The translations under genes and the position numbers were made by a program. Shown one piece after another: positions 1 through 64,000 of a stretch of DNA of 64,000 bases. Position 1 is the stretch's first letter, and every line of letters begins with the position of its first letter. Under the pieces are notes generated by a model, which worked only from the letters and a program-made list of their open reading frames with translations, ran no database searches and was not told the origin of the DNA. This stretch comes from a virus, in the IMG/VR virus record IMGVR_UViG_3300020125_000159, positions 1-64,000 of that record; one strand, given 5' to 3'.

Positions 1-29
1 TGCGACTACTGTTACTGCAAGGATCAGAA

Positions 30-221
30 ATGAAAAGACATATTGTGGCAAGATGTTTAGACTGTAGTAAGAGCATATGGATGGTTGCTCAGATAACTAA
101 ACATAAAATAGGGTATCCCAAACACAGGATAAAAGTAATTGATTCTAGTCAATACGACAAATTTGGATTCCCTCTAGACTCTACTGCTCGCAAAATGAAG
201 CGTGAAACATTTTATGGTTAA
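30..221 (+). CDS. Small Cys-containing hypothetical protein
   Basis: 63 aa, CxxC, overlaps next ORF. Confidence 0.5.
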   Translation: MKRHIVARCLDCSKSIWMVAQITKHKIGYPKHRIKVIDSSQYDKFGFPLDSTARKMKRETFYG

Positions 222-432
222 TTATTGCCATAATTACTGTCAAGATTTTAGAGTAAAGCGCGACTATTCTATAGGACCTTATTGTTCAAGTTGTGAGTGT
301 CATGTGTCAGAAGACTCGTTAGTAGGAAATCTAGGCAATCTATGCAGATGTTGTAGGATGGGCGTACGACGTGTCTGTAAACTTCCTCTACATCAACGTA
401 ATAAATTGTGGAAGAAAGTGAAGAGGTATTAA
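202..432 (+). CDS. Small Zn-ribbon protein (thaumarchaeal CxxxC..YCxxC..CxCC..R type)
   Basis: CHNYC, YCSSC, CRCC-R motifs shared with 9609 and 10583. Confidence 0.65.
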   Translation: MKHFMVNYCHNYCQDFRVKRDYSIGPYCSSCECHVSEDSLVGNLGNLCRCCRMGVRRVCKLPLHQRNKLWKKVKRY

Positions 433-526
433 AGTCTGCAATCAGGGCAGGCTTTTTCACTATGGTTTTTATCAGTAGTCAGTAAATTTATGAATCCTAT
501 CTTTTGCTTACAATAAAAACATCTGT

Positions 527-652
527 TTATCTTCTTCGCCAATGATATTCACTAATTGGTTCATGAATGAATTCAAATAGTCTCTGACACGTCCAACTAC
601 AATATTTTCTCCGTCTGTCTATTGGATGATTACATTGTTTGCAGTGTTTCAT
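527..652 (-). CDS. 41-aa Zn-finger peptide (MKHCKQC...YCSWTC)
   Basis: Hand-translated; ATGA-coupled to upstream ORF. Confidence 0.6.
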   Translation of the reverse strand: MKHCKQCNHPIDRRRKYCSWTCQRLFEFIHEPISEYHWRRR

Positions 653-759
653 TTCTTATGGCATTTACAATTACAAAGTTTATTGTCGCATTTGGCATGA
701 TATCTAGCAGATAGTCCCCATGACATAGAACACCAATAGCCTACAACCTTATCTTTCAA
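649..759 (-). CDS. 36-aa Cys/His-rich peptide ending CNCKCHKK
   Basis: Hand-translated, TTG start, part of a tightly packed minus-strand array. Confidence 0.5.
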   Translation of the reverse strand: MKDKVVGYWCSMSWGLSARYHAKCDNKLCNCKCHKK

Positions 760-907
760 TTATTATCCTCCTTCTATTCTTCAATGAATTATGCGGCTTC
801 CTTCTAAGTCGACAACCACAATCTACGCAAAAAGTAATGTCTCTAGACTTTGTGCTGCTTTGACATCTTTTACAATAGCTACTGGTTTCGTAATTTACAC
901 GTACCAA
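749..907 (-). CDS. 52-aa Zn-ribbon protein (YCKRC...CVDCGCRLR)
   Basis: Hand-translated; paralogous motif family. Confidence 0.6.
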   Translation of the reverse strand: MVRVNYETSSYCKRCQSSTKSRDITFCVDCGCRLRRKPHNSLKNRRRIIIER

Positions 908-1042
908 TCAGTCTATCCACTCTCTTTTTCCTTTTCTAAATTTGCCGCAAGGGCAATCGGCGAGCAAGCATTCCTTATTACCGTTAACGTGGTTATCTCT
1001 AGCGTGGCCACATCTCAAATTATTACACCACTGCGATTCCAT
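908..1042 (-). CDS. 44-aa C/H Zn-binding peptide (C..CGH....H...C....CPC)
   Basis: Hand-translated; same pattern as 10945-11112. Confidence 0.6.
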   Translation of the reverse strand: MESQWCNNLRCGHARDNHVNGNKECLLADCPCGKFRKGKREWID

Positions 1043-1044
1043 TA

Positions 1045-1194
1045 TCAAAACTCCTTAGACAGATAATCAGTCTTAGAAAATCCATGAATCTCGTCTAAAT
1101 GTCGTCTTAAATCTTTCACTCCAACTCTGCAATTCATACATGTTATAATGTTATGTTGTTGACATTTGTTTATGAGTACACTATCTTTTGTCAT
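1045..1194 (-). CDS. 49-aa C2H2 finger, Ros/MucR-like pattern
   Basis: CMNC...LRRHLDEIHGFSKTDY. Confidence 0.55.
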   Translation of the reverse strand: MTKDSVLINKCQQHNIITCMNCRVGVKDLRRHLDEIHGFSKTDYLSKEF

Positions 1195-1322
1195 GACTTA
1201 AACTTCACCTTTGTTCGTAGCATTCTACCACAATCAGAACAGCGTTTTTCAGTGGTTATTTTCCATTCACCACAAAACACACAACGTCTATAACCGTGAT
1301 TGTAATATCTTTGAAATTTCAA
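1191..1322 (-). CDS. 43-aa Zn-ribbon protein (RCVFC...CSDCGRMLR)
   Basis: Hand-translated; coupled to both neighbours. Confidence 0.6.
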   Translation of the reverse strand: MKFQRYYNHGYRRCVFCGEWKITTEKRCSDCGRMLRTKVKFKS

Positions 1323-1606
1323 TAATACACCCTCCCCACACTGCGTTTTCTATGTGCTTTTTGTCGTACTGAATTCTTGCATTCAGGACACCTTATGTAG
1401 ATTTTAGATACGACCAGTTGACAATTCCTACAATATGAGTATAAGTCATAGTTTATTCTTCCACAGTTTTTACCTTTCATCATTTCACTGCGACGTCTCC
1501 GCATCTCTGGAGTTCGTATGTACTGGCCAGGTCTAGGCATTTCAGTAGTATACCTTTCCACGTCCACGTAATGGCCTATCTCTGAGGAGAGAGCCACACT
1601 CATCAC
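1319..1606 (-). CDS. NUMOD3-like motif plus Zn-ribbon protein
   Basis: RTPEMRRRRSEMMKG followed by YCRNC...CPEC. Confidence 0.6.
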   Translation of the reverse strand: MMSVALSSEIGHYVDVERYTTEMPRPGQYIRTPEMRRRRSEMMKGKNCGRINYDLYSYCRNCQLVVSKIYIRCPECKNSVRQKAHRKRSVGRVYY

Positions 1607-1666
1607 AGGCTTTCATGATTGGCCTTTTTTCTCCACACTTCATGCAGAATTTAAATTTGTTATAAT

Positions 1667-1957
1667 CTATTTTTGACAATCATTCAACTCCTTCATTACT
1701 TCCTCAACATTCTTCTTCACTCTAGCTCTAACTTCAGGAGATTCATTTTCCATACTCTTCTCACTACGTTTATACAACACTTCATTCAGCTTTGATTCCC
1801 ATTCGTTTTGACGTTCAAGTTTGTATAATCTTTCGTTTATCTTCTCAAGTTTTTTAGCAAGATCAGTATGGAATTCTTCTTTATCATCCTCCTCTAAATA
1901 GTCGAGCCTTTCTTCTATATCATGAAGTCTGTAATTTATTGTGTCGTAGTCGGTCAT
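1667..1957 (-). CDS. Coiled-coil hypothetical protein
   Basis: Heptad-rich; start probably ATG 1957, ATGA-coupled to upstream ORF. Confidence 0.65.
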   Translation of the reverse strand: MTDYDTINYRLHDIEERLDYLEEDDKEEFHTDLAKKLEKINERLYKLERQNEWESKLNEVLYKRSEKSMENESPEVRARVKKNVEEVMKELNDCQK

Positions 1958-2133
1958 TTCACAGACTCCGCCCAATTTATACAGTCAAGGCAGACGAAAC
2001 TAGAATTAGTGATTGAATCTGGATCTTCTTTAAACTTTCCAACTTTTACCTTCTTACAAATCACACATGTCAAAGGCTTTCTCTCATTCTTACGAAATTG
2101 TTCGAATGATTTGTGGGGATTTTCGTACTTCAT
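1954..2133 (-). CDS. 59-aa Zn-finger protein (CVIC...CLDC)
   Basis: Hand-translated. Confidence 0.55.
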   Translation of the reverse strand: MKYENPHKSFEQFRKNERKPLTCVICKKVKVGKFKEDPDSITNSSFVCLDCINWAESVK

Positions 2134-2140
2134 GTCGTTT

Positions 2141-2248
2141 TTATGGAGTGTTCCAGATAGTTATTACAACTACAACGAGTTGCACCAGTATTATGTCTAA
2201 GAAGGCAGTGACCATCGCTATTCTCCGTATCATGCCAGCGCTTTTCAT
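2141..2248 (-). CDS. 35-aa single-TM peptide
   Basis: Hydrophobic run AMVTAFLDIILVQLVVVVITIW. Confidence 0.4.
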   Translation of the reverse strand: MKSAGMIRRIAMVTAFLDIILVQLVVVVITIWNTP

Positions 2249-2268
2249 GACGACATCTCACACAAACT

Positions 2269-2394
2269 TCACTCAACTGGAATACACCTAATCATCTTAA
2301 ACATCCATTCTTTGGGTACAATTACATGACAACTGCCGCCTACTGGTGTAGCCTGTTTAACCACTGGTCCTTCGATTACCCGTCGCGTCTCCAT
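2269..2394 (-). CDS. DUF2080/AbrB-like small DNA-binding protein
   Basis: VKQATPVGGSCHVIVPKEW motif. Confidence 0.65.
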   Translation of the reverse strand: METRRVIEGPVVKQATPVGGSCHVIVPKEWMFKMIRCIPVE

Positions 2395-2490
2395 TGTTGT
2401 ATTTCCTCACTTTTATTGATTGTATTAGGTCGTTGCATGTTTTATTGAATATAACAACATTAATATAAACCTATTACCTAACATAACATT

Positions 2491-2763
2491 ATGTTTACCA
2501 AAAAAAGAGGTGGTGTAACCCAAAACAAAAAGACGTCAGTGGTTGATAAAAACCTTACTGACTATGAAGTGTTCAAAAAGAAGGTATATGCAAAACTGAG
2601 GAGCCATAAATACGGTTTGACATGGCATGAAATAAGGGATAAGGCAAAGCTACAACAGACTGTTCCTAATAATAGATGGACAAAGCAGTTGGAGAGAGAT
2701 ATAGGATTACAACGGGTTAAAGATGCTAGAGGTATGGTTTGGGTGTTAGTTCAATGTCAATAG
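2491..2763 (+). CDS. Winged-helix-like protein heading the ParB-DUF488 operon
   Basis: GLTWHEIR...WTKQLERDIGL; TATA-like TTAATATAAA about 30 nt upstream. Confidence 0.6.
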   Translation: MFTKKRGGVTQNKKTSVVDKNLTDYEVFKKKVYAKLRSHKYGLTWHEIRDKAKLQQTVPNNRWTKQLERDIGLQRVKDARGMVWVLVQCQ

Positions 2764-3983
2764 AAAATATTCCATTAACGAAATTAAAGATAAGCGAACA
2801 AAACGTCAGAAAAGAGGTAGGAGATGTTTCTGAGCTTGCGCAATCTATAGCTGAGAAGGGTGTCTTACAACCACTTTTAGTAAGACCTGAGAATGGCAAA
2901 TATGGAATAATTATAGGTTCTAGGAGATACAGCGCAGCAAAGCAGGCTAAGGTGTATGATATACCTTCTACAATTAGAGAGATGAATGACGATGAGGCCA
3001 TGACTATTTCTTTGGTGGAGAATCTACAACGCGGTGATTTGCAACCAAAGGAAACAGCTGAGGCATTTGCATTACTGTTAAAGAATGGTCTATCAGTTAG
3101 GGATCTAGCTAAAAAGGTTGGTAAGAGCAAGACATATATTCAGTCTGTGGCAGGGACTGTCCAGATTCTGGACACTTTAGATAAAAATAATATCAGAACT
3201 GAGTCATATCCGACTGATGACAATAGAAGGTCTGGTAAATCTATTCCAATGTGGCATGTGTCTGACCTGGCTGATGCACTTGAACAAATAAAACATGATG
3301 GGATACATGAGATAACTGATGATAAAATAGTAGAGGTGGCAAAAGGGATATCTCCGCTACCAGAGAAAGAGACGCAAAAAGTGCTAAAGGAGTTCAAGAA
3401 TGATCCAACCAAACCAATAACCGAGGTCATATTCGATGTCCAACATCCTGACTTAAATCTAGGTGGAATGTCATTTGACTCTAGGGACGAAATAGAAGTG
3501 TCCGCCGAGAGTGAAACATCATCTGAAATGAACGGCAAATTTATCTATAATCTAAATCGAATAAACGAAGAATTCGACTTTTACACTATAGGATATGCAA
3601 ATAGTAGCGTCGAGCATTTCATAGAACGTTTAGAAGCCAAGAAAGTGAAGATGGTTATAGATACAAGAAATAGTGTTGTAAGCTTCTATAAGCCAGAGTT
3701 TAACGGCGACGTTATAAAGAAAGAGTTACAGAAAAAAGGAATAAAATATTCGCATATGCCTGAGTTAGGCGTTCCGAAAGAACGTAGACAATCTCTAAGT
3801 AGCGACAGTGACTATAAGACGTTATGGAAATGGTATGATAAAAATGTCATTCCAACACTAAACGTAAACATAAAATCTACAAAAATCGCATTTATGTGTA
3901 GAGAACTCGACCCAACACATTGTCATAGACATCGTATAGCTGCAGCGTTAGAATCGAAGGGAATGAAAAGTCTTGACCTCTGA
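2754..3983 (+). CDS. ParB/Srx N-domain + HTH fused to C-terminal DUF488 domain
   Basis: LAQSIAEKGVLQPLLVR..GSRRY..ENLQR; C-terminal FYTIGY..IDTR..ELG..MCRELDPTHCHR; start probably ATG 2754. Confidence 0.85.
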   Translation: MSIENIPLTKLKISEQNVRKEVGDVSELAQSIAEKGVLQPLLVRPENGKYGIIIGSRRYSAAKQAKVYDIPSTIREMNDDEAMTISLVENLQRGDLQPKETAEAFALLLKNGLSVRDLAKKVGKSKTYIQSVAGTVQILDTLDKNNIRTESYPTDDNRRSGKSIPMWHVSDLADALEQIKHDGIHEITDDKIVEVAKGISPLPEKETQKVLKEFKNDPTKPITEVIFDVQHPDLNLGGMSFDSRDEIEVSAESETSSEMNGKFIYNLNRINEEFDFYTIGYANSSVEHFIERLEAKKVKMVIDTRNSVVSFYKPEFNGDVIKKELQKKGIKYSHMPELGVPKERRQSLSSDSDYKTLWKWYDKNVIPTLNVNIKSTKIAFMCRELDPTHCHRHRIAAALESKGMKSLDL

Positions 3984-4227
3984 AGTATTTCCAAATGTAT
4001 ATGCTATATGTTGGTTTGCAGATGATGGTGATGCCATATTTGCTCTAACAACTACTAAACAAGATGCAGATACAATCATCAAAGAAACATTAGAAGAGTA
4101 TAAGGACTCAGTAGAAGAGGATCAACTTTCTATAAAACCATATCCACTAATCACATCGGAATATATCAGAAACTGGCGGGATGGTGTTATCAACGACCAT
4201 GTAATGGTGGAAAAAATTGGCAGATAG
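3973..4227 (+). CDS. Acidic hypothetical protein
   Basis: Overlaps both neighbours in the operon. Confidence 0.6.
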   Translation: MTSEVFPNVYAICWFADDGDAIFALTTTKQDADTIIKETLEEYKDSVEEDQLSIKPYPLITSEYIRNWRDGVINDHVMVEKIGR

Positions 4228-5005
4228 TCTAACAGAAGTTCATGAGGAAACTATTACTGTAATAATCAAGACATATCCTGAACGAGCCAGAAAGCATGGT
4301 ACTATTGTATGTGTAGGAGGAATAAATCAAAATGGTGAGCTACGTAGACTATACCCAATACCACATCTATTATGGTTGGATAGAAATATTAGTCCAAAAT
4401 ATGGATTTAGTAAATGGGATATAATTAAAACGAATATAGTACGAAACCCCAACGATCCACGTAGTGAATCACATAAAGTTGTAGATTGGAGAGACATTGA
4501 GGTTGTAGGTCATATAGGTACTAAGAATGGTGGTTGGGAACAGAGACGCAGATTATTAGCGCCCCATATATCGAGTGGGATGAAAACTCTAAATGAGAAT
4601 AAAACACATTGGGCTAGTCAGGGCATAATTAAACCCAGGAAGATCATAGATTTCGCTGAGACTGATAGGGTTCACATAAATGATGAAGCAGCAGAACAAG
4701 TAATGGATATCCAAATTAATCCTATACCTAAAAAAATTGGATTCAAGTTCAAGTGTGGAGATATAGATTGTCCTACATGTACTGGTGATAAAGATTATGA
4801 TAATCATTACACCATGTGTAGTGATTGGGAAGTGGCTCAAATGTATAGAAGAGATGGATTTGAGAAGACAAGACAACATATGATGAATATAGCAGAGACA
4901 AAGGATCTCTATTTGATAATGGGAACCCTTGCTCATAGATGGGCAAAGTTCATCAATGTGGGTATATTCTATCCACCAAAAATTGAGATGGTGATACAGA
5001 AATGA
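4217..5005 (+). CDS. DUF488-associated (dual-OB-like) protein
   Basis: KTYP....CVGG...RRLYP, DPRSESH, DWE, LIMGT motifs. Confidence 0.65.
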   Translation: MADSLTEVHEETITVIIKTYPERARKHGTIVCVGGINQNGELRRLYPIPHLLWLDRNISPKYGFSKWDIIKTNIVRNPNDPRSESHKVVDWRDIEVVGHIGTKNGGWEQRRRLLAPHISSGMKTLNENKTHWASQGIIKPRKIIDFAETDRVHINDEAAEQVMDIQINPIPKKIGFKFKCGDIDCPTCTGDKDYDNHYTMCSDWEVAQMYRRDGFEKTRQHMMNIAETKDLYLIMGTLAHRWAKFINVGIFYPPKIEMVIQK

Positions 5006-5391
5006 TAAAGTCTGTGTCTATAGTGACATACGAGGACCAATACTTTGATGATTATGGTAACGAGACAACTTATGGCAGTACTAATGTATTAGGTGTATTC
5101 GAGAATAAAACACTTGCCGAAAGATTCATTGAAAATGAACTTGAAGTATGGCTTATGGAAGAGCATGATTTTTTTGGCAATAATAATGATGGTTTGTTTA
5201 TTCTACGTACCAGACAGAGAGATACGTATCCAACATTCTTACAAAAACAATGGAATAAATATAATATCAAGAAATATACGATTCAACATGCTGGTGAATT
5301 AAAGAATGCACGAAAGCTTAACTTAATGAGAAAAGAACGATTTGCACAACAGACATTAAATGAAATGCATGAAGTGATTAATAATGACTAG
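5002..5391 (+). CDS. Hypothetical protein
   Basis: ATGA-coupled; VLGVF...AE.F motif common in viral ORFs. Confidence 0.6.
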   Translation: MIKSVSIVTYEDQYFDDYGNETTYGSTNVLGVFENKTLAERFIENELEVWLMEEHDFFGNNNDGLFILRTRQRDTYPTFLQKQWNKYNIKKYTIQHAGELKNARKLNLMRKERFAQQTLNEMHEVINND

Positions 5392-5584
5392 AGTAATTTG
5401 TCCACGTTGTGGCAAATACGGATTATTCAGGCCTTGGAAAGATGGTCATAACGGAAGGGGACATTTGGTATATCATAGAAAGCGGGATAACTAGCCAAAC
5501 CGATGTTACCTCGATCCCCTAACATCTATCGATATTAAAGCAGATATAACGATGGAACAGCAGAAGCAACTCAAACTGATATGA
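5384..5584 (+). pseudogene. CxxC..H..C Zn-finger gene with in-frame TAG at 5492-5494
   Basis: MTRVICPRCGK...YHRKRDN*PNRCYL...; reading frame continues 29 codons past the stop. Confidence 0.55.
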
Positions 5585-5585
5585 C

Positions 5586-5768
5586 ATGACACAGCGTAAA
5601 GGACAGAATCTCATTAATTATATTTATAAAACCAGAAAGAAAGCAATGCAACAAATAAAAGTACCTGGTTTTCCTGAAATAGAACATTTCCTACGATGTC
5701 AGAAAGTTGATCAAGCCATATTTTATATGTCAGACGAAGAGTTTGATAAAGCGATTTCTACTATCTAG
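5586..5768 (+). CDS. Hypothetical phage protein
   Basis: QRKGQ.L.N...IFYMSDEEF motif. Confidence 0.6.
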   Translation: MTQRKGQNLINYIYKTRKKAMQQIKVPGFPEIEHFLRCQKVDQAIFYMSDEEFDKAISTI

Positions 5769-5879
5769 TCGCTAATATCATTTTTTAGTTCTCTTAGGTG
5801 TTTTTCACCCGACTTGGCGCGCGCCGTAGAAGCCTCTGGATACGTAAAACATATTAATTTTACCTAACTTAACAATAGC

Positions 5880-6539
5880 ATCACGACAGAAGAGATACCA
5901 GATTACACACAGATAGCACTAGACGAACTTAGATATCGTTACTCAAAAAAGAGGGAAATAGGCCATGTTTCTGATGTGGTCAATTGTCCCAGGCAACGTG
6001 TGTTTAAGGAGCTTAGTCCGACTGACGTCACCATGCGAGAGCTAAACTACTTCACCCGTGGAAAGGCGATGCACGAAGCCTTACAGGGATTGTTTCTTTC
6101 AAATCCACGCAGATTCAAGAAGGAATATCCAGTAGACTTCGAAGATACAGAGGCAACGATTGACCTATACGATAACAGGTTAAAGGTTGCGATAGAGTTC
6201 AAGACTCATGATACCGAAGATATCGAGCAACCTCACAAGTTTCATTTAGATCAGCTCAAATATTATATGGCAATACTAGATTTAGATAAAGGTGCCGTAA
6301 TTTACCAACTTCTGAGGCATAAAGGAGAGAAACCATTGAAACAATTTCCTGTTTATATGAAGAAGTGGGAGAGATTGGCCCAGTTAGCTAAACTTTCGTC
6401 AGAGATGGAGAGTCTAAAGAATGCAGTGGACAAGAAAGATCCATCATTAGCACGTGCCATTTATGACGATAAGGAGCTAAATTGGTTATGTTGGACATGT
6501 CCATTCAAAACTGAATGCGAAGGTATGCGTCCAACTTAA
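5880..6539 (+). CDS. Cas4-like / RecB-family exonuclease with four Fe-S cysteines
   Basis: HVSDVVNCPR, RGKAMH, ID...EFKT, QLKYY, WLCWTCPFKTEC; start probably non-canonical, upstream of GTG 5976. Confidence 0.85.
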   Translation: MTTEEIPDYTQIALDELRYRYSKKREIGHVSDVVNCPRQRVFKELSPTDVTMRELNYFTRGKAMHEALQGLFLSNPRRFKKEYPVDFEDTEATIDLYDNRLKVAIEFKTHDTEDIEQPHKFHLDQLKYYMAILDLDKGAVIYQLLRHKGEKPLKQFPVYMKKWERLAQLAKLSSEMESLKNAVDKKDPSLARAIYDDKELNWLCWTCPFKTECEGMRPT

Positions 6540-6674
6540 TTGTACTACCGTTTTCATGTAAATGTCGTCACATTATTACACATACATGTAAGGTACGCCT
6601 AATATTATTTTACCCAATTGTTGTGTACTTTTCTTTAAAAACCTTTATTACTCACGCTACATGTCATCTTATAG

Positions 6675-6896
6675 ATGATTTTAACTCTCCTGAATCACGA
6701 AGGAAAGAAAGTTATAAAATTAGACTGTCAGTTTGAGATTGAAGAACACAATTACAGGAAAATGGAACAAGTAGCTAAAGACTTGGGGCTAACAACTATG
6801 GTTCAGTATATAGGCTATGCTATGAATAAGGTAATGCAAGCACACTGTACTGAGTCTAGTCGGGTCAGGTTGGAATCTTCTTTAGAAGCGCGTTAA
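6675..6896 (+). CDS. Small RHH-like regulator
   Basis: Strand-helix-helix pattern; TATA-like CTTTAAAA/TTTATTA upstream. Confidence 0.45.
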   Translation: MILTLLNHEGKKVIKLDCQFEIEEHNYRKMEQVAKDLGLTTMVQYIGYAMNKVMQAHCTESSRVRLESSLEAR

Positions 6897-7245
6897 TTCT
6901 GCTTCGTTCCTCTTCTAAGTGTTTAAGTTCTTCAGCTAGGGCTTTCTGATAATTGTCAATGTCTAGTTTCTGGTCTACGTTAGAAGCAGTGGTATCGCCA
7001 AATCTATTCTTCTGCCAGTTTTGAGCTGCCCAGTCCCTGGATTCAATATACCTATGTTTCTTTTCATAGTAGACTATCATTTCCATAAGAACATTTTTCA
7101 TAAGATCCTTTACACTTTCTATACCATATTTAGCTGCTTCTTCTATAACGATTTTTTGAAAGATCCTATCCAACTTTTTTGGGTATGCCAGGTATGAATA
7201 CTTTTCTCTAGTATCGTCTTTATCTATCTTCACCATTCTAGCCAT
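6865..7245 (-). CDS. Putative RHH + coiled-coil regulator (repressor candidate)
   Basis: Divergent from the early operon; GAGGGAGGG SD-like sequence upstream. Confidence 0.5.
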   Translation of the reverse strand: MARMVKIDKDDTREKYSYLAYPKKLDRIFQKIVIEEAAKYGIESVKDLMKNVLMEMIVYYEKKHRYIESRDWAAQNWQKNRFGDTTASNVDQKLDIDNYQKALAEELKHLEEERSRINALLKKIPT

Positions 7246-7492
7246 GTTTTATCACGCCCCTCCCTCTCTGCAAGGTATCTCATTTCTTTAATTATTGTAT
7301 GTGTCTAGAAACATTTAAAGCTTTGTAGACATTTGTGTAGAATATTTACAAATAATGGCAATACGAATACGTACTAATGTTGACATTTGACTCCTTTCAT
7401 ACCTAATATAGTATCATCATCTATATTTAGTTATGTGTTTATACACTATACCCGTAAAGATTTAATAACATGTACCTTTAAGTTATGTAGAT

Positions 7493-7612
7493 ATGACTGA
7501 CTGGACGGAAGAAGTGATTCGAATGAGAAAGGAACTGCACAAACTCTATGATTTTATGAACAGTCGCGACAATAAGGAGATTAAAGAATTTGTGGAGGAG
7601 AAGGTGAAATGA
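7493..7612 (+). CDS. 39-aa helical peptide
   Basis: Hand-translated; TTTAATAA upstream; ATGA-coupled to 7609. Confidence 0.55.
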   Translation: MTDWTEEVIRMRKELHKLYDFMNSRDNKEIKEFVEEKVK

Positions 7613-7890
7613 GTACAATACAGGTTCAAGAATATCAGCATAAGAAACCAAATGCTTTACTCAGGCAGGGTATTGGAAAATATAAACATATTCGTGGAGC
7701 ATCTAGTGATGGTAAAGATGGTAGATGTGCCATTGGTATAATGCTGTCCGAAACAGGTTGGGACGGCAAATCCCCCGCCCATGCTACCAGGTCATATGAC
7801 GGCATGTTTAGAAAAATTATTCGAATGAATGATGAGGAAAAGTTGTCACTCGAAGAGATATCCAATAAATTAGAGGAGATGGGATATTAA
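7609..7890 (+). CDS. Hypothetical protein (CAxG...ND...EI family)
   Basis: GRCAIG and IIRMNDEEKLSLEEI motifs; SD GGAGGAG. Confidence 0.65.
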   Translation: MSTIQVQEYQHKKPNALLRQGIGKYKHIRGASSDGKDGRCAIGIMLSETGWDGKSPAHATRSYDGMFRKIIRMNDEEKLSLEEISNKLEEMGY

Positions 7891-7891
7891 A

Positions 7892-8512
7892 ATGGCCAAA
7901 CTATGTCAAAATTATACAAACCAAAAGACGGGTAAAACATACCCAGGCTGTGGTCAACCTCTAAAATGGGTAGACGAACAACCTTTAACTAAGGTGGGAG
8001 AGTGGCCTGGCGGGCGACCAAAATATGCAGGTCATTATGAACATTATGACGGCTCACCTAGCAGACATGACGACAGCAACCCACCAAATCAGAAAGCATA
8101 TCAACAGACGTATGCACCACAAATAGAACAATCGGATAAGGATCAAGCTAGATTACAAACAACAGGTTATGCAGATGCAAAATCTAGTTCATTATTTGAA
8201 CAATTTACTAATACCAAGCTGGAGCCATTCATGAAAATATTGGAACAGAAACTTGACAAGCTTATTGATAATGGAGAAACCAAAGCGGCAAGTAACAACG
8301 TTGGTATAGTGTCGCTAAGCAGAGATCTGGACAATCTAGCCACACTAATGGAGAATAGATTAGACGAATTAGGACAGAAATTCGACGCTGTTTTAAAGAC
8401 AACCTCATTTCAAGGGGCTGCTGAGCTCTACAAGAAGGAATCAGGAAATATCCTACCAGAAGGTGAAGAGAATGGCAACAACGGAGGAGATGAGGTATCC
8501 CTTGAAATTTAG
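7892..8512 (+). CDS. Hypothetical protein, C/H N-domain plus coiled coil
   Basis: 206-aa ORF with SD GAGGAG. Confidence 0.7.
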   Translation: MAKLCQNYTNQKTGKTYPGCGQPLKWVDEQPLTKVGEWPGGRPKYAGHYEHYDGSPSRHDDSNPPNQKAYQQTYAPQIEQSDKDQARLQTTGYADAKSSSLFEQFTNTKLEPFMKILEQKLDKLIDNGETKAASNNVGIVSLSRDLDNLATLMENRLDELGQKFDAVLKTTSFQGAAELYKKESGNILPEGEENGNNGGDEVSLEI

Positions 8513-8626
8513 GTTTACCCAACCTATCGCTAGCGAGGTTTCCACCACCGATGCTGTCAACGCGTGGGAGATGAGGCTCAGCTTATCAAGCCCTCTCCCA
8601 ACCACGATCTGTTGTAGACCTAGAAA

Positions 8627-9001
8627 TTGTTCAAGGCGAACCCTGGCGGCCCCTCCCACCTAAAGGCCAGGGAGAGGGTGATCAAACTCTTGGAGAGTAG
8701 AGGCTTCACAGTTGAGCCTGACGAAGTAGAATTTAATGGCTGTCTTACCGAACTTGGAGAGCGAAATTATACAGCAGATATCGTAGCGACACTGCGATTA
8801 ATCGTAGAAATTGATGGTAAAGATCATGGTTCTAGGATTCACAAACATAAGGATGAGGTAAGAGACGATTATTTTAGACACATTCAGAATGCCCCCACCA
8901 TAAGAATCGCACAAGATGTAGCGGTAGGCAAAAAGAAAATGTCTGATGCGCTACTTATGGCTGAGTTTTGTTATCAAATTTTCAGTAAGGGAGTCATATG
9001 A
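8627..9001 (+). CDS. DUF559/Vsr-like PD-(D/E)XK endonuclease
   Basis: YTADI...IVEIDGKDH...DEVRD..F...IRI. Confidence 0.8.
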   Translation: MFKANPGGPSHLKARERVIKLLESRGFTVEPDEVEFNGCLTELGERNYTADIVATLRLIVEIDGKDHGSRIHKHKDEVRDDYFRHIQNAPTIRIAQDVAVGKKKMSDALLMAEFCYQIFSKGVI

Positions 9002-9266
9002 ATTGTCGGAGTGCAGTTGTGGCAAAACTCACCGTTATATCTCACAATATAAAGATCAAAAATGTGATGCAATAGTTGGATATAAGCAAGGAAAATTAAC
9101 AATATTTGGTAGGGACCAAATAACACTGGTATGTGGTAAAAATGCAACTCATATATTTTCCACAACTAGTGCACGAATTGGCACTACTATCACAGATAGA
9201 CACTATCTTTGTGATGAACATTTCCAGAAGTTAGCAGTTGAAGAGTGGGGCATGGAGACAGTTTGA
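8946..9266 (+). CDS. Cys-rich hypothetical protein
   Basis: CSCGKTH, CGKNA, LCDEH; true start uncertain. Confidence 0.5.
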   Translation: MRYLWLSFVIKFSVRESYELSECSCGKTHRYISQYKDQKCDAIVGYKQGKLTIFGRDQITLVCGKNATHIFSTTSARIGTTITDRHYLCDEHFQKLAVEEWGMETV

Positions 9267-9412
9267 CCCACTCGCACCAGTGCAGGCAATGTGGCTGCCT
9301 AAGCGATTGCTACGACAACTACTGCACCGCTAAATTCAGTATACCTCGTTGTCGGGTAGGACAATGTAGTACTATAACGGTACCAAAGATAGTTTGGGAG
9401 CTTGCGCTATGA
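9263..9412 (+). CDS. 49-aa Cys-rich peptide
   Basis: Hand-translated; TTG start overlaps upstream stop. Confidence 0.4.
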   Translation: MTHSHQCRQCGCLSDCYDNYCTAKFSIPRCRVGQCSTITVPKIVWELAL

Positions 9413-9612
9413 CATTGGCGACGACGGCATATATGGCCAACAGCAAATACCTACACAACCAAAGATATTGTAGACGCTGCGCAAAGTGGTACGGTCCTGA
9501 AGAATGGACCAAATTCGAATCTCCCAACAAATGCAAATGTGGTAACAGGATGAGGGTCACGCCACGGGGAAAGTGTAGACAGAGAATGAATGAGTTGAGG
9601 GATTACATTTGA
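9394..9612 (+). CDS. Small Zn-ribbon protein
   Basis: YCRRC...CKCGNRMR. Confidence 0.6.
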   Translation: MGACAMTLATTAYMANSKYLHNQRYCRRCAKWYGPEEWTKFESPNKCKCGNRMRVTPRGKCRQRMNELRDYI

Positions 9613-9866
9613 CACTTCCTAGTTGTAAGGGTTGGTGTGACAGATATGGCGGCATAAGATCCTTAAAATCAATTCGCTCTACTGAAGGACGCATATCTTG
9701 TAAATATACTGGTGGGGTAAGGTACTGTCCTCGTTGTGAGAAATTCTTCCTGAAGGAAATAGCAGAACAATTTGATAGAGGAGTTTACTGTCCATGTTGT
9801 CGGACAAAGACCAGGGGTAGGGCTAGCAATGCAAGGGCGGAGGTGTTTGAACTTGTCAGTTATTGA
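9609..9866 (+). CDS. Thaumarchaeal-type Zn-ribbon protein
   Basis: CKGWC..YCPRCE.F..YCPCCR. Confidence 0.7.
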   Translation: MTLPSCKGWCDRYGGIRSLKSIRSTEGRISCKYTGGVRYCPRCEKFFLKEIAEQFDRGVYCPCCRTKTRGRASNARAEVFELVSY

Positions 9867-9954
9867 TGAGGAAGAGATAGGCTCAGAGGACCTTTACGAC
9901 TTGGATGAGGATGAGGGGGTAGAGGAGGAAGAGGGGGTTCAGGAAGATGACTAG
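9853..9954 (+). CDS. 33-aa hyper-acidic peptide
   Basis: SD GGAGGTG before TTG 9853; 18 of 33 residues are D/E. Confidence 0.5.
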   Translation: MSVIDEEEIGSEDLYDLDEDEGVEEEEGVQEDD

Positions 9955-9999
9955 CGTCGTTTCCACTCCAAACCAAGACCCTGTACCTAATAACACGAC

Positions 10000-10035
10000 A
10001 TCCATCCATCATCCATCCATCCATCCATCCATCCA
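10000..10035. repeat. (ATCC)n tetranucleotide microsatellite, about 9 units, one imperfect
   Basis: Directly visible. Confidence 0.95.
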
Positions 10036-10041
10036 AGGAAA

Positions 10042-10374
10042 ATGGTACAAATGAGGAAATACGAAGCCACCAGGGATATACATTTTACTATATCATTAGA
10101 CCAGTTGATTGAGATAGACAAATTTTGTGATAGTCATTATAAATCTTCTAGGAATGAAGGAATAAGAAAGCTCATTGAGGTTGGTTTAACTTGTATAAAT
10201 AATTGGAGTAAAATCACTAATCCCGAAGTTCTAGACCAATTACATAGCCAATTCGAAGAGGGTACCATAGTAGACGATATCCAAAAAATGCAACCTAAAC
10301 AGTTTGATGTTCTCTATTCAATATTTACAACTGAACATAAGGTTAGGTATGGAAAACAGGAGACTTTGCTTTGA
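10042..10374 (+). CDS. Ribbon-helix-helix DNA-binding protein
   Basis: IHFTISLDQLIEIDKF...SRNEGIRKLIEVGL. Confidence 0.75.
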   Translation: MVQMRKYEATRDIHFTISLDQLIEIDKFCDSHYKSSRNEGIRKLIEVGLTCINNWSKITNPEVLDQLHSQFEEGTIVDDIQKMQPKQFDVLYSIFTTEHKVRYGKQETLL

Positions 10375-10583
10375 CCGAAGAAGAAAAGCTTGCAGTCCAC
10401 CTCTCCCGACGTTCCATTGACATTGTGCTGGTCATACTAAATTTGATATCCACAACTGAAAAAGGCAAACACAAACTACTGGATAAACTCGACATAAATC
10501 AAAGTGACCTGAACGAAATAAACCAGGCCATATCTAAAGCCAAGGAAGTAGCGGACAAACATCTTGGGGAGTTGTACCGTTAA
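10371..10583 (+). CDS. Hypothetical protein
   Basis: Coupled ORF. Confidence 0.6.
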   Translation: MTEEEKLAVHLSRRSIDIVLVILNLISTTEKGKHKLLDKLDINQSDLNEINQAISKAKEVADKHLGELYR

Positions 10584-10858
10584 TGCAGGTATGTAACAAT
10601 CTATGCCACAGGTCATCAGTACCACGTGGCGACACTAGAAAGAATATCTATGAGACCAGGGTCTATTGTAGACTCTGCGAGTGTTACTTTTTGAAACCAT
10701 ATCCTTCTCACTGTGAATGCTGTACAACGTTAGTGCGACATGTGAAGGGGGGGCGGTTGAGGAAAGTGAAGTATGATTACAGTTATGGTTTTAAGAATGG
10801 TAGGTCGAGATGGATTGTAGAAGACATAAAAGCGGCTGTCGCGGCAGGGAGGCTTTAG
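10583..10858 (+). CDS. Thaumarchaeal-type Zn-ribbon protein
   Basis: CNNLC..YCRLCE..CECC..VR. Confidence 0.7.
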   Translation: MQVCNNLCHRSSVPRGDTRKNIYETRVYCRLCECYFLKPYPSHCECCTTLVRHVKGGRLRKVKYDYSYGFKNGRSRWIVEDIKAAVAAGRL

Positions 10859-10865
10859 TCATTTC

Positions 10866-10967
10866 TTATTCTTGCATCTTCACTATCGACATCTTTTCCC
10901 AACATATATAACAATATGATTCATAGTTATCTATATAATTCTCATCACATCCTGAACATTTTTTCAT
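10866..10967 (-). CDS. 33-aa Zn-finger peptide (CSGC...YCYIC)
   Basis: Hand-translated; SD GGAGGAGG. Confidence 0.55.
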   Translation of the reverse strand: MKKCSGCDENYIDNYESYCYICWEKMSIVKMQE

Positions 10968-11112
10968 TTCTTATTCTCCTCCTCCTTTTGTCATCCATCC
11001 ATTCATTTTTCCATGTCTTACAATCACATTTAACGCAAGCCATAATCATATAGTCTCGGTATATACGCAGTCCATGATCATTTGAGTCGTGAGGACAATC
11101 AGCGCATTTCAT
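10945..11112 (-). CDS. 55-aa C/H Zn-binding peptide
   Basis: CADCPH....H...CVKCDC; directly downstream of the integrase. Confidence 0.55.
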   Translation of the reverse strand: MKCADCPHDSNDHGLRIYRDYMIMACVKCDCKTWKNEWMDDKRRRRIRNEKMFRM

Positions 11113-11118
11113 TTCTTG

Positions 11119-12291
11119 TTATTCCACCTTCTTCCTCATCTGCTCCTTGAATGCTTCGAACTCCATCTTCAATAAGGCTATCTGGCTATACACTTCGGCT
11201 GACTTTTGTTGCGATATACGTAGTTCATTCAACTCTTTTTGTAGTGTTGATATCTGGTCATCTTTATCTTCTAATTTAGTCTTAACGTCCGCTCCATGTG
11301 CTTCTATTTCTTCATACGATAGATATGTTAAGTAGGGTTCGATCTTATGAAAAAATGCTAATCTTTCACGTTCCGTCTTTCTGTAGTATGTACTACCTGA
11401 ATGGCCTATGAAGCCCTCACTAAAATCTTGATATCCTAAGTCTGAAATCGTTGTCTTTACAAATCGTCTGAATGAATGGAAAGTGATTTTATGGTGCCTT
11501 CCTTTATTACTATCTCTTGCCCCATATCCTGCTCTATCTAGTGATGCGCTAAAATGTCTTGATATGGCATGATACATATATTCTATTTCGACTCCCTGGA
11601 ATTTACCACTGCTAAAAAAGTAGTCAGTATCTTTGAAAGGTCTAACTACTGGTTTATTGTAATTCATTCTTTCTCTCTCTCTATATTTCTTCCACAACAA
11701 TAACTGTCTCGTACACTCTTCAGTCAGGTAGACAGTCCTTGCAGTTTCTGTCTTTGTGTTTTCTGCTTGTAATCGAATTTTACGTTTTTCAAAGTTAATA
11801 TCACAAAGTCGTATTGAGAGTGCTTCTGATGCCCTCATACCAGTAGCGGCTAATAACAAAGCATAAGTGAATAGCCTGACAGACGATTGACATGATTGTA
11901 TGATTTTCCTTACATCTGCCTTCTCTAATGCTTCTAGTTCTGGTTTTTTCCTTTTCACATTTCGAACTCTTAATTTAAAAATTGTCCGACTGATTGTTAT
12001 GTTGTTATACTCTAGGTAGACTTTGGCAGCAATCACTCTATTATTAATGGTAGATTTCGCTAAATTTCTTGATTGTAAATCCTGTCTGTAAGCGGTAAGA
12101 GCTCCATAAACATCAAACCTTTTTGTTTCAAGTGAAACGATAAAGCTATCTAGGTCCGTGTTGTATACTCTAGTTAGAAAGGAGTTGAAGTCGTTTAATC
12201 TCTGGGCATATGCCGTTCCAGTACCAGGCGAATCACCTGATACAACCTTACAAAAGTCCTCGATAGGCTTCGATAATACCAGTCGTTGCAT
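11119..12291 (-). CDS. int: Tyrosine recombinase / integrase with C-terminal coiled coil
   Basis: TGMRASE, TKT, HSFRR, FIGH, YY catalytic motifs. Confidence 0.93.
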   Translation of the reverse strand: MQRLVLSKPIEDFCKVVSGDSPGTGTAYAQRLNDFNSFLTRVYNTDLDSFIVSLETKRFDVYGALTAYRQDLQSRNLAKSTINNRVIAAKVYLEYNNITISRTIFKLRVRNVKRKKPELEALEKADVRKIIQSCQSSVRLFTYALLLAATGMRASEALSIRLCDINFEKRKIRLQAENTKTETARTVYLTEECTRQLLLWKKYRERERMNYNKPVVRPFKDTDYFFSSGKFQGVEIEYMYHAISRHFSASLDRAGYGARDSNKGRHHKITFHSFRRFVKTTISDLGYQDFSEGFIGHSGSTYYRKTERERLAFFHKIEPYLTYLSYEEIEAHGADVKTKLEDKDDQISTLQKELNELRISQQKSAEVYSQIALLKMEFEAFKEQMRKKVE

Positions 12292-12319
12292 CCGACATTA
12301 AGATAGAAAACTGGCCTTA

Positions 12320-12373
12320 TATGTGTCTTGTTGTCACACAAAGGCAATTCTTTTAGTTATAACAAGGCACATA
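12320..12373. repeat. Imperfect inverted repeat upstream of the integrase (13-bp arms, 28-bp spacer)
   Basis: TATGTGTCTTGTT ... AACAAGGCACATA, 12 of 13 positions match. Confidence 0.7.
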
Positions 12374-12435
12374 AAACGAGGATTTTTATCTTAATCCTCT
12401 ATTGTCATTTCTTGGTTTCTGACTCGTCCAACAAT

Positions 12436-12753
12436 CTAAGTTGGTATATTAGTTAAATATCTTGATACGAGATATTTGGGATAACGATCAAGGAAAAGTC
12501 TACTAAATGAAGGATATTTTATTGCGTCCCTGATACATCTATGTAACACTTTATGACATCGTACACATAGAGTTCGAAGGTTTTCTAATGAATGTTCTCC
12601 TCCCTCTTCTATAGGAATAATATGATGTGCCTCTATATCACCTGATTTGTTTATATCTGATTTATATCCACATATACAACTCCAGTTGTCACGTTGATAT
12701 ACTGCTATTCTTATCCTAGTAGGAATAGGATAGGTTGCAACAATAGTGGTCAT
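12436..12753 (-). CDS. HNH endonuclease
   Basis: RDNWSCIC..AHHI...GG..NL.TLC..CH. Confidence 0.85.
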   Translation of the reverse strand: MTTIVATYPIPTRIRIAVYQRDNWSCICGYKSDINKSGDIEAHHIIPIEEGGEHSLENLRTLCVRCHKVLHRCIRDAIKYPSFSRLFLDRYPKYLVSRYLTNIPT

Positions 12754-12756
12754 TCC

Positions 12757-12906
12757 TTATTTAACATGCTCCTCGTGAAACCTGATTAGTCTAGCCACTA
12801 TGCTGTCATAACTTTCATGCCTACTACCAAGTTTATCTAACTTGTCCCTGGTCTTCTTCTTTAACTGAATACTAGTAACTTCCTCCAATACTTGTCGTGT
12901 CTTCAT
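12757..12906 (-). CDS. 49-aa RHH/antitoxin-like regulator
   Basis: TSIQLKKKTRDKL..LG...ESYDSIVARLI. Confidence 0.7.
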   Translation of the reverse strand: MKTRQVLEEVTSIQLKKKTRDKLDKLGSRHESYDSIVARLIRFHEEHVK

Positions 12907-12933
12907 AATGTTATATTTAATACTAGCTTGTGG

Positions 12934-12945
12934 GGTTATATAACC
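12934..12945. promoter_or_regulatory. Perfect palindrome GGTTATATAACC in a divergent promoter
   Basis: Directly visible; flanked by ACCTATA-like repeats. Confidence 0.55.
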
Positions 12946-13000
12946 TATAGCACCTATAATACCATAACCTTATAATATGGCCATACTGTTAGGAGGAGTG

Positions 13001-13108
13001 ATGTCGTGGAGAGCAAGGTTCGCCATTCTAGGGTCAATCTTTACAGGCGGTGTGTCTATCGCGGTGCTTTTTGGAGCCCCGCTTGCTGTAGAAGCAGGTC
13101 ATCAATGA
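13001..13108 (+). CDS. 35-aa signal-peptide-like ORF
   Basis: SD AGGAGGAG; MSWRARFAILGSIFTGGVSIAVLFGAPLAVEAGHQ*. Confidence 0.55.
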   Translation: MSWRARFAILGSIFTGGVSIAVLFGAPLAVEAGHQ

Positions 13109-13647
13109 TGGCGCAAACACACGCCATTTTTTTTAACAAGGGCGACATGATCTTTGGACGTAGCTTTAGCGAATGGACAGCAAAGTGGTGGCAGGCGTTC
13201 CGATACGCGAATTGGCGTCGGAATCTGGGACCTGTATTCATGATTCCTGGGGCGTGGATAGCCGAGAATGATAGTGGTATGGTTAAGGGTAATAATAAAT
13301 TCAAGATCAAACGTGACAAGGCAATCCTCTTTGCTGTAATCAATTGTATTCAGCAAGAAGAATACGTATTGCAATCAATTATGACGATGGTTAAACAAAG
13401 GATGGATGTTGTAGATGTACCAGCAATTCAATTCATGCTCGATGGAGAGCCTATGATGGATCATATATGTCGTGTGAACAGCCCTACATTCATGTTACAT
13501 GGAAATAAATGCGCTTCCGATGGGTTCTGGCTATTTTTGAGACCAAACACACTCGATCCAGGATACCATCTCATTACCTCGTATGGGACATGTAGCTCAG
13601 GAAAGACACAGATAGGAAATGACACGAACATCGAAATTATTCTGTAG
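13105..13647 (+). CDS. WxxxWW-family protein, paralogue of 13767
   Basis: FGRSFSEWTAKWW, GPVF, SDGFWLFL..L.PG.H; start reassigned to ATG 13105. Confidence 0.7.
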   Translation: MMAQTHAIFFNKGDMIFGRSFSEWTAKWWQAFRYANWRRNLGPVFMIPGAWIAENDSGMVKGNNKFKIKRDKAILFAVINCIQQEEYVLQSIMTMVKQRMDVVDVPAIQFMLDGEPMMDHICRVNSPTFMLHGNKCASDGFWLFLRPNTLDPGYHLITSYGTCSSGKTQIGNDTNIEIIL

Positions 13648-13766
13648 ATTATGCGGCTCTTGGATCCATGTCAAAAATCTGAGGGACATAACCTGGCATC
13701 TATCTAATACACATATCGTCGACCAAGAAATCCTAGTCCGTGAGGGAATCATGATGAATTCTAACC

Positions 13767-14498
13767 TTGATCAGAGCTAGTCTCATACTCCTTTGTGCCC
13801 TGGTGTTTGCTCTAGGCGCGCTTGTGGGTCTCTCTGCGGTCGGTGCATGTATTGGTGACACATGTGGTGATTCAGAGGTCTTTGTTCATGATCCTAATGA
13901 GCCTCTCGTCTTTGGTCACACATTTTCCTATTGGTCAATTCAGTGGTATAAATGGGTGATGCCATTTCCACCATCTCAATCACCTGAGCTGGATCAGACA
14001 GGTAATGCGACACAGAATTCTCAACCAGGGGGCCCAGTCTATTATTTAGCTGGGGAGCATGGTGCATTGGCTCCTGATAGAAATATAACAATGCCCGCAT
14101 ACAAGCACGTTGTCTTCCCTGTTTTGAATACACTCGTGGCGTATTTTCCAGCACAAGATGGACCCTTCTCGTTCGTCAAGGAGACGGGGTTCGCCAAGCA
14201 AGCACAGATCGAATGGGGGCCAATATTTGATAAACCTGTTATTGTAGAGGCGTCGCTAGATGGTAGACCTCTAGGCATTGTCAGGGATGTCACGCCTGTA
14301 TTTGATCTCAAGATTCCCACAGAAAACGTCTTTCATGATGAATTGAAAGGTAGTGGCGATGCACGTGCTATAAGTGCTGGATATTGGGTCTTCCTTCTAT
14401 CAGGATTTAGCGCTGGAAATCATACCCTTGTTTTTTATGGACATTCAGATAATGGATATTTTGCTGGCGCGACATACCATATTCATGCCTATAAATAG
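13767..14498 (+). CDS. Secreted WxxxWxxW-family protein
   Basis: N-terminal signal peptide; WSIQWYKW, DQTG, GPVYYLAG, GYWVFL, GNHTL. Confidence 0.8.
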   Translation: MIRASLILLCALVFALGALVGLSAVGACIGDTCGDSEVFVHDPNEPLVFGHTFSYWSIQWYKWVMPFPPSQSPELDQTGNATQNSQPGGPVYYLAGEHGALAPDRNITMPAYKHVVFPVLNTLVAYFPAQDGPFSFVKETGFAKQAQIEWGPIFDKPVIVEASLDGRPLGIVRDVTPVFDLKIPTENVFHDELKGSGDARAISAGYWVFLLSGFSAGNHTLVFYGHSDNGYFAGATYHIHAYK

Positions 14499-14781
14499 AT
14501 TTTAAAACTTCCAAGGTAGGCATTTGAGACCCACGAACTAAAGCGCAGGATTTTCGTCACCTATGGAAAACGCGCGTAATGTTAGTAATGTATATCGGAT
14601 TTATAAATACTACTAGTATCCCACTATAGCGCTAGGCTATATCTCGGGAATTTGCTGTTATTTATCCACCTCCTTCTATCTCCCCGTCTAACGAAATATA
14701 ACGGTGTTATAAATATAAGGTTTTCGTATAGATACCTTTAAGTTATATAAGTATATTAGATAGAGGTAACAAAGACGAATA

Positions 14782-15510
14782 ATGCTCGACGAAAGTGTTC
14801 TAAAACTTACATTCGGGGTTGGAATTTCTTTCTATAATGATGTAAGGGGCTTGGAAAGATGTCTTAGATCGGTATACGGCAATATTGAGTATGTTCTTTG
14901 TGTTGATGGTAGGTACAGCTACAATAAAGATTTTGAGGGACCACTATCGACAGATGGTTCGCGTGAATACATACGTAGCATTGCACATGAGTTTAAGGGT
15001 CGTGGTATCTCATTAATTGACGCGCCAGATCTGACAGAAGCAAAGAAGAGACAGGTCTATGTTGATGCCACAAAGGATTATGGAATAGACGTTCTTCTAA
15101 TTCTTGACAGTGACGAATATGTTTTCTGCGCTGATTGGTGTGCTTTTCGCCATGAATGCTATCAAGCAATGGTTGTCCGCGATCATGGTTCATGGCAGAT
15201 CTACAACATACCTTTTCGTGAACCGATGAGTCGACCGCGTCTGTGGTTCCAACCATATAAAATTGAGGTGGGACCGTGCCATTATGATTTCACTCTTAAG
15301 GACGACGTAGAATGTAGAGAAATCAATCTAGGTGGAGATATAGTTCATGAAATTGGTAACATTGTGATTTCACATAAACACGACTTACGAACTGTAGAGA
15401 GTCAGTTCGCTCGTGAGAATTGGGAAAAACAGCAGGTAAGAGAAGAGGACATTCACAGAAACGAGTTGAGAGAAAAAATGAAAGCTGAACGTAAGGCTAG
15501 ACAGACATGA
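14782..15510 (+). CDS. Glycosyltransferase, GT-A fold (GT2-like)
   Basis: FYND..LERCL.S, VDG, STDGS, LDSDE (DxD). Confidence 0.8.
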   Translation: MLDESVLKLTFGVGISFYNDVRGLERCLRSVYGNIEYVLCVDGRYSYNKDFEGPLSTDGSREYIRSIAHEFKGRGISLIDAPDLTEAKKRQVYVDATKDYGIDVLLILDSDEYVFCADWCAFRHECYQAMVVRDHGSWQIYNIPFREPMSRPRLWFQPYKIEVGPCHYDFTLKDDVECREINLGGDIVHEIGNIVISHKHDLRTVESQFARENWEKQQVREEDIHRNELREKMKAERKARQT

Positions 15511-16484
15511 ACTACCTCGTGACAGGTGGCTATGGTTTTATCGGCTCACATCTAGTCGAGAAGTTGATTGAGTCAGGCCATAACATAACAATCTTAGACA
15601 ATCTGAGCAATGGGCATTTAGAGAATCTTGCCAATATACACAACGAGACTTTCTATAGAACGACAGACGTACAAGACTGTGATAAGGTGGACTTTAGTTC
15701 TAGAGGAGAAAGAATAAAGTTCGACGGAATTTTTCATCTTGCTACTGCCCCACGATCCGCAAGTCTCACGAATCCTAAACAAGATATTGAGGTTAATTGT
15801 AAGGGCATGATCGCAGTTCTCGAGCTAGCAAGGAAACATGATGCTAAGGTCGTGTTTACAAGTAATAGTGGTATATACGGTCCTATGTCATATTATGATG
15901 ATATTGGTGTAAGTTTTCGGAATATAGGTATAAACGAATATGGACATAATGTGCCGACAACTCCTTATGATGCCGATAAACTAGTAGCCGAATATTATTG
16001 TAAGATATATCATAATGTCTATGGTGTCAGGTCCTGTGTCGTGCGATTCGCTACTGTGTATGGCGAACGTCAGACAGTGAATGAAGTATTGAACTGGCGC
16101 CCACTGGTTGCAACGTTTGTTAAGAATGTAGTGAACAATGAGGAAGTAGTGGTTAATGGTGATGGCGAACAAACCAGGGATTTAATCTATGTTAAAGATG
16201 CAGTTCAGGGAGTCATAAAGGCAATGGACAGTAATATCAATGATGCCGATATATTTTTACTGTCTACAAACACTGAGACTTCTGTTAATACTATTCTGAA
16301 GACTGTAGAAGCAATTGCTAAAAATAATGCTAAGATGATAAAATTCACAGAACCATTGAAAGGGGATATCAAAAGAATGAGGTATGACTATTCTAAGGCT
16401 AATAAAGTATTAGGATTCGAGCCACAATATAGTTTACAACAAGGGATTAGAGAAATGGTTAAACAGTTGCTGGTACAAACTTAA
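15507..16484 (+). CDS. NAD-dependent NDP-sugar epimerase/dehydratase (GalE-like SDR)
   Basis: VTGGYGFIG, YDADK (YxxxK), GDGEQTRD. Confidence 0.93.
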   Translation: MNYLVTGGYGFIGSHLVEKLIESGHNITILDNLSNGHLENLANIHNETFYRTTDVQDCDKVDFSSRGERIKFDGIFHLATAPRSASLTNPKQDIEVNCKGMIAVLELARKHDAKVVFTSNSGIYGPMSYYDDIGVSFRNIGINEYGHNVPTTPYDADKLVAEYYCKIYHNVYGVRSCVVRFATVYGERQTVNEVLNWRPLVATFVKNVVNNEEVVVNGDGEQTRDLIYVKDAVQGVIKAMDSNINDADIFLLSTNTETSVNTILKTVEAIAKNNAKMIKFTEPLKGDIKRMRYDYSKANKVLGFEPQYSLQQGIREMVKQLLVQT

Positions 16485-17337
16485 CGTAGGGATCTTTCGT
16501 TCCTACTACTAGCGGTATGTTAGGCCCATTATCTGATATTTTCATGTGCCAGAAGAAGGCAGAAAAATCACACCAGATTGGTATTCCTAACTCATGCATT
16601 TCATTACTCATTACGACATCATTGTTCATTCCTTCATGGGGTGGTAGCCCCATAATTTTATCATCAAGACTGAATGATAACTTCTCAGCAACATCTCTTC
16701 TTAGGATTGGGAACGGCTCACCCATAAATCGAACTGGTACTGGCTGTTGTTGTGACATTACTCGTTCGTATTCTTTTGAGCCAACTAGCATAGACCTGAA
16801 TATGTAGGGCCTTCTATTTCCAGTTGGTTGCATTGACACATTAAGAAAGTCTCTCTTTTCAGTATTGTCGTAATTTGCTACACCACAAACAAAACCATAA
16901 TCCTTCTCCTCGATATGTCTAAGTAATTTGTTTATGCTCTCGCTATTTACTACAAGGTCGTCACATAAAATTGCTAGGTGTGTGTATTCTTTATATTGCT
17001 CCAAGAATGCTTTGCGCATTAATCTGTTTGTCTGATGGATGGGATACCAATAATATATTAATTTGTCAAACCTAGTGAGATATCTATCTACTGCTTCATC
17101 AAACTGCTTCAGATCATGTGCTTTTTTGATTATCACAAGTAGTTTCACATGACTAGGTATTGTGATAGATGATGTATAACTTGCTGTCTTTTCAACTATA
17201 AGTAACTTCACATTGCCTTTAATATTACCGTCAAAGATTACCTGATCACCTGGACTTATCTGACTATGTGAACCATCGGAAATGCTTACTGTATAGACTT
17301 TGCCATCTATATCCATTTCTTCGAAAAATTTTATCAT
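16459..17337 (-). CDS. GT-A-like glycosyltransferase (paralogue 1)
   Basis: YTHLAILCDDL, CGVAN, ILRRDV, DVVM, H. Confidence 0.7.
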   Translation of the reverse strand: MIKFFEEMDIDGKVYTVSISDGSHSQISPGDQVIFDGNIKGNVKLLIVEKTASYTSSITIPSHVKLLVIIKKAHDLKQFDEAVDRYLTRFDKLIYYWYPIHQTNRLMRKAFLEQYKEYTHLAILCDDLVVNSESINKLLRHIEEKDYGFVCGVANYDNTEKRDFLNVSMQPTGNRRPYIFRSMLVGSKEYERVMSQQQPVPVRFMGEPFPILRRDVAEKLSFSLDDKIMGLPPHEGMNNDVVMSNEMHELGIPIWCDFSAFFWHMKISDNGPNIPLVVGTKDPYVKFVPATV

Positions 17338-18017
17338 GTTGCTGGCACAAACTTAGTAAACGGCGGACGAGTGCCTACAACCAAAGGAATAGGATGGGCC
17401 TCTGACGTCTTCATATGGTAGAAGAAGGCCGAAAAGTCACAATAGATTGGTATATGTAAATCATAAGCTTCGGTGGACATTACCACGTCGTTGCAACAAC
17501 CCCAGGACGGATCAGAATATCCATTCATTCTATCATCAAGATCAAATGAAAAGCGCTCAGCAACATCCCGTCTTATTATTGGGAACGGTTCCCCCATATG
17601 AAGTATTTCGATAGGTTGAGGTTGAGACAAACACCATTTATGTTGTTCAGATCCAACTTCCACCCAGATATACATGTAGTTTCTTTTTCTACCAGTAGGA
17701 TATAGGGATACATTCAACATGTTTTTCCTTTCAGGCGTGTTGTCTACATTAGCAACACCACAAACAAAGCCATATCCATTCTCTGTGTGTTTTAATATTT
17801 TATTCACACTTTCTTCATTAACAATCAAGTCGTCGCAGAGTATAGCTAAGTGGGTATACTCCTTACTGAGCATGAATGCCTGACGTAATAAGGGCCTAGT
17901 TTGGTATATTGGATACCAGTAAAAGAATATCTTATCATATTTGTATAACACATCATCGACGGCTTTATCAAAGGCGGGTAGGTCGTGTGCCTTTAAAATC
18001 GCGACTAATAATCTCAA
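17334..18017 (-). CDS. GT-A-like glycosyltransferase (paralogue 2)
   Basis: Close paralogue of 16459 with the same motifs. Confidence 0.7.
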   Translation of the reverse strand: MRLLVAILKAHDLPAFDKAVDDVLYKYDKIFFYWYPIYQTRPLLRQAFMLSKEYTHLAILCDDLIVNEESVNKILKHTENGYGFVCGVANVDNTPERKNMLNVSLYPTGRKRNYMYIWVEVGSEQHKWCLSQPQPIEILHMGEPFPIIRRDVAERFSFDLDDRMNGYSDPSWGCCNDVVMSTEAYDLHIPIYCDFSAFFYHMKTSEAHPIPLVVGTRPPFTKFVPAT

Positions 18018-18054
18018 ATTACTCTTTTTTATGCTAAGTAGATACTAAATAGGT

Positions 18055-19005
18055 ATGAGTATAGTAGCTAGTCCTACCCAACAGGGAACAGGGACGGGTG
18101 CACCTCCAGCACATCTACAGACAAATATCTTAAATGGTGGTGTAAGGATTGCCAGTTCGACTAATCCAGGAGTACAAAATGCTGTATACGTTATCACTGG
18201 TGGTCCTATAACGTCGAATGTTAATCTAGGTTTGCCAGCATTATCATCGGATGACACTATCGCAACACTTAATTCAAATAATGTGTGGACTTCACCACAT
18301 ACTTTTACTCAGGGACTAACAGCACAGGGGCCTATCAATGCAGCTTCAATAAATTCAACAGGTTCAATCAGTACTGCTAGTCTATTAGCGGGTTCGGTAA
18401 CTGCAAATGGTCCTATGAGTACAACTGGAGACTTTAATGCTGCTAATCTTGTCACCCCAGGCTCTCTACAGGTAGGTACAGCAGCTACTATAACAGGAGC
18501 AATAAACGCAGCAGGGACTACAAATCTAGGAACCACGATAGTTACAGGTAATCATACAGTTACTGGAACTACGAATCTGGGAACTACAAATACAGGCGCA
18601 CATACAGTTACAGGTGCACATACAGTTAATGGTAGTGCACAGATAAATGGGTCACATATTGTTTCAGGCACCTTTAACAATAGTGGTAATGGTTTCTATA
18701 TTATCTCAGGGAAGGTAACTCATAATCCCTCCACTATAACCTATAGTAGTGGGGGCAGTAACCACCTTACTCTAACTAATGATATTCTTGGAACGGATAC
18801 TGGTGTTTATGGAATCAACACTGGAGCAAGTCATGGTCTTGTAATTGCTACTACTCCATCCCAAATCTTAGGAATATTTAATCGTACCGCTACTCAGCAG
18901 GCAAGTTCGGGGAATGTTACAGCTCCAGCTACTTATACGACTGGCGTACAAAGTATGATAAATCAAATGTATACCGCTTTACGAAACTTTGGACTCCTTG
19001 CTTAA
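18055..19005 (+). CDS. Thr/Gly-rich beta-repeat fibre protein
   Basis: TVTGxH repeats; C-terminal LRNFGLLA typical of viral fibre/decoration proteins. Confidence 0.65.
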   Translation: MSIVASPTQQGTGTGAPPAHLQTNILNGGVRIASSTNPGVQNAVYVITGGPITSNVNLGLPALSSDDTIATLNSNNVWTSPHTFTQGLTAQGPINAASINSTGSISTASLLAGSVTANGPMSTTGDFNAANLVTPGSLQVGTAATITGAINAAGTTNLGTTIVTGNHTVTGTTNLGTTNTGAHTVTGAHTVNGSAQINGSHIVSGTFNNSGNGFYIISGKVTHNPSTITYSSGGSNHLTLTNDILGTDTGVYGINTGASHGLVIATTPSQILGIFNRTATQQASSGNVTAPATYTTGVQSMINQMYTALRNFGLLA

Positions 19006-19006
19006 A

Positions 19007-19333
19007 TTATTTATCTGGTAAATCTTCTATATTAATCTCTACAAATCGCCGTCTCTGACTGCCTTCTCTATGAAAAACGAATACTGGCTCCCTGTTTTCA
19101 TCCTTGCATTTACCACATAGATAAGCTATGGCACTACCGTCATGGTGTGCTGGTTTGTTTAGTGCACGTTTATGAGATATTGGTACTCTATAAATTCTGT
19201 CAGATACCCAGAGAAAGTCAAAACACGCGGAACAATGTAGAGCGCCTGGGTCAATCTGTGTGAGTCCTACTTCACGAGCCAATCTTTCTAATTCCGTATA
19301 AACCGCCATACTTCCGTAGCCATTATAACTCAT
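19007..19333 (-). CDS. Zn-finger hypothetical protein
   Basis: CSAC...LCGKC. Confidence 0.6.
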   Translation of the reverse strand: MSYNGYGSMAVYTELERLAREVGLTQIDPGALHCSACFDFLWVSDRIYRVPISHKRALNKPAHHDGSAIAYLCGKCKDENREPVFVFHREGSQRRRFVEINIEDLPDK

Positions 19334-19376
19334 ACCTTTTAGTTCTCTACTTACAATATAAAAGATACTAACATGT

Positions 19377-19553
19377 ATGTCGTCTGAAGTCGAAAGATTA
19401 GAACGCGAAAATCAGATACTAAGGAACGCATTGTCTGAATTAGAAGCAGAAAAAGCCACACTAGCACATACATTTCTAGGCTCTTCACTCCGAATTAGAA
19501 TGTTGTTACAGCCAACAACGGGACAGGAAAACAATGCCAATCCTGCCCAGTGA
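19377..19553 (+). CDS. 58-aa coiled-coil peptide
   Basis: MSSEVERLERENQILRNALSELE...; late motif 38 nt upstream. Confidence 0.6.
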   Translation: MSSEVERLERENQILRNALSELEAEKATLAHTFLGSSLRIRMLLQPTTGQENNANPAQ

Positions 19554-20049
19554 CGTTCTATACTATCTGAGTGGAGGAATAAGCAATACAGACCCTAATC
19601 TGTCGTTAGGGGGTGCAATAAGCTCAACACAATTCACAGATGATATGATGCACAATATGTTCGCAGATGTTACAGGAACTGAGACGACGACAGGAAGTAC
19701 GAAATATCGCTGTATCTATATTAAAAATAATCATGCAACGTTGACAATGGGGGCTGTAAGCTTCTTTATTAATACCGAGGCTTCTTCTCCAGACAACACA
19801 ATTAGGATAGGAGTAGGAACCTCTGCACTCAATGGGGTCGAACAGACAATAGCAGACGAGAACACTGCGCCTATAGGTGTGGCGTTTAGCGCCCCGACAA
19901 CTGCTGGCACTGGCCTTAGTATTCCCAACATTCCAGCTAACGAAACATTTGCGTTGTGGTTCCAGAGAATAGTAAATCCTTCAGTGAGTCGTGACTACTT
20001 TGGTAATACGTTTGTGTGGGAGATAAACTTTCAGTCTAGTTCGGTTTAG
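19534..20049 (+). CDS. Virion structural protein, YYLSGG..SLGGAIS family (paralogue of 57815 and the 42319 N-domain)
   Basis: Shared motifs YRCxYxKN and WxxRxV. Confidence 0.7.
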   Translation: MPILPSDVLYYLSGGISNTDPNLSLGGAISSTQFTDDMMHNMFADVTGTETTTGSTKYRCIYIKNNHATLTMGAVSFFINTEASSPDNTIRIGVGTSALNGVEQTIADENTAPIGVAFSAPTTAGTGLSIPNIPANETFALWFQRIVNPSVSRDYFGNTFVWEINFQSSSV

Positions 20050-20085
20050 GTAAACTTTTTATGTTATGTATATGGAGTTACCCAT

Positions 20086-20745
20086 ATGTGGGGTAAGAAA
20101 AATAAAGAGGTCAATCCTCTGATTTGTTCAGCTAGCCCTCGTGACATCCCAGAATTCCTTGAAGCCGCTGCAAAACTACCTGCAGATAAACTCTTTGCGA
20201 AATACCATACCGAAAGAGAAGCATATCGTTTACTACGCAAATACTTCCTAGGCGCTAAGCAGTATACACATATGGTACTACTTAGCGATGACCTAATTGT
20301 CACCCCAAAAGAGTATGAAATGCTTTTGAATGATGTTAAGGAGTTTGACTATCCAGTAATCGCAGGCACATGCAATATACAATATGACACGCCTAACGAT
20401 TACGTTACTGGTAAAACCATACGTTATGGTAGATTTGTGGACTTATACAAAAAGGAAGAGTTATTCAAAGGCGATCCTATCAAGTTCTGTGAGTTTGACG
20501 GCTTTGCGCTTACATTCATAAGGAGAGATATTGTAAAGAAGATAGAATTTCATTCCAAGATGTATACTAGCACTGCATTCGATTATGCTTTTGCGCAAGA
20601 GTGTTTAGATCGAGGTATACCCCAACGCGTCGATACTCGTGTCAAGATGCTTCATTTGGCATGCAGGAAGGGCGCAGCCAAACAGGAAAATTGGGGCGTC
20701 GGCATCAAGCCGCCGACAATGATATTTGAGCGATACAATCCTTAA
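20086..20745 (+). CDS. GT-A-like glycosyltransferase (paralogue 3)
   Basis: YTHMVLLSDDL, AGTCN, FIRRDIV, DYAF. Confidence 0.7.
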   Translation: MWGKKNKEVNPLICSASPRDIPEFLEAAAKLPADKLFAKYHTEREAYRLLRKYFLGAKQYTHMVLLSDDLIVTPKEYEMLLNDVKEFDYPVIAGTCNIQYDTPNDYVTGKTIRYGRFVDLYKKEELFKGDPIKFCEFDGFALTFIRRDIVKKIEFHSKMYTSTAFDYAFAQECLDRGIPQRVDTRVKMLHLACRKGAAKQENWGVGIKPPTMIFERYNP

Positions 20746-20793
20746 CGTAATTTAGTTCTCTATTTCCATAGTTCACTTTCATTATCGTATAAT

Positions 20794-21453
20794 TTGACAT
20801 TCAGAGAACATACTATAGCAAGTGACGATTTAGCAGTTAAGGTCAAACGATATAACCCAGACAGTATTGGAAACAAAATCGGAAGATGGTGGGACGGTGT
20901 TAAGCATAAAACAGATCATGAACAACATTTCTTTCCAGAACCTAACTTTTCAGAGCATGTACGAGGTTGTGGATTTCTTACCGCAGAATGCAGGCGATGG
21001 GATGAAGAACTTGATGACTATACCGACTGGTTCTATCTGGCTAAAAATAAACACAATCTTTTAACACAGAATGGTAGAGACTATTTCCATGTTCAGTGTT
21101 ATGGAATAGCAGCTTCAATCTCAGCACAGACTGGAACAAACGGTATGAATTGGATAGGATTAACTAGTTCTACAAGCGCTCCACTTACAACTGATACTAT
21201 CTTAGTAGGCGAAATCACTACGAGCGGTCTTACACGAACGTTAGGAACTGTGGCTCACACGCTTTCTGCGACTACAACCACTGTGAGTAATACTTTCACC
21301 GCTACTGGTACGTTAACCAATGTTCAAGCATCCGCCCTCTTCAATTCTAACTCAGGAGGAGCTAACATTATATCACATGAAGCAACCTTTACGCCTACGA
21401 CGCTTAATAATAATGACCAGCTCGCGATTACGTGGACACTTACATTAAGTTAA
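20794..21453 (+). CDS. Minor tail protein (collar/fibre-anchor-like)
   Basis: NLLTQNGR..DT.L.GEI...GL.R pattern; distant paralogue of 46034. Confidence 0.6.
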   Translation: MTFREHTIASDDLAVKVKRYNPDSIGNKIGRWWDGVKHKTDHEQHFFPEPNFSEHVRGCGFLTAECRRWDEELDDYTDWFYLAKNKHNLLTQNGRDYFHVQCYGIAASISAQTGTNGMNWIGLTSSTSAPLTTDTILVGEITTSGLTRTLGTVAHTLSATTTTVSNTFTATGTLTNVQASALFNSNSGGANIISHEATFTPTTLNNNDQLAITWTLTLS

Positions 21454-21517
21454 GCCTTAACTGATAACCTTAGGCTAACAATAGCCTATTTATTAGAGGC
21501 CGACTTTCCTCTTATTT

Positions 21518-22120
21518 ATGAAAGAACGTTGGTCAACAAAAAAATATTTTATCAATCCTCAACATTATATTAATTTAAAATGCGTTAAATGTGAGAAGCA
21601 ATTTACTAGGAAGAAGGGATATCATGAAATGTGTATTAGCAGAAGCAAAGGAAGAGGTCCATTCTGTTCTCCCAAATGTGCGTTAACTGGTAGAGTAGTT
21701 TCTGATACTGAAAGACAAAAGATTTCCGAATCTCAGAAATATATATCATTTCAAAATAGAGGTAGAAAAGGTCATCCAGTATCTCAGGAGACGAGAGATA
21801 AAATCAGGATGTCGAAGATAGGAATATCAAGTAAGACTGATTGGAATATAATCGCAACTGACGCAAGAAATCGTGGAGTATCTAAATATGTAGTAATGAG
21901 AGCGCCAATTCCAGATTATATTTTTGTTCAGAATGGTAGACTGGTTGCTGTAGAAATAGAAAAAGAGCAATGGGAAACTGGTATCAGATCAAAAATGAAT
22001 GAGTATGAGGGATATCATAGCAAATGGGATAAAGTTATTATTGTTTGGTACACTCCTGACAATATCAAAAGAAAAGAATGGACTTCACATAATGGTAGTT
22101 GGAATCTAGTTACCTCCTAG
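21518..22120 (+). CDS. Free-standing homing-endonuclease-like gene (Zn finger + NUMOD3 + PD-(D/E)XK)
   Basis: CVKC..FCSPKC; SQETRDKIRMSK; PDY...VEIEK. Confidence 0.7.
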   Translation: MKERWSTKKYFINPQHYINLKCVKCEKQFTRKKGYHEMCISRSKGRGPFCSPKCALTGRVVSDTERQKISESQKYISFQNRGRKGHPVSQETRDKIRMSKIGISSKTDWNIIATDARNRGVSKYVVMRAPIPDYIFVQNGRLVAVEIEKEQWETGIRSKMNEYEGYHSKWDKVIIVWYTPDNIKRKEWTSHNGSWNLVTS

Positions 22121-22164
22121 ACGGTTAGTTCTCTCTTTTCTTTTTCATTTAATTTATTTCATTA

Positions 22165-24267
22165 TTGACTAGGCCGATTAAAGGTTTAACAGGCATCGCC
22201 GCTACAGGCGATGGTACTCATTTTGGTAGTAACGATATTGACAAGATAAATGATCTTCTAACTGGAGGAGTTCAAGCAGGAGATCCAGTAACAATAAACA
22301 CTAATACGACTTTTGGTAGTGGTAACCTGAGGGCTACAAATCCAACTCTTACAAACATACTTTCAACTGCGATGTCACTCAGAAATCCAACTAACACATT
22401 CAGCTCTACGGTTGTTAATCCCACGGTTACCGCTAACTCTAACTTTCAATTCAACATTCCATATGACTATTATATTTTTATAGATCCAGACGATGGGAAT
22501 AAGTATAAGGCTAGGAACGGTAGAACTGGAGCAATAGACTATGTTGATTCCACTAATGCGGATGTAGTAATAAATGGCGCGATAAATTCCTTATCATCAA
22601 CTTCAACACAGGGAACTAGTGGACCCACCTTGAATGTCTGGACTGGTGGAAAGTATGGAAAAATATTTGTCGGCCCTGGGACATTCAGCGTTGCCAATTC
22701 CATAGTACTACAGAGCAATATCTCCCTGACAGGATGCGGACCTCACGCCACCACGTTCAAACTCCAGAACAGTCATGCCAATAATGCAAATTCTACCGTT
22801 ATGAAGAGTTTTAGATATGATAGTAAATCGTTCGAGGGTATAGGTGGCACATCGGCTGGGCAATGCGATATAGGAATACAGCTGTCACATTTCACAATAG
22901 ATGGTAATAAATCCAATAATGCCACGTTACTGGATGCAAATGTTAGAACTTCCACCGTCTCAGGTGGTATAGAAACCGCGGTCCCAAGCTGGGGTTTTGG
23001 AATTGCATTGTATGCCTCAGACACATACCTTGACGATATTGAGGTGTTTAATTGTAGGGGTGCAGGAATATGTATTTGCGGCCCTGCGGGCATCAACTAT
23101 TCTGATGGTAATGCATATACTAACGTTGGTATGACTAGACTATCGAATATATTCGCCTATACAAATGACCAACAAGGGATATTGAATCGAGGAGGGGGTT
23201 ATTTCATGTTGAATAATTTTGTAACAGCCCATAATGGTGAAGCAGGATATGATAGCGAGATCTGTGGGGGGGCCTCTCCGTTTTGGGCCGCTACATGCGC
23301 ATTTATAAGCAATGGCCAAATATTCCAAGATGGAGATAATCACGCAAACGAGACAAAGAGTGTATTTAATCCAAACGCATATGAGATGCGTATTTGTGGC
23401 GGTCATGTATTCATGACGAATTGTTGGGTTGAAGGACCAGATGGTCCAGGTGATGCGATAGTACTCGGACTATATGGATTATCAAACAATATGCCTCTTG
23501 GAAATGGTTTCCAACTAGGCACTAACTGTAGTACAATAACAATGAGAAATGTGTATATTGATAACTGTCACTATCAGGGACTCAGGGGCTCATCAAGCGC
23601 GCAAAGATGTGATATTGAGGCATATATAAATTGCGAAATAGAGACAGGTTGGGGCACACAATATGGTCAGGCTGGTGCATATTGGGCGGGTTCAACAGGA
23701 AACAAATTGGACCTGCATATCAAATATCTACCCTCTCCACCTGGTGATACGACTATATATCATCCAGCGTTTACCCTGGGGAATACATCAGGAGCTGCAT
23801 CCGATAATAATAATATCACATTACACTTAGCCGCAGTACAATATCTTATCAGATGGAATGCCTCCGCAGGAAATGGAAATATCATTAATATTATATACAA
23901 CCTTCGAACAGACGCGGCGGCAGCCCCTCTTGGTTTCTTTACACCAGATAGCACATCAATTGATTATACAAAGAACATTATCAATGTGCAGGCCGCAGAT
24001 TACGGACTCTCAACTGTAGGGTTTATGAGCCAGAATGGTGGTACTGCCACACTTACAGGAAATGCAGCAACCACCGTTTTTACAGTTGCTCATGGCCTAT
24101 TTGCAGCACCCAAAGTCGTAGAAACAAGAGCCAGTAACTTGGCGGCAGCCAATGCCCCAGCTTACTATACGACTGCAGATGCTACAAACATAACATTTAC
24201 TTTCGTCTCTGCGCCTGCTACTGGTAGTCTTACATACTGGTGGAATGCTAGAGTAAATGTTCAATAA
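22165..24267 (+). CDS. Tail spike / receptor-binding protein with right-handed beta-helix
   Basis: INGAIN..GKIFVGPGTF..ISLTG.G, IDGNK pectate-lyase-like repeats. Confidence 0.8.
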   Translation: MTRPIKGLTGIAATGDGTHFGSNDIDKINDLLTGGVQAGDPVTINTNTTFGSGNLRATNPTLTNILSTAMSLRNPTNTFSSTVVNPTVTANSNFQFNIPYDYYIFIDPDDGNKYKARNGRTGAIDYVDSTNADVVINGAINSLSSTSTQGTSGPTLNVWTGGKYGKIFVGPGTFSVANSIVLQSNISLTGCGPHATTFKLQNSHANNANSTVMKSFRYDSKSFEGIGGTSAGQCDIGIQLSHFTIDGNKSNNATLLDANVRTSTVSGGIETAVPSWGFGIALYASDTYLDDIEVFNCRGAGICICGPAGINYSDGNAYTNVGMTRLSNIFAYTNDQQGILNRGGGYFMLNNFVTAHNGEAGYDSEICGGASPFWAATCAFISNGQIFQDGDNHANETKSVFNPNAYEMRICGGHVFMTNCWVEGPDGPGDAIVLGLYGLSNNMPLGNGFQLGTNCSTITMRNVYIDNCHYQGLRGSSSAQRCDIEAYINCEIETGWGTQYGQAGAYWAGSTGNKLDLHIKYLPSPPGDTTIYHPAFTLGNTSGAASDNNNITLHLAAVQYLIRWNASAGNGNIINIIYNLRTDAAAAPLGFFTPDSTSIDYTKNIINVQAADYGLSTVGFMSQNGGTATLTGNAATTVFTVAHGLFAAPKVVETRASNLAAANAPAYYTTADATNITFTFVSAPATGSLTYWWNARVNVQ

Positions 24268-24340
24268 GAAAAAGCCAGAAATGCATATAATAACTCCTTA
24301 GTTCTCTCTTTTCTTTTTCTTTCATTTATTTCGTTAATTA

Positions 24341-27300
24341 TTGGTTAGACCTATTAAGAATTTAGCAGGCAGTATCGCCACAGGTGACGGTACTCATTTT
24401 GGTACTAATGATCTTGACCAGATAAATAATCTATTTACTGGCCAAGACCAGTCTGCCACAGATCCAGTAACAATCAATACTACTACAACATTTGGTGCTG
24501 GTAAACTACTGGGTGGTAACTTTCCATATACATATATTATATATAAATCTGGTAGTAATTTCATTGCTGATAGTGGACAGGGAATTAGTCCTAGTACAAG
24601 TACAAGCAATTCGGACTTTGCAACACTATTTAATAATGTAATTAGTGGCATAAATCCAGCTGGAACACCTACCCGTATTCAATTAGGGGCTGGGGACTTT
24701 CCTATTAACAATCTCATATCAATTCCACCATCTACAATTGGAAATATAGAGGTTAGAGGTATGGGTATGGGTGTCACAAACCTACTCATGAGTACTGGCC
24801 TGAATAGTCAAGGTGCTAATGACGCCATAAAGGTTGGTGCACTTACCGTGTCAAGTTCTGGGAATACTGGAACACTTACTGCTAACGCAAATATCAAAGC
24901 TACGACTGTGACAATGTCCACAGCAGACTCGGCAAAGTTTGCAGTTGATGATTATGTCTTGTTGGAGCACACTGGAATATATTCAGCAGCACCATCAGGT
25001 GGTGCACGACAGGGAGAAGTTCATAGAGTCACTGCCGTCAACACTGGCACAGGAGTTGTCACGTTAAACACTCCAATTCTTGCGAATTACACTACAGCGA
25101 ATACTGCACTGCTCATAAAGCTGACATTACTGACTAACGTTAAATTCGCACATCTTACCATAAAGAAAGATGTTGGAAATCTTACGTCAAGTACTATACA
25201 ATTCTTCACTGCATATCATGTCAACAACATGCAACTTGATTGTGTCCAACTGATAGACAGTGTTGCTAATTTCTATAGTGCTTTAACATATCAATCATGT
25301 ATAAACTCCTCTATAACAAATTGTTATATCCTACAGAACGCTGCTAACGCGTCCAATCAGCAGTATGGAATAGCGCTTACATCTCACTGTACTAACATAA
25401 TAGTTGATCATTGTAAGGCATATGGATCATGGAGGCATCCATTCGAAGTTACTGGAAGGACTAGTGTATCAGATCCATGCACTGCTGGACAAGGAAGAAA
25501 CGTCACGATTAGCAACTGTCTTTCAATAGGCTCTAACACTGGATCTTTTGATACTCATGCTGATGCAGATCAGGTAAGGTTTGAGAATTGTGCAGTTCTT
25601 GGAACTACAGGAGGAAATGGATTTGAACTGCGGTCTGCGAGACCAGTGGTGTCAAATTGCACTGTTAATGCTGCAGTGACTAGAGGTTTTGATTTATTAG
25701 AAGATGCGAGTGACGCACAAATAATAAGTTGTTCAGCATCAAATTGTGGAAATGAAGGACTGCGTATTCAGACAAATGTTAAAAGAGTGAAAGTCATTGG
25801 AGGTTCGTATAATAATAATAGTAATGATGGAATTAATGTAGCAATAGGTGCCGACTATACTGTAATCTCTGGTGTCAATGCCAATAACAACACCTTCAAT
25901 GGCATCAAAATAATAGATACAGATCATGTAAACATAAATGGATGTCTTACAACAGGAAATACTCTACATGGAATATATGTTAATGCACCAACACTCACAT
26001 TAAGTAATGTCAGTGTAAGTAATAATGATACTACAGGAAACACTCTTTCAGGCATATTATTAGATCCTAATGTGACTGGATCGTCGTCGACGTTTTTGGG
26101 CAACGGATTACTACTTAGAAACCCCGCTAACACATTTACTTCTACCATAGTCAATCCAGCGGTAACAGCCAACTCCACCCTTCAGTTTAATGCACCATAC
26201 GACTATTATATTTTCATAGATCCAGACGATTCTAGTAAGATTAAGTGTCGAAGTGGTAGGACTGGCGCTATAGAATCGTCGCATGCAACTAATGCAGACG
26301 TCCCAATACAGTACGCATTAAATCAACTTACATCAGGTGGATCTATATTTATAGGAATAGGTAGTTTTCCAATTACTAGTCCAATTACATCGTCTCATGG
26401 TATCAACATAGTAGGCAGTGGGAGAGGAAACACGACTCTACTTCACACAATGACAACAGCTGCAGCTCTAATATCTCTGATAGGTGACAATTCCATACTT
26501 GCAAGACTTACTGTAGATGGGAATTTTCCCACAAACTCAACTGCTGTATCTGCAGAGATATCCACTTCTGGTACAAATGTGATTATTACAGATTGTGAAG
26601 TGAAGAATTTCTTAACTCGTGGCGTAGCTAATTCTGGAAAAATAACACTTGCAAATTCAATTATAGGGCCTACTACTGGTACTGCCACTGGTTCCACTCC
26701 TGGCGGATTTTGGTCTGGTTCTTTGACTGCATGGAATAAGATAGAGAACTGTAGATTTGAAGGTATTAATGGTGGCGCTATGCTTTATACAGGATATACC
26801 ATAATTAGTGGTTGTATTTTTGGCAATAATAACAACGCCTCATTCGGTGGTGGTCAGCTTGCGGCCTCAACCAATGGAGTTGTCACTATAATAGAGAATA
26901 ATATCATATATCCTGGGGCAGTAGCTGGAGCAACAGGACTGGAGGTGAATAATGGTGATCATTTCGTCAGAGGTAATTGGATAAATGGACAGGCCTCGGC
27001 AGGAATAGCTGTTAATCCAAGCGTTCCTATTGGTAATACTGTCATATCTGACAACGTTATATCTGGTTGTGGAACAAGCGGTATTCAGTTTATTGCTGGT
27101 GGGTCAGGACAGCAGTATTTTCAAATAAAAAATAACAACTGTAAAGGGAACGGTCATTATGGTATAGAGATTGGTGTAGCGGCGCATAATAACTACACTA
27201 TCACAGGCAATATACTTTATGGAAATACACTAGGTCAGCTTCTAGACAATGGGACTGGCACTAGTAAAACTGTGATTAATAATATTGGTTATAATCCTGT

Positions 27301-27532
27301 AACACAATCAGCAATAACTGTTACTACCTCACCATTTACATATACGAACATTGACGGATATCCAGAGGTCGTGACAGTAATAGGCGGAACAGTAAGTCTA
27401 ATTCAGCTTAAAAGGGGAGCAACAACAATCACACTTTTTACATCAACCCCAGGCTCGGTTTACTTACAGCAAAATGATGCTGTGGTTGTAACATACAGTT
27501 CGGCACCTACAATGGAGAAGTTCCCACAATAG
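24341..27532 (+). CDS. Tail spike with two tandem beta-helix domains
   Basis: N-terminus shared with 22165; many NxxxGI repeats. Confidence 0.8.
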   Translation: MVRPIKNLAGSIATGDGTHFGTNDLDQINNLFTGQDQSATDPVTINTTTTFGAGKLLGGNFPYTYIIYKSGSNFIADSGQGISPSTSTSNSDFATLFNNVISGINPAGTPTRIQLGAGDFPINNLISIPPSTIGNIEVRGMGMGVTNLLMSTGLNSQGANDAIKVGALTVSSSGNTGTLTANANIKATTVTMSTADSAKFAVDDYVLLEHTGIYSAAPSGGARQGEVHRVTAVNTGTGVVTLNTPILANYTTANTALLIKLTLLTNVKFAHLTIKKDVGNLTSSTIQFFTAYHVNNMQLDCVQLIDSVANFYSALTYQSCINSSITNCYILQNAANASNQQYGIALTSHCTNIIVDHCKAYGSWRHPFEVTGRTSVSDPCTAGQGRNVTISNCLSIGSNTGSFDTHADADQVRFENCAVLGTTGGNGFELRSARPVVSNCTVNAAVTRGFDLLEDASDAQIISCSASNCGNEGLRIQTNVKRVKVIGGSYNNNSNDGINVAIGADYTVISGVNANNNTFNGIKIIDTDHVNINGCLTTGNTLHGIYVNAPTLTLSNVSVSNNDTTGNTLSGILLDPNVTGSSSTFLGNGLLLRNPANTFTSTIVNPAVTANSTLQFNAPYDYYIFIDPDDSSKIKCRSGRTGAIESSHATNADVPIQYALNQLTSGGSIFIGIGSFPITSPITSSHGINIVGSGRGNTTLLHTMTTAAALISLIGDNSILARLTVDGNFPTNSTAVSAEISTSGTNVIITDCEVKNFLTRGVANSGKITLANSIIGPTTGTATGSTPGGFWSGSLTAWNKIENCRFEGINGGAMLYTGYTIISGCIFGNNNNASFGGGQLAASTNGVVTIIENNIIYPGAVAGATGLEVNNGDHFVRGNWINGQASAGIAVNPSVPIGNTVISDNVISGCGTSGIQFIAGGSGQQYFQIKNNNCKGNGHYGIEIGVAAHNNYTITGNILYGNTLGQLLDNGTGTSKTVINNIGYNPVTQSAITVTTSPFTYTNIDGYPEVVTVIGGTVSLIQLKRGATTITLFTSTPGSVYLQQNDAVVVTYSSAPTMEKFPQ

Positions 27533-27572
27533 CACTTTAGTTCTCTCTTTATCTATTTCTCATTTATTTTTA

Positions 27573-27959
27573 TTGCCTAACACTAGTCATAAGTTTGACC
27601 CTACTAATTGTAACTATACCAGTTGGAGTCCTGATACATGTGGTTGTATAATAACATATGAATGGGATAAATCAACTAGAGATACTCCTGAGATAAGGGA
27701 GCATAGGCCTGTTCATGAAGACGTTCTAATTATCGGTCAGGACGGTCAGCCTATAAATCATAATAAAAAATGTGAACATCATAAACACTTACCTGACACA
27801 AAGGCTCATTTTGATACCATTCTAGAGGAAAACCAGCGTAAGAACAAAGCTCATGCAGAGATAGGTATTGACAAACAAATAACATGGGAGTTTGATTCTA
27901 AACGCAAATTGCATATATATCACGAAGGTAAGAAAGTTCTAGAAGTTGCCAAAAGTTGA
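27573..27959 (+). CDS. Hypothetical late protein (WSPDTCGC motif)
   Basis: Late motif upstream; possible fibre chaperone. Confidence 0.6.
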   Translation: MPNTSHKFDPTNCNYTSWSPDTCGCIITYEWDKSTRDTPEIREHRPVHEDVLIIGQDGQPINHNKKCEHHKHLPDTKAHFDTILEENQRKNKAHAEIGIDKQITWEFDSKRKLHIYHEGKKVLEVAKS

Positions 27960-29233
27960 CGACTCTGGCCTATATTGTAGGTTCATATTATTTAGGTAAT
28001 ACTAATACTGCAAATACAACTACCTTCGCCACTTTAGCAGGTAATACTCTCGCTAATCAGGTTACGGAGGCTAATGTTCAAACTAGGTTCAGAGACGCTG
28101 GCAACTTCACTAATCTATTGATACGGGTTATTGCTAATACTTGTTCAGCGACTACGACTTGCACTTTAAGAGATAATTCAGTATCAGTTAACAACACTGT
28201 AAGCATACTTACAGGACAGACGTCAGGAGAATTTGAGGATACAACACCACATACTGATACTATAACAGCAGGCCATGACTATAATCTTACAGTCGTTCCT
28301 GCTGGTGGTTCGACAGGTGTTGTAACGATATCAGTAATTAGGACACTTTTTAATACAACAACAAATACAGCTACAAGATTAGTATGTAGTAATGGTAACG
28401 CAATTACTGCAGTAAGTACAACATATTACAATGTGATATCTGGAGTAAGTGGAACAACTAACACTACTGAGGCTCCAGCTAAATGCCGCCAGTTACTGGC
28501 AGGTACAATGAATAATATGATGGCGGAAGTATCTGCTAATAGCAGGACGACCACAACCACAGTAAACAGCAGACTAAATGGCGGTAACGGAGCAACGACT
28601 ATCTCAATATTAACATTGGCAACGGGAATAAAAGAAGACGTGACATTGACTAATGCCGATACAATTTCTGTAAATGATGATTATTGTACTGCTTATACTG
28701 TAGGAAATGACTCTAGTAAATCAATAACATTTAGAAACATTGCAGTAACATTCGTGTCTACTGCAGGATACACACAATGCTCAGTTGGTGATTCTATAGG
28801 CCTTGTTCCTATCGTTACAGTAGCCAGATTTATACCAATATCTGGACGATATTATAACTCTGGTACAACCGAGTCACAAGTTCAAATGAAAGCAGGAGAA
28901 ACTAAAAAGTTTACTAATTTAACCATAGTTTTATCTGCACAGTCAGGTACAGGAACTGTAAACTTTAGAAAGAATGCTGGTAATGGTGTCCAAACTGTTT
29001 CAGTAACAGGTACAGGTGCATTCACAGATACGACTAACGTCGATTATGTAATATCTACAGACGAAGTTAATTATGCCTTTAGTGCTGGTGCCACTACAGG
29101 TAATACAGTTAACTCTTTGTCTTCCTGGGCCTTTGGCAAGGCCTTCGGCCTTGCAGAAACCACCACGATATCAGAGGTAATACCGAAAAGAAAAATAGGT
29201 AGACTATCAAAGCCAGTGTTTACCCATACTTAG
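27956..29233 (+). CDS. Thr-rich virion protein with three internal beta-domain repeats
   Basis: TEA..Q...AG.F.NL...R.N.GNG..T repeated three times. Confidence 0.7.
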   Translation: MTTLAYIVGSYYLGNTNTANTTTFATLAGNTLANQVTEANVQTRFRDAGNFTNLLIRVIANTCSATTTCTLRDNSVSVNNTVSILTGQTSGEFEDTTPHTDTITAGHDYNLTVVPAGGSTGVVTISVIRTLFNTTTNTATRLVCSNGNAITAVSTTYYNVISGVSGTTNTTEAPAKCRQLLAGTMNNMMAEVSANSRTTTTTVNSRLNGGNGATTISILTLATGIKEDVTLTNADTISVNDDYCTAYTVGNDSSKSITFRNIAVTFVSTAGYTQCSVGDSIGLVPIVTVARFIPISGRYYNSGTTESQVQMKAGETKKFTNLTIVLSAQSGTGTVNFRKNAGNGVQTVSVTGTGAFTDTTNVDYVISTDEVNYAFSAGATTGNTVNSLSSWAFGKAFGLAETTTISEVIPKRKIGRLSKPVFTHT

Positions 29234-29277
29234 TTGTTTAGTTCTTTACTTTAGTCTTTAAGTAAAGATATAGTGAT

Positions 29278-29757
29278 TTGGGCGAATTTGTAACTACAGT
29301 TAATGCTACTAGTAATAGTTCAGCAAATACTGCTGACACATTTATAGAGTTATCTGGGGTAATTTTAGGAGTTAAACGTATTAGGGTAAGGCTTGGAGAT
29401 GGCACTGCTACTGCAGGTCTAGATAATGATTATATAGTTAGTATAGCCCGAAAGACAGCTGGCGGTGCCACTGGAACTAGTGGAACGATTACAAAAATGA
29501 ATATAATGGGTGCTGCTTCTGGCGCTACGGTTAACGTTAAGAACGGTACTGGTGCTTTCACAACAGCCACACAACAAGCAGTATTAGACTCGGCAGTGAT
29601 AAATGGGCGTGCAATTTTTGAATGGGTAGCTAGAGACGAAGACGATATAATAAGAAATCATTTCACAACTGGTAGTGGGGGAATTATAGCAGTAAATATA
29701 GCGAGTTCAGTAGTATCACAAAAGTTTCAAGTATCGGTTTTCTGGATCGAATACTAG
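29278..29757 (+). CDS. Virion structural protein
   Basis: Gly/Thr/Ala-rich beta protein with late motif upstream. Confidence 0.6.
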   Translation: MGEFVTTVNATSNSSANTADTFIELSGVILGVKRIRVRLGDGTATAGLDNDYIVSIARKTAGGATGTSGTITKMNIMGAASGATVNVKNGTGAFTTATQQAVLDSAVINGRAIFEWVARDEDDIIRNHFTTGSGGIIAVNIASSVVSQKFQVSVFWIEY

Positions 29758-29769
29758 TGATAAAGTAAT

Positions 29770-30426
29770 GTGGCTTTACCTCTTGATGCTATAGTCCCGA
29801 TATATTATTCAGCTAGTGTAAACATAGCATCAACTAACAGTCAATCGCTTCAGCCAGCGATGGCTCCCCTTCTTCTTATACAACAAGGGGCTTACTTAAA
29901 AAATATAGATAAAAGATTATTTCAGAAACTAGACACAATATTCCAAACAGTTCCAGGCACTAATGAGGTCATAGCGATATACGAGTCTTTATTACACAAA
30001 GTCATTCCCAAAATTGCGGCAGATAATGTTTCTATTGGAGCAGGGTCTATTCTGCGTAAAGCGCTTCCAAAGATAACAACAGGTAACGTCGTAATATCGG
30101 AAGCCATAAGAGTGTTGAGAAGTTTAAGTAGAGCGCTCTCAGAGACTGCCATCGTAATACAGGGTAATGTAGTAGAAACCCCTGCAAAGGTCGTTAGTGA
30201 AGTAGCAGTTGCAATATCTGATTTGATAACCATGAAAGCGATTCCTTACATAGCAGAGACGATAGGCATTTCAGACATGATTGGTGCGATCAAAGCTAGA
30301 CTTTTCTTACACTTTAACGAGCCTGCTATCACAGTATCAGATGGGGTAAACAGAGTTCTTAAGGCGGTCAGAACAATGATTGAGGGTAAATGCAGTATAT
30401 TATTTAGTGGGTTGGGGCCTGAATAA
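29770..30426 (+). CDS. Repeat-containing virion protein, short paralogue of 30426
   Basis: Shared N-terminus LP.D.IVP.YYSA.VN.ASTNSQSL. Confidence 0.65.
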   Translation: MALPLDAIVPIYYSASVNIASTNSQSLQPAMAPLLLIQQGAYLKNIDKRLFQKLDTIFQTVPGTNEVIAIYESLLHKVIPKIAADNVSIGAGSILRKALPKITTGNVVISEAIRVLRSLSRALSETAIVIQGNVVETPAKVVSEVAVAISDLITMKAIPYIAETIGISDMIGAIKARLFLHFNEPAITVSDGVNRVLKAVRTMIEGKCSILFSGLGPE

Positions 30427-33400
30427 TGACATTACCTATAGATTGTATTGTTCCAGTATATTACAGCGCGTGTGTTAACGTCGCGTCAACAAACAGTCAG
30501 TCTTTAGTTGTAAACTCCCCTCCAATTCTGCCGCCTAGACAATCAACACCCCCGCAGGTCAGAGTCGATAACGTATTTAACGCTAGTGGATTTTCTGGAC
30601 TTGCTGAAGCTGTATCAATATATGATAACCTTTTTGCTGCTAGGCAGAAAATCTCAACGATTACAGATAGTGTTTCTGTGTCGGATTCAATTAAGAGATC
30701 GATATGGAGAGGTATTTTAGAAAATATATCTCTAGGAGCTTTAGTTTTTAATGGAGCAACGAAGATAGGTACTGGTAACTATGTTCAGCTAGACAGTACA
30801 GCGCCGTTTACGAACGCACTCACTGTGGTTGCATGGGTGAAATTTATCAACGCTGATAATAGAGGATTTGGAGGGGTTATATCGTTCATAAATGGCTATT
30901 TTGGTAACAGATTACTACTAGACGAGGACGCGCAAACCATATTATTTGAGACCGCTACAGTGTCGAATGCTATAGTTGACTGTTCGTATACTCTTCCAGG
31001 CACGGTATTTTCAAACACATGGCATCATTTCGGAGTTGTTTATGACGGCTCGCAGATGCAGATTTATTTTGACGGTTCACCAGTAGGTACTCCAGTTAGT
31101 CAGTCTGGCACCCTTCTATCAGGAGGTGGAAAACCGCTTATTGGTCTAGGCTCTTCAAACGCATACTTCTTACATGGAAATGTGGCAGAGCTAGCCCTAT
31201 ATAATAGTGCATTAAGTGCGTCTGATATTTCGAATGTATATAATAACGGCGCTAACACTGTAACTACAAACCAGATTAGCTACTACAAATTCAACGAAGG
31301 TAGCGGACATATTATACATGATTCCACTGGTTCAATTAACGGACAGATAATCAATGACCAGTTATGGAGTACTGACGTACATAGTCCACTTCCGAACCCA
31401 TCAATATATCAAGGACGTTTTGGATTAGAAACTATAACTCGTCGTATATCACCATTTATAGCTGAAACCATATCTATAGTTCAACAGTTCCTTAGAAAGC
31501 CTATTCCATTCATACGCGAAAATATAGTCATTGAGGACATGCTGAATAACATATCTAAAATTATTGCCTTATTTGAGCGAGTATTAGTAGGGGATGGTAG
31601 CGGATATACATCAGGATTTAATAGCGGATTTACCAATTTTCCATCTATACTTATAAAAGTCATTCCGAAAATAACGACTGAAGTTGAGACCATATCTGCA
31701 GTTTTATCGAGAAAGGTCGTTCCTAAAATCTTATCACAAATTATAACCATTTCGGATTTATTGAAAATTACTACATTAATCAGAATGATATTCGAGACTG
31801 TTAATGTAGGAGACGGTAGTGGATTCGAAATAGATTCATTCACCAGTGCATTTATTAATATTCCGTCAATACTCATAAAAGTTATTCCAAAGATCACTAC
31901 TGAAACTATTTCAATAGCGGAAGTACAACTAAGGAAGGCTATACCCAAACTCACATCACAAACTGTTACTGTCTCAGGATTAGTCAAGGGAATCAGAGCT
32001 ATAATATTATTACAGACAGTCACAATACTAGATTCGAGAATCAGAAAGGCGTTGCCGAAAGTTACCACTCAAACAACTAATATATCAGACTCGTTACTGC
32101 GTAAACCAATACCAAAGATTACTGCAGAAATAACTTCGATATCTCAACAGTTATTACGAAAGGTCGTTCCAAAGATCGTAACCCAGACGGCGACAATAAT
32201 AGAAAGTCAATTAAGAAGAGTCATACCCAAAATAGCGTCAGAGACGACCACCATACTAGGTGTAGTGGTTGGAATTAAAGCCAAATTCTTCACTCTCTTG
32301 GAGACAGTAACTCTAGGAGCTGGAGCAGTAAGTAAGATAGCAAAGCATCTTATAGCCGAAAGCGATAGCGCAACAATATCAGAGTCGTTATTGAGGAAGG
32401 CCATTCCAAAGATTACAGCCCAGCTTACTACGATAACAGAAGGGACAATTAGACGTGTTATACCAAAGATACTTACCCAGACTGTCACAATAGTCCAAAC
32501 ACTACTAAGAAGGATTCCAATATCTCTATCAAATACTACTTCGATACTAGACGCTTTAACTAAGATAGGAATTCATTTGAGATCCATGTCAGATGCTATA
32601 ACCATATCTGAATCTAGATTAAGAAAGGCTATACCCAGTATAGTTACAGCAGCCATAACAATATCAGACTCTAGACTTAGGAAAGTTATTCCAAAGATAT
32701 CTACAAGCGTTATATCTGTATTGGATTCTCTCCTTGGACCTGGAGGACATCTTGCTAATCTAATAGGTATAGTTGCAATATCGGAACAACTTAAAGGAAT
32801 AGCAAAGCATGTTAGAGCAACTACAGATACGACTACAATATCAGAGTCATTATTAAGGAAATCATTAATGCGACTATCTGAAAGCATTGCAATAGTAGAC
32901 TCTAGACTTAGGAAGGTTATTCGACCTATCTCAACTCAGACTATTACAATATCAGACTCTAAAGTTAGAAAGTTCATACCAAAGATATCTACGCAGACTA
33001 TTACACTACTGGGCACTGTCGTTGGTCCTATAAGACGTGTAATGTCTATACTACAGACTATTACAATATCCGAGTCCAGAGTCAGAAAAGTAATACCTAG
33101 GATTGCAACTCAGACGGCGACGATATCTGACGCGATTAAGATTCCAATAATAATAAAGATCATCGAGGCGATATCGATTGTAGAGTCACGACTGCTAAAG
33201 ATATTCAGAGGAATTATTCAGACAATCACGGTATCAGATAGTGTATCAAGACAAGGACAGGTACAGTCTACTAGGACTGTAGTCTATACGTTATACAGAG
33301 ACGTGTCGAAGACCTCTGGAATGCCTAGCGGTGGTGCTGGCTTTGGTGAAATGACTCATCGCCCAATACCTATCGATCCCTATATTGTAAATTATGAGAT

Positions 33401-33434
33401 GGAGTATCGCAAACGCTGGAAAGGTGAATATTAA
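30426..33434 (+). CDS. LamG/ConA domain plus ~19-aa basic/Ile-rich repeat fibre protein
   Basis: TVVAWVK..WHHFGVVYDG..IYFDG; ISESLLRKAIPKIT repeats. Confidence 0.8.
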   Translation: MTLPIDCIVPVYYSACVNVASTNSQSLVVNSPPILPPRQSTPPQVRVDNVFNASGFSGLAEAVSIYDNLFAARQKISTITDSVSVSDSIKRSIWRGILENISLGALVFNGATKIGTGNYVQLDSTAPFTNALTVVAWVKFINADNRGFGGVISFINGYFGNRLLLDEDAQTILFETATVSNAIVDCSYTLPGTVFSNTWHHFGVVYDGSQMQIYFDGSPVGTPVSQSGTLLSGGGKPLIGLGSSNAYFLHGNVAELALYNSALSASDISNVYNNGANTVTTNQISYYKFNEGSGHIIHDSTGSINGQIINDQLWSTDVHSPLPNPSIYQGRFGLETITRRISPFIAETISIVQQFLRKPIPFIRENIVIEDMLNNISKIIALFERVLVGDGSGYTSGFNSGFTNFPSILIKVIPKITTEVETISAVLSRKVVPKILSQIITISDLLKITTLIRMIFETVNVGDGSGFEIDSFTSAFINIPSILIKVIPKITTETISIAEVQLRKAIPKLTSQTVTVSGLVKGIRAIILLQTVTILDSRIRKALPKVTTQTTNISDSLLRKPIPKITAEITSISQQLLRKVVPKIVTQTATIIESQLRRVIPKIASETTTILGVVVGIKAKFFTLLETVTLGAGAVSKIAKHLIAESDSATISESLLRKAIPKITAQLTTITEGTIRRVIPKILTQTVTIVQTLLRRIPISLSNTTSILDALTKIGIHLRSMSDAITISESRLRKAIPSIVTAAITISDSRLRKVIPKISTSVISVLDSLLGPGGHLANLIGIVAISEQLKGIAKHVRATTDTTTISESLLRKSLMRLSESIAIVDSRLRKVIRPISTQTITISDSKVRKFIPKISTQTITLLGTVVGPIRRVMSILQTITISESRVRKVIPRIATQTATISDAIKIPIIIKIIEAISIVESRLLKIFRGIIQTITVSDSVSRQGQVQSTRTVVYTLYRDVSKTSGMPSGGAGFGEMTHRPIPIDPYIVNYEMEYRKRWKGEY

Positions 33435-33472
33435 TTTAGTTGACAAATAACGAATCAAATAATCTTAATCAG

Positions 33473-33607
33473 TTGAGCGAGGAAGAGGCAGAAGAACAGG
33501 AATTTTATCAGGCACTTATCGAATGCTGGACTGACACTAACGAGCAGTTAGCACAATTTAATGAAACTTTCAAGCGATATGTTGATTTCAAAGTAGGCAC
33601 AACATGA
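33473..33607 (+). CDS. 44-aa acidic peptide
   Basis: MSEEEAEEQEFYQALIECW...; ATGA-coupled to 33604. Confidence 0.55.
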   Translation: MSEEEAEEQEFYQALIECWTDTNEQLAQFNETFKRYVDFKVGTT

Positions 33608-33957
33608 GCCATTTTCCTCCAGCCCAGGTAGTTCATAACCCAACACAATCTAAGGTAAAGAAGCAGAAGAAGATCAAGGCACCAAAAAGACCAAAGCTCG
33701 TACATGTCAGGAAGCTTAGGGTTAGGAAGCCAAAGAAGCTGAAGGTTAAGAAGCTAAGGAAACCAAAGAAGCTTAAAATTAAAAAGATTAAACTTAGAAG
33801 TGTTAGAGTCAGACATCCGAGAGTTAGGAAAGGAAGAAAACCAAGAGTCTACCATCCTAGAAAGCCGAGGAAGGCCAGAAAACCTAAAAAGGCTAAATTT
33901 GTGTATAGAGGGCCTTCAGTTGGTCAGATCTATAACGCTTTATTCCCGAATGGTTAG
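33604..33957 (+). CDS. Extremely Lys/Arg-rich protein (possible DNA-condensing core protein)
   Basis: KLRVRKPKKLKVKKLRKPKK repeats; no acidic residues. Confidence 0.7.
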   Translation: MSHFPPAQVVHNPTQSKVKKQKKIKAPKRPKLVHVRKLRVRKPKKLKVKKLRKPKKLKIKKIKLRSVRVRHPRVRKGRKPRVYHPRKPRKARKPKKAKFVYRGPSVGQIYNALFPNG

Positions 33958-36900
33958 AAGTAGAATGTACCTGCGATATCTTGTCCTGTGTAAGGCGTCC
34001 ACTGACCACTATAGCCCATAAAGACATTAACTTTACCGCCTGTTCCATAACTAGGATATTGTCCTGTAGGAGCGAACTCAATTAAAAGGCTATGGTTTCC
34101 GTCAAAGGCATCATAAGCATTGCTTGCTACAAGTATATAATTAAGTCTAGGATCAATGTCTGGTTGTTGTTTCATCCATAACATTATTCTGTCTCCCGCT
34201 TTCAAAGTGTAGCCTGTGGGAAGAGATATAAGGAATCTATAGTTGGTTGCGAATGTTGATATACTACTTGCATCAGTTTGTGGACCTGATGCTATGAGCG
34301 CCCCAGCTGAGTTAAATATAACGATTTGTAGAGTACCAACAGGATCACCAACCCTATATAACGTAAGATCCACTTCGCTTATGGTAGTACCTATCAGTTT
34401 ACTCTGGTTATCGTTAAGTATCTCACCCACCATAGCGGTAGTCCAGAATTGTCCGTATAGATAGTGCACTCCGACTCCAGCTCCCGATCCAGCTGCTCTG
34501 ACATTATAGCTAACTGTGCTGACAGGGGGAAGTGTTCCAGGTGGTGGGGTAGCTGACGTCCACGCTATACCAGACAAATCCACTGCATTGATATTAGGAA
34601 GTCCTGCATCTGACCAACTACTACCATTAGATTTATACATGGAGCTATTTGGACCGTCGTATGAATTACCACCTACAATCAATCTTCCTATTACCTGAAC
34701 GCTATTATTAATATCCCCTCCACTGTATTCAACGACTATGTATGTGTTAACTGTGTTAATGTGTGTGTTACCATAATTGAAGAAATTAAATTGTTGTGGA
34801 CCTGCTGATACAGTAGGTATGTTAGATGTACTAATACTACCGAATGAATATGTTACAAGTCCTGTAGTATTTTCCAAAAGATACACGGAGACATTACCTG
34901 TAGGATTACCATTCTTCATTAACCAAACGTCTATCTCATATATCGTCTTACCTATCAGAAGGCTTGCACCGTTTACTGGAATCTCAGCCACTTTTGTTGG
35001 GCCTCCATTATATATTGGATATCCGCCTACAGTCGCCCCACCACTACCAGGAGGGATACCACTTACATTGTATATCTGAGTAGGCTGTACTCCTGTTTGA
35101 CCTGTAGACCAAAATCCGCCTGCTATATCTGTTCCAGTAAGAGTAGCTGCAACTCCGTTTACTACATCCATAGCATTACCGTTAGCGCCATCATACAGAG
35201 AGGTAGTGTCGGTTTGCACTTGAACGTAATTATTAATGTCGCCGCCTGTAAATTCTAATGTGACTATATCACCTACTGCTAATGTATAATTAGACAATGA
35301 AGGGGTCTTGAAAGATACAGATTGATATGCGCTACTTAGAACATTAGCGTTTATTGTTCCATACGTAGCTACAATGCTGTCGTCAACTCCTCTTCTAATG
35401 GTACATGTTATTGGAGCAGGGACACCAGCAATTGTTGGAAATCCAACTATTCGTAAGTTAAACATTGCTTCGGCTAGGATTTTATTATAGAGCAAAGACG
35501 AAGTGTTAATTACTTTCTGTCCTGCTCTTTGTGCTAATGTTGTAGCACCACTCATATTAATTTGGCTGGCAGTACCTGGAATTAATGGGCCTAGTTGTGT
35601 CTCACCTTTATGAGCATTAGGATCTATTCCAATATTACATCCCCCACTATCATCTACTATTACGCTATAAACGAACTTACAGACGTTGTATGCGTTTGGT
35701 CCTATTGTTACTGCTGGTGGTAAAGGTGGTGGGCCAGACGGAGGTGAAGGGGACGGGGGGCCGCCAGTAATAGAAGTATCAATTTCGCGAATTGACATCC
35801 ATTTATAATTGACCCAAGGACTAAAATCGTCCCAATAAAACGCGATTAAAGGGCCTCCCCAAATAATTATTTCATCGGGATTGCCACCGCATAAATTATC
35901 TAAAAATCCCCAACCTCCTATATCTGTAGTCGAGTTCACTTTTTTCCATGTGACTCCGTCGCCTGAGTCATTCCACCAGTGCTCCATGCGGACTCCAGTA
36001 ACTCTACCAGTATTCTTATCCACGACATTGAATAGGATAAATTTCTCTCCAACCCACCTCTTCAGTACGCTAGAAAAACTGAAAGTAGCTTTTCTGTCAT
36101 CCGCATGTGCTTCGTGGAAGTGCTCCTTTCTATGTCTGTGTTCTTCATGTCCTGGATCGCAACGTGTCTCAATTGAGTAACAAGAACCTTGACAATTACC
36201 TTGTAGATTGTGTGAACCTGTTCTGCATTTAATTCCAAAATGGAATAGACCTTTTGGTTTAACAGATTTTATACCATCTATGTTGTGGAAGACTGTTACC
36301 TCCACGTTCTTCCAGTCTTTAGGACCTTGTATAAATTGACGTGCCCTACAGGTTTTGTGATCCAAGTCCTTTCCACCTGAGGCCTGAAAGCTATAGCCAG
36401 ATAGAGTAGAAACGTAAAATAAGACATCGTCATTATTGGATAAATGAAATGACCCATCTCCGTTTACAATTTCCTTAATCGACCGAGGTATACCTAATAC
36501 TCTCGAATCTCCTTTGAGTCCATTTTGAGAGAGATACCATGATTGTCCAGCCGCTAATGATGGATATATTTCAGTCACCCCAAACTTATCTCGTGTTCCA
36601 GTAGCTACAGTTGTAGGAGGCTGTGTGTTGGCAGCGGGTGGTATGGGTGATAGATTATTAGCTGGATTAGAAGTAGGAGGTATTGTAGGAGTTGTGTTAG
36701 AAGGTGGGCTAGGGAGTATAGGGTTTTGACTAAAAACGTCTATTTCTCTACATGATGCATATTTGATATCTACATCTGTTATATTATTTAGGACAAACTT
36801 ACACAGCGGCCCACCCCAAGTAATGACTGTATTATTCGAACCACCACAAGCTGGATTACCACCACCCCAATTACCCTGATCAGTATATGACAGAGCTTTT

Positions 36901-38378
36901 GTCCATATGTTTGAATTGTTACTATCTATCCAATGCTCTGTTATTGCAGAGGCTCCATCCTGTAAATTATATACTACTGTTTTTATTCCTATCCATTTCC
37001 CAATCCATGCAGAGAGTCCAGTAGGAATAGTGGTTGTAGTTACTGGATTAGCAGCGCTTGGGGTAACGCCTGCAGTATGTTGTAAGTCTTTTAGAATGGT
37101 GCATTTGCCTGATGTTGGTGTAACTACGTGGTGATAATCAGACGCTTCGCATGATTTTGGAAATCCATTCAGTATCGTAGCATCATTTAAATTTCTTGCA
37201 CCTCTCATATGGTGACTGATACTTGGTTCTCCATTATGTGAAGACGAAGAGACAGCATTAATCCTATAATAACATGTTTGTTCTACATTGGTCCAGTCCA
37301 TCGCGTCCTGCATGAACTTTTGGGTTTTAAGAGTAGCCTGATTTAATGTGATCGAAGCCTCTGTAAATCCATTATTTGCTGCTATATGATAGGTTATATT
37401 TCCACTACCTGTTATCTTAAAGCTGCCGTCTGCATTAGTGGTACAAGTAGTGCCGTCTATAACGTGACGAGGGTCAGTATTTGGAGTTGCAGACAGGAAC
37501 CAACTACTACCTCCTATCTTATCCAGATATAGTTTTACGATTTTAAATATATCACATTGTGTCGCAGGCGGTGGTGCAGGGGTACCTGAAACTCCTGAGC
37601 TTGGCGGATTGGTAGTTGGTACTGAAGTTGGTGGTGCAGTGACAAATTGATATGTTCCATGTCCTCCAATCTGATTATTTATTGTATAATGTGCAGTACT
37701 TGGAAGTATCACGAAATATAGAATTGGGTCTGCATTTGCCTGAGGATTAGGTAAGGTTCCAGCATTAATCGCCTTAGATATAACTCCCTGTATATCTGAC
37801 GCCTGAAATGTTGTTGGCGGCGTGGTAGTATCTATAGCTGCGAAATTGAATATTGGAGTGTTGCAACCATACTCTCTAAGATTATTATAAAATGCGGTGT
37901 TAGTTAGAAGTGTCTGTACGCCTCTCTTTATTTCATCTGCTGTTCCAAGAGTAGGATTAGCTGAATTTGTAAATGTCCAGGCTGGACCCCAGAACAACAT
38001 TGCAATAGTACACTTACTAAGAAGTGTACCACCAGAATACGTAAACGTAGTATTAGCAGTATTAGTTGACGAGGCAATTCCTGGAATAACACATCCACCA
38101 CCTGCGTTTGAATAATAGCTAGTTGACCAGCAATTAACTCCTACAGTATTTGTGTAGTTGCCGACTCCCTTTGTAACCTCGCAATTATCAGCTATTTCAC
38201 AAGGCGGACTACCTGGACAGAATGTGTTTGAAATCCACCCAGGTACACCCGCATTTGCGTTAGGGTCTGTAATTGCTTCTAATATCTCATGAGAAATGTA
38301 AATCTGAACGTCTGTACCAGTGCCAGGTGTAGAATTCCACGTAGCCGCCCACGCGTAATATACACTATTACTGGTCAT
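33954..38378 (-). CDS. Large multidomain virion adhesin: HExxE domain, two ConA-like domains, C-terminal beta modules
   Basis: SHEILEAITDP; two DW.NVE...WGGP domains; Pro-rich linkers. Confidence 0.8.
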   Translation of the reverse strand: MTSNSVYYAWAATWNSTPGTGTDVQIYISHEILEAITDPNANAGVPGWISNTFCPGSPPCEIADNCEVTKGVGNYTNTVGVNCWSTSYYSNAGGGCVIPGIASSTNTANTTFTYSGGTLLSKCTIAMLFWGPAWTFTNSANPTLGTADEIKRGVQTLLTNTAFYNNLREYGCNTPIFNFAAIDTTTPPTTFQASDIQGVISKAINAGTLPNPQANADPILYFVILPSTAHYTINNQIGGHGTYQFVTAPPTSVPTTNPPSSGVSGTPAPPPATQCDIFKIVKLYLDKIGGSSWFLSATPNTDPRHVIDGTTCTTNADGSFKITGSGNITYHIAANNGFTEASITLNQATLKTQKFMQDAMDWTNVEQTCYYRINAVSSSSHNGEPSISHHMRGARNLNDATILNGFPKSCEASDYHHVVTPTSGKCTILKDLQHTAGVTPSAANPVTTTTIPTGLSAWIGKWIGIKTVVYNLQDGASAITEHWIDSNNSNIWTKALSYTDQGNWGGGNPACGGSNNTVITWGGPLCKFVLNNITDVDIKYASCREIDVFSQNPILPSPPSNTTPTIPPTSNPANNLSPIPPAANTQPPTTVATGTRDKFGVTEIYPSLAAGQSWYLSQNGLKGDSRVLGIPRSIKEIVNGDGSFHLSNNDDVLFYVSTLSGYSFQASGGKDLDHKTCRARQFIQGPKDWKNVEVTVFHNIDGIKSVKPKGLFHFGIKCRTGSHNLQGNCQGSCYSIETRCDPGHEEHRHRKEHFHEAHADDRKATFSFSSVLKRWVGEKFILFNVVDKNTGRVTGVRMEHWWNDSGDGVTWKKVNSTTDIGGWGFLDNLCGGNPDEIIIWGGPLIAFYWDDFSPWVNYKWMSIREIDTSITGGPPSPSPPSGPPPLPPAVTIGPNAYNVCKFVYSVIVDDSGGCNIGIDPNAHKGETQLGPLIPGTASQINMSGATTLAQRAGQKVINTSSLLYNKILAEAMFNLRIVGFPTIAGVPAPITCTIRRGVDDSIVATYGTINANVLSSAYQSVSFKTPSLSNYTLAVGDIVTLEFTGGDINNYVQVQTDTTSLYDGANGNAMDVVNGVAATLTGTDIAGGFWSTGQTGVQPTQIYNVSGIPPGSGGATVGGYPIYNGGPTKVAEIPVNGASLLIGKTIYEIDVWLMKNGNPTGNVSVYLLENTTGLVTYSFGSISTSNIPTVSAGPQQFNFFNYGNTHINTVNTYIVVEYSGGDINNSVQVIGRLIVGGNSYDGPNSSMYKSNGSSWSDAGLPNINAVDLSGIAWTSATPPPGTLPPVSTVSYNVRAAGSGAGVGVHYLYGQFWTTAMVGEILNDNQSKLIGTTISEVDLTLYRVGDPVGTLQIVIFNSAGALIASGPQTDASSISTFATNYRFLISLPTGYTLKAGDRIMLWMKQQPDIDPRLNYILVASNAYDAFDGNHSLLIEFAPTGQYPSYGTGGKVNVFMGYSGQWTPYTGQDIAGTFYF

Positions 38379-38413
38379 TAATTAAATAAAAAGTTAAAAA
38401 GATAAAGAGAGAA

Positions 38414-39673
38414 CTAATCCTCTAGGTTCTGATATATTTCGTCGTCTTTGAATACATCGTCGTTTACGTTTGTGCTTGCCCGATGCTCCTCACCCATCAA
38501 CTTCTTTGTTGGATCAATACTTCGGATTGATTGGAATTTCACGTCATAGTCCTGTAGGTTATCTGATCTGAACACCGTCAAAGGACCGCCGAAGACTATC
38601 GGAGGACTACCTGATTTGCTTGGAGGAATGTTGCAGTTACCAATAGAGCCTCGCGGTCCCCATTGGTCATGGTCTACCATCGAATGTGTTTTCTTCCATA
38701 CATTGTTTCCATTCTCATCTGTCCAATGCTCCAGTTGCACTGAGCCGTCTGGTAAGTTGTATACGATTGTCTTGATTCCGAACCAAGACCCTAACTTGAA
38801 GTTATATGCGCTGTTGTTGTTGACACCTGAGATATCTGTACTGTATCCTGTGGTATGATATAAGTCTTTTTCATATTTCTGACGCGCTAAACCATTAGAA
38901 CCTTTATTGCAGTAGATATTCGCATGATAATTGTCCGAACAACCTAATGCGCATCCACATGGTCCGACACTAGTACTACTTGTTGTGCTTCTCTGTCCAC
39001 GCATGACATGTTCTATATGCGCCTCTCCATTTGATGAGCCACTTCCTACTTGATTGATTCTGTAGTAACTAGTCATTTCGATATTCTTCCAGTCCATTGA
39101 ATCTTGCATGAATCCTTGTTGTGCACATTTTGTAAAGTCGGTGCAAAGCTTGCTCTGATTGAATCCCCCATCTTGTGTGATTGCACCTCTAATCTCAATC
39201 TGTCCTTTGATCTTGAACGAACCGTCTCCGTTGGCAATGTATTTTGGTTTGTAACTATTGCTTGCCTCTGGATTATTGCCACGTGGGTCAGAGGATGGGT
39301 CGTTGGTCATGAAGTAATTAGAGCCTGGTCCATCTCCGTAGATTTTGGTAACACCGAATTGGTCTACATTACCTGGAGTCGGGGTAGGAGTTGGTGTTGG
39401 AGTAGGAGTAGGAACTGGCGTAGGAGTCGGCACTGGAGTTGGTGTCGGAGTAGGGGTAGGGGTTGGCGCGGGTACTGGAGTCGGACTAGTTTTTAAAATT
39501 TGTAAAATTTGATTTGCAATATCTGTTAACTTAGATATGGCTGCTAAAACTGCTGCCTCATCAGGTTTTTTTGGTGGCTTTGGTTTTGGCTTGCCGTGCT
39601 TAGCGAGAAATTCGTCGTCGGTGAGGTTTACTAAATCGTTTTCCTCACTTATTAATTGATCATCTATTGACAT
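38414..39673 (-). CDS. PT-linker plus ConA-like (DxFGV..IY...GGP) domain protein
   Basis: Paralogous to the domains in 33954. Confidence 0.8.
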   Translation of the reverse strand: MSIDDQLISEENDLVNLTDDEFLAKHGKPKPKPPKKPDEAAVLAAISKLTDIANQILQILKTSPTPVPAPTPTPTPTPTPVPTPTPVPTPTPTPTPTPTPGNVDQFGVTKIYGDGPGSNYFMTNDPSSDPRGNNPEASNSYKPKYIANGDGSFKIKGQIEIRGAITQDGGFNQSKLCTDFTKCAQQGFMQDSMDWKNIEMTSYYRINQVGSGSSNGEAHIEHVMRGQRSTTSSTSVGPCGCALGCSDNYHANIYCNKGSNGLARQKYEKDLYHTTGYSTDISGVNNNSAYNFKLGSWFGIKTIVYNLPDGSVQLEHWTDENGNNVWKKTHSMVDHDQWGPRGSIGNCNIPPSKSGSPPIVFGGPLTVFRSDNLQDYDVKFQSIRSIDPTKKLMGEEHRASTNVNDDVFKDDEIYQNLED

Positions 39674-39715
39674 CAATAACTAAAGTGTCAAAAATGATAA
39701 AGGGAACTAAAATCC

Positions 39716-41899
39716 CTATTTCTTCAGTCTAACGTCCCATGTGGTATCTACTTCGAAAGTAGAATTTTTACGTTGTTCGCTTCTCTTCTTATACAATGCA
39801 TGGCGTGAATGTTCGCTCTGATGTAACGCTGTTCTTTTACTGGCCCTATCTATCTCAGTCCATGTTTGCCCATTGTCGTAACTGACTTCTTCATACCCGC
39901 CACTTGCGAGTTGGTATTGTTTTGGTATTACTTTTAATTGATCCATATCTGCCGTTTTTGGTAACTCATTGAACCAGTTTGGAAATACGAAGTCTGATAA
40001 AATCACTCCATCTATTTCATAGAAGCTACTCTCACATGGGTCACATAACTCCTGATACATTAGACATGGTTTGCCTGAAGGATCTAATCCCTTTAAGGTG
40101 ACGTTTGCTGATGGGTCACCTATACATTCAATTATTTCATGACTGAATCCTATGCTTGGTGATTCTCCCGCTTGTTTTTCTGTCTTTGTGAAAATCTTGG
40201 AAAGTGGTTCTCCGTTTGGACCCACATCATGATAAGCTAAGGCGCCTGGCGAATCTGACGTGTCTAGGAATACACAATACCAATCGGCTATGGGTGGTTT
40301 TTGTGACTTTGGTATGAATACGAAATCTACTGAACTTCCCCATACTGGAGCCACATCTCTATCACACTGTTTCTTTAGAGCAGCCATCCATTTCTGTACG
40401 TCTGCATCTGTTGTATCGGTGCTCAGATTTTGTACTGCTATGACACCCATAATCTTTACTGGTGTAGGCGTAGGTACTGGAGTAGGCGTCGGGGTAGGTA
40501 TTGGTGTTGGGGTTGGAATGGGGGTGGGTGTAGGTACTGGCGTTGGTGTGGGTGTTGGAATTGGTGTAGGAGTTGGGGTAGGGGCAGGTGCTCCTGGAAT
40601 TGAGACTATGGCTGAAGTATGATCTGCGACATTGTTTTTGTCTGTTACATATAGAACGAATGTGAGATGATGGTCTATTTCATGACCTCCAGACTTGTTA
40701 CTTGGAGCAGTAAAGCTAATCTTTGGACTATTTTTATCGGCAATTGTTGCAGTTGTTCCACCTGGTTGTGTCCATGTGAATTTCAATCCATCTCCTGAAC
40801 TAGAAGATGCGTCCAATGTGACTGTATCTCCTGCATTCGCAACTGATGAAGCTGGACTAATTATTGCTTTAACTGTCAATGGTGTAGGAGTTGGCGTTGG
40901 AGTAGATTGTAGAGAAGTAAGTATTTCATTGAATGTCGGAGTCAAAGCGTTTAACGCATTAAGAATAGGATCAGGGCCTGGTGTGGGTGTCGGAACAGGG
41001 GTTGGCGTTGGCACAGGTGTTGGGGTAGGAGTGGGCGTAGGTACAGGAGTTGGTGTTGGGGTGGGTGAAGGAGTACCACTAAAATCTATCTCTCTATCTG
41101 ACATTAATGTAAAGTCTACATTCTCCCATCCGTCTACTCGTATCTTGTCAGCCTGACATTTCCATGTACACTTTATACCATATTTTGGACTACCTGTATC
41201 TTCCCAAGTCGCGGCTAATTGCCATGTGTTATTTGGTTTGCCTGTAGAATCGAAAGGAGTTAAATCAACATAATATTCAAATTGACTTGTAGATTTATCG
41301 GCTGATACTTTGTGAACTGATTTAATACCTACCCAAGTATTGTTTGCCATTACTGGCACATGTATAATTTGTTTTACGTTTGGAACATGTTCATATGCTA
41401 GATGAGTATAATTCCAGTTTGCATATACGCCGCTACTATTACTAGGTGTAGGATAATTAGTTTCGACAAGTGATCTAATAGTGTCGTCGTCTCCCCCATT
41501 CACTTTACAAGCAAGTGAGGTATGAACGCCTAAATTGTTATGACCTCTGATATATCCAGTGAGTTCATGGCATTGAATGCCTTGTGTGTCATATAAATAT
41601 CCAGGGTTGTTTGCATATGAGTATTTTTGTTTCTGTCTTTTGCCTCCTCCTGGAATCATACATAAACGAATAGTTCTACCAGATGGAGAACCAGACGCAT
41701 AATTAACTACGTTTCCTGGAGTATTATAATAAACAAGACTACCTTCTGCGTTCCTTGTAACAGGAGCGCTACTGTTTATATTATCGAAATCGAAATGTGA
41801 GTCCGTTCGTGGGTCTTTAAGTGATAAATCAAGATATACTGCCGAACCACCAGAGGCAGTCGGATAAATTTCTGCAACGCCGTCTTTTCCTATGTTCAT
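39716..41899 (-). CDS. ConA-like + PT linker + PKD/Ig + PT linker + HExxE zincin-like domain
   Basis: [13 protein letters not shown]; ALAYHD, SHEIIE, ELCDPCE, LSDFV. Confidence 0.8.
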
Positions 41900-41968
41900 A
41901 TAAGAAAGAGACTGTGAAAATGATATAGAGAAGTAAGGATTATATCACTTGATACATAATATAACCGT

Positions 41969-42322
41969 ATGCGTAAATGTTCCATTTGTAACTCATCGTA
42001 TACGTTTAAGGATAGTCGAGGACGTGAGCACTGGTATAATGTTAAAATCGCTCCTACATGTGAGAAATGTAATAATATATACAATAAAAATCCTAACCGT
42101 ATAAAATTCATGGGTAAGTATATTGTTATCAAAAATCCAAGAATAGGAGTTTGTAATTTATGTCGTGCAGTTAAAGGATTTGATTGTAAAAGGACACAGA
42201 TGCATCATGATAATGATATTTACAATATAAATAATCCTATTAAAAATACTATAGAGTTATGTGTTATATGTCATAATAAAACAAAGAATGTATTCGGTCA
42301 CAACAAAAAGAGTGTGGATTAA
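41969..42322 (+). CDS. HNH-type homing endonuclease, inserted antisense
   Basis: CNLC...MHH...N.IELCVICH; AT-rich. Confidence 0.7.
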   Translation: MRKCSICNSSYTFKDSRGREHWYNVKIAPTCEKCNNIYNKNPNRIKFMGKYIVIKNPRIGVCNLCRAVKGFDCKRTQMHHDNDIYNINNPIKNTIELCVICHNKTKNVFGHNKKSVD

Positions 42323-43782
42323 CTCTTTGTAATAGTGAATGTGTCTAGCGCGACATTGCCTATATTGAAAAACGTTCCAGTGCAGAGTGTGGCCGCATTC
42401 GTGAAGGCAAGATAAAGATATCCAAAGTCGGCATTATCTGTATATGCTATCCAATTCGGTGTAGGTGTTGTGAATGCAAGAGTAGAATCGAGTGGTTGTC
42501 CTCCTGTTCCCACATTGATCATGATAGGCGCTAATGGATTGATATAAGCATTGGTTCCTGTTACTGTAGCGGTGGGAGTGGTTGGGTTATTATAGAGTAT
42601 AGGATATGTTCTTTGATAATTGTAAGGGTGACCTGACAATACTAAATCTACACCATATTGATCAAATAGTGGATGGTATGCTGCACTAAACGAAGTAGGT
42701 ACATAAGCTCCGACTGGACCAGTACCGCCGTCGTTGTACATGGGTTGGTGATAGCAAACTATTGTCCAGAAGATATTTCCATTCTTAGACGCTGCTGCCA
42801 AATCACTAGCCACGAAGTTATATTGGGGACTGGGATTAACATAAAGAATCTCTGTATTCATTACAAGAAAATGAATAGGTCCGTAATTGAAGCTATAATA
42901 TGGGGTAGTTAGGTGATAATGATTCAGGTAATTGTTCAGTAATGCGGGCTGTGCTGATCCTGGAACCGTTGTATATATTTCCTGATCTCCTAATACCACA
43001 TGAGTTATGGAATCAATAGCACTAGTCATACTGAACCAACATGCGGGATCAGTAGTTAATGCTAAATCTCCTAGTCCTATGAATCGTTGTAAAGGTGGTA
43101 CACTTGTAAGCTTTCCTGCCAAATCATTGATATTTTGTTGTGCTGTGACACTCGCACATGAGAAGCTTCCTGCTGCACCTACACCAAAATCAGGGACTGA
43201 CGACGGTGTTGGTTGGGACGCGCCCTCGACTCTGACGACTACTGAATCTTGAAGATATGGAACTGGGGTTGCGTTAGCCGCGACTATACGATCTAACCAT
43301 ATGGGGTAATAATCACCTGCGTTTAATTTACCTATATATAACGCATTAAATATCGAAGTTGGTTGACTAAAGACTACACCCGCGGGCGGAGTAGTATGAT
43401 CATCTGCTAATAATGCTGGAGTTGAATTAACACCGCCAGCGCCTAAACCCATTTTAAAGCTAACGTCCTGATCGCTGTTAAGAGTCTCGAACCAGATATA
43501 ATTATTCCTTAACGTCGTCCCAACAGCAGTATTCTGAACATAAAAGCAGCGATACTCATGTGTTTGACCTGCTGTTGCCTGTGTAATACTCACAAAATCA
43601 TATAGATTAGAAGGTGCTCCAGAGGTTATTGCCCCTAATGTTATCAAAGAGATTGCTCCTCCTATACTTGAACCACCAAAAGGATTATTCACACCACCTG
43701 AAAGAAAGAATTGTATGTTACCAGATTGTATTGGTGCTGGAGGTAAGGGAGGGCTTGTTGGTGGTGGTGGTGAAGTACTCAT
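42319..43782 (-). CDS. Structural YYLSGG-family domain fused to a degenerate purple-acid-phosphatase fold
   Basis: YYSFNYGPIHF, HQPMY, GVDLVLSGH, VGTGG, FGYL present; metal ligands altered. Confidence 0.8.
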   Translation of the reverse strand: MSTSPPPPTSPPLPPAPIQSGNIQFFLSGGVNNPFGGSSIGGAISLITLGAITSGAPSNLYDFVSITQATAGQTHEYRCFYVQNTAVGTTLRNNYIWFETLNSDQDVSFKMGLGAGGVNSTPALLADDHTTPPAGVVFSQPTSIFNALYIGKLNAGDYYPIWLDRIVAANATPVPYLQDSVVVRVEGASQPTPSSVPDFGVGAAGSFSCASVTAQQNINDLAGKLTSVPPLQRFIGLGDLALTTDPACWFSMTSAIDSITHVVLGDQEIYTTVPGSAQPALLNNYLNHYHLTTPYYSFNYGPIHFLVMNTEILYVNPSPQYNFVASDLAAASKNGNIFWTIVCYHQPMYNDGGTGPVGAYVPTSFSAAYHPLFDQYGVDLVLSGHPYNYQRTYPILYNNPTTPTATVTGTNAYINPLAPIMINVGTGGQPLDSTLAFTTPTPNWIAYTDNADFGYLYLAFTNAATLCTGTFFNIGNVALDTFTITKS

Positions 43783-44087
43783 CCTTTATCTTCAACCATC
43801 CTATTTCCATCGTCATGAAGTGTTATTCTCTTTGGTCCCAATGGGACTACTTTCTTATAAGTTTTATAGTCTTTTATTGTGTCCTGGATTACCTTTAACT
43901 TGGATAACTCGTTATTGATATCATGTTTCTCACTTAGATTAGCCTCATTATTGATATTTCCAGCTGTGAAAGTCCCGTATATATCTCCATTATCATATCC
44001 CCATGTGACATCAATACCCCGTTTTGATGGTATATAGGTAGAAGGATTGATATCACGTAACTTAACGGTCTTACTAAATATGGTCAT
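43779..44087 (-). CDS. Hypothetical tail-region protein
   Basis: Coupled ORF. Confidence 0.6.
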   Translation of the reverse strand: MTIFSKTVKLRDINPSTYIPSKRGIDVTWGYDNGDIYGTFTAGNINNEANLSEKHDINNELSKLKVIQDTIKDYKTYKKVVPLGPKRITLHDDGNRMVEDKG

Positions 44088-44089
44088 AA

Positions 44090-45001
44090 TCAGAACCAGA
44101 CGTCGTTATCCACGCCGACTAACACAGCACCATAAATATACAGATTCTTTGGAGTAGTATTAGTTGTAGTAATCCCAAATCTCATAGTCTTATCTGCGTC
44201 AGCCGCTCCGCTGTTGGGAAGATTTGTGGTCTTCGTGGTTGCCACTGTCTGATCTACGGTACCAATTATATTAGTGGATGGAGTATATGCAAATTTGATA
44301 CCATGAACACCATTGAAAGGTTGAGTTGTATTTGTTACAGTTCTAGTCGTTCCGTCACAACTGACCAACTGGTAAGTTGTACCAGTGCTATCACAGAACT
44401 CGAATCCTAGAGATTTGGTGATTCCAGCAGCGGAACCAGCGCTTTCTATATTTATTCCAATTCTTCCTTGAAGAAAAGTTGTTACTGTCTGCTGTTCAAC
44501 TTTTGCCTGAAACTTTATCTTACTTCCAAAGTCTACTGTTATTCCTCCAATATCTGCTTGTGCTACAGCACTCGTAGTAACACCAGTACTAAGATTGACA
44601 CGCCATCGGTTAGCTGAGATGTTATCTGTGATTGTTCCTGAACTTACAATTGAAGTGAAAAAGTTTGCTACTCTTGGTGATATATAATTTAGATATATCA
44701 ACTGTCCAGTGTTTGATGCAAGGATATCTGAAAATAAGCCTCCTGTTGAAGCTAGATTAGTGCTATGATCATGTGTTGTCATAGGAAGCATCGCTACCCA
44801 CGCATTGTTGGCAGCATTCCTTTGATACATTGTGTTAGCAGTAAAAGCACCTGCACTATCTGTTGAAAATACTAATTGTCCAGGATATGTGGAAGACATA
44901 GCACTAAGATTAGCGGAAGTATCAATTGTTACAGTTTTTTGGTTTAATCGAGCTGCGCTGTCCGAATCCGAACCTGCAGTCCACACGCCTCCTGCTGACA
45001 T
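44090..45001 (-). CDS. Minor tail / fibre protein
   Basis: WTAG...AARLN, GQLVF.TD, HDH motifs. Confidence 0.65.
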   Translation of the reverse strand: MSAGGVWTAGSDSDSAARLNQKTVTIDTSANLSAMSSTYPGQLVFSTDSAGAFTANTMYQRNAANNAWVAMLPMTTHDHSTNLASTGGLFSDILASNTGQLIYLNYISPRVANFFTSIVSSGTITDNISANRWRVNLSTGVTTSAVAQADIGGITVDFGSKIKFQAKVEQQTVTTFLQGRIGINIESAGSAAGITKSLGFEFCDSTGTTYQLVSCDGTTRTVTNTTQPFNGVHGIKFAYTPSTNIIGTVDQTVATTKTTNLPNSGAADADKTMRFGITTTNTTPKNLYIYGAVLVGVDNDVWF

Positions 45002-45037
45002 TAATAATTTATTGTCTGTTTTTTATAAAGATAGGAA

Positions 45038-46030
45038 CTAAGCGCTAATCAATGAAGCGCCTGCTGTTGCAACTGCTCCAAAAGCTATACTGCTAGTAGT
45101 AATCATATTTGTATTAAGATTAGTAACTTCTGCCTGTGTCAGAACTTTCTCTCTGTAGTAACGAAAGTCAGCCATATTTCCCATAAAGAATCCGTCATTA
45201 ACTGCATTGCTTCCGACATACATATTCGTCCTAACATTTGGAAAAGTCGAATCAGTTGGAGTATCAACTATAAGTTTGCCATTAGCGAACATGTCTAATG
45301 CATTAACATATGTCGGATGGACACCATTACTTACATTATAAGTCATGACTACCCAATTCCATGTATTTAATATGAGTGGTGTTGTAGTAGTTACAGAGCT
45401 ATGACTAACTCCTCCACGATAAATCCATGAATGAATAAAGCCGTTAGTATCTATAAATAAAGCCCACATATCGTTAGGGCCATCAATCTTCTCAGCTATG
45501 AATCTTTTTGCTCCTGTGGGAGTGGCAGCAAATGTGGTCGGATAGATAAGTGCAGCTACTGAGAATCCAGTTGTGGTTCCTAGCATCTGAATATTTGTAT
45601 GATCAGCGATTTCAATAGCCTGACTTGTGCCGTCGAAATTCATTGCTATAGTACCAGCAGCTCCGTAGCCTTTGTCTGGACCAATTGCAGCTGTAGGCGT
45701 CTGCCCCAGAATAGTTCCTGAATTGCCTTGAAATGATGCATCTCTTACCACTTTTCCCCATGCGTCGAACCTATACCAGCATGTCAATGTTTTCAGGTCA
45801 GGTTCAAAAGGTATTTTAAATACTGTAGTTTTTGGTTTAGAGCTAGCGAAGCCTTGTTCCTTATACTGATTTATTGAGTTTGTAACCTTGATATAATTCT
45901 TGGTATCTCCAGTTTGTAGTTGTAGTGTTTGAGCTTCGAATTGTGCTAGTCTCTCAGATAGAAGTTTGTAACGCGCAGCTAGTGGGTCTAACGAGTACTT
46001 CCTAATTTGATAAATAAAATTTGAACTCAA
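45038..46030 (-). CDS. LamG-like tail protein
   Basis: AMNFDGTS, WNWVVMTY, FMGNMADFRYY. Confidence 0.8.
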   Translation of the reverse strand: MSSNFIYQIRKYSLDPLAARYKLLSERLAQFEAQTLQLQTGDTKNYIKVTNSINQYKEQGFASSKPKTTVFKIPFEPDLKTLTCWYRFDAWGKVVRDASFQGNSGTILGQTPTAAIGPDKGYGAAGTIAMNFDGTSQAIEIADHTNIQMLGTTTGFSVAALIYPTTFAATPTGAKRFIAEKIDGPNDMWALFIDTNGFIHSWIYRGGVSHSSVTTTTPLILNTWNWVVMTYNVSNGVHPTYVNALDMFANGKLIVDTPTDSTFPNVRTNMYVGSNAVNDGFFMGNMADFRYYREKVLTQAEVTNLNTNMITTSSIAFGAVATAGASLISA

Positions 46031-46033
46031 AAA

Positions 46034-46672
46034 CTAAACACTATATTGATAGAGGGCATGTGACAAAGTAAAGAAGTCAACATTGACTGTATGCGTAACC
46101 CCTTGTCCAGTTGGATAAACAGTTCTAAATAACATAACGCCAGAGTTCGGATCATCAAATACAGCGCCTTCATTTACGGTGCAAGAAGCAATAGAGGGTG
46201 CGAAGAATCCTCCAAATCTCATAATCGCGCCTGCTGCGGTTTGAAAACCGTCTGAAGCTAAACCTACTCTTGCAACTTCGGACTGTAATTGATAGTCTGA
46301 AGCAGAGACAGGATTACTACCAGAACCAGCAGCGAAGTGTGTAAAGTATCCGTTAGCTGCCCCGAATCCAGAGTTTAATCCTACAGAGTTGGTGACAAGT
46401 TCGGCTATCCTAACAAGGCCATCATTTACGACCTTGTTGGTTGATTTGCCGACATGTGTCGGTTCAAACTCCGTGTCGTCTACTGTTTGGTCATTCCATA
46501 ATCTATCCAATTTGTCTGAAAATGAATCACTATAAAGTTTAACTTCCCAATAATTTTTGTTAACTGTAGCATGTCTTATTTTAGTAAATATTTTTGAAAT
46601 ATAACTGAGACTATCAAGATCCCAACTGGCACAATATCCTATACCATGGCGTTCTAGTTTAGAATCTTGCAT
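46034..46672 (-). CDS. Minor tail/baseplate protein
   Basis: NKVVNDGL..GSG..DYQLQSEVAR; start reassigned to ATG 46672 by motif spacing. Confidence 0.65.
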   Translation of the reverse strand: MQDSKLERHGIGYCASWDLDSLSYISKIFTKIRHATVNKNYWEVKLYSDSFSDKLDRLWNDQTVDDTEFEPTHVGKSTNKVVNDGLVRIAELVTNSVGLNSGFGAANGYFTHFAAGSGSNPVSASDYQLQSEVARVGLASDGFQTAAGAIMRFGGFFAPSIASCTVNEGAVFDDPNSGVMLFRTVYPTGQGVTHTVNVDFFTLSHALYQYSV

Positions 46673-46703
46673 GACATTAGGATTTAAAAATAAGAAAAGG
46701 GAA

Positions 46704-48539
46704 CTAACTAATAGAATCAACTAAAAAGTCGACATACTGCACACATAGCAACGACACATACGAAGCGCCATGTGGGTGAGATGGTCTAATTCCTCCACCA
46801 CTTGGCAGGGAGCTTCCCATCTGCCCACTAGATGTACCAACAGCGGTAAAATTATAATCCACCTGCTGTATCTCTACTGCAATTGATTTAGGCGGTGCTA
46901 TTCCTGATAGTGTGTCAACTAGATCAACTAACTGACCTGGTAACCATACAAAATTATTTGGAATAGTAACATATGACATTCCGAACTGTCGTATAGGTTT
47001 AGCAAGAGATGCAAGTATACTAGAAGCATATGTCTGCATAGTCTGATTATCGGTGATAAAACTCACATCATGTACTGCTTCTACCAGTCCGTATTTGTTT
47101 ATGGATAGGGGGTCGCTTGCCTCTGTTAATAGTCTCAAGTTTTCAAAGAATCCATGGGTATAGACTGGACCAGTGCTAGATACGGACCAGCCACCTGTGT
47201 CAGTCTTAAGTGGAAACTGATTTCTGGCCTCAGTGCTTGGATCTAGGACAGCTTGTCTTGTTGCGCTAAATCTGTTTTGAGTTGTAGTGTCCCCGTCATT
47301 ATGCCAGCGCACAGTATTAGATTCGTCAGTGCCCTTTGCGTAAAGGACGATCCAATAAGCTACATTAGGCTGTAAGTTCTGGACATACCACTTATAATTA
47401 AAATCGAATACTGACGTAGGAGTAGGCGGTATACTAGATAATGGAATCTGGAAGTTCATCAGGATAGCACCTGTTGGAAATCCTGTACCTCTATCTTGTA
47501 CAAGTGCGCCTGTTACGGCTTGCACCCCAGCAGCACCCCCAGTTCCAACTGTGGATAAAGTTAGCGCTAGATTCTTTAGCTGTGCACTACCAGGGATTAT
47601 TTGTTGTGCAATGTCCTTATTGAATAAAGAGGTATAGCCAAGGTTTGTACTACCAGCGACATTTGCCTTTGGTGCGATTGTACCACCTTTTAACCATAAA
47701 CGATTAGCGAATCCATCAGCCTGGTCACATGAGTCAACATATGAATACGGACCAGTCCAATATGCCGTCTTGTCGGCTAGGTCATTATCGCCCATCCCAT
47801 TCTTAATAGTAATTCCTGAATGTATTGCTGTGGGATATCTGAAAAATATATCATCGTTTTCTATTCCCCATATCGCGCCACTATAATCTGCTATCTTGTT
47901 TAGAGCTGCAGAGGCTTCAACTAATGGTTGTTGTATTCCAGGAATAAAATTATTCACTCGTGGGTCTATACCATTCTCTGTGAACTGTCCTTGAGAGATT
48001 AGAGTAGGACTTGCACCGAGTGGTAACTGTGACGTGCCTTCAAAAACAGTCTTAAATAAATTATATGCTACCATAGACTGGTCAGTAGTTGCACTGGCTG
48101 AATTATCTACTGAGCTGCGAGTAGCAAACTTTTGAAAATCAATTATGCGTTCATTACAAACAATCTGGCTTCCATATCCTTGAAATATATAATATAGTAT
48201 TCCAGTATCATCTCGATTAACCGTAACCTTCTTACAATATCCATGCAGAATATCTTGATAACTTGTTGCTGTCTTGCCTGCCGATATTATTACACGATTG
48301 CCTAGCCCTACCTGCGTCCTATCTATCTCTTGCTCATTGTCCTCAACGAATATCGAAAATGTTCCAGCTTGGTTGAGTGCCACTGACACTATTACCTGAA
48401 TTACCTTTATGCTATTCGCAGTAGGATTGAATGAGTCATAAGTAAGTAATGTAGTGGTGTTATCATTTGATAACATGGTAACTTTGACTCTGAGTTGTTG
48501 TATGTATGAGGGGTCAGAGGTAGTAAGTCCTGCACTCAT
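46704..48539 (-). CDS. Baseplate hub / Tal-like protein
   Basis: Follows tape measure; ASDPLSINKYG, PGQLV motifs. Confidence 0.7.
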   Translation of the reverse strand: MSAGLTTSDPSYIQQLRVKVTMLSNDNTTTLLTYDSFNPTANSIKVIQVIVSVALNQAGTFSIFVEDNEQEIDRTQVGLGNRVIISAGKTATSYQDILHGYCKKVTVNRDDTGILYYIFQGYGSQIVCNERIIDFQKFATRSSVDNSASATTDQSMVAYNLFKTVFEGTSQLPLGASPTLISQGQFTENGIDPRVNNFIPGIQQPLVEASAALNKIADYSGAIWGIENDDIFFRYPTAIHSGITIKNGMGDNDLADKTAYWTGPYSYVDSCDQADGFANRLWLKGGTIAPKANVAGSTNLGYTSLFNKDIAQQIIPGSAQLKNLALTLSTVGTGGAAGVQAVTGALVQDRGTGFPTGAILMNFQIPLSSIPPTPTSVFDFNYKWYVQNLQPNVAYWIVLYAKGTDESNTVRWHNDGDTTTQNRFSATRQAVLDPSTEARNQFPLKTDTGGWSVSSTGPVYTHGFFENLRLLTEASDPLSINKYGLVEAVHDVSFITDNQTMQTYASSILASLAKPIRQFGMSYVTIPNNFVWLPGQLVDLVDTLSGIAPPKSIAVEIQQVDYNFTAVGTSSGQMGSSLPSGGGIRPSHPHGASYVSLLCVQYVDFLVDSIS

Positions 48540-51500
48540 TACGTGAAACCACTATTTGCGAATGCATACTTGTTAGTAATCTGCGCCATCTGTTTACCAT
48601 CTACCATAAGGTTTACAACTATAGGCTGACCATATAGAGATGAGCCTGTATTTATTGTAGTAACTCCAGGATTAATTGTGGCTCCGAATGGAGAACCTGG
48701 AGCAAAGCTACTCGGAGCGTTTTGTCCTGTAAATGCTTGTCCTGTCTGAGGATTGGTTAATGATCCTCCTGTCGTAGGCGAAAACCCTTGTTGTTGACCT
48801 GTTGCTCCACCTCCTAAACCTAGCGCACCCTTAACTTGATTTACTAGGTTCGTTATGAAACTCTGAACTGCAGTAGTTAATGCGTTCACAAATGCGTCTG
48901 CGGCTGCTTTCCAAGCATTAGGATCTACTAATACCTTGAGTATCTTTTCTGCGTCTTTTTCTGCAAGAGTTAACGCCGTGTCTATTGCTTGGTTTGCCTT
49001 ATCGTTCAATGATTTCCAATTATTAAGGTCGAATAATGGTGCTATGATTTGTGTTACATCCTTAGCTGCAAGCTTAAGTGCCGCGTCTATCGCCTTGTTA
49101 GCACTATCATTCAGCGTCTTCCAATTGTTAACATCGAAAAGCGCTTGTAACATCTTTGTAACATCCTTACCTGCTATAGTTAGCGCCGCATCTATTGCTT
49201 TGTTAGCACTATCATTTAGTGTCTTCCAGTTATTGATGTCGAATAGCGCTTTCAATATATTTGTAACATCTTTACCTGCAATCGTTAACGCTGTATCTAT
49301 CGCCTTGTTAGCGTTATCGTTTAACGTCTTCCAGTTATTAAGGTCAAACAACGGCGTGAATATTGTTGTTACGTCCTTAGCCACAATTTTAAGTGCTGCG
49401 TCTATTGCTTGATTAGCCTTATCGTTTAATGATTTCCAACTGCTAAGGTCAAACAATGGTCCAAAGATAGCAGTAACTGCGGCTGAAATATTTTTAAATG
49501 TGAGTGCACTTTGTAGAGTAGCAATAGCCTTAGGAATTATCGGACCCCAACCTTCTGCGGTAAACAGCGGTCCGAATATAGAGGTGACGGCCTCTGAGAT
49601 ATTTTTAAATGTGAGTGCACTTTTTAAGGCAGCGGCTGCTTTGGGGATTAATGTTGCCCAATTGTTTATATCGAATAATGGAGCGAATAATTTACCAATA
49701 TCTTGAACATTAGGAGCAAAAGATCCAAATAAGAAATCCACAAGTAATTTACCCATCTTGCCCTTATTCTTGTCGAACTGATCTCTTAGGTAGTTAAGAA
49801 ATGAATCAACTGCACCGCCTATTGCCCTCTGTGCTGCATCTCCTGCAGCTGCTCCTGTAATTGCTTGAGCAACCATATTCCAGAAAGCACTACTAACTTT
49901 AGTCTGCGCTTGCTTTCCAGTCAGATAACTATCTAGAGCATCAATTATAGCGGCTCCAGCATTATCCATTGAACCAGTTTTAAATAATGCCTGTAGAGCC
50001 GAGTTTATAGCGTTACCAACTTTCGTGATTACTACTGGTATATTCGTTATAACAAATTTAAATGCATCCTCTATTGTTTTCATTATTGCCTGACCAAGTA
50101 TCTGGGCGTTACTAGTATCCTGAGTAGTGCCGATCTGAGCAATTTGACCAACAATACCGACATCCTTAGTGCCTGTCGAAAGTCCTCCGAGAGTCGTTGG
50201 GGCGAATGGACTGCCCATTGCACCTGCATTCCGAAGAACACCTTTTACTGCACTCCCTGAAGTACCAAAAGGATCTTTAAGGAATGTCTGAAGTTTATCT
50301 ATAATATCTTGTATATCTTTTCCAATAGGTGTCTTAATAATCTGGTCGTGTATTTCCTTGATTGCCTTTGGAATCTCACCTGTGTTATTGAAGAAGCCCT
50401 TTCCAGTAAGTCCCAAGTTGTCTGCTAAAGCACCGATTAAGTCGACGAATGGTTTTAACGCAGGAACCTGCTGTACCAAACCAGCGGCGAATTTGTCTAT
50501 TGAGTCTCTAACTCCATTAAAATTCGTGGCTATTGCAATCAAAGCCGCAGCCACAGCTGTAATAGCTATTCCAATTAGTCCGAACTTTAGTGGAAAACTC
50601 GCACCTGTACTTGCTAATGAATTCACCCCTTTCTCTGCATCTCCTGTTCCACGTGCTAACACACCTATAGCTGTAGAAAATGCACCTACGGCCTGAAGAC
50701 CTGTTGAGAGAAGTGTCGCTGCGAATCTTTCATGGGCTATTCGTGCTGCCTCGATCCTTACAGTTTGTTGTTCTGTTGATGCATTATATTTGGCTATTTT
50801 ATCATTTATACTCGTTATATCCTCCCCTAGTTTAGTGGTGGTACCGCTGGCCTTACCCTGAGACGTACTAATTTTATCTACAGCCGTGGCCCCAGCCTCT
50901 GTATCCTTAGTCAACATTTGTTGTGCCTTCTGATACCTTTCGACAGCTGATGCATATTGTGTACTGTTTCTACCAAATTTTTCAAGTGCTACGTTTACTT
51001 TTTCTTGGTCTATTGCTATTGTTTCCTTGTCCGTCTTTACCTTACCCTCTATTTGTCCTACCTTTTCATAGGACGTCCCAAGCTTCTCATTAGCATCTGA
51101 TCCAGACGCGACGTCCTTGTTATACTTATCCATTGCTTTTTGTATACCTAATAACTGAGTATTTAAGCTGGCAGCTCCCGTGTCTACTCTGGCTTGTGTC
51201 CTTTGCATAGCTTCATAACCTGAGGCAACCCCTACAGAGCCACTTGCTACCGTAGATAATGACCCTCCTAATATGAGCATATTACTGCCAAGATTACTAG
51301 TGCCTGTCGATAAAGTTTGAACAGAGCCGCCAGCCGTACTAGCATTGGTTCCTAGAGTACTTATGTTGGAACCTGCAGTATCAGCATTAGTTCCAATACT
51401 ACCTATATTAGTAGCAGCGGTACCAGCGTCTGTTCCTAGAGTTTCTATACTAGTAGCAGCTGTATTAGCATCGGTGCCGAGAGTATCTACCGAAGTAGCA

Positions 51501-52117
51501 GCGGTACCAGCATCGGTGCCCAAAGTGTCTATATTTGTAGCGGCAGTACCAGAATCTGTTCCGAGAGTATCGATACTCGTACTAGCAGTACCACTATTAG
51601 TGCCAAGAGTATCTAAAGCCGTGTTAGCAGTATCAGAACTTGTGCCTAGACTATCCAGACCCGTATTAGCGGTATCAGCACTTGTTCCTAATGAATCTAA
51701 ACCAGTATTTGCCGTGTCAGCATTCGTTCCTAATGTATCTAAGGAGGTATTAGCAGTATCAGCGCTAGTCCCCAACGAACCTAAATTAGTATTAGCAGTA
51801 TCAGCATTAGTACCTAGAGTATCTAATCCAGTGCCAGCAGTATCAGAGTTAGTTCCAAGAGTATCTAGACCTGTTCCAGCAGTATCTGCGTTAGTCCCTA
51901 GTGTACCTAAAGCAGTATTAGCAGTATCGATATTCGTTCCTAACGTACTAAGATTAGTTTCAGCAGTACTAGAACCAGATCCCAAACTGTCTAGACTTTG
52001 GCCCGCCGTATCTGCCGCTGACTGTAATGACTGTAGTTTTTGAGAAAGGTCATCTAGGGCGCTACTAAATTCGTCTGCTCCCGTCAGGGCTACCTCTACC
52101 GATAACTGGTTACTCAA
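48539..52117 (-). CDS. Tail tape measure protein
   Basis: 1192 aa, Ala-rich, 14-aa and 33-aa repeats, hydrophobic segment, C-terminal VNLMVDGK. Confidence 0.88.
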   Translation of the reverse strand: MSNQLSVEVALTGADEFSSALDDLSQKLQSLQSAADTAGQSLDSLGSGSSTAETNLSTLGTNIDTANTALGTLGTNADTAGTGLDTLGTNSDTAGTGLDTLGTNADTANTNLGSLGTSADTANTSLDTLGTNADTANTGLDSLGTSADTANTGLDSLGTSSDTANTALDTLGTNSGTASTSIDTLGTDSGTAATNIDTLGTDAGTAATSVDTLGTDANTAATSIETLGTDAGTAATNIGSIGTNADTAGSNISTLGTNASTAGGSVQTLSTGTSNLGSNMLILGGSLSTVASGSVGVASGYEAMQRTQARVDTGAASLNTQLLGIQKAMDKYNKDVASGSDANEKLGTSYEKVGQIEGKVKTDKETIAIDQEKVNVALEKFGRNSTQYASAVERYQKAQQMLTKDTEAGATAVDKISTSQGKASGTTTKLGEDITSINDKIAKYNASTEQQTVRIEAARIAHERFAATLLSTGLQAVGAFSTAIGVLARGTGDAEKGVNSLASTGASFPLKFGLIGIAITAVAAALIAIATNFNGVRDSIDKFAAGLVQQVPALKPFVDLIGALADNLGLTGKGFFNNTGEIPKAIKEIHDQIIKTPIGKDIQDIIDKLQTFLKDPFGTSGSAVKGVLRNAGAMGSPFAPTTLGGLSTGTKDVGIVGQIAQIGTTQDTSNAQILGQAIMKTIEDAFKFVITNIPVVITKVGNAINSALQALFKTGSMDNAGAAIIDALDSYLTGKQAQTKVSSAFWNMVAQAITGAAAGDAAQRAIGGAVDSFLNYLRDQFDKNKGKMGKLLVDFLFGSFAPNVQDIGKLFAPLFDINNWATLIPKAAAALKSALTFKNISEAVTSIFGPLFTAEGWGPIIPKAIATLQSALTFKNISAAVTAIFGPLFDLSSWKSLNDKANQAIDAALKIVAKDVTTIFTPLFDLNNWKTLNDNANKAIDTALTIAGKDVTNILKALFDINNWKTLNDSANKAIDAALTIAGKDVTKMLQALFDVNNWKTLNDSANKAIDAALKLAAKDVTQIIAPLFDLNNWKSLNDKANQAIDTALTLAEKDAEKILKVLVDPNAWKAAADAFVNALTTAVQSFITNLVNQVKGALGLGGGATGQQQGFSPTTGGSLTNPQTGQAFTGQNAPSSFAPGSPFGATINPGVTTINTGSSLYGQPIVVNLMVDGKQMAQITNKYAFANSGFT

Positions 52118-52169
52118 ATCGCGATATAGTTCTACCCCTTAGTTATATGATAGGAACTAAATTCCTACC

Positions 52170-52517
52170 CTACAATAATACAGTCGAATTAAAGTCGTCG
52201 ATTATATCCTGTGCAGTATACTCGTCGAAGACAACGAAAAAGAACGGTTGTGCTGTCTGAAAGCGAGTCCCCATCTCTACATAAATCGAATAATCAGCAG
52301 TAGAAGATACCTGTGCTGTTGTATCGTCCGAGTTTGTAACACTAATATGGTCTCTTAAAAACCCAGTATCAACTGGTGCTCTCTCCTGCATTTTTTGTAC
52401 CATTTCATCTGCTATTTTCTTTGGTTCTGAAGATTGAAAGTCTTTGACCTTTTGCGCTACGTCTTTAAAATGAGAAGCTATATCTTCTGCTCCTGTGACT
52501 GTAAATGTAACGTCCAT
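52170..52517 (-). CDS. HK97 gp10-like tail completion/neck protein
   Basis: APVDTGFLR..I, YSIYVEMGT..AQPF. Confidence 0.88.
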   Translation of the reverse strand: MDVTFTVTGAEDIASHFKDVAQKVKDFQSSEPKKIADEMVQKMQERAPVDTGFLRDHISVTNSDDTTAQVSSTADYSIYVEMGTRFQTAQPFFFVVFDEYTAQDIIDDFNSTVLL

Positions 52518-52780
52518 TACCAGGACTGCCTCTTTGCCTTCACTTCAGATTTCCAGCGTTCCTTCTCCATGTTATATCTCTCTGCTTCATTTTGTATATG
52601 TTTCATTGATATCATATTAGCTATATCTTCTTTGTAAACTTCATGATCTTCTGAGTATTCCCATGGCCTAACGTGGAATTGGTCGAGCATTATGAATTGT
52701 TTGTATATTTCCATTTCTTGTGAATTAAGTTTGTAGCTACCTTCACGAAAGAGGATTGTAAATGAGTCTACGAATTTGGG
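52517..52780 (-). CDS. Tail assembly chaperone T segment (reached by -1 frameshift)
   Basis: Open from slippery CCCAAAT at 52780-52774. Confidence 0.7.
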   Translation of the reverse strand, partial: PKFVDSFTILFREGSYKLNSQEMEIYKQFIMLDQFHVRPWEYSEDHEVYKEDIANMISMKHIQNEAERYNMEKERWKSEVKAKRQSW

Positions 52781-53217
52781 ATACCGTATATGGTCCTGAT
52801 ATTTTGACTTTCAAGTATTCTTTTAACTATTTCAAAGTCTGATACCTCAAACTCTTCTGCAGTCATACCAAGATAATAGAGTGCTGCCTTTTGTAACACT
52901 TCCATATTCTTTGCTGATCTCTCTGGTGAGGGACGCATCTTTGCAGCTTCAGCCCTCAATCTTTCAAGCTCTGAATAGTCTTTTGTTTTTATTTTCTTTC
53001 TAGTATAGGTTTTTGGTGTACCATCAACTTCTATGGTAAACTCGTTCATAGGAGTATATTTTTTGACATCTCTTAATTGAGCATCATTAAGTTGTGATAG
53101 TAATGGCTTCCATTCCTTTCCTTCTGTTATAACTGGGTCTATTGTAGTTGTTTCAGCAGGAGGATTGAAAGTATCTGATTCTTTAGACTTTTCCTTTTCT
53201 TGGTCTTCTTGCGACAA
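52768..53217 (-). CDS. Tail assembly chaperone G
   Basis: Directly after the tail tube gene; ends at the slippery site. Confidence 0.7.
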   Translation of the reverse strand: MSQEDQEKEKSKESDTFNPPAETTTIDPVITEGKEWKPLLSQLNDAQLRDVKKYTPMNEFTIEVDGTPKTYTRKKIKTKDYSELERLRAEAAKMRPSPERSAKNMEVLQKAALYYLGMTAEEFEVSDFEIVKRILESQNIRTIYGIPNS

Positions 53218-53255
53218 TAGTTTAAAGGTATGTTTGCTTACTATTAACTAACTAA

Positions 53256-54200
53256 TTAGCCGCTAACAGCGACCTGTTGTGCAACTCCCGAAAATGTTAT
53301 AGTCTTGATTTTGTTTGCAGTTGGTGAGTCTGGGGTGTTGAATTTATCTAGGTATAGATTGGTGAAGTTTAGGGTGACTGGACCAACTGAATTGAGTTGG
53401 TATGACGCGGTTCTTGCAGTTAGCGCAATTGCGTCTGAGATAGTGTCGAATGGTCCGCCTGTTCCATCAGCTGACACATCAGTGTATATAATATCAAAGT
53501 CTACTGTGATATCTCTATTAGTCGGTTCGAGGTATTTAATTACAGATTCGCCGAGTGGTTTTATTTTGTCGAGGTTATGAGTTACACCAGCCTTGAATGT
53601 TATAGTATCATATGACTTTCCATTAATTGTAAGTGGATGTGAGCCTCCTGTTAATCCTGACCACGGTGGTACAGTGGTAGAGTTTGGAGCACAATACGAT
53701 GGAGTACCTGCACCGCCTGCACCTACGAATGTAGTAGCTGGAGTATTCAGCACAGAAGCAACCATAGTTTGAGTTACTTCTACTTTTGTCTCTGTAACTG
53801 AAATCTCTATTTTTTCTGTACGAGCGCCTTTTACAAGATAGAAGTATTCAGTAGCGTTAACAGTCTGAGACCAGAGAATAGATAATGATCTGTATATGTT
53901 GCCGACACCTGTCGCGCCAGTGCTGCTAAAGTATTCTGTCCCATATTTCATGAACAAACTGTTGAAAGGCTGATACTTTAGGACGATGTTATAAAGTTGG
54001 CCTGATTTTACTTCTTGGTAAATATCCCTGGAGCCTAACTGTCTATTTTTAATCGATTGAATATCTATGCTGAGTGCAAGATCAGTGATAGCTCCACAGC
54101 TTGTAAAAACTGGTGAAGTTGGTGTGGTTGCGTATGTTGCCTCTTCCACGAACTGTGGGATTCTCGTAAATTTATAAGCACCAGTTGGTTGATACGACAT
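53256..54200 (-). CDS. Major tail tube protein
   Basis: EEATYATTP N-terminal motif, position and size. Confidence 0.8.
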   Translation of the reverse strand: MSYQPTGAYKFTRIPQFVEEATYATTPTSPVFTSCGAITDLALSIDIQSIKNRQLGSRDIYQEVKSGQLYNIVLKYQPFNSLFMKYGTEYFSSTGATGVGNIYRSLSILWSQTVNATEYFYLVKGARTEKIEISVTETKVEVTQTMVASVLNTPATTFVGAGGAGTPSYCAPNSTTVPPWSGLTGGSHPLTINGKSYDTITFKAGVTHNLDKIKPLGESVIKYLEPTNRDITVDFDIIYTDVSADGTGGPFDTISDAIALTARTASYQLNSVGPVTLNFTNLYLDKFNTPDSPTANKIKTITFSGVAQQVAVSG

Positions 54201-54367
54201 AACTAGTTAGTCTCCGATTTGATTGTAAACACTTTAAATTACTCGATATGTAAGTTAGAGGTAACGAAAATAGAGAACTAATGACTTGGGAAAAGAAGAA
54301 TGTTACAGCACCGATAGTCGATATACCTAAATACCTCGTCTACCTTATCTACCTTAGGTATAAAGAA

Positions 54368-54475
54368 ATGACAAAATCGGTAAAGGTAGACGACGAGGAT
54401 TACTCTTACGTCGTTAAACAAGCGAAATATGGCGAATCATTTGCCAAAGTCCTAAAGAGGCTGTTAAAGCGATGA
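54368..54475 (+). CDS. 35-aa RHH/antitoxin-like regulator
   Basis: KSVKVDDEDY...GESFAKVLKRLL; TACCT repeats upstream. Confidence 0.65.
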   Translation: MTKSVKVDDEDYSYVVKQAKYGESFAKVLKRLLKR

Positions 54476-54786
54476 ATAGGGGATTAATCATATTTGGAAT
54501 GATATGTACTATAATTGGTACGATGATTGGATTCTATTTGATATTCAGTTCGCCCATGCCTAGATTCATATTGTTTGGAGAAGCTCATGCGCAGACATCC
54601 AATCTCGACGAATTATCGGGTTATATGAACACATTATCTGCATTTACTAGCGCTTGTAATAATGCCCTTGATAATCAGGCAGTTCAGGCCGCATGTGCAC
54701 AGATATTCAATGAAGAACATGATTTACTAAAACCATTCATGGATCAGAATAGAGATCTGATGTCTAGGGTGATACTTGGACCTTAG
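54472..54786 (+). CDS. Membrane-anchored/secreted small protein
   Basis: N-terminal TM, AHA cleavage-like site, Cys pair. Confidence 0.65.
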   Translation: MNRGLIIFGMICTIIGTMIGFYLIFSSPMPRFILFGEAHAQTSNLDELSGYMNTLSAFTSACNNALDNQAVQAACAQIFNEEHDLLKPFMDQNRDLMSRVILGP

Positions 54787-54788
54787 AA

Positions 54789-54959
54789 TTGTTCGACAAG
54801 AAGCCTCAAGCGGTTCAGGTAAAGTGTGGAAGTTGTAGAAAGAAATTTCTACCTGAAGCCATTAAGGTTATGACTACCATTAGAGGCTTCATGGTCTACG
54901 CATGTCCCAATTGCCATACTGTGTTCAACGTACAGTCTAACTCAGTGATTGCTAAGTAG
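54789..54959 (+). CDS. 56-aa Zn-ribbon protein
   Basis: CGSC...CPNC; hand-translated. Confidence 0.55.
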   Translation: MFDKKPQAVQVKCGSCRKKFLPEAIKVMTTIRGFMVYACPNCHTVFNVQSNSVIAK

Positions 54960-55440
54960 TCGTCGCTATGAAGTAGAGAATCTCTATTTGCACAACTGCC
55001 ATCCAAAGGTCTGTAACTGCATCCCTAACAGGAACATCAACAGTTCGAATGACACGCATATAGCCACCATTCGGACCTATCGTTGGCACATTCCTTCTAT
55101 TTATTTGAATTATTGACTCTAATGAACGTTTTATATCGTCAAGTTCTATAGGTCTAGTTCTAGTATTTTTGCGAACAAAGATATGAGCGTCTACAAAGTC
55201 TGTTGCCGTTTCATACTGCCATCCTATAACTAAAGGACTCCTATCTATCGATCTATCTAGAAAGTGAATCTGATATGAACCGTAACCATCCCACCATAAA
55301 TTTCTAAATTTAATTTGTGTTGATTTTACTAGTGCGGTAGCATCAGGCCAGTTAGCCATTGCCCAATTCTTTAACGTTAATGACATGGGCTCTGTTAGGT
55401 TGCCCCCTCCTGACTTGCCTGGGACGACTACACTACTCAT
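54952..55440 (-). CDS. Tail terminator-like protein
   Basis: Size, position upstream of the tube gene, C-terminal beta strand. Confidence 0.6.
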   Translation of the reverse strand: MSSVVVPGKSGGGNLTEPMSLTLKNWAMANWPDATALVKSTQIKFRNLWWDGYGSYQIHFLDRSIDRSPLVIGWQYETATDFVDAHIFVRKNTRTRPIELDDIKRSLESIIQINRRNVPTIGPNGGYMRVIRTVDVPVRDAVTDLWMAVVQIEILYFIATTT

Positions 55441-55476
55441 ATTCTATATAAGACGAAGAAAGAAGTAAAGAAGTAA

Positions 55477-57684
55477 TTAACGAAGACGTCTTGAAAGTCC
55501 TAACATTTTACTGACTATTGAATTTACATTATTCAATCGTGCAGTATGTCGTCCTGGAGGCCTAATCCTTCTATGGTCAGAGATTATTCCTTCTATTTGT
55601 ACTGTATCATTCATAGAGAATCTGAATGTCATTTGTCCACGACCTACAGAGTCTGAGATACGGATTTGGGCTAATACCTTTTGTGCATGACGGAACTCTA
55701 ACGGTTCAATCATGTTTATACTTGGTCTAGGTAATCTATGTTGTGATTCAGTAATACCTACAGTATCGCCTATGAAACGTCTAACTCGTCTACTTATAGA
55801 TTCGGTAATATTCATTTTTGTCGTAGTGTAAATCTTTGTTGTGGGAGTAAGGTCAGTCCAAATACTTCTAAATATTTTCTTTATTCGTGTGGCAATGTCA
55901 GATATTGATATACCTGTTTCTATTATGATTCTGGGTATAATCCTTGTTTTTGATAAAGCACTAGATATTGATATAGTCTGTGTTGATAGTGTTATTTTGT
56001 ATAGTTTTCGTGTTAGTATTGACTCTAATGACGCAATGGTTTCTGTCAGACGTCTATTATACTTACCTAGTTTTGTTAATAATTCAGATATCGTTATAGT
56101 CTGCGTAGAGAGTTTTGGTTTAGCATTTCTTAATTGAGAATCCGTTATCGATATAGTGTCCGAGATTGACCTGGTTTTTAGTGGTCCACTACCAGCTAAT
56201 GCGTATAGGAGAGTCCGTATTGATGTTATTCTAGCTTTTAGTCCATACTTCAGAGTTCTGACTGTGGATAATAATCTCTTTCTTAGATAATATTTGAGTG
56301 TCCTTTGTGTCCCAGCAATTCTTTTTCTAAGATAATATTGTAACGTTCTTTGTGCTACAATCCTAGATTTTAAAGAATATTTTACAGTTCGCTGTGTTGA
56401 TAGTAACCTAGCTTTTAATCCATATTTGACGGTTCTAGCAGTAGAGGCTAGTCTTTTCTTTAATGAATATTGTAATGTGCGTGCAGTACTTGCTAATCTC
56501 TTCTTTAGACTATATTGTAACGTTCTTTGTGTTGTTAAAAGTCTTAATTTTAATGCATATTTGACTGTCCTCTGCGTTGTAAGTAGTCTCTTTTTTAATG
56601 CGTATTTTATTGTTCTCTGTGTTGATAACAGTCTAGCCTTTAAACCATATTTGATTGTTCTAAGTCCTACTCTTCTAGCTTTGAGTCCGTAGATTAGAGT
56701 TCTTTGGGTACTTGCTATTCTTTTCTTTAGGGCATATTGTATTGTGCGCTGTGTTGATAACAGCCTTTTATGTAGATAGTATTTTACTGTTCTAACTCCT
56801 GCAATTCTTGATTTTAAAGCATAGTTTACGGTTCGTGTGGTACTAGCCAGTCGTTTTTTTAATGCATAATTTACAGTCCGCGCAGTACTGGCTAATCTCT
56901 TATGAAGAAAATATTTTACCGTTCTAGCAGTACTGGCTAATCTGGTTTTTAATCCATAATTTATAGTTCTAGCAGTAGATAAAAGTCTCTTCTTTAACCC
57001 ATATTTTATAGTTCTTGCAGTACTGTTTAGGTTTGAAACTGTAGTGAATACTAATGTATCTGTTGCTGCGCTAATGAATGAAGCACATGTTGTTGCACTT
57101 GCTTCGGTAGTACCGTCAAAATAGAATGTATCAGTGAATGCAGTTGAGGCTCCCTGAGTTGTCTTAAATATTATCTCAAATACTATTACGTCACCGACCT
57201 GAGTTGTTACTGCGGAACCTGAAAATGTCCCGCTTAGTGCTACCTCTGAAGTACTAGCCTCTGAGAGTGTTATTCCAGTTGCACTATTAAGTATATTTCC
57301 AACTTTTGAACCGCCAGCACTTGGACGCCACACATAACATGTTACGTTAGCGGTTGCACTTGTAGTTGTAGGAAAGTTTGCACTTGCAGAACTTTCCTTC
57401 GCGGCAAAAGAAAAAGTCCATGTCTGTGCGCTTATAGACGTAGAAGATAAGGGAGGACTTACAAACTTAGTAAAGTAATAATTATTTGCACTAGTATTTG
57501 CGAGAGAGGTGACTGCTATACTTGTCTGTAATGTACCAATAGTGCTATTCATCAGACGGTTTACTGTTTGGGCATCACCGCCAGTACTAGTAACTATAGT
57601 TAGTGCAGACTGTGTGGCTTGAGGAAGTGTTCCGTGTCCTACTAATGTGTTACTTGAGGCATGAAGATATAATTTTGTCGCTAT
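55477..57684 (-). CDS. Virion protein: beta N-domain plus ~19 cationic 14-15-aa repeats
   Basis: STARTVKYxLKxRL repeats; frame open upstream to ATA 57684. Confidence 0.75.
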   Translation of the reverse strand: MATKLYLHASSNTLVGHGTLPQATQSALTIVTSTGGDAQTVNRLMNSTIGTLQTSIAVTSLANTSANNYYFTKFVSPPLSSTSISAQTWTFSFAAKESSASANFPTTTSATANVTCYVWRPSAGGSKVGNILNSATGITLSEASTSEVALSGTFSGSAVTTQVGDVIVFEIIFKTTQGASTAFTDTFYFDGTTEASATTCASFISAATDTLVFTTVSNLNSTARTIKYGLKKRLLSTARTINYGLKTRLASTARTVKYFLHKRLASTARTVNYALKKRLASTTRTVNYALKSRIAGVRTVKYYLHKRLLSTQRTIQYALKKRIASTQRTLIYGLKARRVGLRTIKYGLKARLLSTQRTIKYALKKRLLTTQRTVKYALKLRLLTTQRTLQYSLKKRLASTARTLQYSLKKRLASTARTVKYGLKARLLSTQRTVKYSLKSRIVAQRTLQYYLRKRIAGTQRTLKYYLRKRLLSTVRTLKYGLKARITSIRTLLYALAGSGPLKTRSISDTISITDSQLRNAKPKLSTQTITISELLTKLGKYNRRLTETIASLESILTRKLYKITLSTQTISISSALSKTRIIPRIIIETGISISDIATRIKKIFRSIWTDLTPTTKIYTTTKMNITESISRRVRRFIGDTVGITESQHRLPRPSINMIEPLEFRHAQKVLAQIRISDSVGRGQMTFRFSMNDTVQIEGIISDHRRIRPPGRHTARLNNVNSIVSKMLGLSRRLR

Positions 57685-57814
57685 GTCTGCTCAGCCTAAA
57701 AATAGAGAAAGAAGTAGAGACTTAGGAAGTAACTAGTTTATTCCAAGGTGCTTGCCCTTTTTTATGTCCCATTACATAGGATAGAGGTATTGCGAATATA
57801 TAAATTATGCGGAC

Positions 57815-58327
57815 TCAGGCAGCTGTGTCTCCATCCGTTTCAAACTTAAAGGTATTCGCATCAACTGGAGTAGCTAATGATGCATTAATCACCCTTTTGA
57901 ACCATACTGCTTTTGTTGCGCTTGCTACCATATCACCTATAACTAGACCAGTAGCGTAGGTAGTTGGCGCTGAAAATGCTGACAAGCCTGTCGGTGCAGT
58001 CGTAATGTTTGTTATAGTTTGTTCAGTAGCATTGATTGCTGACGAACCCAAAGCCATAGTAATCTCATCTTCTGTTGACGTAGTTATCTGAGTAACATAA
58101 ATCTGAGCTGAAAAGAATGTTTGTGCTGAAGTATTTTTTACATAGAGACAAAGATAGTCTGTAGAACCTGCCAATGTTTCTGTCCCTGCTGCATTTGGGA
58201 AAAGATTTGCCGCACTGTTATCCACTAACTCTGTTGTGCTAATTGCACCACCTAGAGCTAATGCGGGGTTTGTGTTAGCTGCACCACCACTTAAATAATA
58301 TTTTATATCCGCTGCTAAAACTGCCAT
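57815..58327 (-). CDS. Virion structural protein, YYLSGG family
   Basis: Paralogue of 19534. Confidence 0.7.
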   Translation of the reverse strand: MAVLAADIKYYLSGGAANTNPALALGGAISTTELVDNSAANLFPNAAGTETLAGSTDYLCLYVKNTSAQTFFSAQIYVTQITTSTEDEITMALGSSAINATEQTITNITTAPTGLSAFSAPTTYATGLVIGDMVASATKAVWFKRVINASLATPVDANTFKFETDGDTAA

Positions 58328-58366
58328 TTATTACAGGGAATAAAAAGTCTGAAGAAAAGTAGAGAA

Positions 58367-58804
58367 CTAACCTATTACATCTTCATCCGAACCAAACGCC
58401 GCGTCTCTATTGCTAGAGTCAGCAGCACCAGGTAGACTACGGTATATAGGGGCGTTAGGATTCAACGGATATGTTCTATAAGGTGCTGAAAGAACGAATA
58501 ACGACTCTGGGCTTGATTCGCGTATCGAGAAGCAGATATCCATCGCCTTACTGTAATGAGCATCACCCTTTCCATTCTCATCTTCGAAATGATCCCTGAT
58601 CCATGATGAAGCGAAATATTCACTACTCTCTTTGATAAGCGGATAGATAGGATCGGTTATTTGATAGCCTGAATGACCAGTCTCTGATTCTACTCTAGCA
58701 TCACCATACTGAACGGCTTGTTGAAAGTCGGCATCACTAATATCTGCGGTATCAATATTTCCAGCTAATTTTCTTGCTACAACATAATCTCCATAAGGTG
58801 GCAT
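58367..58804 (-). CDS. Head-tail adaptor-like protein
   Basis: YGD....RKL...ISDAD..Q.....D..V pattern. Confidence 0.65.
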   Translation of the reverse strand: MPPYGDYVVARKLAGNIDTADISDADFQQAVQYGDARVESETGHSGYQITDPIYPLIKESSEYFASSWIRDHFEDENGKGDAHYSKAMDICFSIRESSPESLFVLSAPYRTYPLNPNAPIYRSLPGAADSSNRDAAFGSDEDVIG

Positions 58805-58807
58805 ATT

Positions 58808-58981
58808 TTATATCAGTGTTTCTAATAGTGCGTCGTTATAATATGAATTAAAACCAGTCGGGTATATCTTGGTCGTTATCTCCTTACCACAAACAACACA
58901 GTAAAAGATGATTTTGGTTTCTGATACCTTGACTGCGTCACAGACTCTGCCACATTTATGAACAAAACTATTTGGTATCAT
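58808..58981 (-). CDS. 57-aa Zn-finger peptide
   Basis: HKCG...YCVVCG; ATGA-coupled. Confidence 0.5.
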   Translation of the reverse strand: MIPNSFVHKCGRVCDAVKVSETKIIFYCVVCGKEITTKIYPTGFNSYYNDALLETLI

Positions 58982-59181
58982 ATCATTTTCTTTTTTTGTT
59001 CGGTCGTGAACTTTGCGTTATCGTTCTCAGGAAATATTTTATTGGTAGGAGTATAATCGCATGTACCAGTTACGGTACGACACCATGAACAAAGTATCTT
59101 GTATTGAGTATTAGACGTGCGCACCCATGTCTTTGTGCTAGATGCGCAGTCGTGAGGAAATTCTACTCGCTTAGATACCAA
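58978..59181 (-). CDS. Small Zn-binding protein
   Basis: HDC...CSWC; late motif upstream. Confidence 0.55.
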   Translation of the reverse strand: MVSKRVEFPHDCASSTKTWVRTSNTQYKILCSWCRTVTGTCDYTPTNKIFPENDNAKFTTEQKKKMI

Positions 59182-59214
59182 TAAAACATTAAAAATGAAA
59201 GAAGGGGAAGGGAA

Positions 59215-59583
59215 CTATTTCTTTGATGGTACTCCAACATTTCCTGTTAGAGCGTTAAGTTCATCTAATATCTTTTTCAATGCGGCTTTGTCTGCTTCTG
59301 TATTTGCCACAACGAGGTTGATATCGGTTCCGCTTGCTTCTAGCTTAGCCTTTAGTTCAGGTGATAAGTCAGTTGCTGCTTGTACCAATCCGATAAACTT
59401 GTCATGGTTCGCTACAATAGCGTCATGTGCTTCATTAAGGTATTTTGTAATCGTGTCTATCTTAGCTGTATTCCATCCGTGATTTCGCATCTGTTTGGCT
59501 ATTACGCCGATAATCGCGCCTCCGAATGCTGCTATAATTCCAATATTGTCATATAATATCGTAAGTGAGTCTGCTACTACCAT
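59215..59583 (-). CDS. Single-TM protein (holin-like candidate)
   Basis: IGIIAAFGGAIIGVIA followed by a helical tail. Confidence 0.55.
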   Translation of the reverse strand: MVVADSLTILYDNIGIIAAFGGAIIGVIAKQMRNHGWNTAKIDTITKYLNEAHDAIVANHDKFIGLVQAATDLSPELKAKLEASGTDINLVVANTEADKAALKKILDELNALTGNVGVPSKK

Positions 59584-59643
59584 TATAAAACAAGAAGATA
59601 TGAAGAAAGAATTAGGAACTAATGTTTGGTAAGGTTGCCCAGA

Positions 59644-59964
59644 TCATTTGGTCTCATGGGTTTCGTTGCCTAGAACCTCTTTCAGTAAGTGTTGGGTATT
59701 TAATTGTACTCCTGGCAAGTCTTGAAGCTCTTTGATTAATGTCTGCCGTTGATTGTTTGATAGATTGCCTTGTGCGTTTAGTTGTTCTTGACTGAGACTG
59801 TGTAGTGAATCTAGTTTATCATTTATCTGTTTGACTACTATCTGTCCTTGTTGTTGAGCTAGTTGTTGTTGTTGAATACTGGTATAAGTCTGATACGCGT
59901 ATATAGTGCCCACCATGACTATAAGAACGGATAATAATGTAATGATAAAATGCGTTGGTTCCAA
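59644..59964 (-). CDS. Single-TM + Gln-rich coiled-coil protein
   Basis: N-terminal TM. Confidence 0.65.
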   Translation of the reverse strand: MEPTHFIITLLSVLIVMVGTIYAYQTYTSIQQQQLAQQQGQIVVKQINDKLDSLHSLSQEQLNAQGNLSNNQRQTLIKELQDLPGVQLNTQHLLKEVLGNETHETK

Positions 59965-60012
59965 TTTTAATTACTTCTTGTAAACTAAATTAATGAATAA
60001 AGAAGTAATATA

Positions 60013-60558
60013 TTGACTGAAGATTTCATTGTAGCCGCTTATCCTGTTATCTCAATTCTAATAGGAGTAGGGACTTTAGGTGGTTTTATTTATAAAATGG
60101 GCGCTTGGATTAATAAGAAGGCTGAAACTAAAGCTGCTATTCTTAAAGAGGTTACTGAGAAGAAAGCAGATGAACTTAGAAAATATGCTGAAGAAGTGGC
60201 TAAAGAAGTCAGAGATATTAATGAAAAACAGATAGCGGATCTTCAGAAAAGATTAGATGGTTTAGAAGACAAGATAGACAAAGTTTTCCAGAGGGCTGAC
60301 CTTGTAAATGGTAATGTTTCGAACATCAGAACAGACATAGCAGACCTACAAGAGGATTTGCTTGAACTATATTCTGCGGATGATATAGAGTATGAACAGA
60401 ATGAAGATAGTGGTAGACATATAGAAGTCGACAAAGGCAGAGGACGTGATTCAGTATCTTCAAGAAAGAACAGAAAGCGTGTTGACCTGAATAGAAGATT
60501 AAAAAGGAGAAAGATAGAATCGGATAGAATTGAACAGTCTGAAAGGGAGAAACGATAG
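60013..60558 (+). CDS. Single-TM + coiled-coil protein with basic tail
   Basis: N-terminal TM; late motif 42 nt upstream. Confidence 0.7.
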   Translation: MTEDFIVAAYPVISILIGVGTLGGFIYKMGAWINKKAETKAAILKEVTEKKADELRKYAEEVAKEVRDINEKQIADLQKRLDGLEDKIDKVFQRADLVNGNVSNIRTDIADLQEDLLELYSADDIEYEQNEDSGRHIEVDKGRGRDSVSSRKNRKRVDLNRRLKRRKIESDRIEQSEREKR

Positions 60559-60561
60559 GTT

Positions 60562-60765
60562 TTATCCTACCTCAATATGTAGTTCTACTCGTTGATACCC
60601 ATTAGTCAAAATAATTCTGTCTAGGTCACGCGATCCAGTCCGACCTACTCCCATTCTTTCTTTCAGTCCTTCTCGGAACACATTATTAAGCGAATCATAT
60701 TCTGCTTGTGACATCTTTATGACGTCAATCTGCTCTTTTATCTCCTTTATTTTATACTCGGTCAT
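60562..60765 (-). CDS. Hypothetical protein
   Basis: Late motif upstream. Confidence 0.55.
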   Translation of the reverse strand: MTEYKIKEIKEQIDVIKMSQAEYDSLNNVFREGLKERMGVGRTGSRDLDRIILTNGYQRVELHIEVG

Positions 60766-60807
60766 GTATAATGATATAGAATAACAAAAAGTGAAGGTAA
60801 GAACTAA

Positions 60808-61134
60808 TTACTTGCTCATATGTGTTAGGTTGTTCAGTATGTCTAACTGAATTTGGCGGTTTATGAGTATATCTTTGTAGTTCTGCGCTATCAATTTATC
60901 AGTGTGATCTGTCTGGTTGTCTATATGCAATGATTGATTTCCTATTATATTCAGTAGGTGGTGATTGTCAAGGGCAACTTCTTGTAGATTTGTTACCTGA
61001 TCTTTAACTTCAGTATCTATTTTTGAGACTGTGTTATTAATACTGAACATAGTGAGAGATAGTAATCCTGCTAGCATACCCAGAATTATGAAATCAAGTA
61101 TGTATAATCTCCACATATCATTCAGTCCTCGCAT
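60808..61134 (-). CDS. Single-TM + coiled-coil protein
   Basis: N-terminal TM. Confidence 0.65.
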   Translation of the reverse strand: MRGLNDMWRLYILDFIILGMLAGLLSLTMFSINNTVSKIDTEVKDQVTNLQEVALDNHHLLNIIGNQSLHIDNQTDHTDKLIAQNYKDILINRQIQLDILNNLTHMSK

Positions 61135-61402
61135 ATCTATGGTCTAACTCTACATTTTTTAGTCTTAAGTCAAGTATGTCGCATAGTCTTAATGCATCAT
61201 TTGATTTTTGATACAAATCCTTAACATCAGCTCTAATCTCCTTTATATCTTCTTTTACCTCCTTAACCTCATATCCAGTGAGTCCTTGCTTAGCATCATT
61301 CCTTCCTTCCTTCTTTAGAAAGAATACTAATGCAGTGAGGGCAGGAACTATAAACGTCAATAAATAAGGCCAATATTCAATCTGCATGATAAAATCAAAC
61401 AA
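61118..61402 (-). CDS. Single-TM + coiled-coil protein (holin/XhlA-like architecture)
   Basis: TM followed by heptads. Confidence 0.6.
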   Translation of the reverse strand: MFDFIMQIEYWPYLLTFIVPALTALVFFLKKEGRNDAKQGLTGYEVKEVKEDIKEIRADVKDLYQKSNDALRLCDILDLRLKNVELDHRYARTE

Positions 61403-61445
61403 CTCACTAGAGATATAGTGGAAAAAAAGTTAGGATAAGAACTAA

Positions 61446-61538
61446 TTATTTTGTCCTTCTAAGGTAACGAATCTCCTGTAAGATTATCGAGCCTGTAATT
61501 ATGGACATCCACACAACCCACGCCCAGTCTGGCAGCAA
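61446..61538 (-). CDS. 30-aa TM peptide
   Basis: MLPDWAWVVWMSIITGSIILQEIRYLRRTK; hand-translated. Confidence 0.4.
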   Translation of the reverse strand: MLPDWAWVVWMSIITGSIILQEIRYLRRTK

Positions 61539-61539
61539 T

Positions 61540-61722
61540 TTATTTTATATTTAGTTTTTCTTTAAGTATTTTCTCTATGACTCTTGAACGTGCACCAGTA
61601 GTTAGTCCGAATTCCTTGAATGCACGTTCGTCTACTGCGTCTAAAAGTCTTAGAGACATTGACACATTGACAGGAGTCTTCCGATCGCTAGGGTTCACTA
61701 GTTCCTTCTGTTTGCTAACCAT
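61540..61722 (-). CDS. Ribbon-helix-helix protein
   Basis: VNVSMSLRLLDAVDE...RSRVIEKIL. Confidence 0.75.
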   Translation of the reverse strand: MVSKQKELVNPSDRKTPVNVSMSLRLLDAVDERAFKEFGLTTGARSRVIEKILKEKLNIK

Positions 61723-61859
61723 CTAGTAATTTCACCTCTGTAATCTTATCTATCATTGACCTCAATCTCACCATCTCTTCAGTTGCAATGTCTAACTTAA
61801 TTTTGGAAATTATAGACTGCACCACTATCTGGGATTTAGGGTCAAGGCCAATTAGGTCG

Positions 61860-62084
61860 TCAGCCAATTCCATTATTTCCCTTTTTCTCTGGTTCTTTTG
61901 ATTCTATTGGTGTCTGTGATGATTCGGGGTAAGGTGGTATAAGTCCACGAATTATTTTTGTAGCGTCTTCTGGATCTCGGAATTCTATCATATGACTGCC
62001 CTTTTCATAATAAACGGTTCCGATTGCAAAAGGTTTCTTGGTCCTTTCTAGCTTAATTGTGAATCCTAAATGATATTCAGTCAT
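61860..62084 (-). CDS. Hypothetical protein
   Basis: SD GAGG; coupled ORF. Confidence 0.5.
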   Translation of the reverse strand: MTEYHLGFTIKLERTKKPFAIGTVYYEKGSHMIEFRDPEDATKIIRGLIPPYPESSQTPIESKEPEKKGNNGIG

Positions 62085-62227
62085 ACTTATTCCTCTTTTA
62101 TTGCGTCACGCCCACTTCCGCAGTCACAGCCTGCGTTACCCCACATTATACCGCCAGAGCCGTCATGATACGCGACCTTAGGGAGTTCTTTGTATTTTTG
62201 GCCGCAGTTACTACAAACTAATCCCAA

Positions 62228-62839
62228 TTATTCTTTCACTGGTCGTTTGCCTTTAACTTCAATCTCTGGGTTGGGAGCACCAGGTTTTACACCAGTCTTA
62301 CCTAATGTAACTAGTTCGTCGAATGATAGGTTACGAAAGTCTTCATACTCAAAACCAGCATACATTCTCCCACCTGGAGTTTCCACGTAGAAAGTAGTTG
62401 CTGCGTCAATCTTGCCCTCTTCAACTAATTTGTCTAGAAGCTTTGGGTCATATTCTATAGGGTAAATTGTCTCATGTCTTGCTATACCTACACATACAGT
62501 CTGACCTGTCAATTCGTCGAACTGGTATTGTCCTATTGGTATGTTATACTTGCCATTCACTACGAACTTTTCTATTTCGTTGTCTCTGTGGTCGTGGCCG
62601 TGATATTCTTCATAGAAGTATACTGCCTCATTTGTATTTCTGAAACTACCTTTTCGTACTCTGTGTATTTGTTGAATGTGGACTTTTGTATTTTCTCCGT
62701 CTACATTCTTCTGGTCAAATATTGCATGGACTTGGTGTTCTGATGGGGGGATATAGTCTAGATTAGGATTGTTGTTATAAAATTGCTGTACTTTTTCATG
62801 TGCCTGCTTAAAGAAAGCAGCGTGTTCTGGTCTTACCAT
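62228..62839 (-). CDS. Hypothetical late protein
   Basis: 203 aa; late motif 41 nt upstream. Confidence 0.7.
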   Translation of the reverse strand: MVRPEHAAFFKQAHEKVQQFYNNNPNLDYIPPSEHQVHAIFDQKNVDGENTKVHIQQIHRVRKGSFRNTNEAVYFYEEYHGHDHRDNEIEKFVVNGKYNIPIGQYQFDELTGQTVCVGIARHETIYPIEYDPKLLDKLVEEGKIDAATTFYVETPGGRMYAGFEYEDFRNLSFDELVTLGKTGVKPGAPNPEIEVKGKRPVKE

Positions 62840-62893
62840 TTATATAACATGTTTGGCAAATAGTACTCATAGAGAACTAAATTGGAACACTAT

Positions 62894-63010
62894 ATGTTAA
62901 GATGGCGATGCGACGACTGTGGGAAGGTATACAGATTATATCCTCATACTATAATACATGATAAAATTTATTGTGTTGATTGCTTAGAAAAAGAGAAAGT
63001 TATAGGCTAA
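62894..63010 (+). CDS. 38-aa Zn-finger peptide
   Basis: CDDCG...YCVDC; hand-translated. Confidence 0.45.
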   Translation: MLRWRCDDCGKVYRLYPHTIIHDKIYCVDCLEKEKVIG

Positions 63011-63035
63011 AAATTGCCTTAGTGTGGTTTGTATT

Positions 63036-64000
63036 CTATGCTGCGCCTGTTAGTTGTCTGATCCGACCTGGTACCAGAATCACGGGTAGAGACCAGTCAC
63101 GATAAAGATATCCGTCTACGCCTTCTAGCTCCAAACGATATTGAGCAGTCCTAACGGGGCCCTGTAGCATAGCTACAGCTTTCCTATCGAAGACCGCCAT
63201 TATCGTACTTGTCATCTCGTTATCAACATACCAGGTATAACCAGGAAGTCCTGGAACTTGGTTGATGATCTTCGCCATGGACATATCGGGCATTGGGATG
63301 GCCTGGAGCACTCCTTTTATAAATGTGGAACTTGCGTACGACCGCCAAATCTGGTCATGAGATGCAATTACGTTAGGTGCACCATTATTCGCAAATATCG
63401 TGTCGCTGACTGTGCCTATGTAGACTCTTGGGTCGAATGTGTTGTGATCTGTGGTGAAACCTGTCCATGCTCCGCCTGCTGAAACACCTGTAGCAGTAGC
63501 TAATTTTGTAGCTATCTTATTGCTTTTCAGACGTTTGAAGTCAGTTACAGCCGTGTCAACTTGTTGTTTATACAGATCATGTACCGTTCTCAGCTGTGCC
63601 TCATCAGTGATTTGGATAGTAGCTACATCTTTTGTCAAGTCATAGCTAGTTCTTGACACTGCTGCTCTCGCTGGGATTGGTGCTACACCTTCGGGAACTC
63701 CCTGCTGGGCCGTGAATCTCGTGTATGTGTCTACCTTCAAGTCAAGTTGTGGTGTTCCTATTGTCGTCAACGCTTGCTCTAACACGAAAGTTCTGAGCTC
63801 GGTTCCGACCATTTCCGCCATCACGTTTACGACGTCGATAGCTGAAAAGTCTGCTTCAGTTCCTACACTTGCCTGTCTGGTATGACCATTCTTACGAGTC
63901 TTAATGTCTGCGTATTCACGAGCGATATTCTGCCATTCACCTTCGTATGGATCTTCTATTGCTTTGAAAACGTCGTTTGTCTTTCCACTCTTTAATTGTT
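63036..64000 (-). CDS. Major capsid protein (HK97-like), 5'-truncated by the window edge
   Basis: Frame open to the window end; VPEG..P, K....I.ITDE, helix and A-domain pattern. Confidence 0.8.
   Translation of the reverse strand, partial: QLKSGKTNDVFKAIEDPYEGEWQNIAREYADIKTRKNGHTRQASVGTEADFSAIDVVNVMAEMVGTELRTFVLEQALTTIGTPQLDLKVDTYTRFTAQQGVPEGVAPIPARAAVSRTSYDLTKDVATIQITDEAQLRTVHDLYKQQVDTAVTDFKRLKSNKIATKLATATGVSAGGAWTGFTTDHNTFDPRVYIGTVSDTIFANNGAPNVIASHDQIWRSYASSTFIKGVLQAIPMPDMSMAKIINQVPGLPGYTWYVDNEMTSTIMAVFDRKAVAMLQGPVRTAQYRLELEGVDGYLYRDWSLPVILVPGRIRQLTGAA

Follow-up and report, generated by a model that had tools for sequence, protein, structure and literature searches.

Phage late promoters can depend on a switched specificity factor, as in T4, where TATAAATA is read with gp55/gp33, and in the sigma cascade of SPO1. 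Among the archaea, the haloarchaea have alternative TFB/TBP networks, and the BRE/TATA core promoters of Sulfolobus offer a further likeness to the element described here. The reference systems named in our comparison are Haloferax, through its dRNA-seq data (PMC4983044), and Thermococcus (PMC5316973, PMC4247193), in which the BRE/TATA core promoters of leaderless genes are likewise two-part, orientation-specific and located about 40-25 nt before a start without a Shine-Dalgarno sequence. The archaeal promoter consensus differs between groups, and it consists of TTWT and CGAAA in haloarchaea (PMC4983044). The host clade of multi-TFB Nitrososphaeria was reported to have many TFB and TBP domains, and genomes of Nitrosopumilaceae hold from 9-12 up to 21 of them (PMC9239080), so alternative TFBs are available. 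Thaumarchaeal integrative-conjugative elements encode TFIIB beside ParB (PMC6563490).

The window, i.e. the whole 64,000-nt stretch of viral DNA that was analysed, belongs to a contig of 92,695 bp that is about 68% complete. The terminase large subunit (TerL), major tail, baseplate, fibre and tape-measure proteins have matches in Pro-Nvie1, a provirus of Nitrososphaera viennensis, and the multicopper oxidase shows 41% identity to the N. viennensis host flank. MCO1 was reported to be specific to ammonia-oxidising archaea (PMC11849493). We consider the predicted host, Nitrososphaerales, i.e. soil ammonia-oxidising archaea, a sound assignment.

Our analysis suggests that a word of 10-15 bases, TTAGTTCTCT followed by a T-rich patch, is probably a lineage-specific core promoter of the virion ('late') genes in this tailed virus of Nitrososphaerales. 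The window contains 27 copies of TTASTTCYY, versus 5.9 +/- 2.2 (maximum 11) in dinucleotide-preserving shuffles. The full contig has 34 copies, and for 25 of them an ORF on the same strand starts 28-50 nt downstream; positions at this distance from a start make up 1.8% of the strand positions in the contig (binomial P 6e-37). All 23 pairs of motif and start coordinates in the initial annotation were found, with the caveats of a single mismatch in the copy at 59218(-) (ATAGTTCCC) and of an ATA codon as the start at 57684. The motif also emerged de novo, TTAGTTC being the top upstream 7-mer (19 of 141 upstream windows, P 5e-18). The position weight matrix reaches TTAGTTCTCT[A/C]TTT and is followed by a spacer poor in G and rich in T/C; T occupies positions +11 to +13 in 15-18 of 24 copies, and at least five consecutive T come after the motif in 12 of the 28 copies of this virus. 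The information content of the 20 nt upstream of the motif is about 0 with nothing conserved; the motif is the sole candidate promoter element in these short gaps. We found no published description of the motif in the literature.

The motif is fixed in position and orientation. Its 5' end lies 35-48 nt (median 40) before the start codon, with one further copy at 81 nt, which places the motif at -40 to -31, followed by the T patch at -30 to -27, as measured from the start codon, in line with the BRE or near-BRE position that had been proposed. In the upstream zone of this virus 17 copies are sense and 4 antisense. The motif is present at 7 divergent junctions versus none of the 8 convergent 3' ends (within 150 nt), so the earlier reading of a gene-start rather than a gene-end signal stands. 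Shine-Dalgarno-like words were observed before 1 of the 28 motif-led genes versus 40 of the remaining 113 ORFs (Fisher P 4e-4). A long leader with a Shine-Dalgarno sequence occurs at one copy alone, 54281(-) of the major tail protein gene, already singled out in the initial annotation; since its GGAG lies in the extra leader, the motif seems to fix the transcription start and not the start codon.

The motif precedes 27-28 of the 60 ORFs in the virion-gene region (19.4-72.6 kb) and is confined to this region, an orphan at 5785(+) apart. It heads almost every transcription unit there, hence the claim that it precedes most structural genes holds for units but not for ORFs; similarly, the term 'mostly monocistronic' is about half right, as about half of the units are single-gene and the rest hold more genes. 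Copies in the window are listed in Table 1, and five more lie beyond it, four upstream of starts (65349, 67971, 68894 and 69210) and one before the portal gene (72657). Two exact copies are off-pattern, i.e. the orphan and 69144(+), the latter within a coding region. In the remaining genes of the virus, W-rich TATA-like boxes lie between about -32 and -23, the ordinary boxes that had been described for them.

Table 1. Copies of the motif in the window, with the start codon that follows each of them.
Motif	Position	Strand	Distance to start	Start codon, gene and context
TTAGTTCTCT	5785..5794	+		orphan exact copy; non-coding gap of early region, no ORF start 35-48 nt downstream
TTAGTTCTCT	19339..19348	+	38 nt	ATG 19377; first unit of plus-strand late block; divergent junction with 19007-19333(-)
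TTAGTTCTCT	20752..20761	+	42 nt	TTG 20794; L003 homologue keeps the motif at equal spacing
TTAGTTCTCT	22125..22134	+	40 nt	TTG 22165, 700-aa fibre-like protein
TTAGTTCTCT	24298..24307	+	43 nt	TTG 24341, 1063-aa beta-helix protein
TTAGTTCTCT then CTTTAT	27537..27546	+	36 nt	TTG 27573; unit of 2 genes
TTAGTTCTTT	29238..29247	+	40 nt	TTG 29278; unit of 5 genes, end 33957
TTAGTTCTCT then CTTTAT	38408..38417	-	39 nt	ATG 38378, 1474-aa protein
TTAGTTCCCT	39701..39710	-	37 nt	ATG 39673
TTACTTCTCT	41927..41936	-	37 nt	ATG 41899, 727-aa protein; divergent junction
TTAGTTCCTA then TCTTTATAAAAAA	45032..45041	-	40 nt	ATG 45001; unit of 3 genes
TTAGTTCCCT	46698..46707	-	35 nt	ATG 46672
TTAGTTCCTA	52151..52160	-	43 nt	TTG 52117, tape-measure-like protein, 1192 aa
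TTAGTTCTCT	54272..54281	-	81 nt	ATG 54200, homologue of Pro-Nvie1 major tail protein
TTACTTCTTTACTTCTTT (tandem pair)	55459..55476	-	36 and 28 nt	ATG 55440
TTACTTCCTA	57723..57732	-	48 nt	probable ATA 57684, 691(+44)-aa protein
TTAGTTCTCT	58361..58370	-	43 nt	ATG 58327
ATAGTTCCCT (variant)	59209..59218	-	37 nt	TTG 59181; unit of 3 genes
TTAGTTCCTA	59613..59622	-	39 nt	ATG 59583
TTACTTCTT (two inverted copies)	59971..60008	both		59971(+) to TTG 60013, 60008(-) to TTG 59964; shared 48-nt divergent intergenic region (59965-60012)
TTAGTTCTTA	60798..60807	-	42 nt	ATG 60765
TTAGTTCTTA	61436..61445	-	43 nt	TTG 61402; unit of 2 genes
TTAGTTCTCT	62871..62880	-	41 nt	ATG 62839; unit of 4 genes

Among the 28 motif-led genes, 12 start with TTG and one with ATA. 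The ATA start is backed by homology, as the L003 homologue begins with MTKLYFH and the protein here with (I)ATKLYLH, and the N-termini of the motif-led gene products are conserved from codon 2 on. In Haloferax, GUG starts are found in only 6% of the leaderless mRNAs (PMC4983044). TTG and ATA starts are unusual for strictly leaderless mRNAs, and short leaders of 1-5 nt may be usual here.

The word is kept at equal spacing in about 40 portal-related soil contigs (24-79% identity, GC 0.33-0.54) and in Pro-Nvie1. We observed 45 of 164 core hits in the upstream zone of these genomes versus 3 expected; in 36 unrelated IMG/VR contigs it was 1 of 227. The ratio of sense to antisense copies in this zone is 38 to 2 for the portal relatives and 54 to 6 for more distant terminase relatives. 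In the latter, TTA-N-TTCTC abuts TTTATA/TTTATT at -30 to -25, the canonical TATA position for leaderless genes, in 18 of 41 copies. Several copies in this virus also keep CTTTAT or TTTTATA in the TATA register, and the suggestion of possibly TBP-independent transcription in the initial annotation is not supported. As the relatives carry TTTATA after the same half and some copies here keep CTTTAT or TTTTATA, the T/C tract after the motif looks like a decayed TATA box. A TATA-like hexamer right after the motif (+6 to +21) was found in 1 of the 17 scored copies of this genome, so the case for TBP use comes from the comparison with the relatives.

We propose that the motif is a two-part promoter, in which a non-canonical BRE-position sequence, TTA(G/C)TTCTC (about -40 to -32), would directly adjoin a T-rich TATA remnant, T(A/C)TTT (about -31 to -27). 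Transcription would begin at or a few nt before the start codon, giving leaderless or short-leader mRNAs without Shine-Dalgarno sequences, and the virion region of 53 kb would be read from about 28 such promoters in units of 1-5 genes. We infer the start site, the timing and the TBP/TFB involvement from sequence. In this element, a candidate for TBP/TFB binding, the half at the BRE position is rich in pyrimidines (TTAGTTCTC) where the archaeal BRE/TATA promoters are A- or purine-rich, and the TATA half is degenerate, although the relatives of this virus hold the canonical TTTATA in the expected register. Furthermore, only the virion genes of a single virus lineage carry the motif, and other genes of the same genome have ordinary boxes. 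Since the A-rich sequence that precedes the TATA boxes of those genes does not resemble the upstream half of the motif, a virion-gene switch by a factor of different BRE specificity is the most likely explanation. The late promoters of T4 and SPO1 are similar in that a short lineage-specific word precedes each late unit, is kept across very divergent relatives and is distinct from the early promoters of host type in that genome. But those are bacterial and sigma-based with a phage-encoded reader, whereas the host here is archaeal and the contig has no recognizable sigma, TFB or TBP.

The reader might be a host TFB paralogue or an unrecognised viral protein, acting with TBP and the host RNA polymerase. 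The initial annotation had proposed a search of the rest of the genome for TFB/TBP-like genes, and our search for domains of TFIIB, TBP, sigma-70 and single- or multi-subunit RNA polymerase gave none: PF00382, PF00352, PF04542, PF00940 (run without a positive control) and PF00623 had no match at E <= 1 in the six-frame translation of the 92.7-kb contig, about 68% complete, and no TFIIB/TBP match was found in the L003 contig or Pro-Nvie1. Alternative TFB/TBP pairs, as in haloarchaea and multi-TFB Nitrososphaeria, would be a plausible source of a class-specific BRE. The TFIIB-ParB elements (PMC6563490) provide a precedent for a TFB of their own on mobile elements, and this virus has a ParB-like gene (2739-3983). 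Unlike in those elements, the 90-aa ORF that precedes this gene shows no TFIIB signal; its single-sequence AlphaFold model is all-helical and of low confidence.

The motif could instead be an operator, i.e. a site where a repressor or activator of viral or host origin (e.g. RHH or wHTH) would bind over a weak, unconserved core promoter, and this protein would keep the virion genes off in lysogeny or early infection, or turn them on. Archaeal regulators binding over BRE/TATA are common, and the virus encodes an integrase, which makes lysogeny plausible. In addition, a small operon in the late block (54281-54959) encodes a zinc-ribbon protein and a 64-aa protein with a weak SeqA_N/RHH-like match (E 1.7e-4, below the Pfam cut-off), and the motif is paired in tandem or inverted form at 55476/55468, 59971/60008 and 69144/69210. 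However, most copies are single, no further promoter-like signal lies upstream of the motif or interleaved with it, and no regulator is common to this virus and Pro-Nvie1 at the BLAST level. The fixed orientation and the fixed TATA register in the relatives are more in keeping with an element of the core promoter than with an operator bound by a dimer, and we regard the operator as improbable.

Another possibility, to which we give somewhat less credit still, is that the motif acts in RNA, as a 5'-UTR element or an endonuclease site that cuts polycistronic late transcripts to gene-sized mRNAs. It is a strand-specific word, as expected of such a signal, and it lies at nearly every inter-unit junction, often 0-7 nt past the upstream stop codon; its TAG closes the reading frame of the upstream gene (46704-48539) at 46707(-) and doubles as the upstream stop in several copies of Pro-Nvie1. 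But at the 7 divergent junctions the upstream promoter would then fall in the coding sequence of the opposite gene, which is unconserved there, the region downstream of the motif shows G depletion only and no conserved structure, and a fixed canonical TATA register in the relatives is inexplicable at the RNA level. Least probable of all is a terminator or insulator, in which the word and its oligo-T tract would end the upstream gene: archaeal RNA polymerase terminates at oligo-T, but the motif is missing from the convergent gene ends, its spacing is tight to the downstream start and not to the upstream stop, and the relatives of higher GC retain the word and drop the T tract. Tandem junctions have a run of at least five T after the motif in 11 of 21 cases and divergent ones in 1 of 7, a difference that is not significant (P 0.18), and as a side effect the T tract may help block read-through.

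The word TTA(G/C)TTCYY (TTASTTCYY) occurs 27 times in the window, as against 5.9 +/- 2.2 in shuffled sequences. Over the whole contig, 25 of its 34 copies precede an ORF start on the same strand by 28-50 nt; this zone takes up 1.8% of the strand positions (P 6e-37). The element also emerged without any prior: among the 7-mers of the 60-nt windows preceding ORFs, TTAGTTC was the most strongly enriched (19 of 141, P 5e-18), and the position weight matrix has the consensus TTAGTTCTCT[A/C]TTT followed by a G-poor spacer. All the pairs of motif and start coordinates in the initial annotation were correct on re-checking, the copy at 59218 being a one-mismatch variant. Past the window, further copies precede starts (65349, 67971, 68894 and 69210), and another at 72657 precedes the portal gene. 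Between 19.4 and 72.6 kb the motif is found on 27-28 of the 60 ORFs, fewer than its description as preceding most structural genes implies; what does hold is that it heads almost every transcription unit (1-5 genes each). Similarly, the proposed monocistronic transcription fits about half of the units, which have a single gene, and not the others, which have up to five. The regions 1-19 kb and 73-92 kb have no copy apart from an orphan at 5785, which may be an orphan promoter, a small-RNA promoter or a chance occurrence. In the inverted pair at contig 69144-69210, the minus-strand copy serves gene 68897-69169, and the plus-strand copy lies within the first codons of the same gene, 68 nt from the next plus-strand start.

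The word could mark the start of a gene, as first read, or be a terminator, the alternative named at that time. It is found at seven divergent junctions and at none of the eight convergent 3' ends (within 150 nt), in agreement with the first reading. One divergent region (59965-60012, 48 nt) consists of two inverted copies and nothing else, each ~42-44 nt from its own gene. The 20 nt preceding the word show no conserved sequence, so a promoter that transcribed the word itself would have to be invisible and, at divergent junctions, located inside the opposite gene. In the upstream zone of the present contig, 17 copies are in sense orientation versus four antisense, the latter presumably being the opposing promoters at divergent junctions. 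Shine-Dalgarno-like words precede one of the 28 motif-led genes versus 40 of the 113 other ORFs (P 4e-4). The major tail protein gene has the sole 81-nt spacing and carries GGAG in its extra leader, as expected if it is the position of the RNA start, and not of the codon, that the motif sets. The placement at starts and not ends, the lack of conservation upstream, the orientation and the missing Shine-Dalgarno words point to a promoter. A run of five or more T does follow the word at 11 of 21 tandem junctions versus one of seven divergent ones, but this difference is not significant and the run is missing from GC-richer relatives; with the convergent ends also lacking the word, termination would be at most a side effect. 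The name late is assigned from gene function, and we infer the RNA start positions in these candidate promoters from the sequence; a search for RNA data sets covering 52000-61999 listed none.

The start codons of the 28 motif-led genes include 12 TTG and one ATA. These are odd starts under strictly leaderless translation, and the leaders may be 1-5 nt long; transcription could initiate at the A before TTG, a purine, giving a leader of 1 nt. The N-termini of motif-led proteins are conserved from codon 2, as seen between 22165 and 24341 and between 20794 and 11168 of the related virus contig L003. The ATA is backed by homology: the L003 homologue of the 691-aa protein begins MTKLYFH, and ours reads (I)ATKLYLH upstream of its first ATG.

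Coordinates of the features discussed in the text
Feature	Location	Strand	Remarks
Orphan exact TTAGTTCTCT	window 5785-5794	+	200-nt non-coding gap of early region; GC-rich stretch (GGCGCGCGCC) next; no ORF at promoter distance
Two inverted exact TTAGTTCTC copies	contig 69144-69210 (L001, the piece of the contig beyond the window, 7144-7210)	both	flanking a 48-nt AT-rich stretch containing TATATAATATATA
TTG starts of motif-led genes	window 22165, 24341, 27573, 29278, 52117, 59964, 60013, 61402 and others		A usually precedes (ATTG)
Start of 691-aa conserved late protein	window 57552-57693	-	most likely ATA 57684 rather than ATG 57552; frame open upstream
W-rich-box genes (examples)	2491, 18055, 19333(-), 20086, 21518, 41969, 69212		
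TAGAGGTA(T)	window 2727, 14761, 54256; contig 72703, 74861, 88022	+	
TAGAGGTA(T)	contig 79895, 84023	-	
Three-gene mini-operon in minus-strand late block	window 54281-54959	+	64-aa RHH/SeqA_N-like (sub-threshold), 104-aa unknown and 56-aa zinc-ribbon proteins
Small Cys-rich ORF, antisense within late block	window 41969-42322	+	own TATA-like box; conserved in four relatives
Two-domain multicopper oxidase	contig 78653-79879 (L001 16653-17879)	-	62% identity to that of L003; 41% to the N. viennensis host-flank gene in the Pro-Nvie1 record
Portal homologue (39% identity) next to homologues of several late genes	L004 (CAWIOR010000015.1) 128361-149562		1.16-Mb contig labelled Chloroflexia MAG

The word is shared with related viruses at the same spacing, which answers in its favour the related-virus part of a check proposed in the initial annotation. 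We gathered metagenome contigs by portal homology (24-79% portal identity, GC 0.33-0.54) and added Pro-Nvie1, a provirus of Nitrososphaera viennensis. Together, 45 of their 164 matches to TA[GC]TTC[CT][CT] precede a same-strand start by 25-50 nt, versus 3 expected, and L003 keeps the motif at an unchanged distance before its homologue of the 20794 gene, among others. Pro-Nvie1 has TA(G/A)TTCTCT ~35 nt before at least 10 structural genes, its TAG often being also the upstream stop codon. IMG/VR contigs holding the exact 15-mer were used as negative control; 38 were found, all but the L003 contig being chance holders without positional bias, and in 36 unrelated ones only one of 227 core matches fell in the zone. 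Some portal relatives lack the late word. These include the prophage in the 'Chloroflexia' MAG (L004), the only match when genome contigs were scanned with the portal, whose portal locus has no copy of the motif.

The window is the first 64 kb of a single virus contig, which is linear with 92,695 bp and ~68% complete according to CheckV, ~32% of the genome being missing. Among the contig's genes are those for an integrase, ParB, a tape-measure-like protein, beta-helix and LamG fibres, portal, MuF and TerL. We found Pro-Nvie1 homologues for TerL, major tail, baseplate, fibre and tape measure with 31-39% identity, and the genes common to the two are structural genes and TerL only. The multicopper oxidase, preceded by a TAGAGGTAT leader and not by the late motif, appears to be a host-derived auxiliary gene. 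MCO1 is reported to be specific to ammonia-oxidising archaea and has also been seen in their soil viruses (PMC11849493, PMC9859776). Because of this specificity, the multicopper oxidase match and the Pro-Nvie1 protein matches, we conclude that the host is a soil Nitrososphaerales archaeon.

A more distant set, IMG/VR contigs gathered by TerL homology (identity 27-38% for nearly all, GC ~0.33-0.43), bears on the lack of a TATA box. These terminase relatives have the same upstream half with the fourth base free, (T)TA-N-TTCTC, and 54 of 254 matches fall in the zone, at distances that vary little (median 35, IQR 34-36); the backwards word was unusable as a control here, CTCTTTAT itself belonging to the extended motif. 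In 18 of the 41 unique copies, TTTATA or TTTATT starts directly after the word at -30 to -25. This is the canonical TATA position of a leaderless archaeal gene, so TTANTTCTC sits exactly at the place of the BRE, the TFB-bound element, where the motif had been proposed to lie. The observation of no obvious TATA box is fair for the present genome: CTTTAT or TTTTATA is kept in the TATA register at 27537, 38417, 39710, 45041, 68894 and 69210, and most copies have T/C-rich strings instead (T at +11 to +13 in 15-18 of 24 copies), which look like decayed TATA boxes. The TBP-independent transcription suggested at first is not economical, given that the same half abuts TTTATA or TTTATT in the terminase relatives. 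Judged from its arrangement, the element resembles the usual bipartite promoter of archaea with an unusual BRE half: a core promoter of known kind in which the virus-lineage-specific element at the BRE position is new. Archaeal consensus elements vary among lineages, some being no stronger than TTWT (PMC4983044). Our literature search found no publication describing the late word.

Genes outside the virion blocks, and those inserted within them, have W-rich boxes at ~-32 to -23 with A-rich sequence before, in line with the TATA-like boxes noted earlier for early and inserted genes; the W-run comparison of the promoter classes is noisy and is used qualitatively only.

Six-frame searches of the ~68% complete contig detected no TFIIB, TBP, sigma-70 region 2, T7-type or multi-subunit RNA polymerase domains, so the TFB/TBP-like genes to be sought in the rest of the genome did not appear in this part of it, and the L003 contig and Pro-Nvie1 gave no match to TFIIB or TBP. 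Pfam and PHROGs assigned no transcription-factor family to the 29 large and 82 small ORFs, the sole hints being a sub-threshold SeqA_N/RHH match (54281-54475), zinc ribbons and Sigma70_r4 at E 0.16. Single-sequence AlphaFold models of 2491-2763 and 54281-54475 are of low confidence (pLDDT 55 and 68, respectively), and no PDB entry matched the 859-aa or the 410-aa conserved late protein by sequence. A regulator may be encoded in the mini-operon, whose first ATG shares the final base of the late motif on the other strand. The small Cys-rich ORF at 41969 was dropped as a candidate for the reader, as both the protein-atlas features and the structure suggest a protein like the HNH homing endonucleases. 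That the cis element is conserved among viruses whose proteins share 25-35% identity speaks for a reader that is conserved too, with two candidates: a TFB paralogue of the host, or a conserved protein of the viruses that has diverged beyond recognition. The Nitrosopumilaceae have from 9-12 to as many as 21 TBP/TFB domains (PMC9239080), and on thaumarchaeal integrative-conjugative elements a TFIIB gene of the element itself adjoins ParB (PMC6563490).

We speculate, with rather more doubt than confidence, that tailed viruses of ammonia-oxidising archaea use a sigma-switch-like programme, in which a dedicated factor (a divergent viral TFB-like protein or a commandeered host TFB paralogue) would read the non-canonical BRE (TTANTTCTC) and send the host RNA polymerase to ~28 virion-gene promoters. 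If true, no switch between promoter classes would have been described before in a virus of archaea, and its conservation would reach from the viruses of soil Nitrososphaerales to the low-GC terminase relatives. To our knowledge, very little is known about the timing of gene expression in archaeal viruses, and we know of none with a dedicated late-promoter class. The motif provides a clean conserved sequence handle, with ~28 copies per genome, in dozens of divergent viruses and in a provirus of the cultivable N. viennensis, which makes the promoter question directly testable. In practice, where soil virus contigs are poorly annotated, it shows where the virion-gene units lie and which start codons are the true ones, TTG and ATA among them, and it could be used to mark the host lineage of viruses that infect ammonia oxidisers.

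In other non-late genes the leader is longer and contains TAGAGGTA(T), a striking word that resembles a Shine-Dalgarno sequence. It occurs 16 times in the contig and in eight upstream windows, 10-25 nt before non-late starts, e.g. those of TerL and the multicopper oxidase, and is conserved beyond the needs of a plain Shine-Dalgarno sequence (GAGGT).
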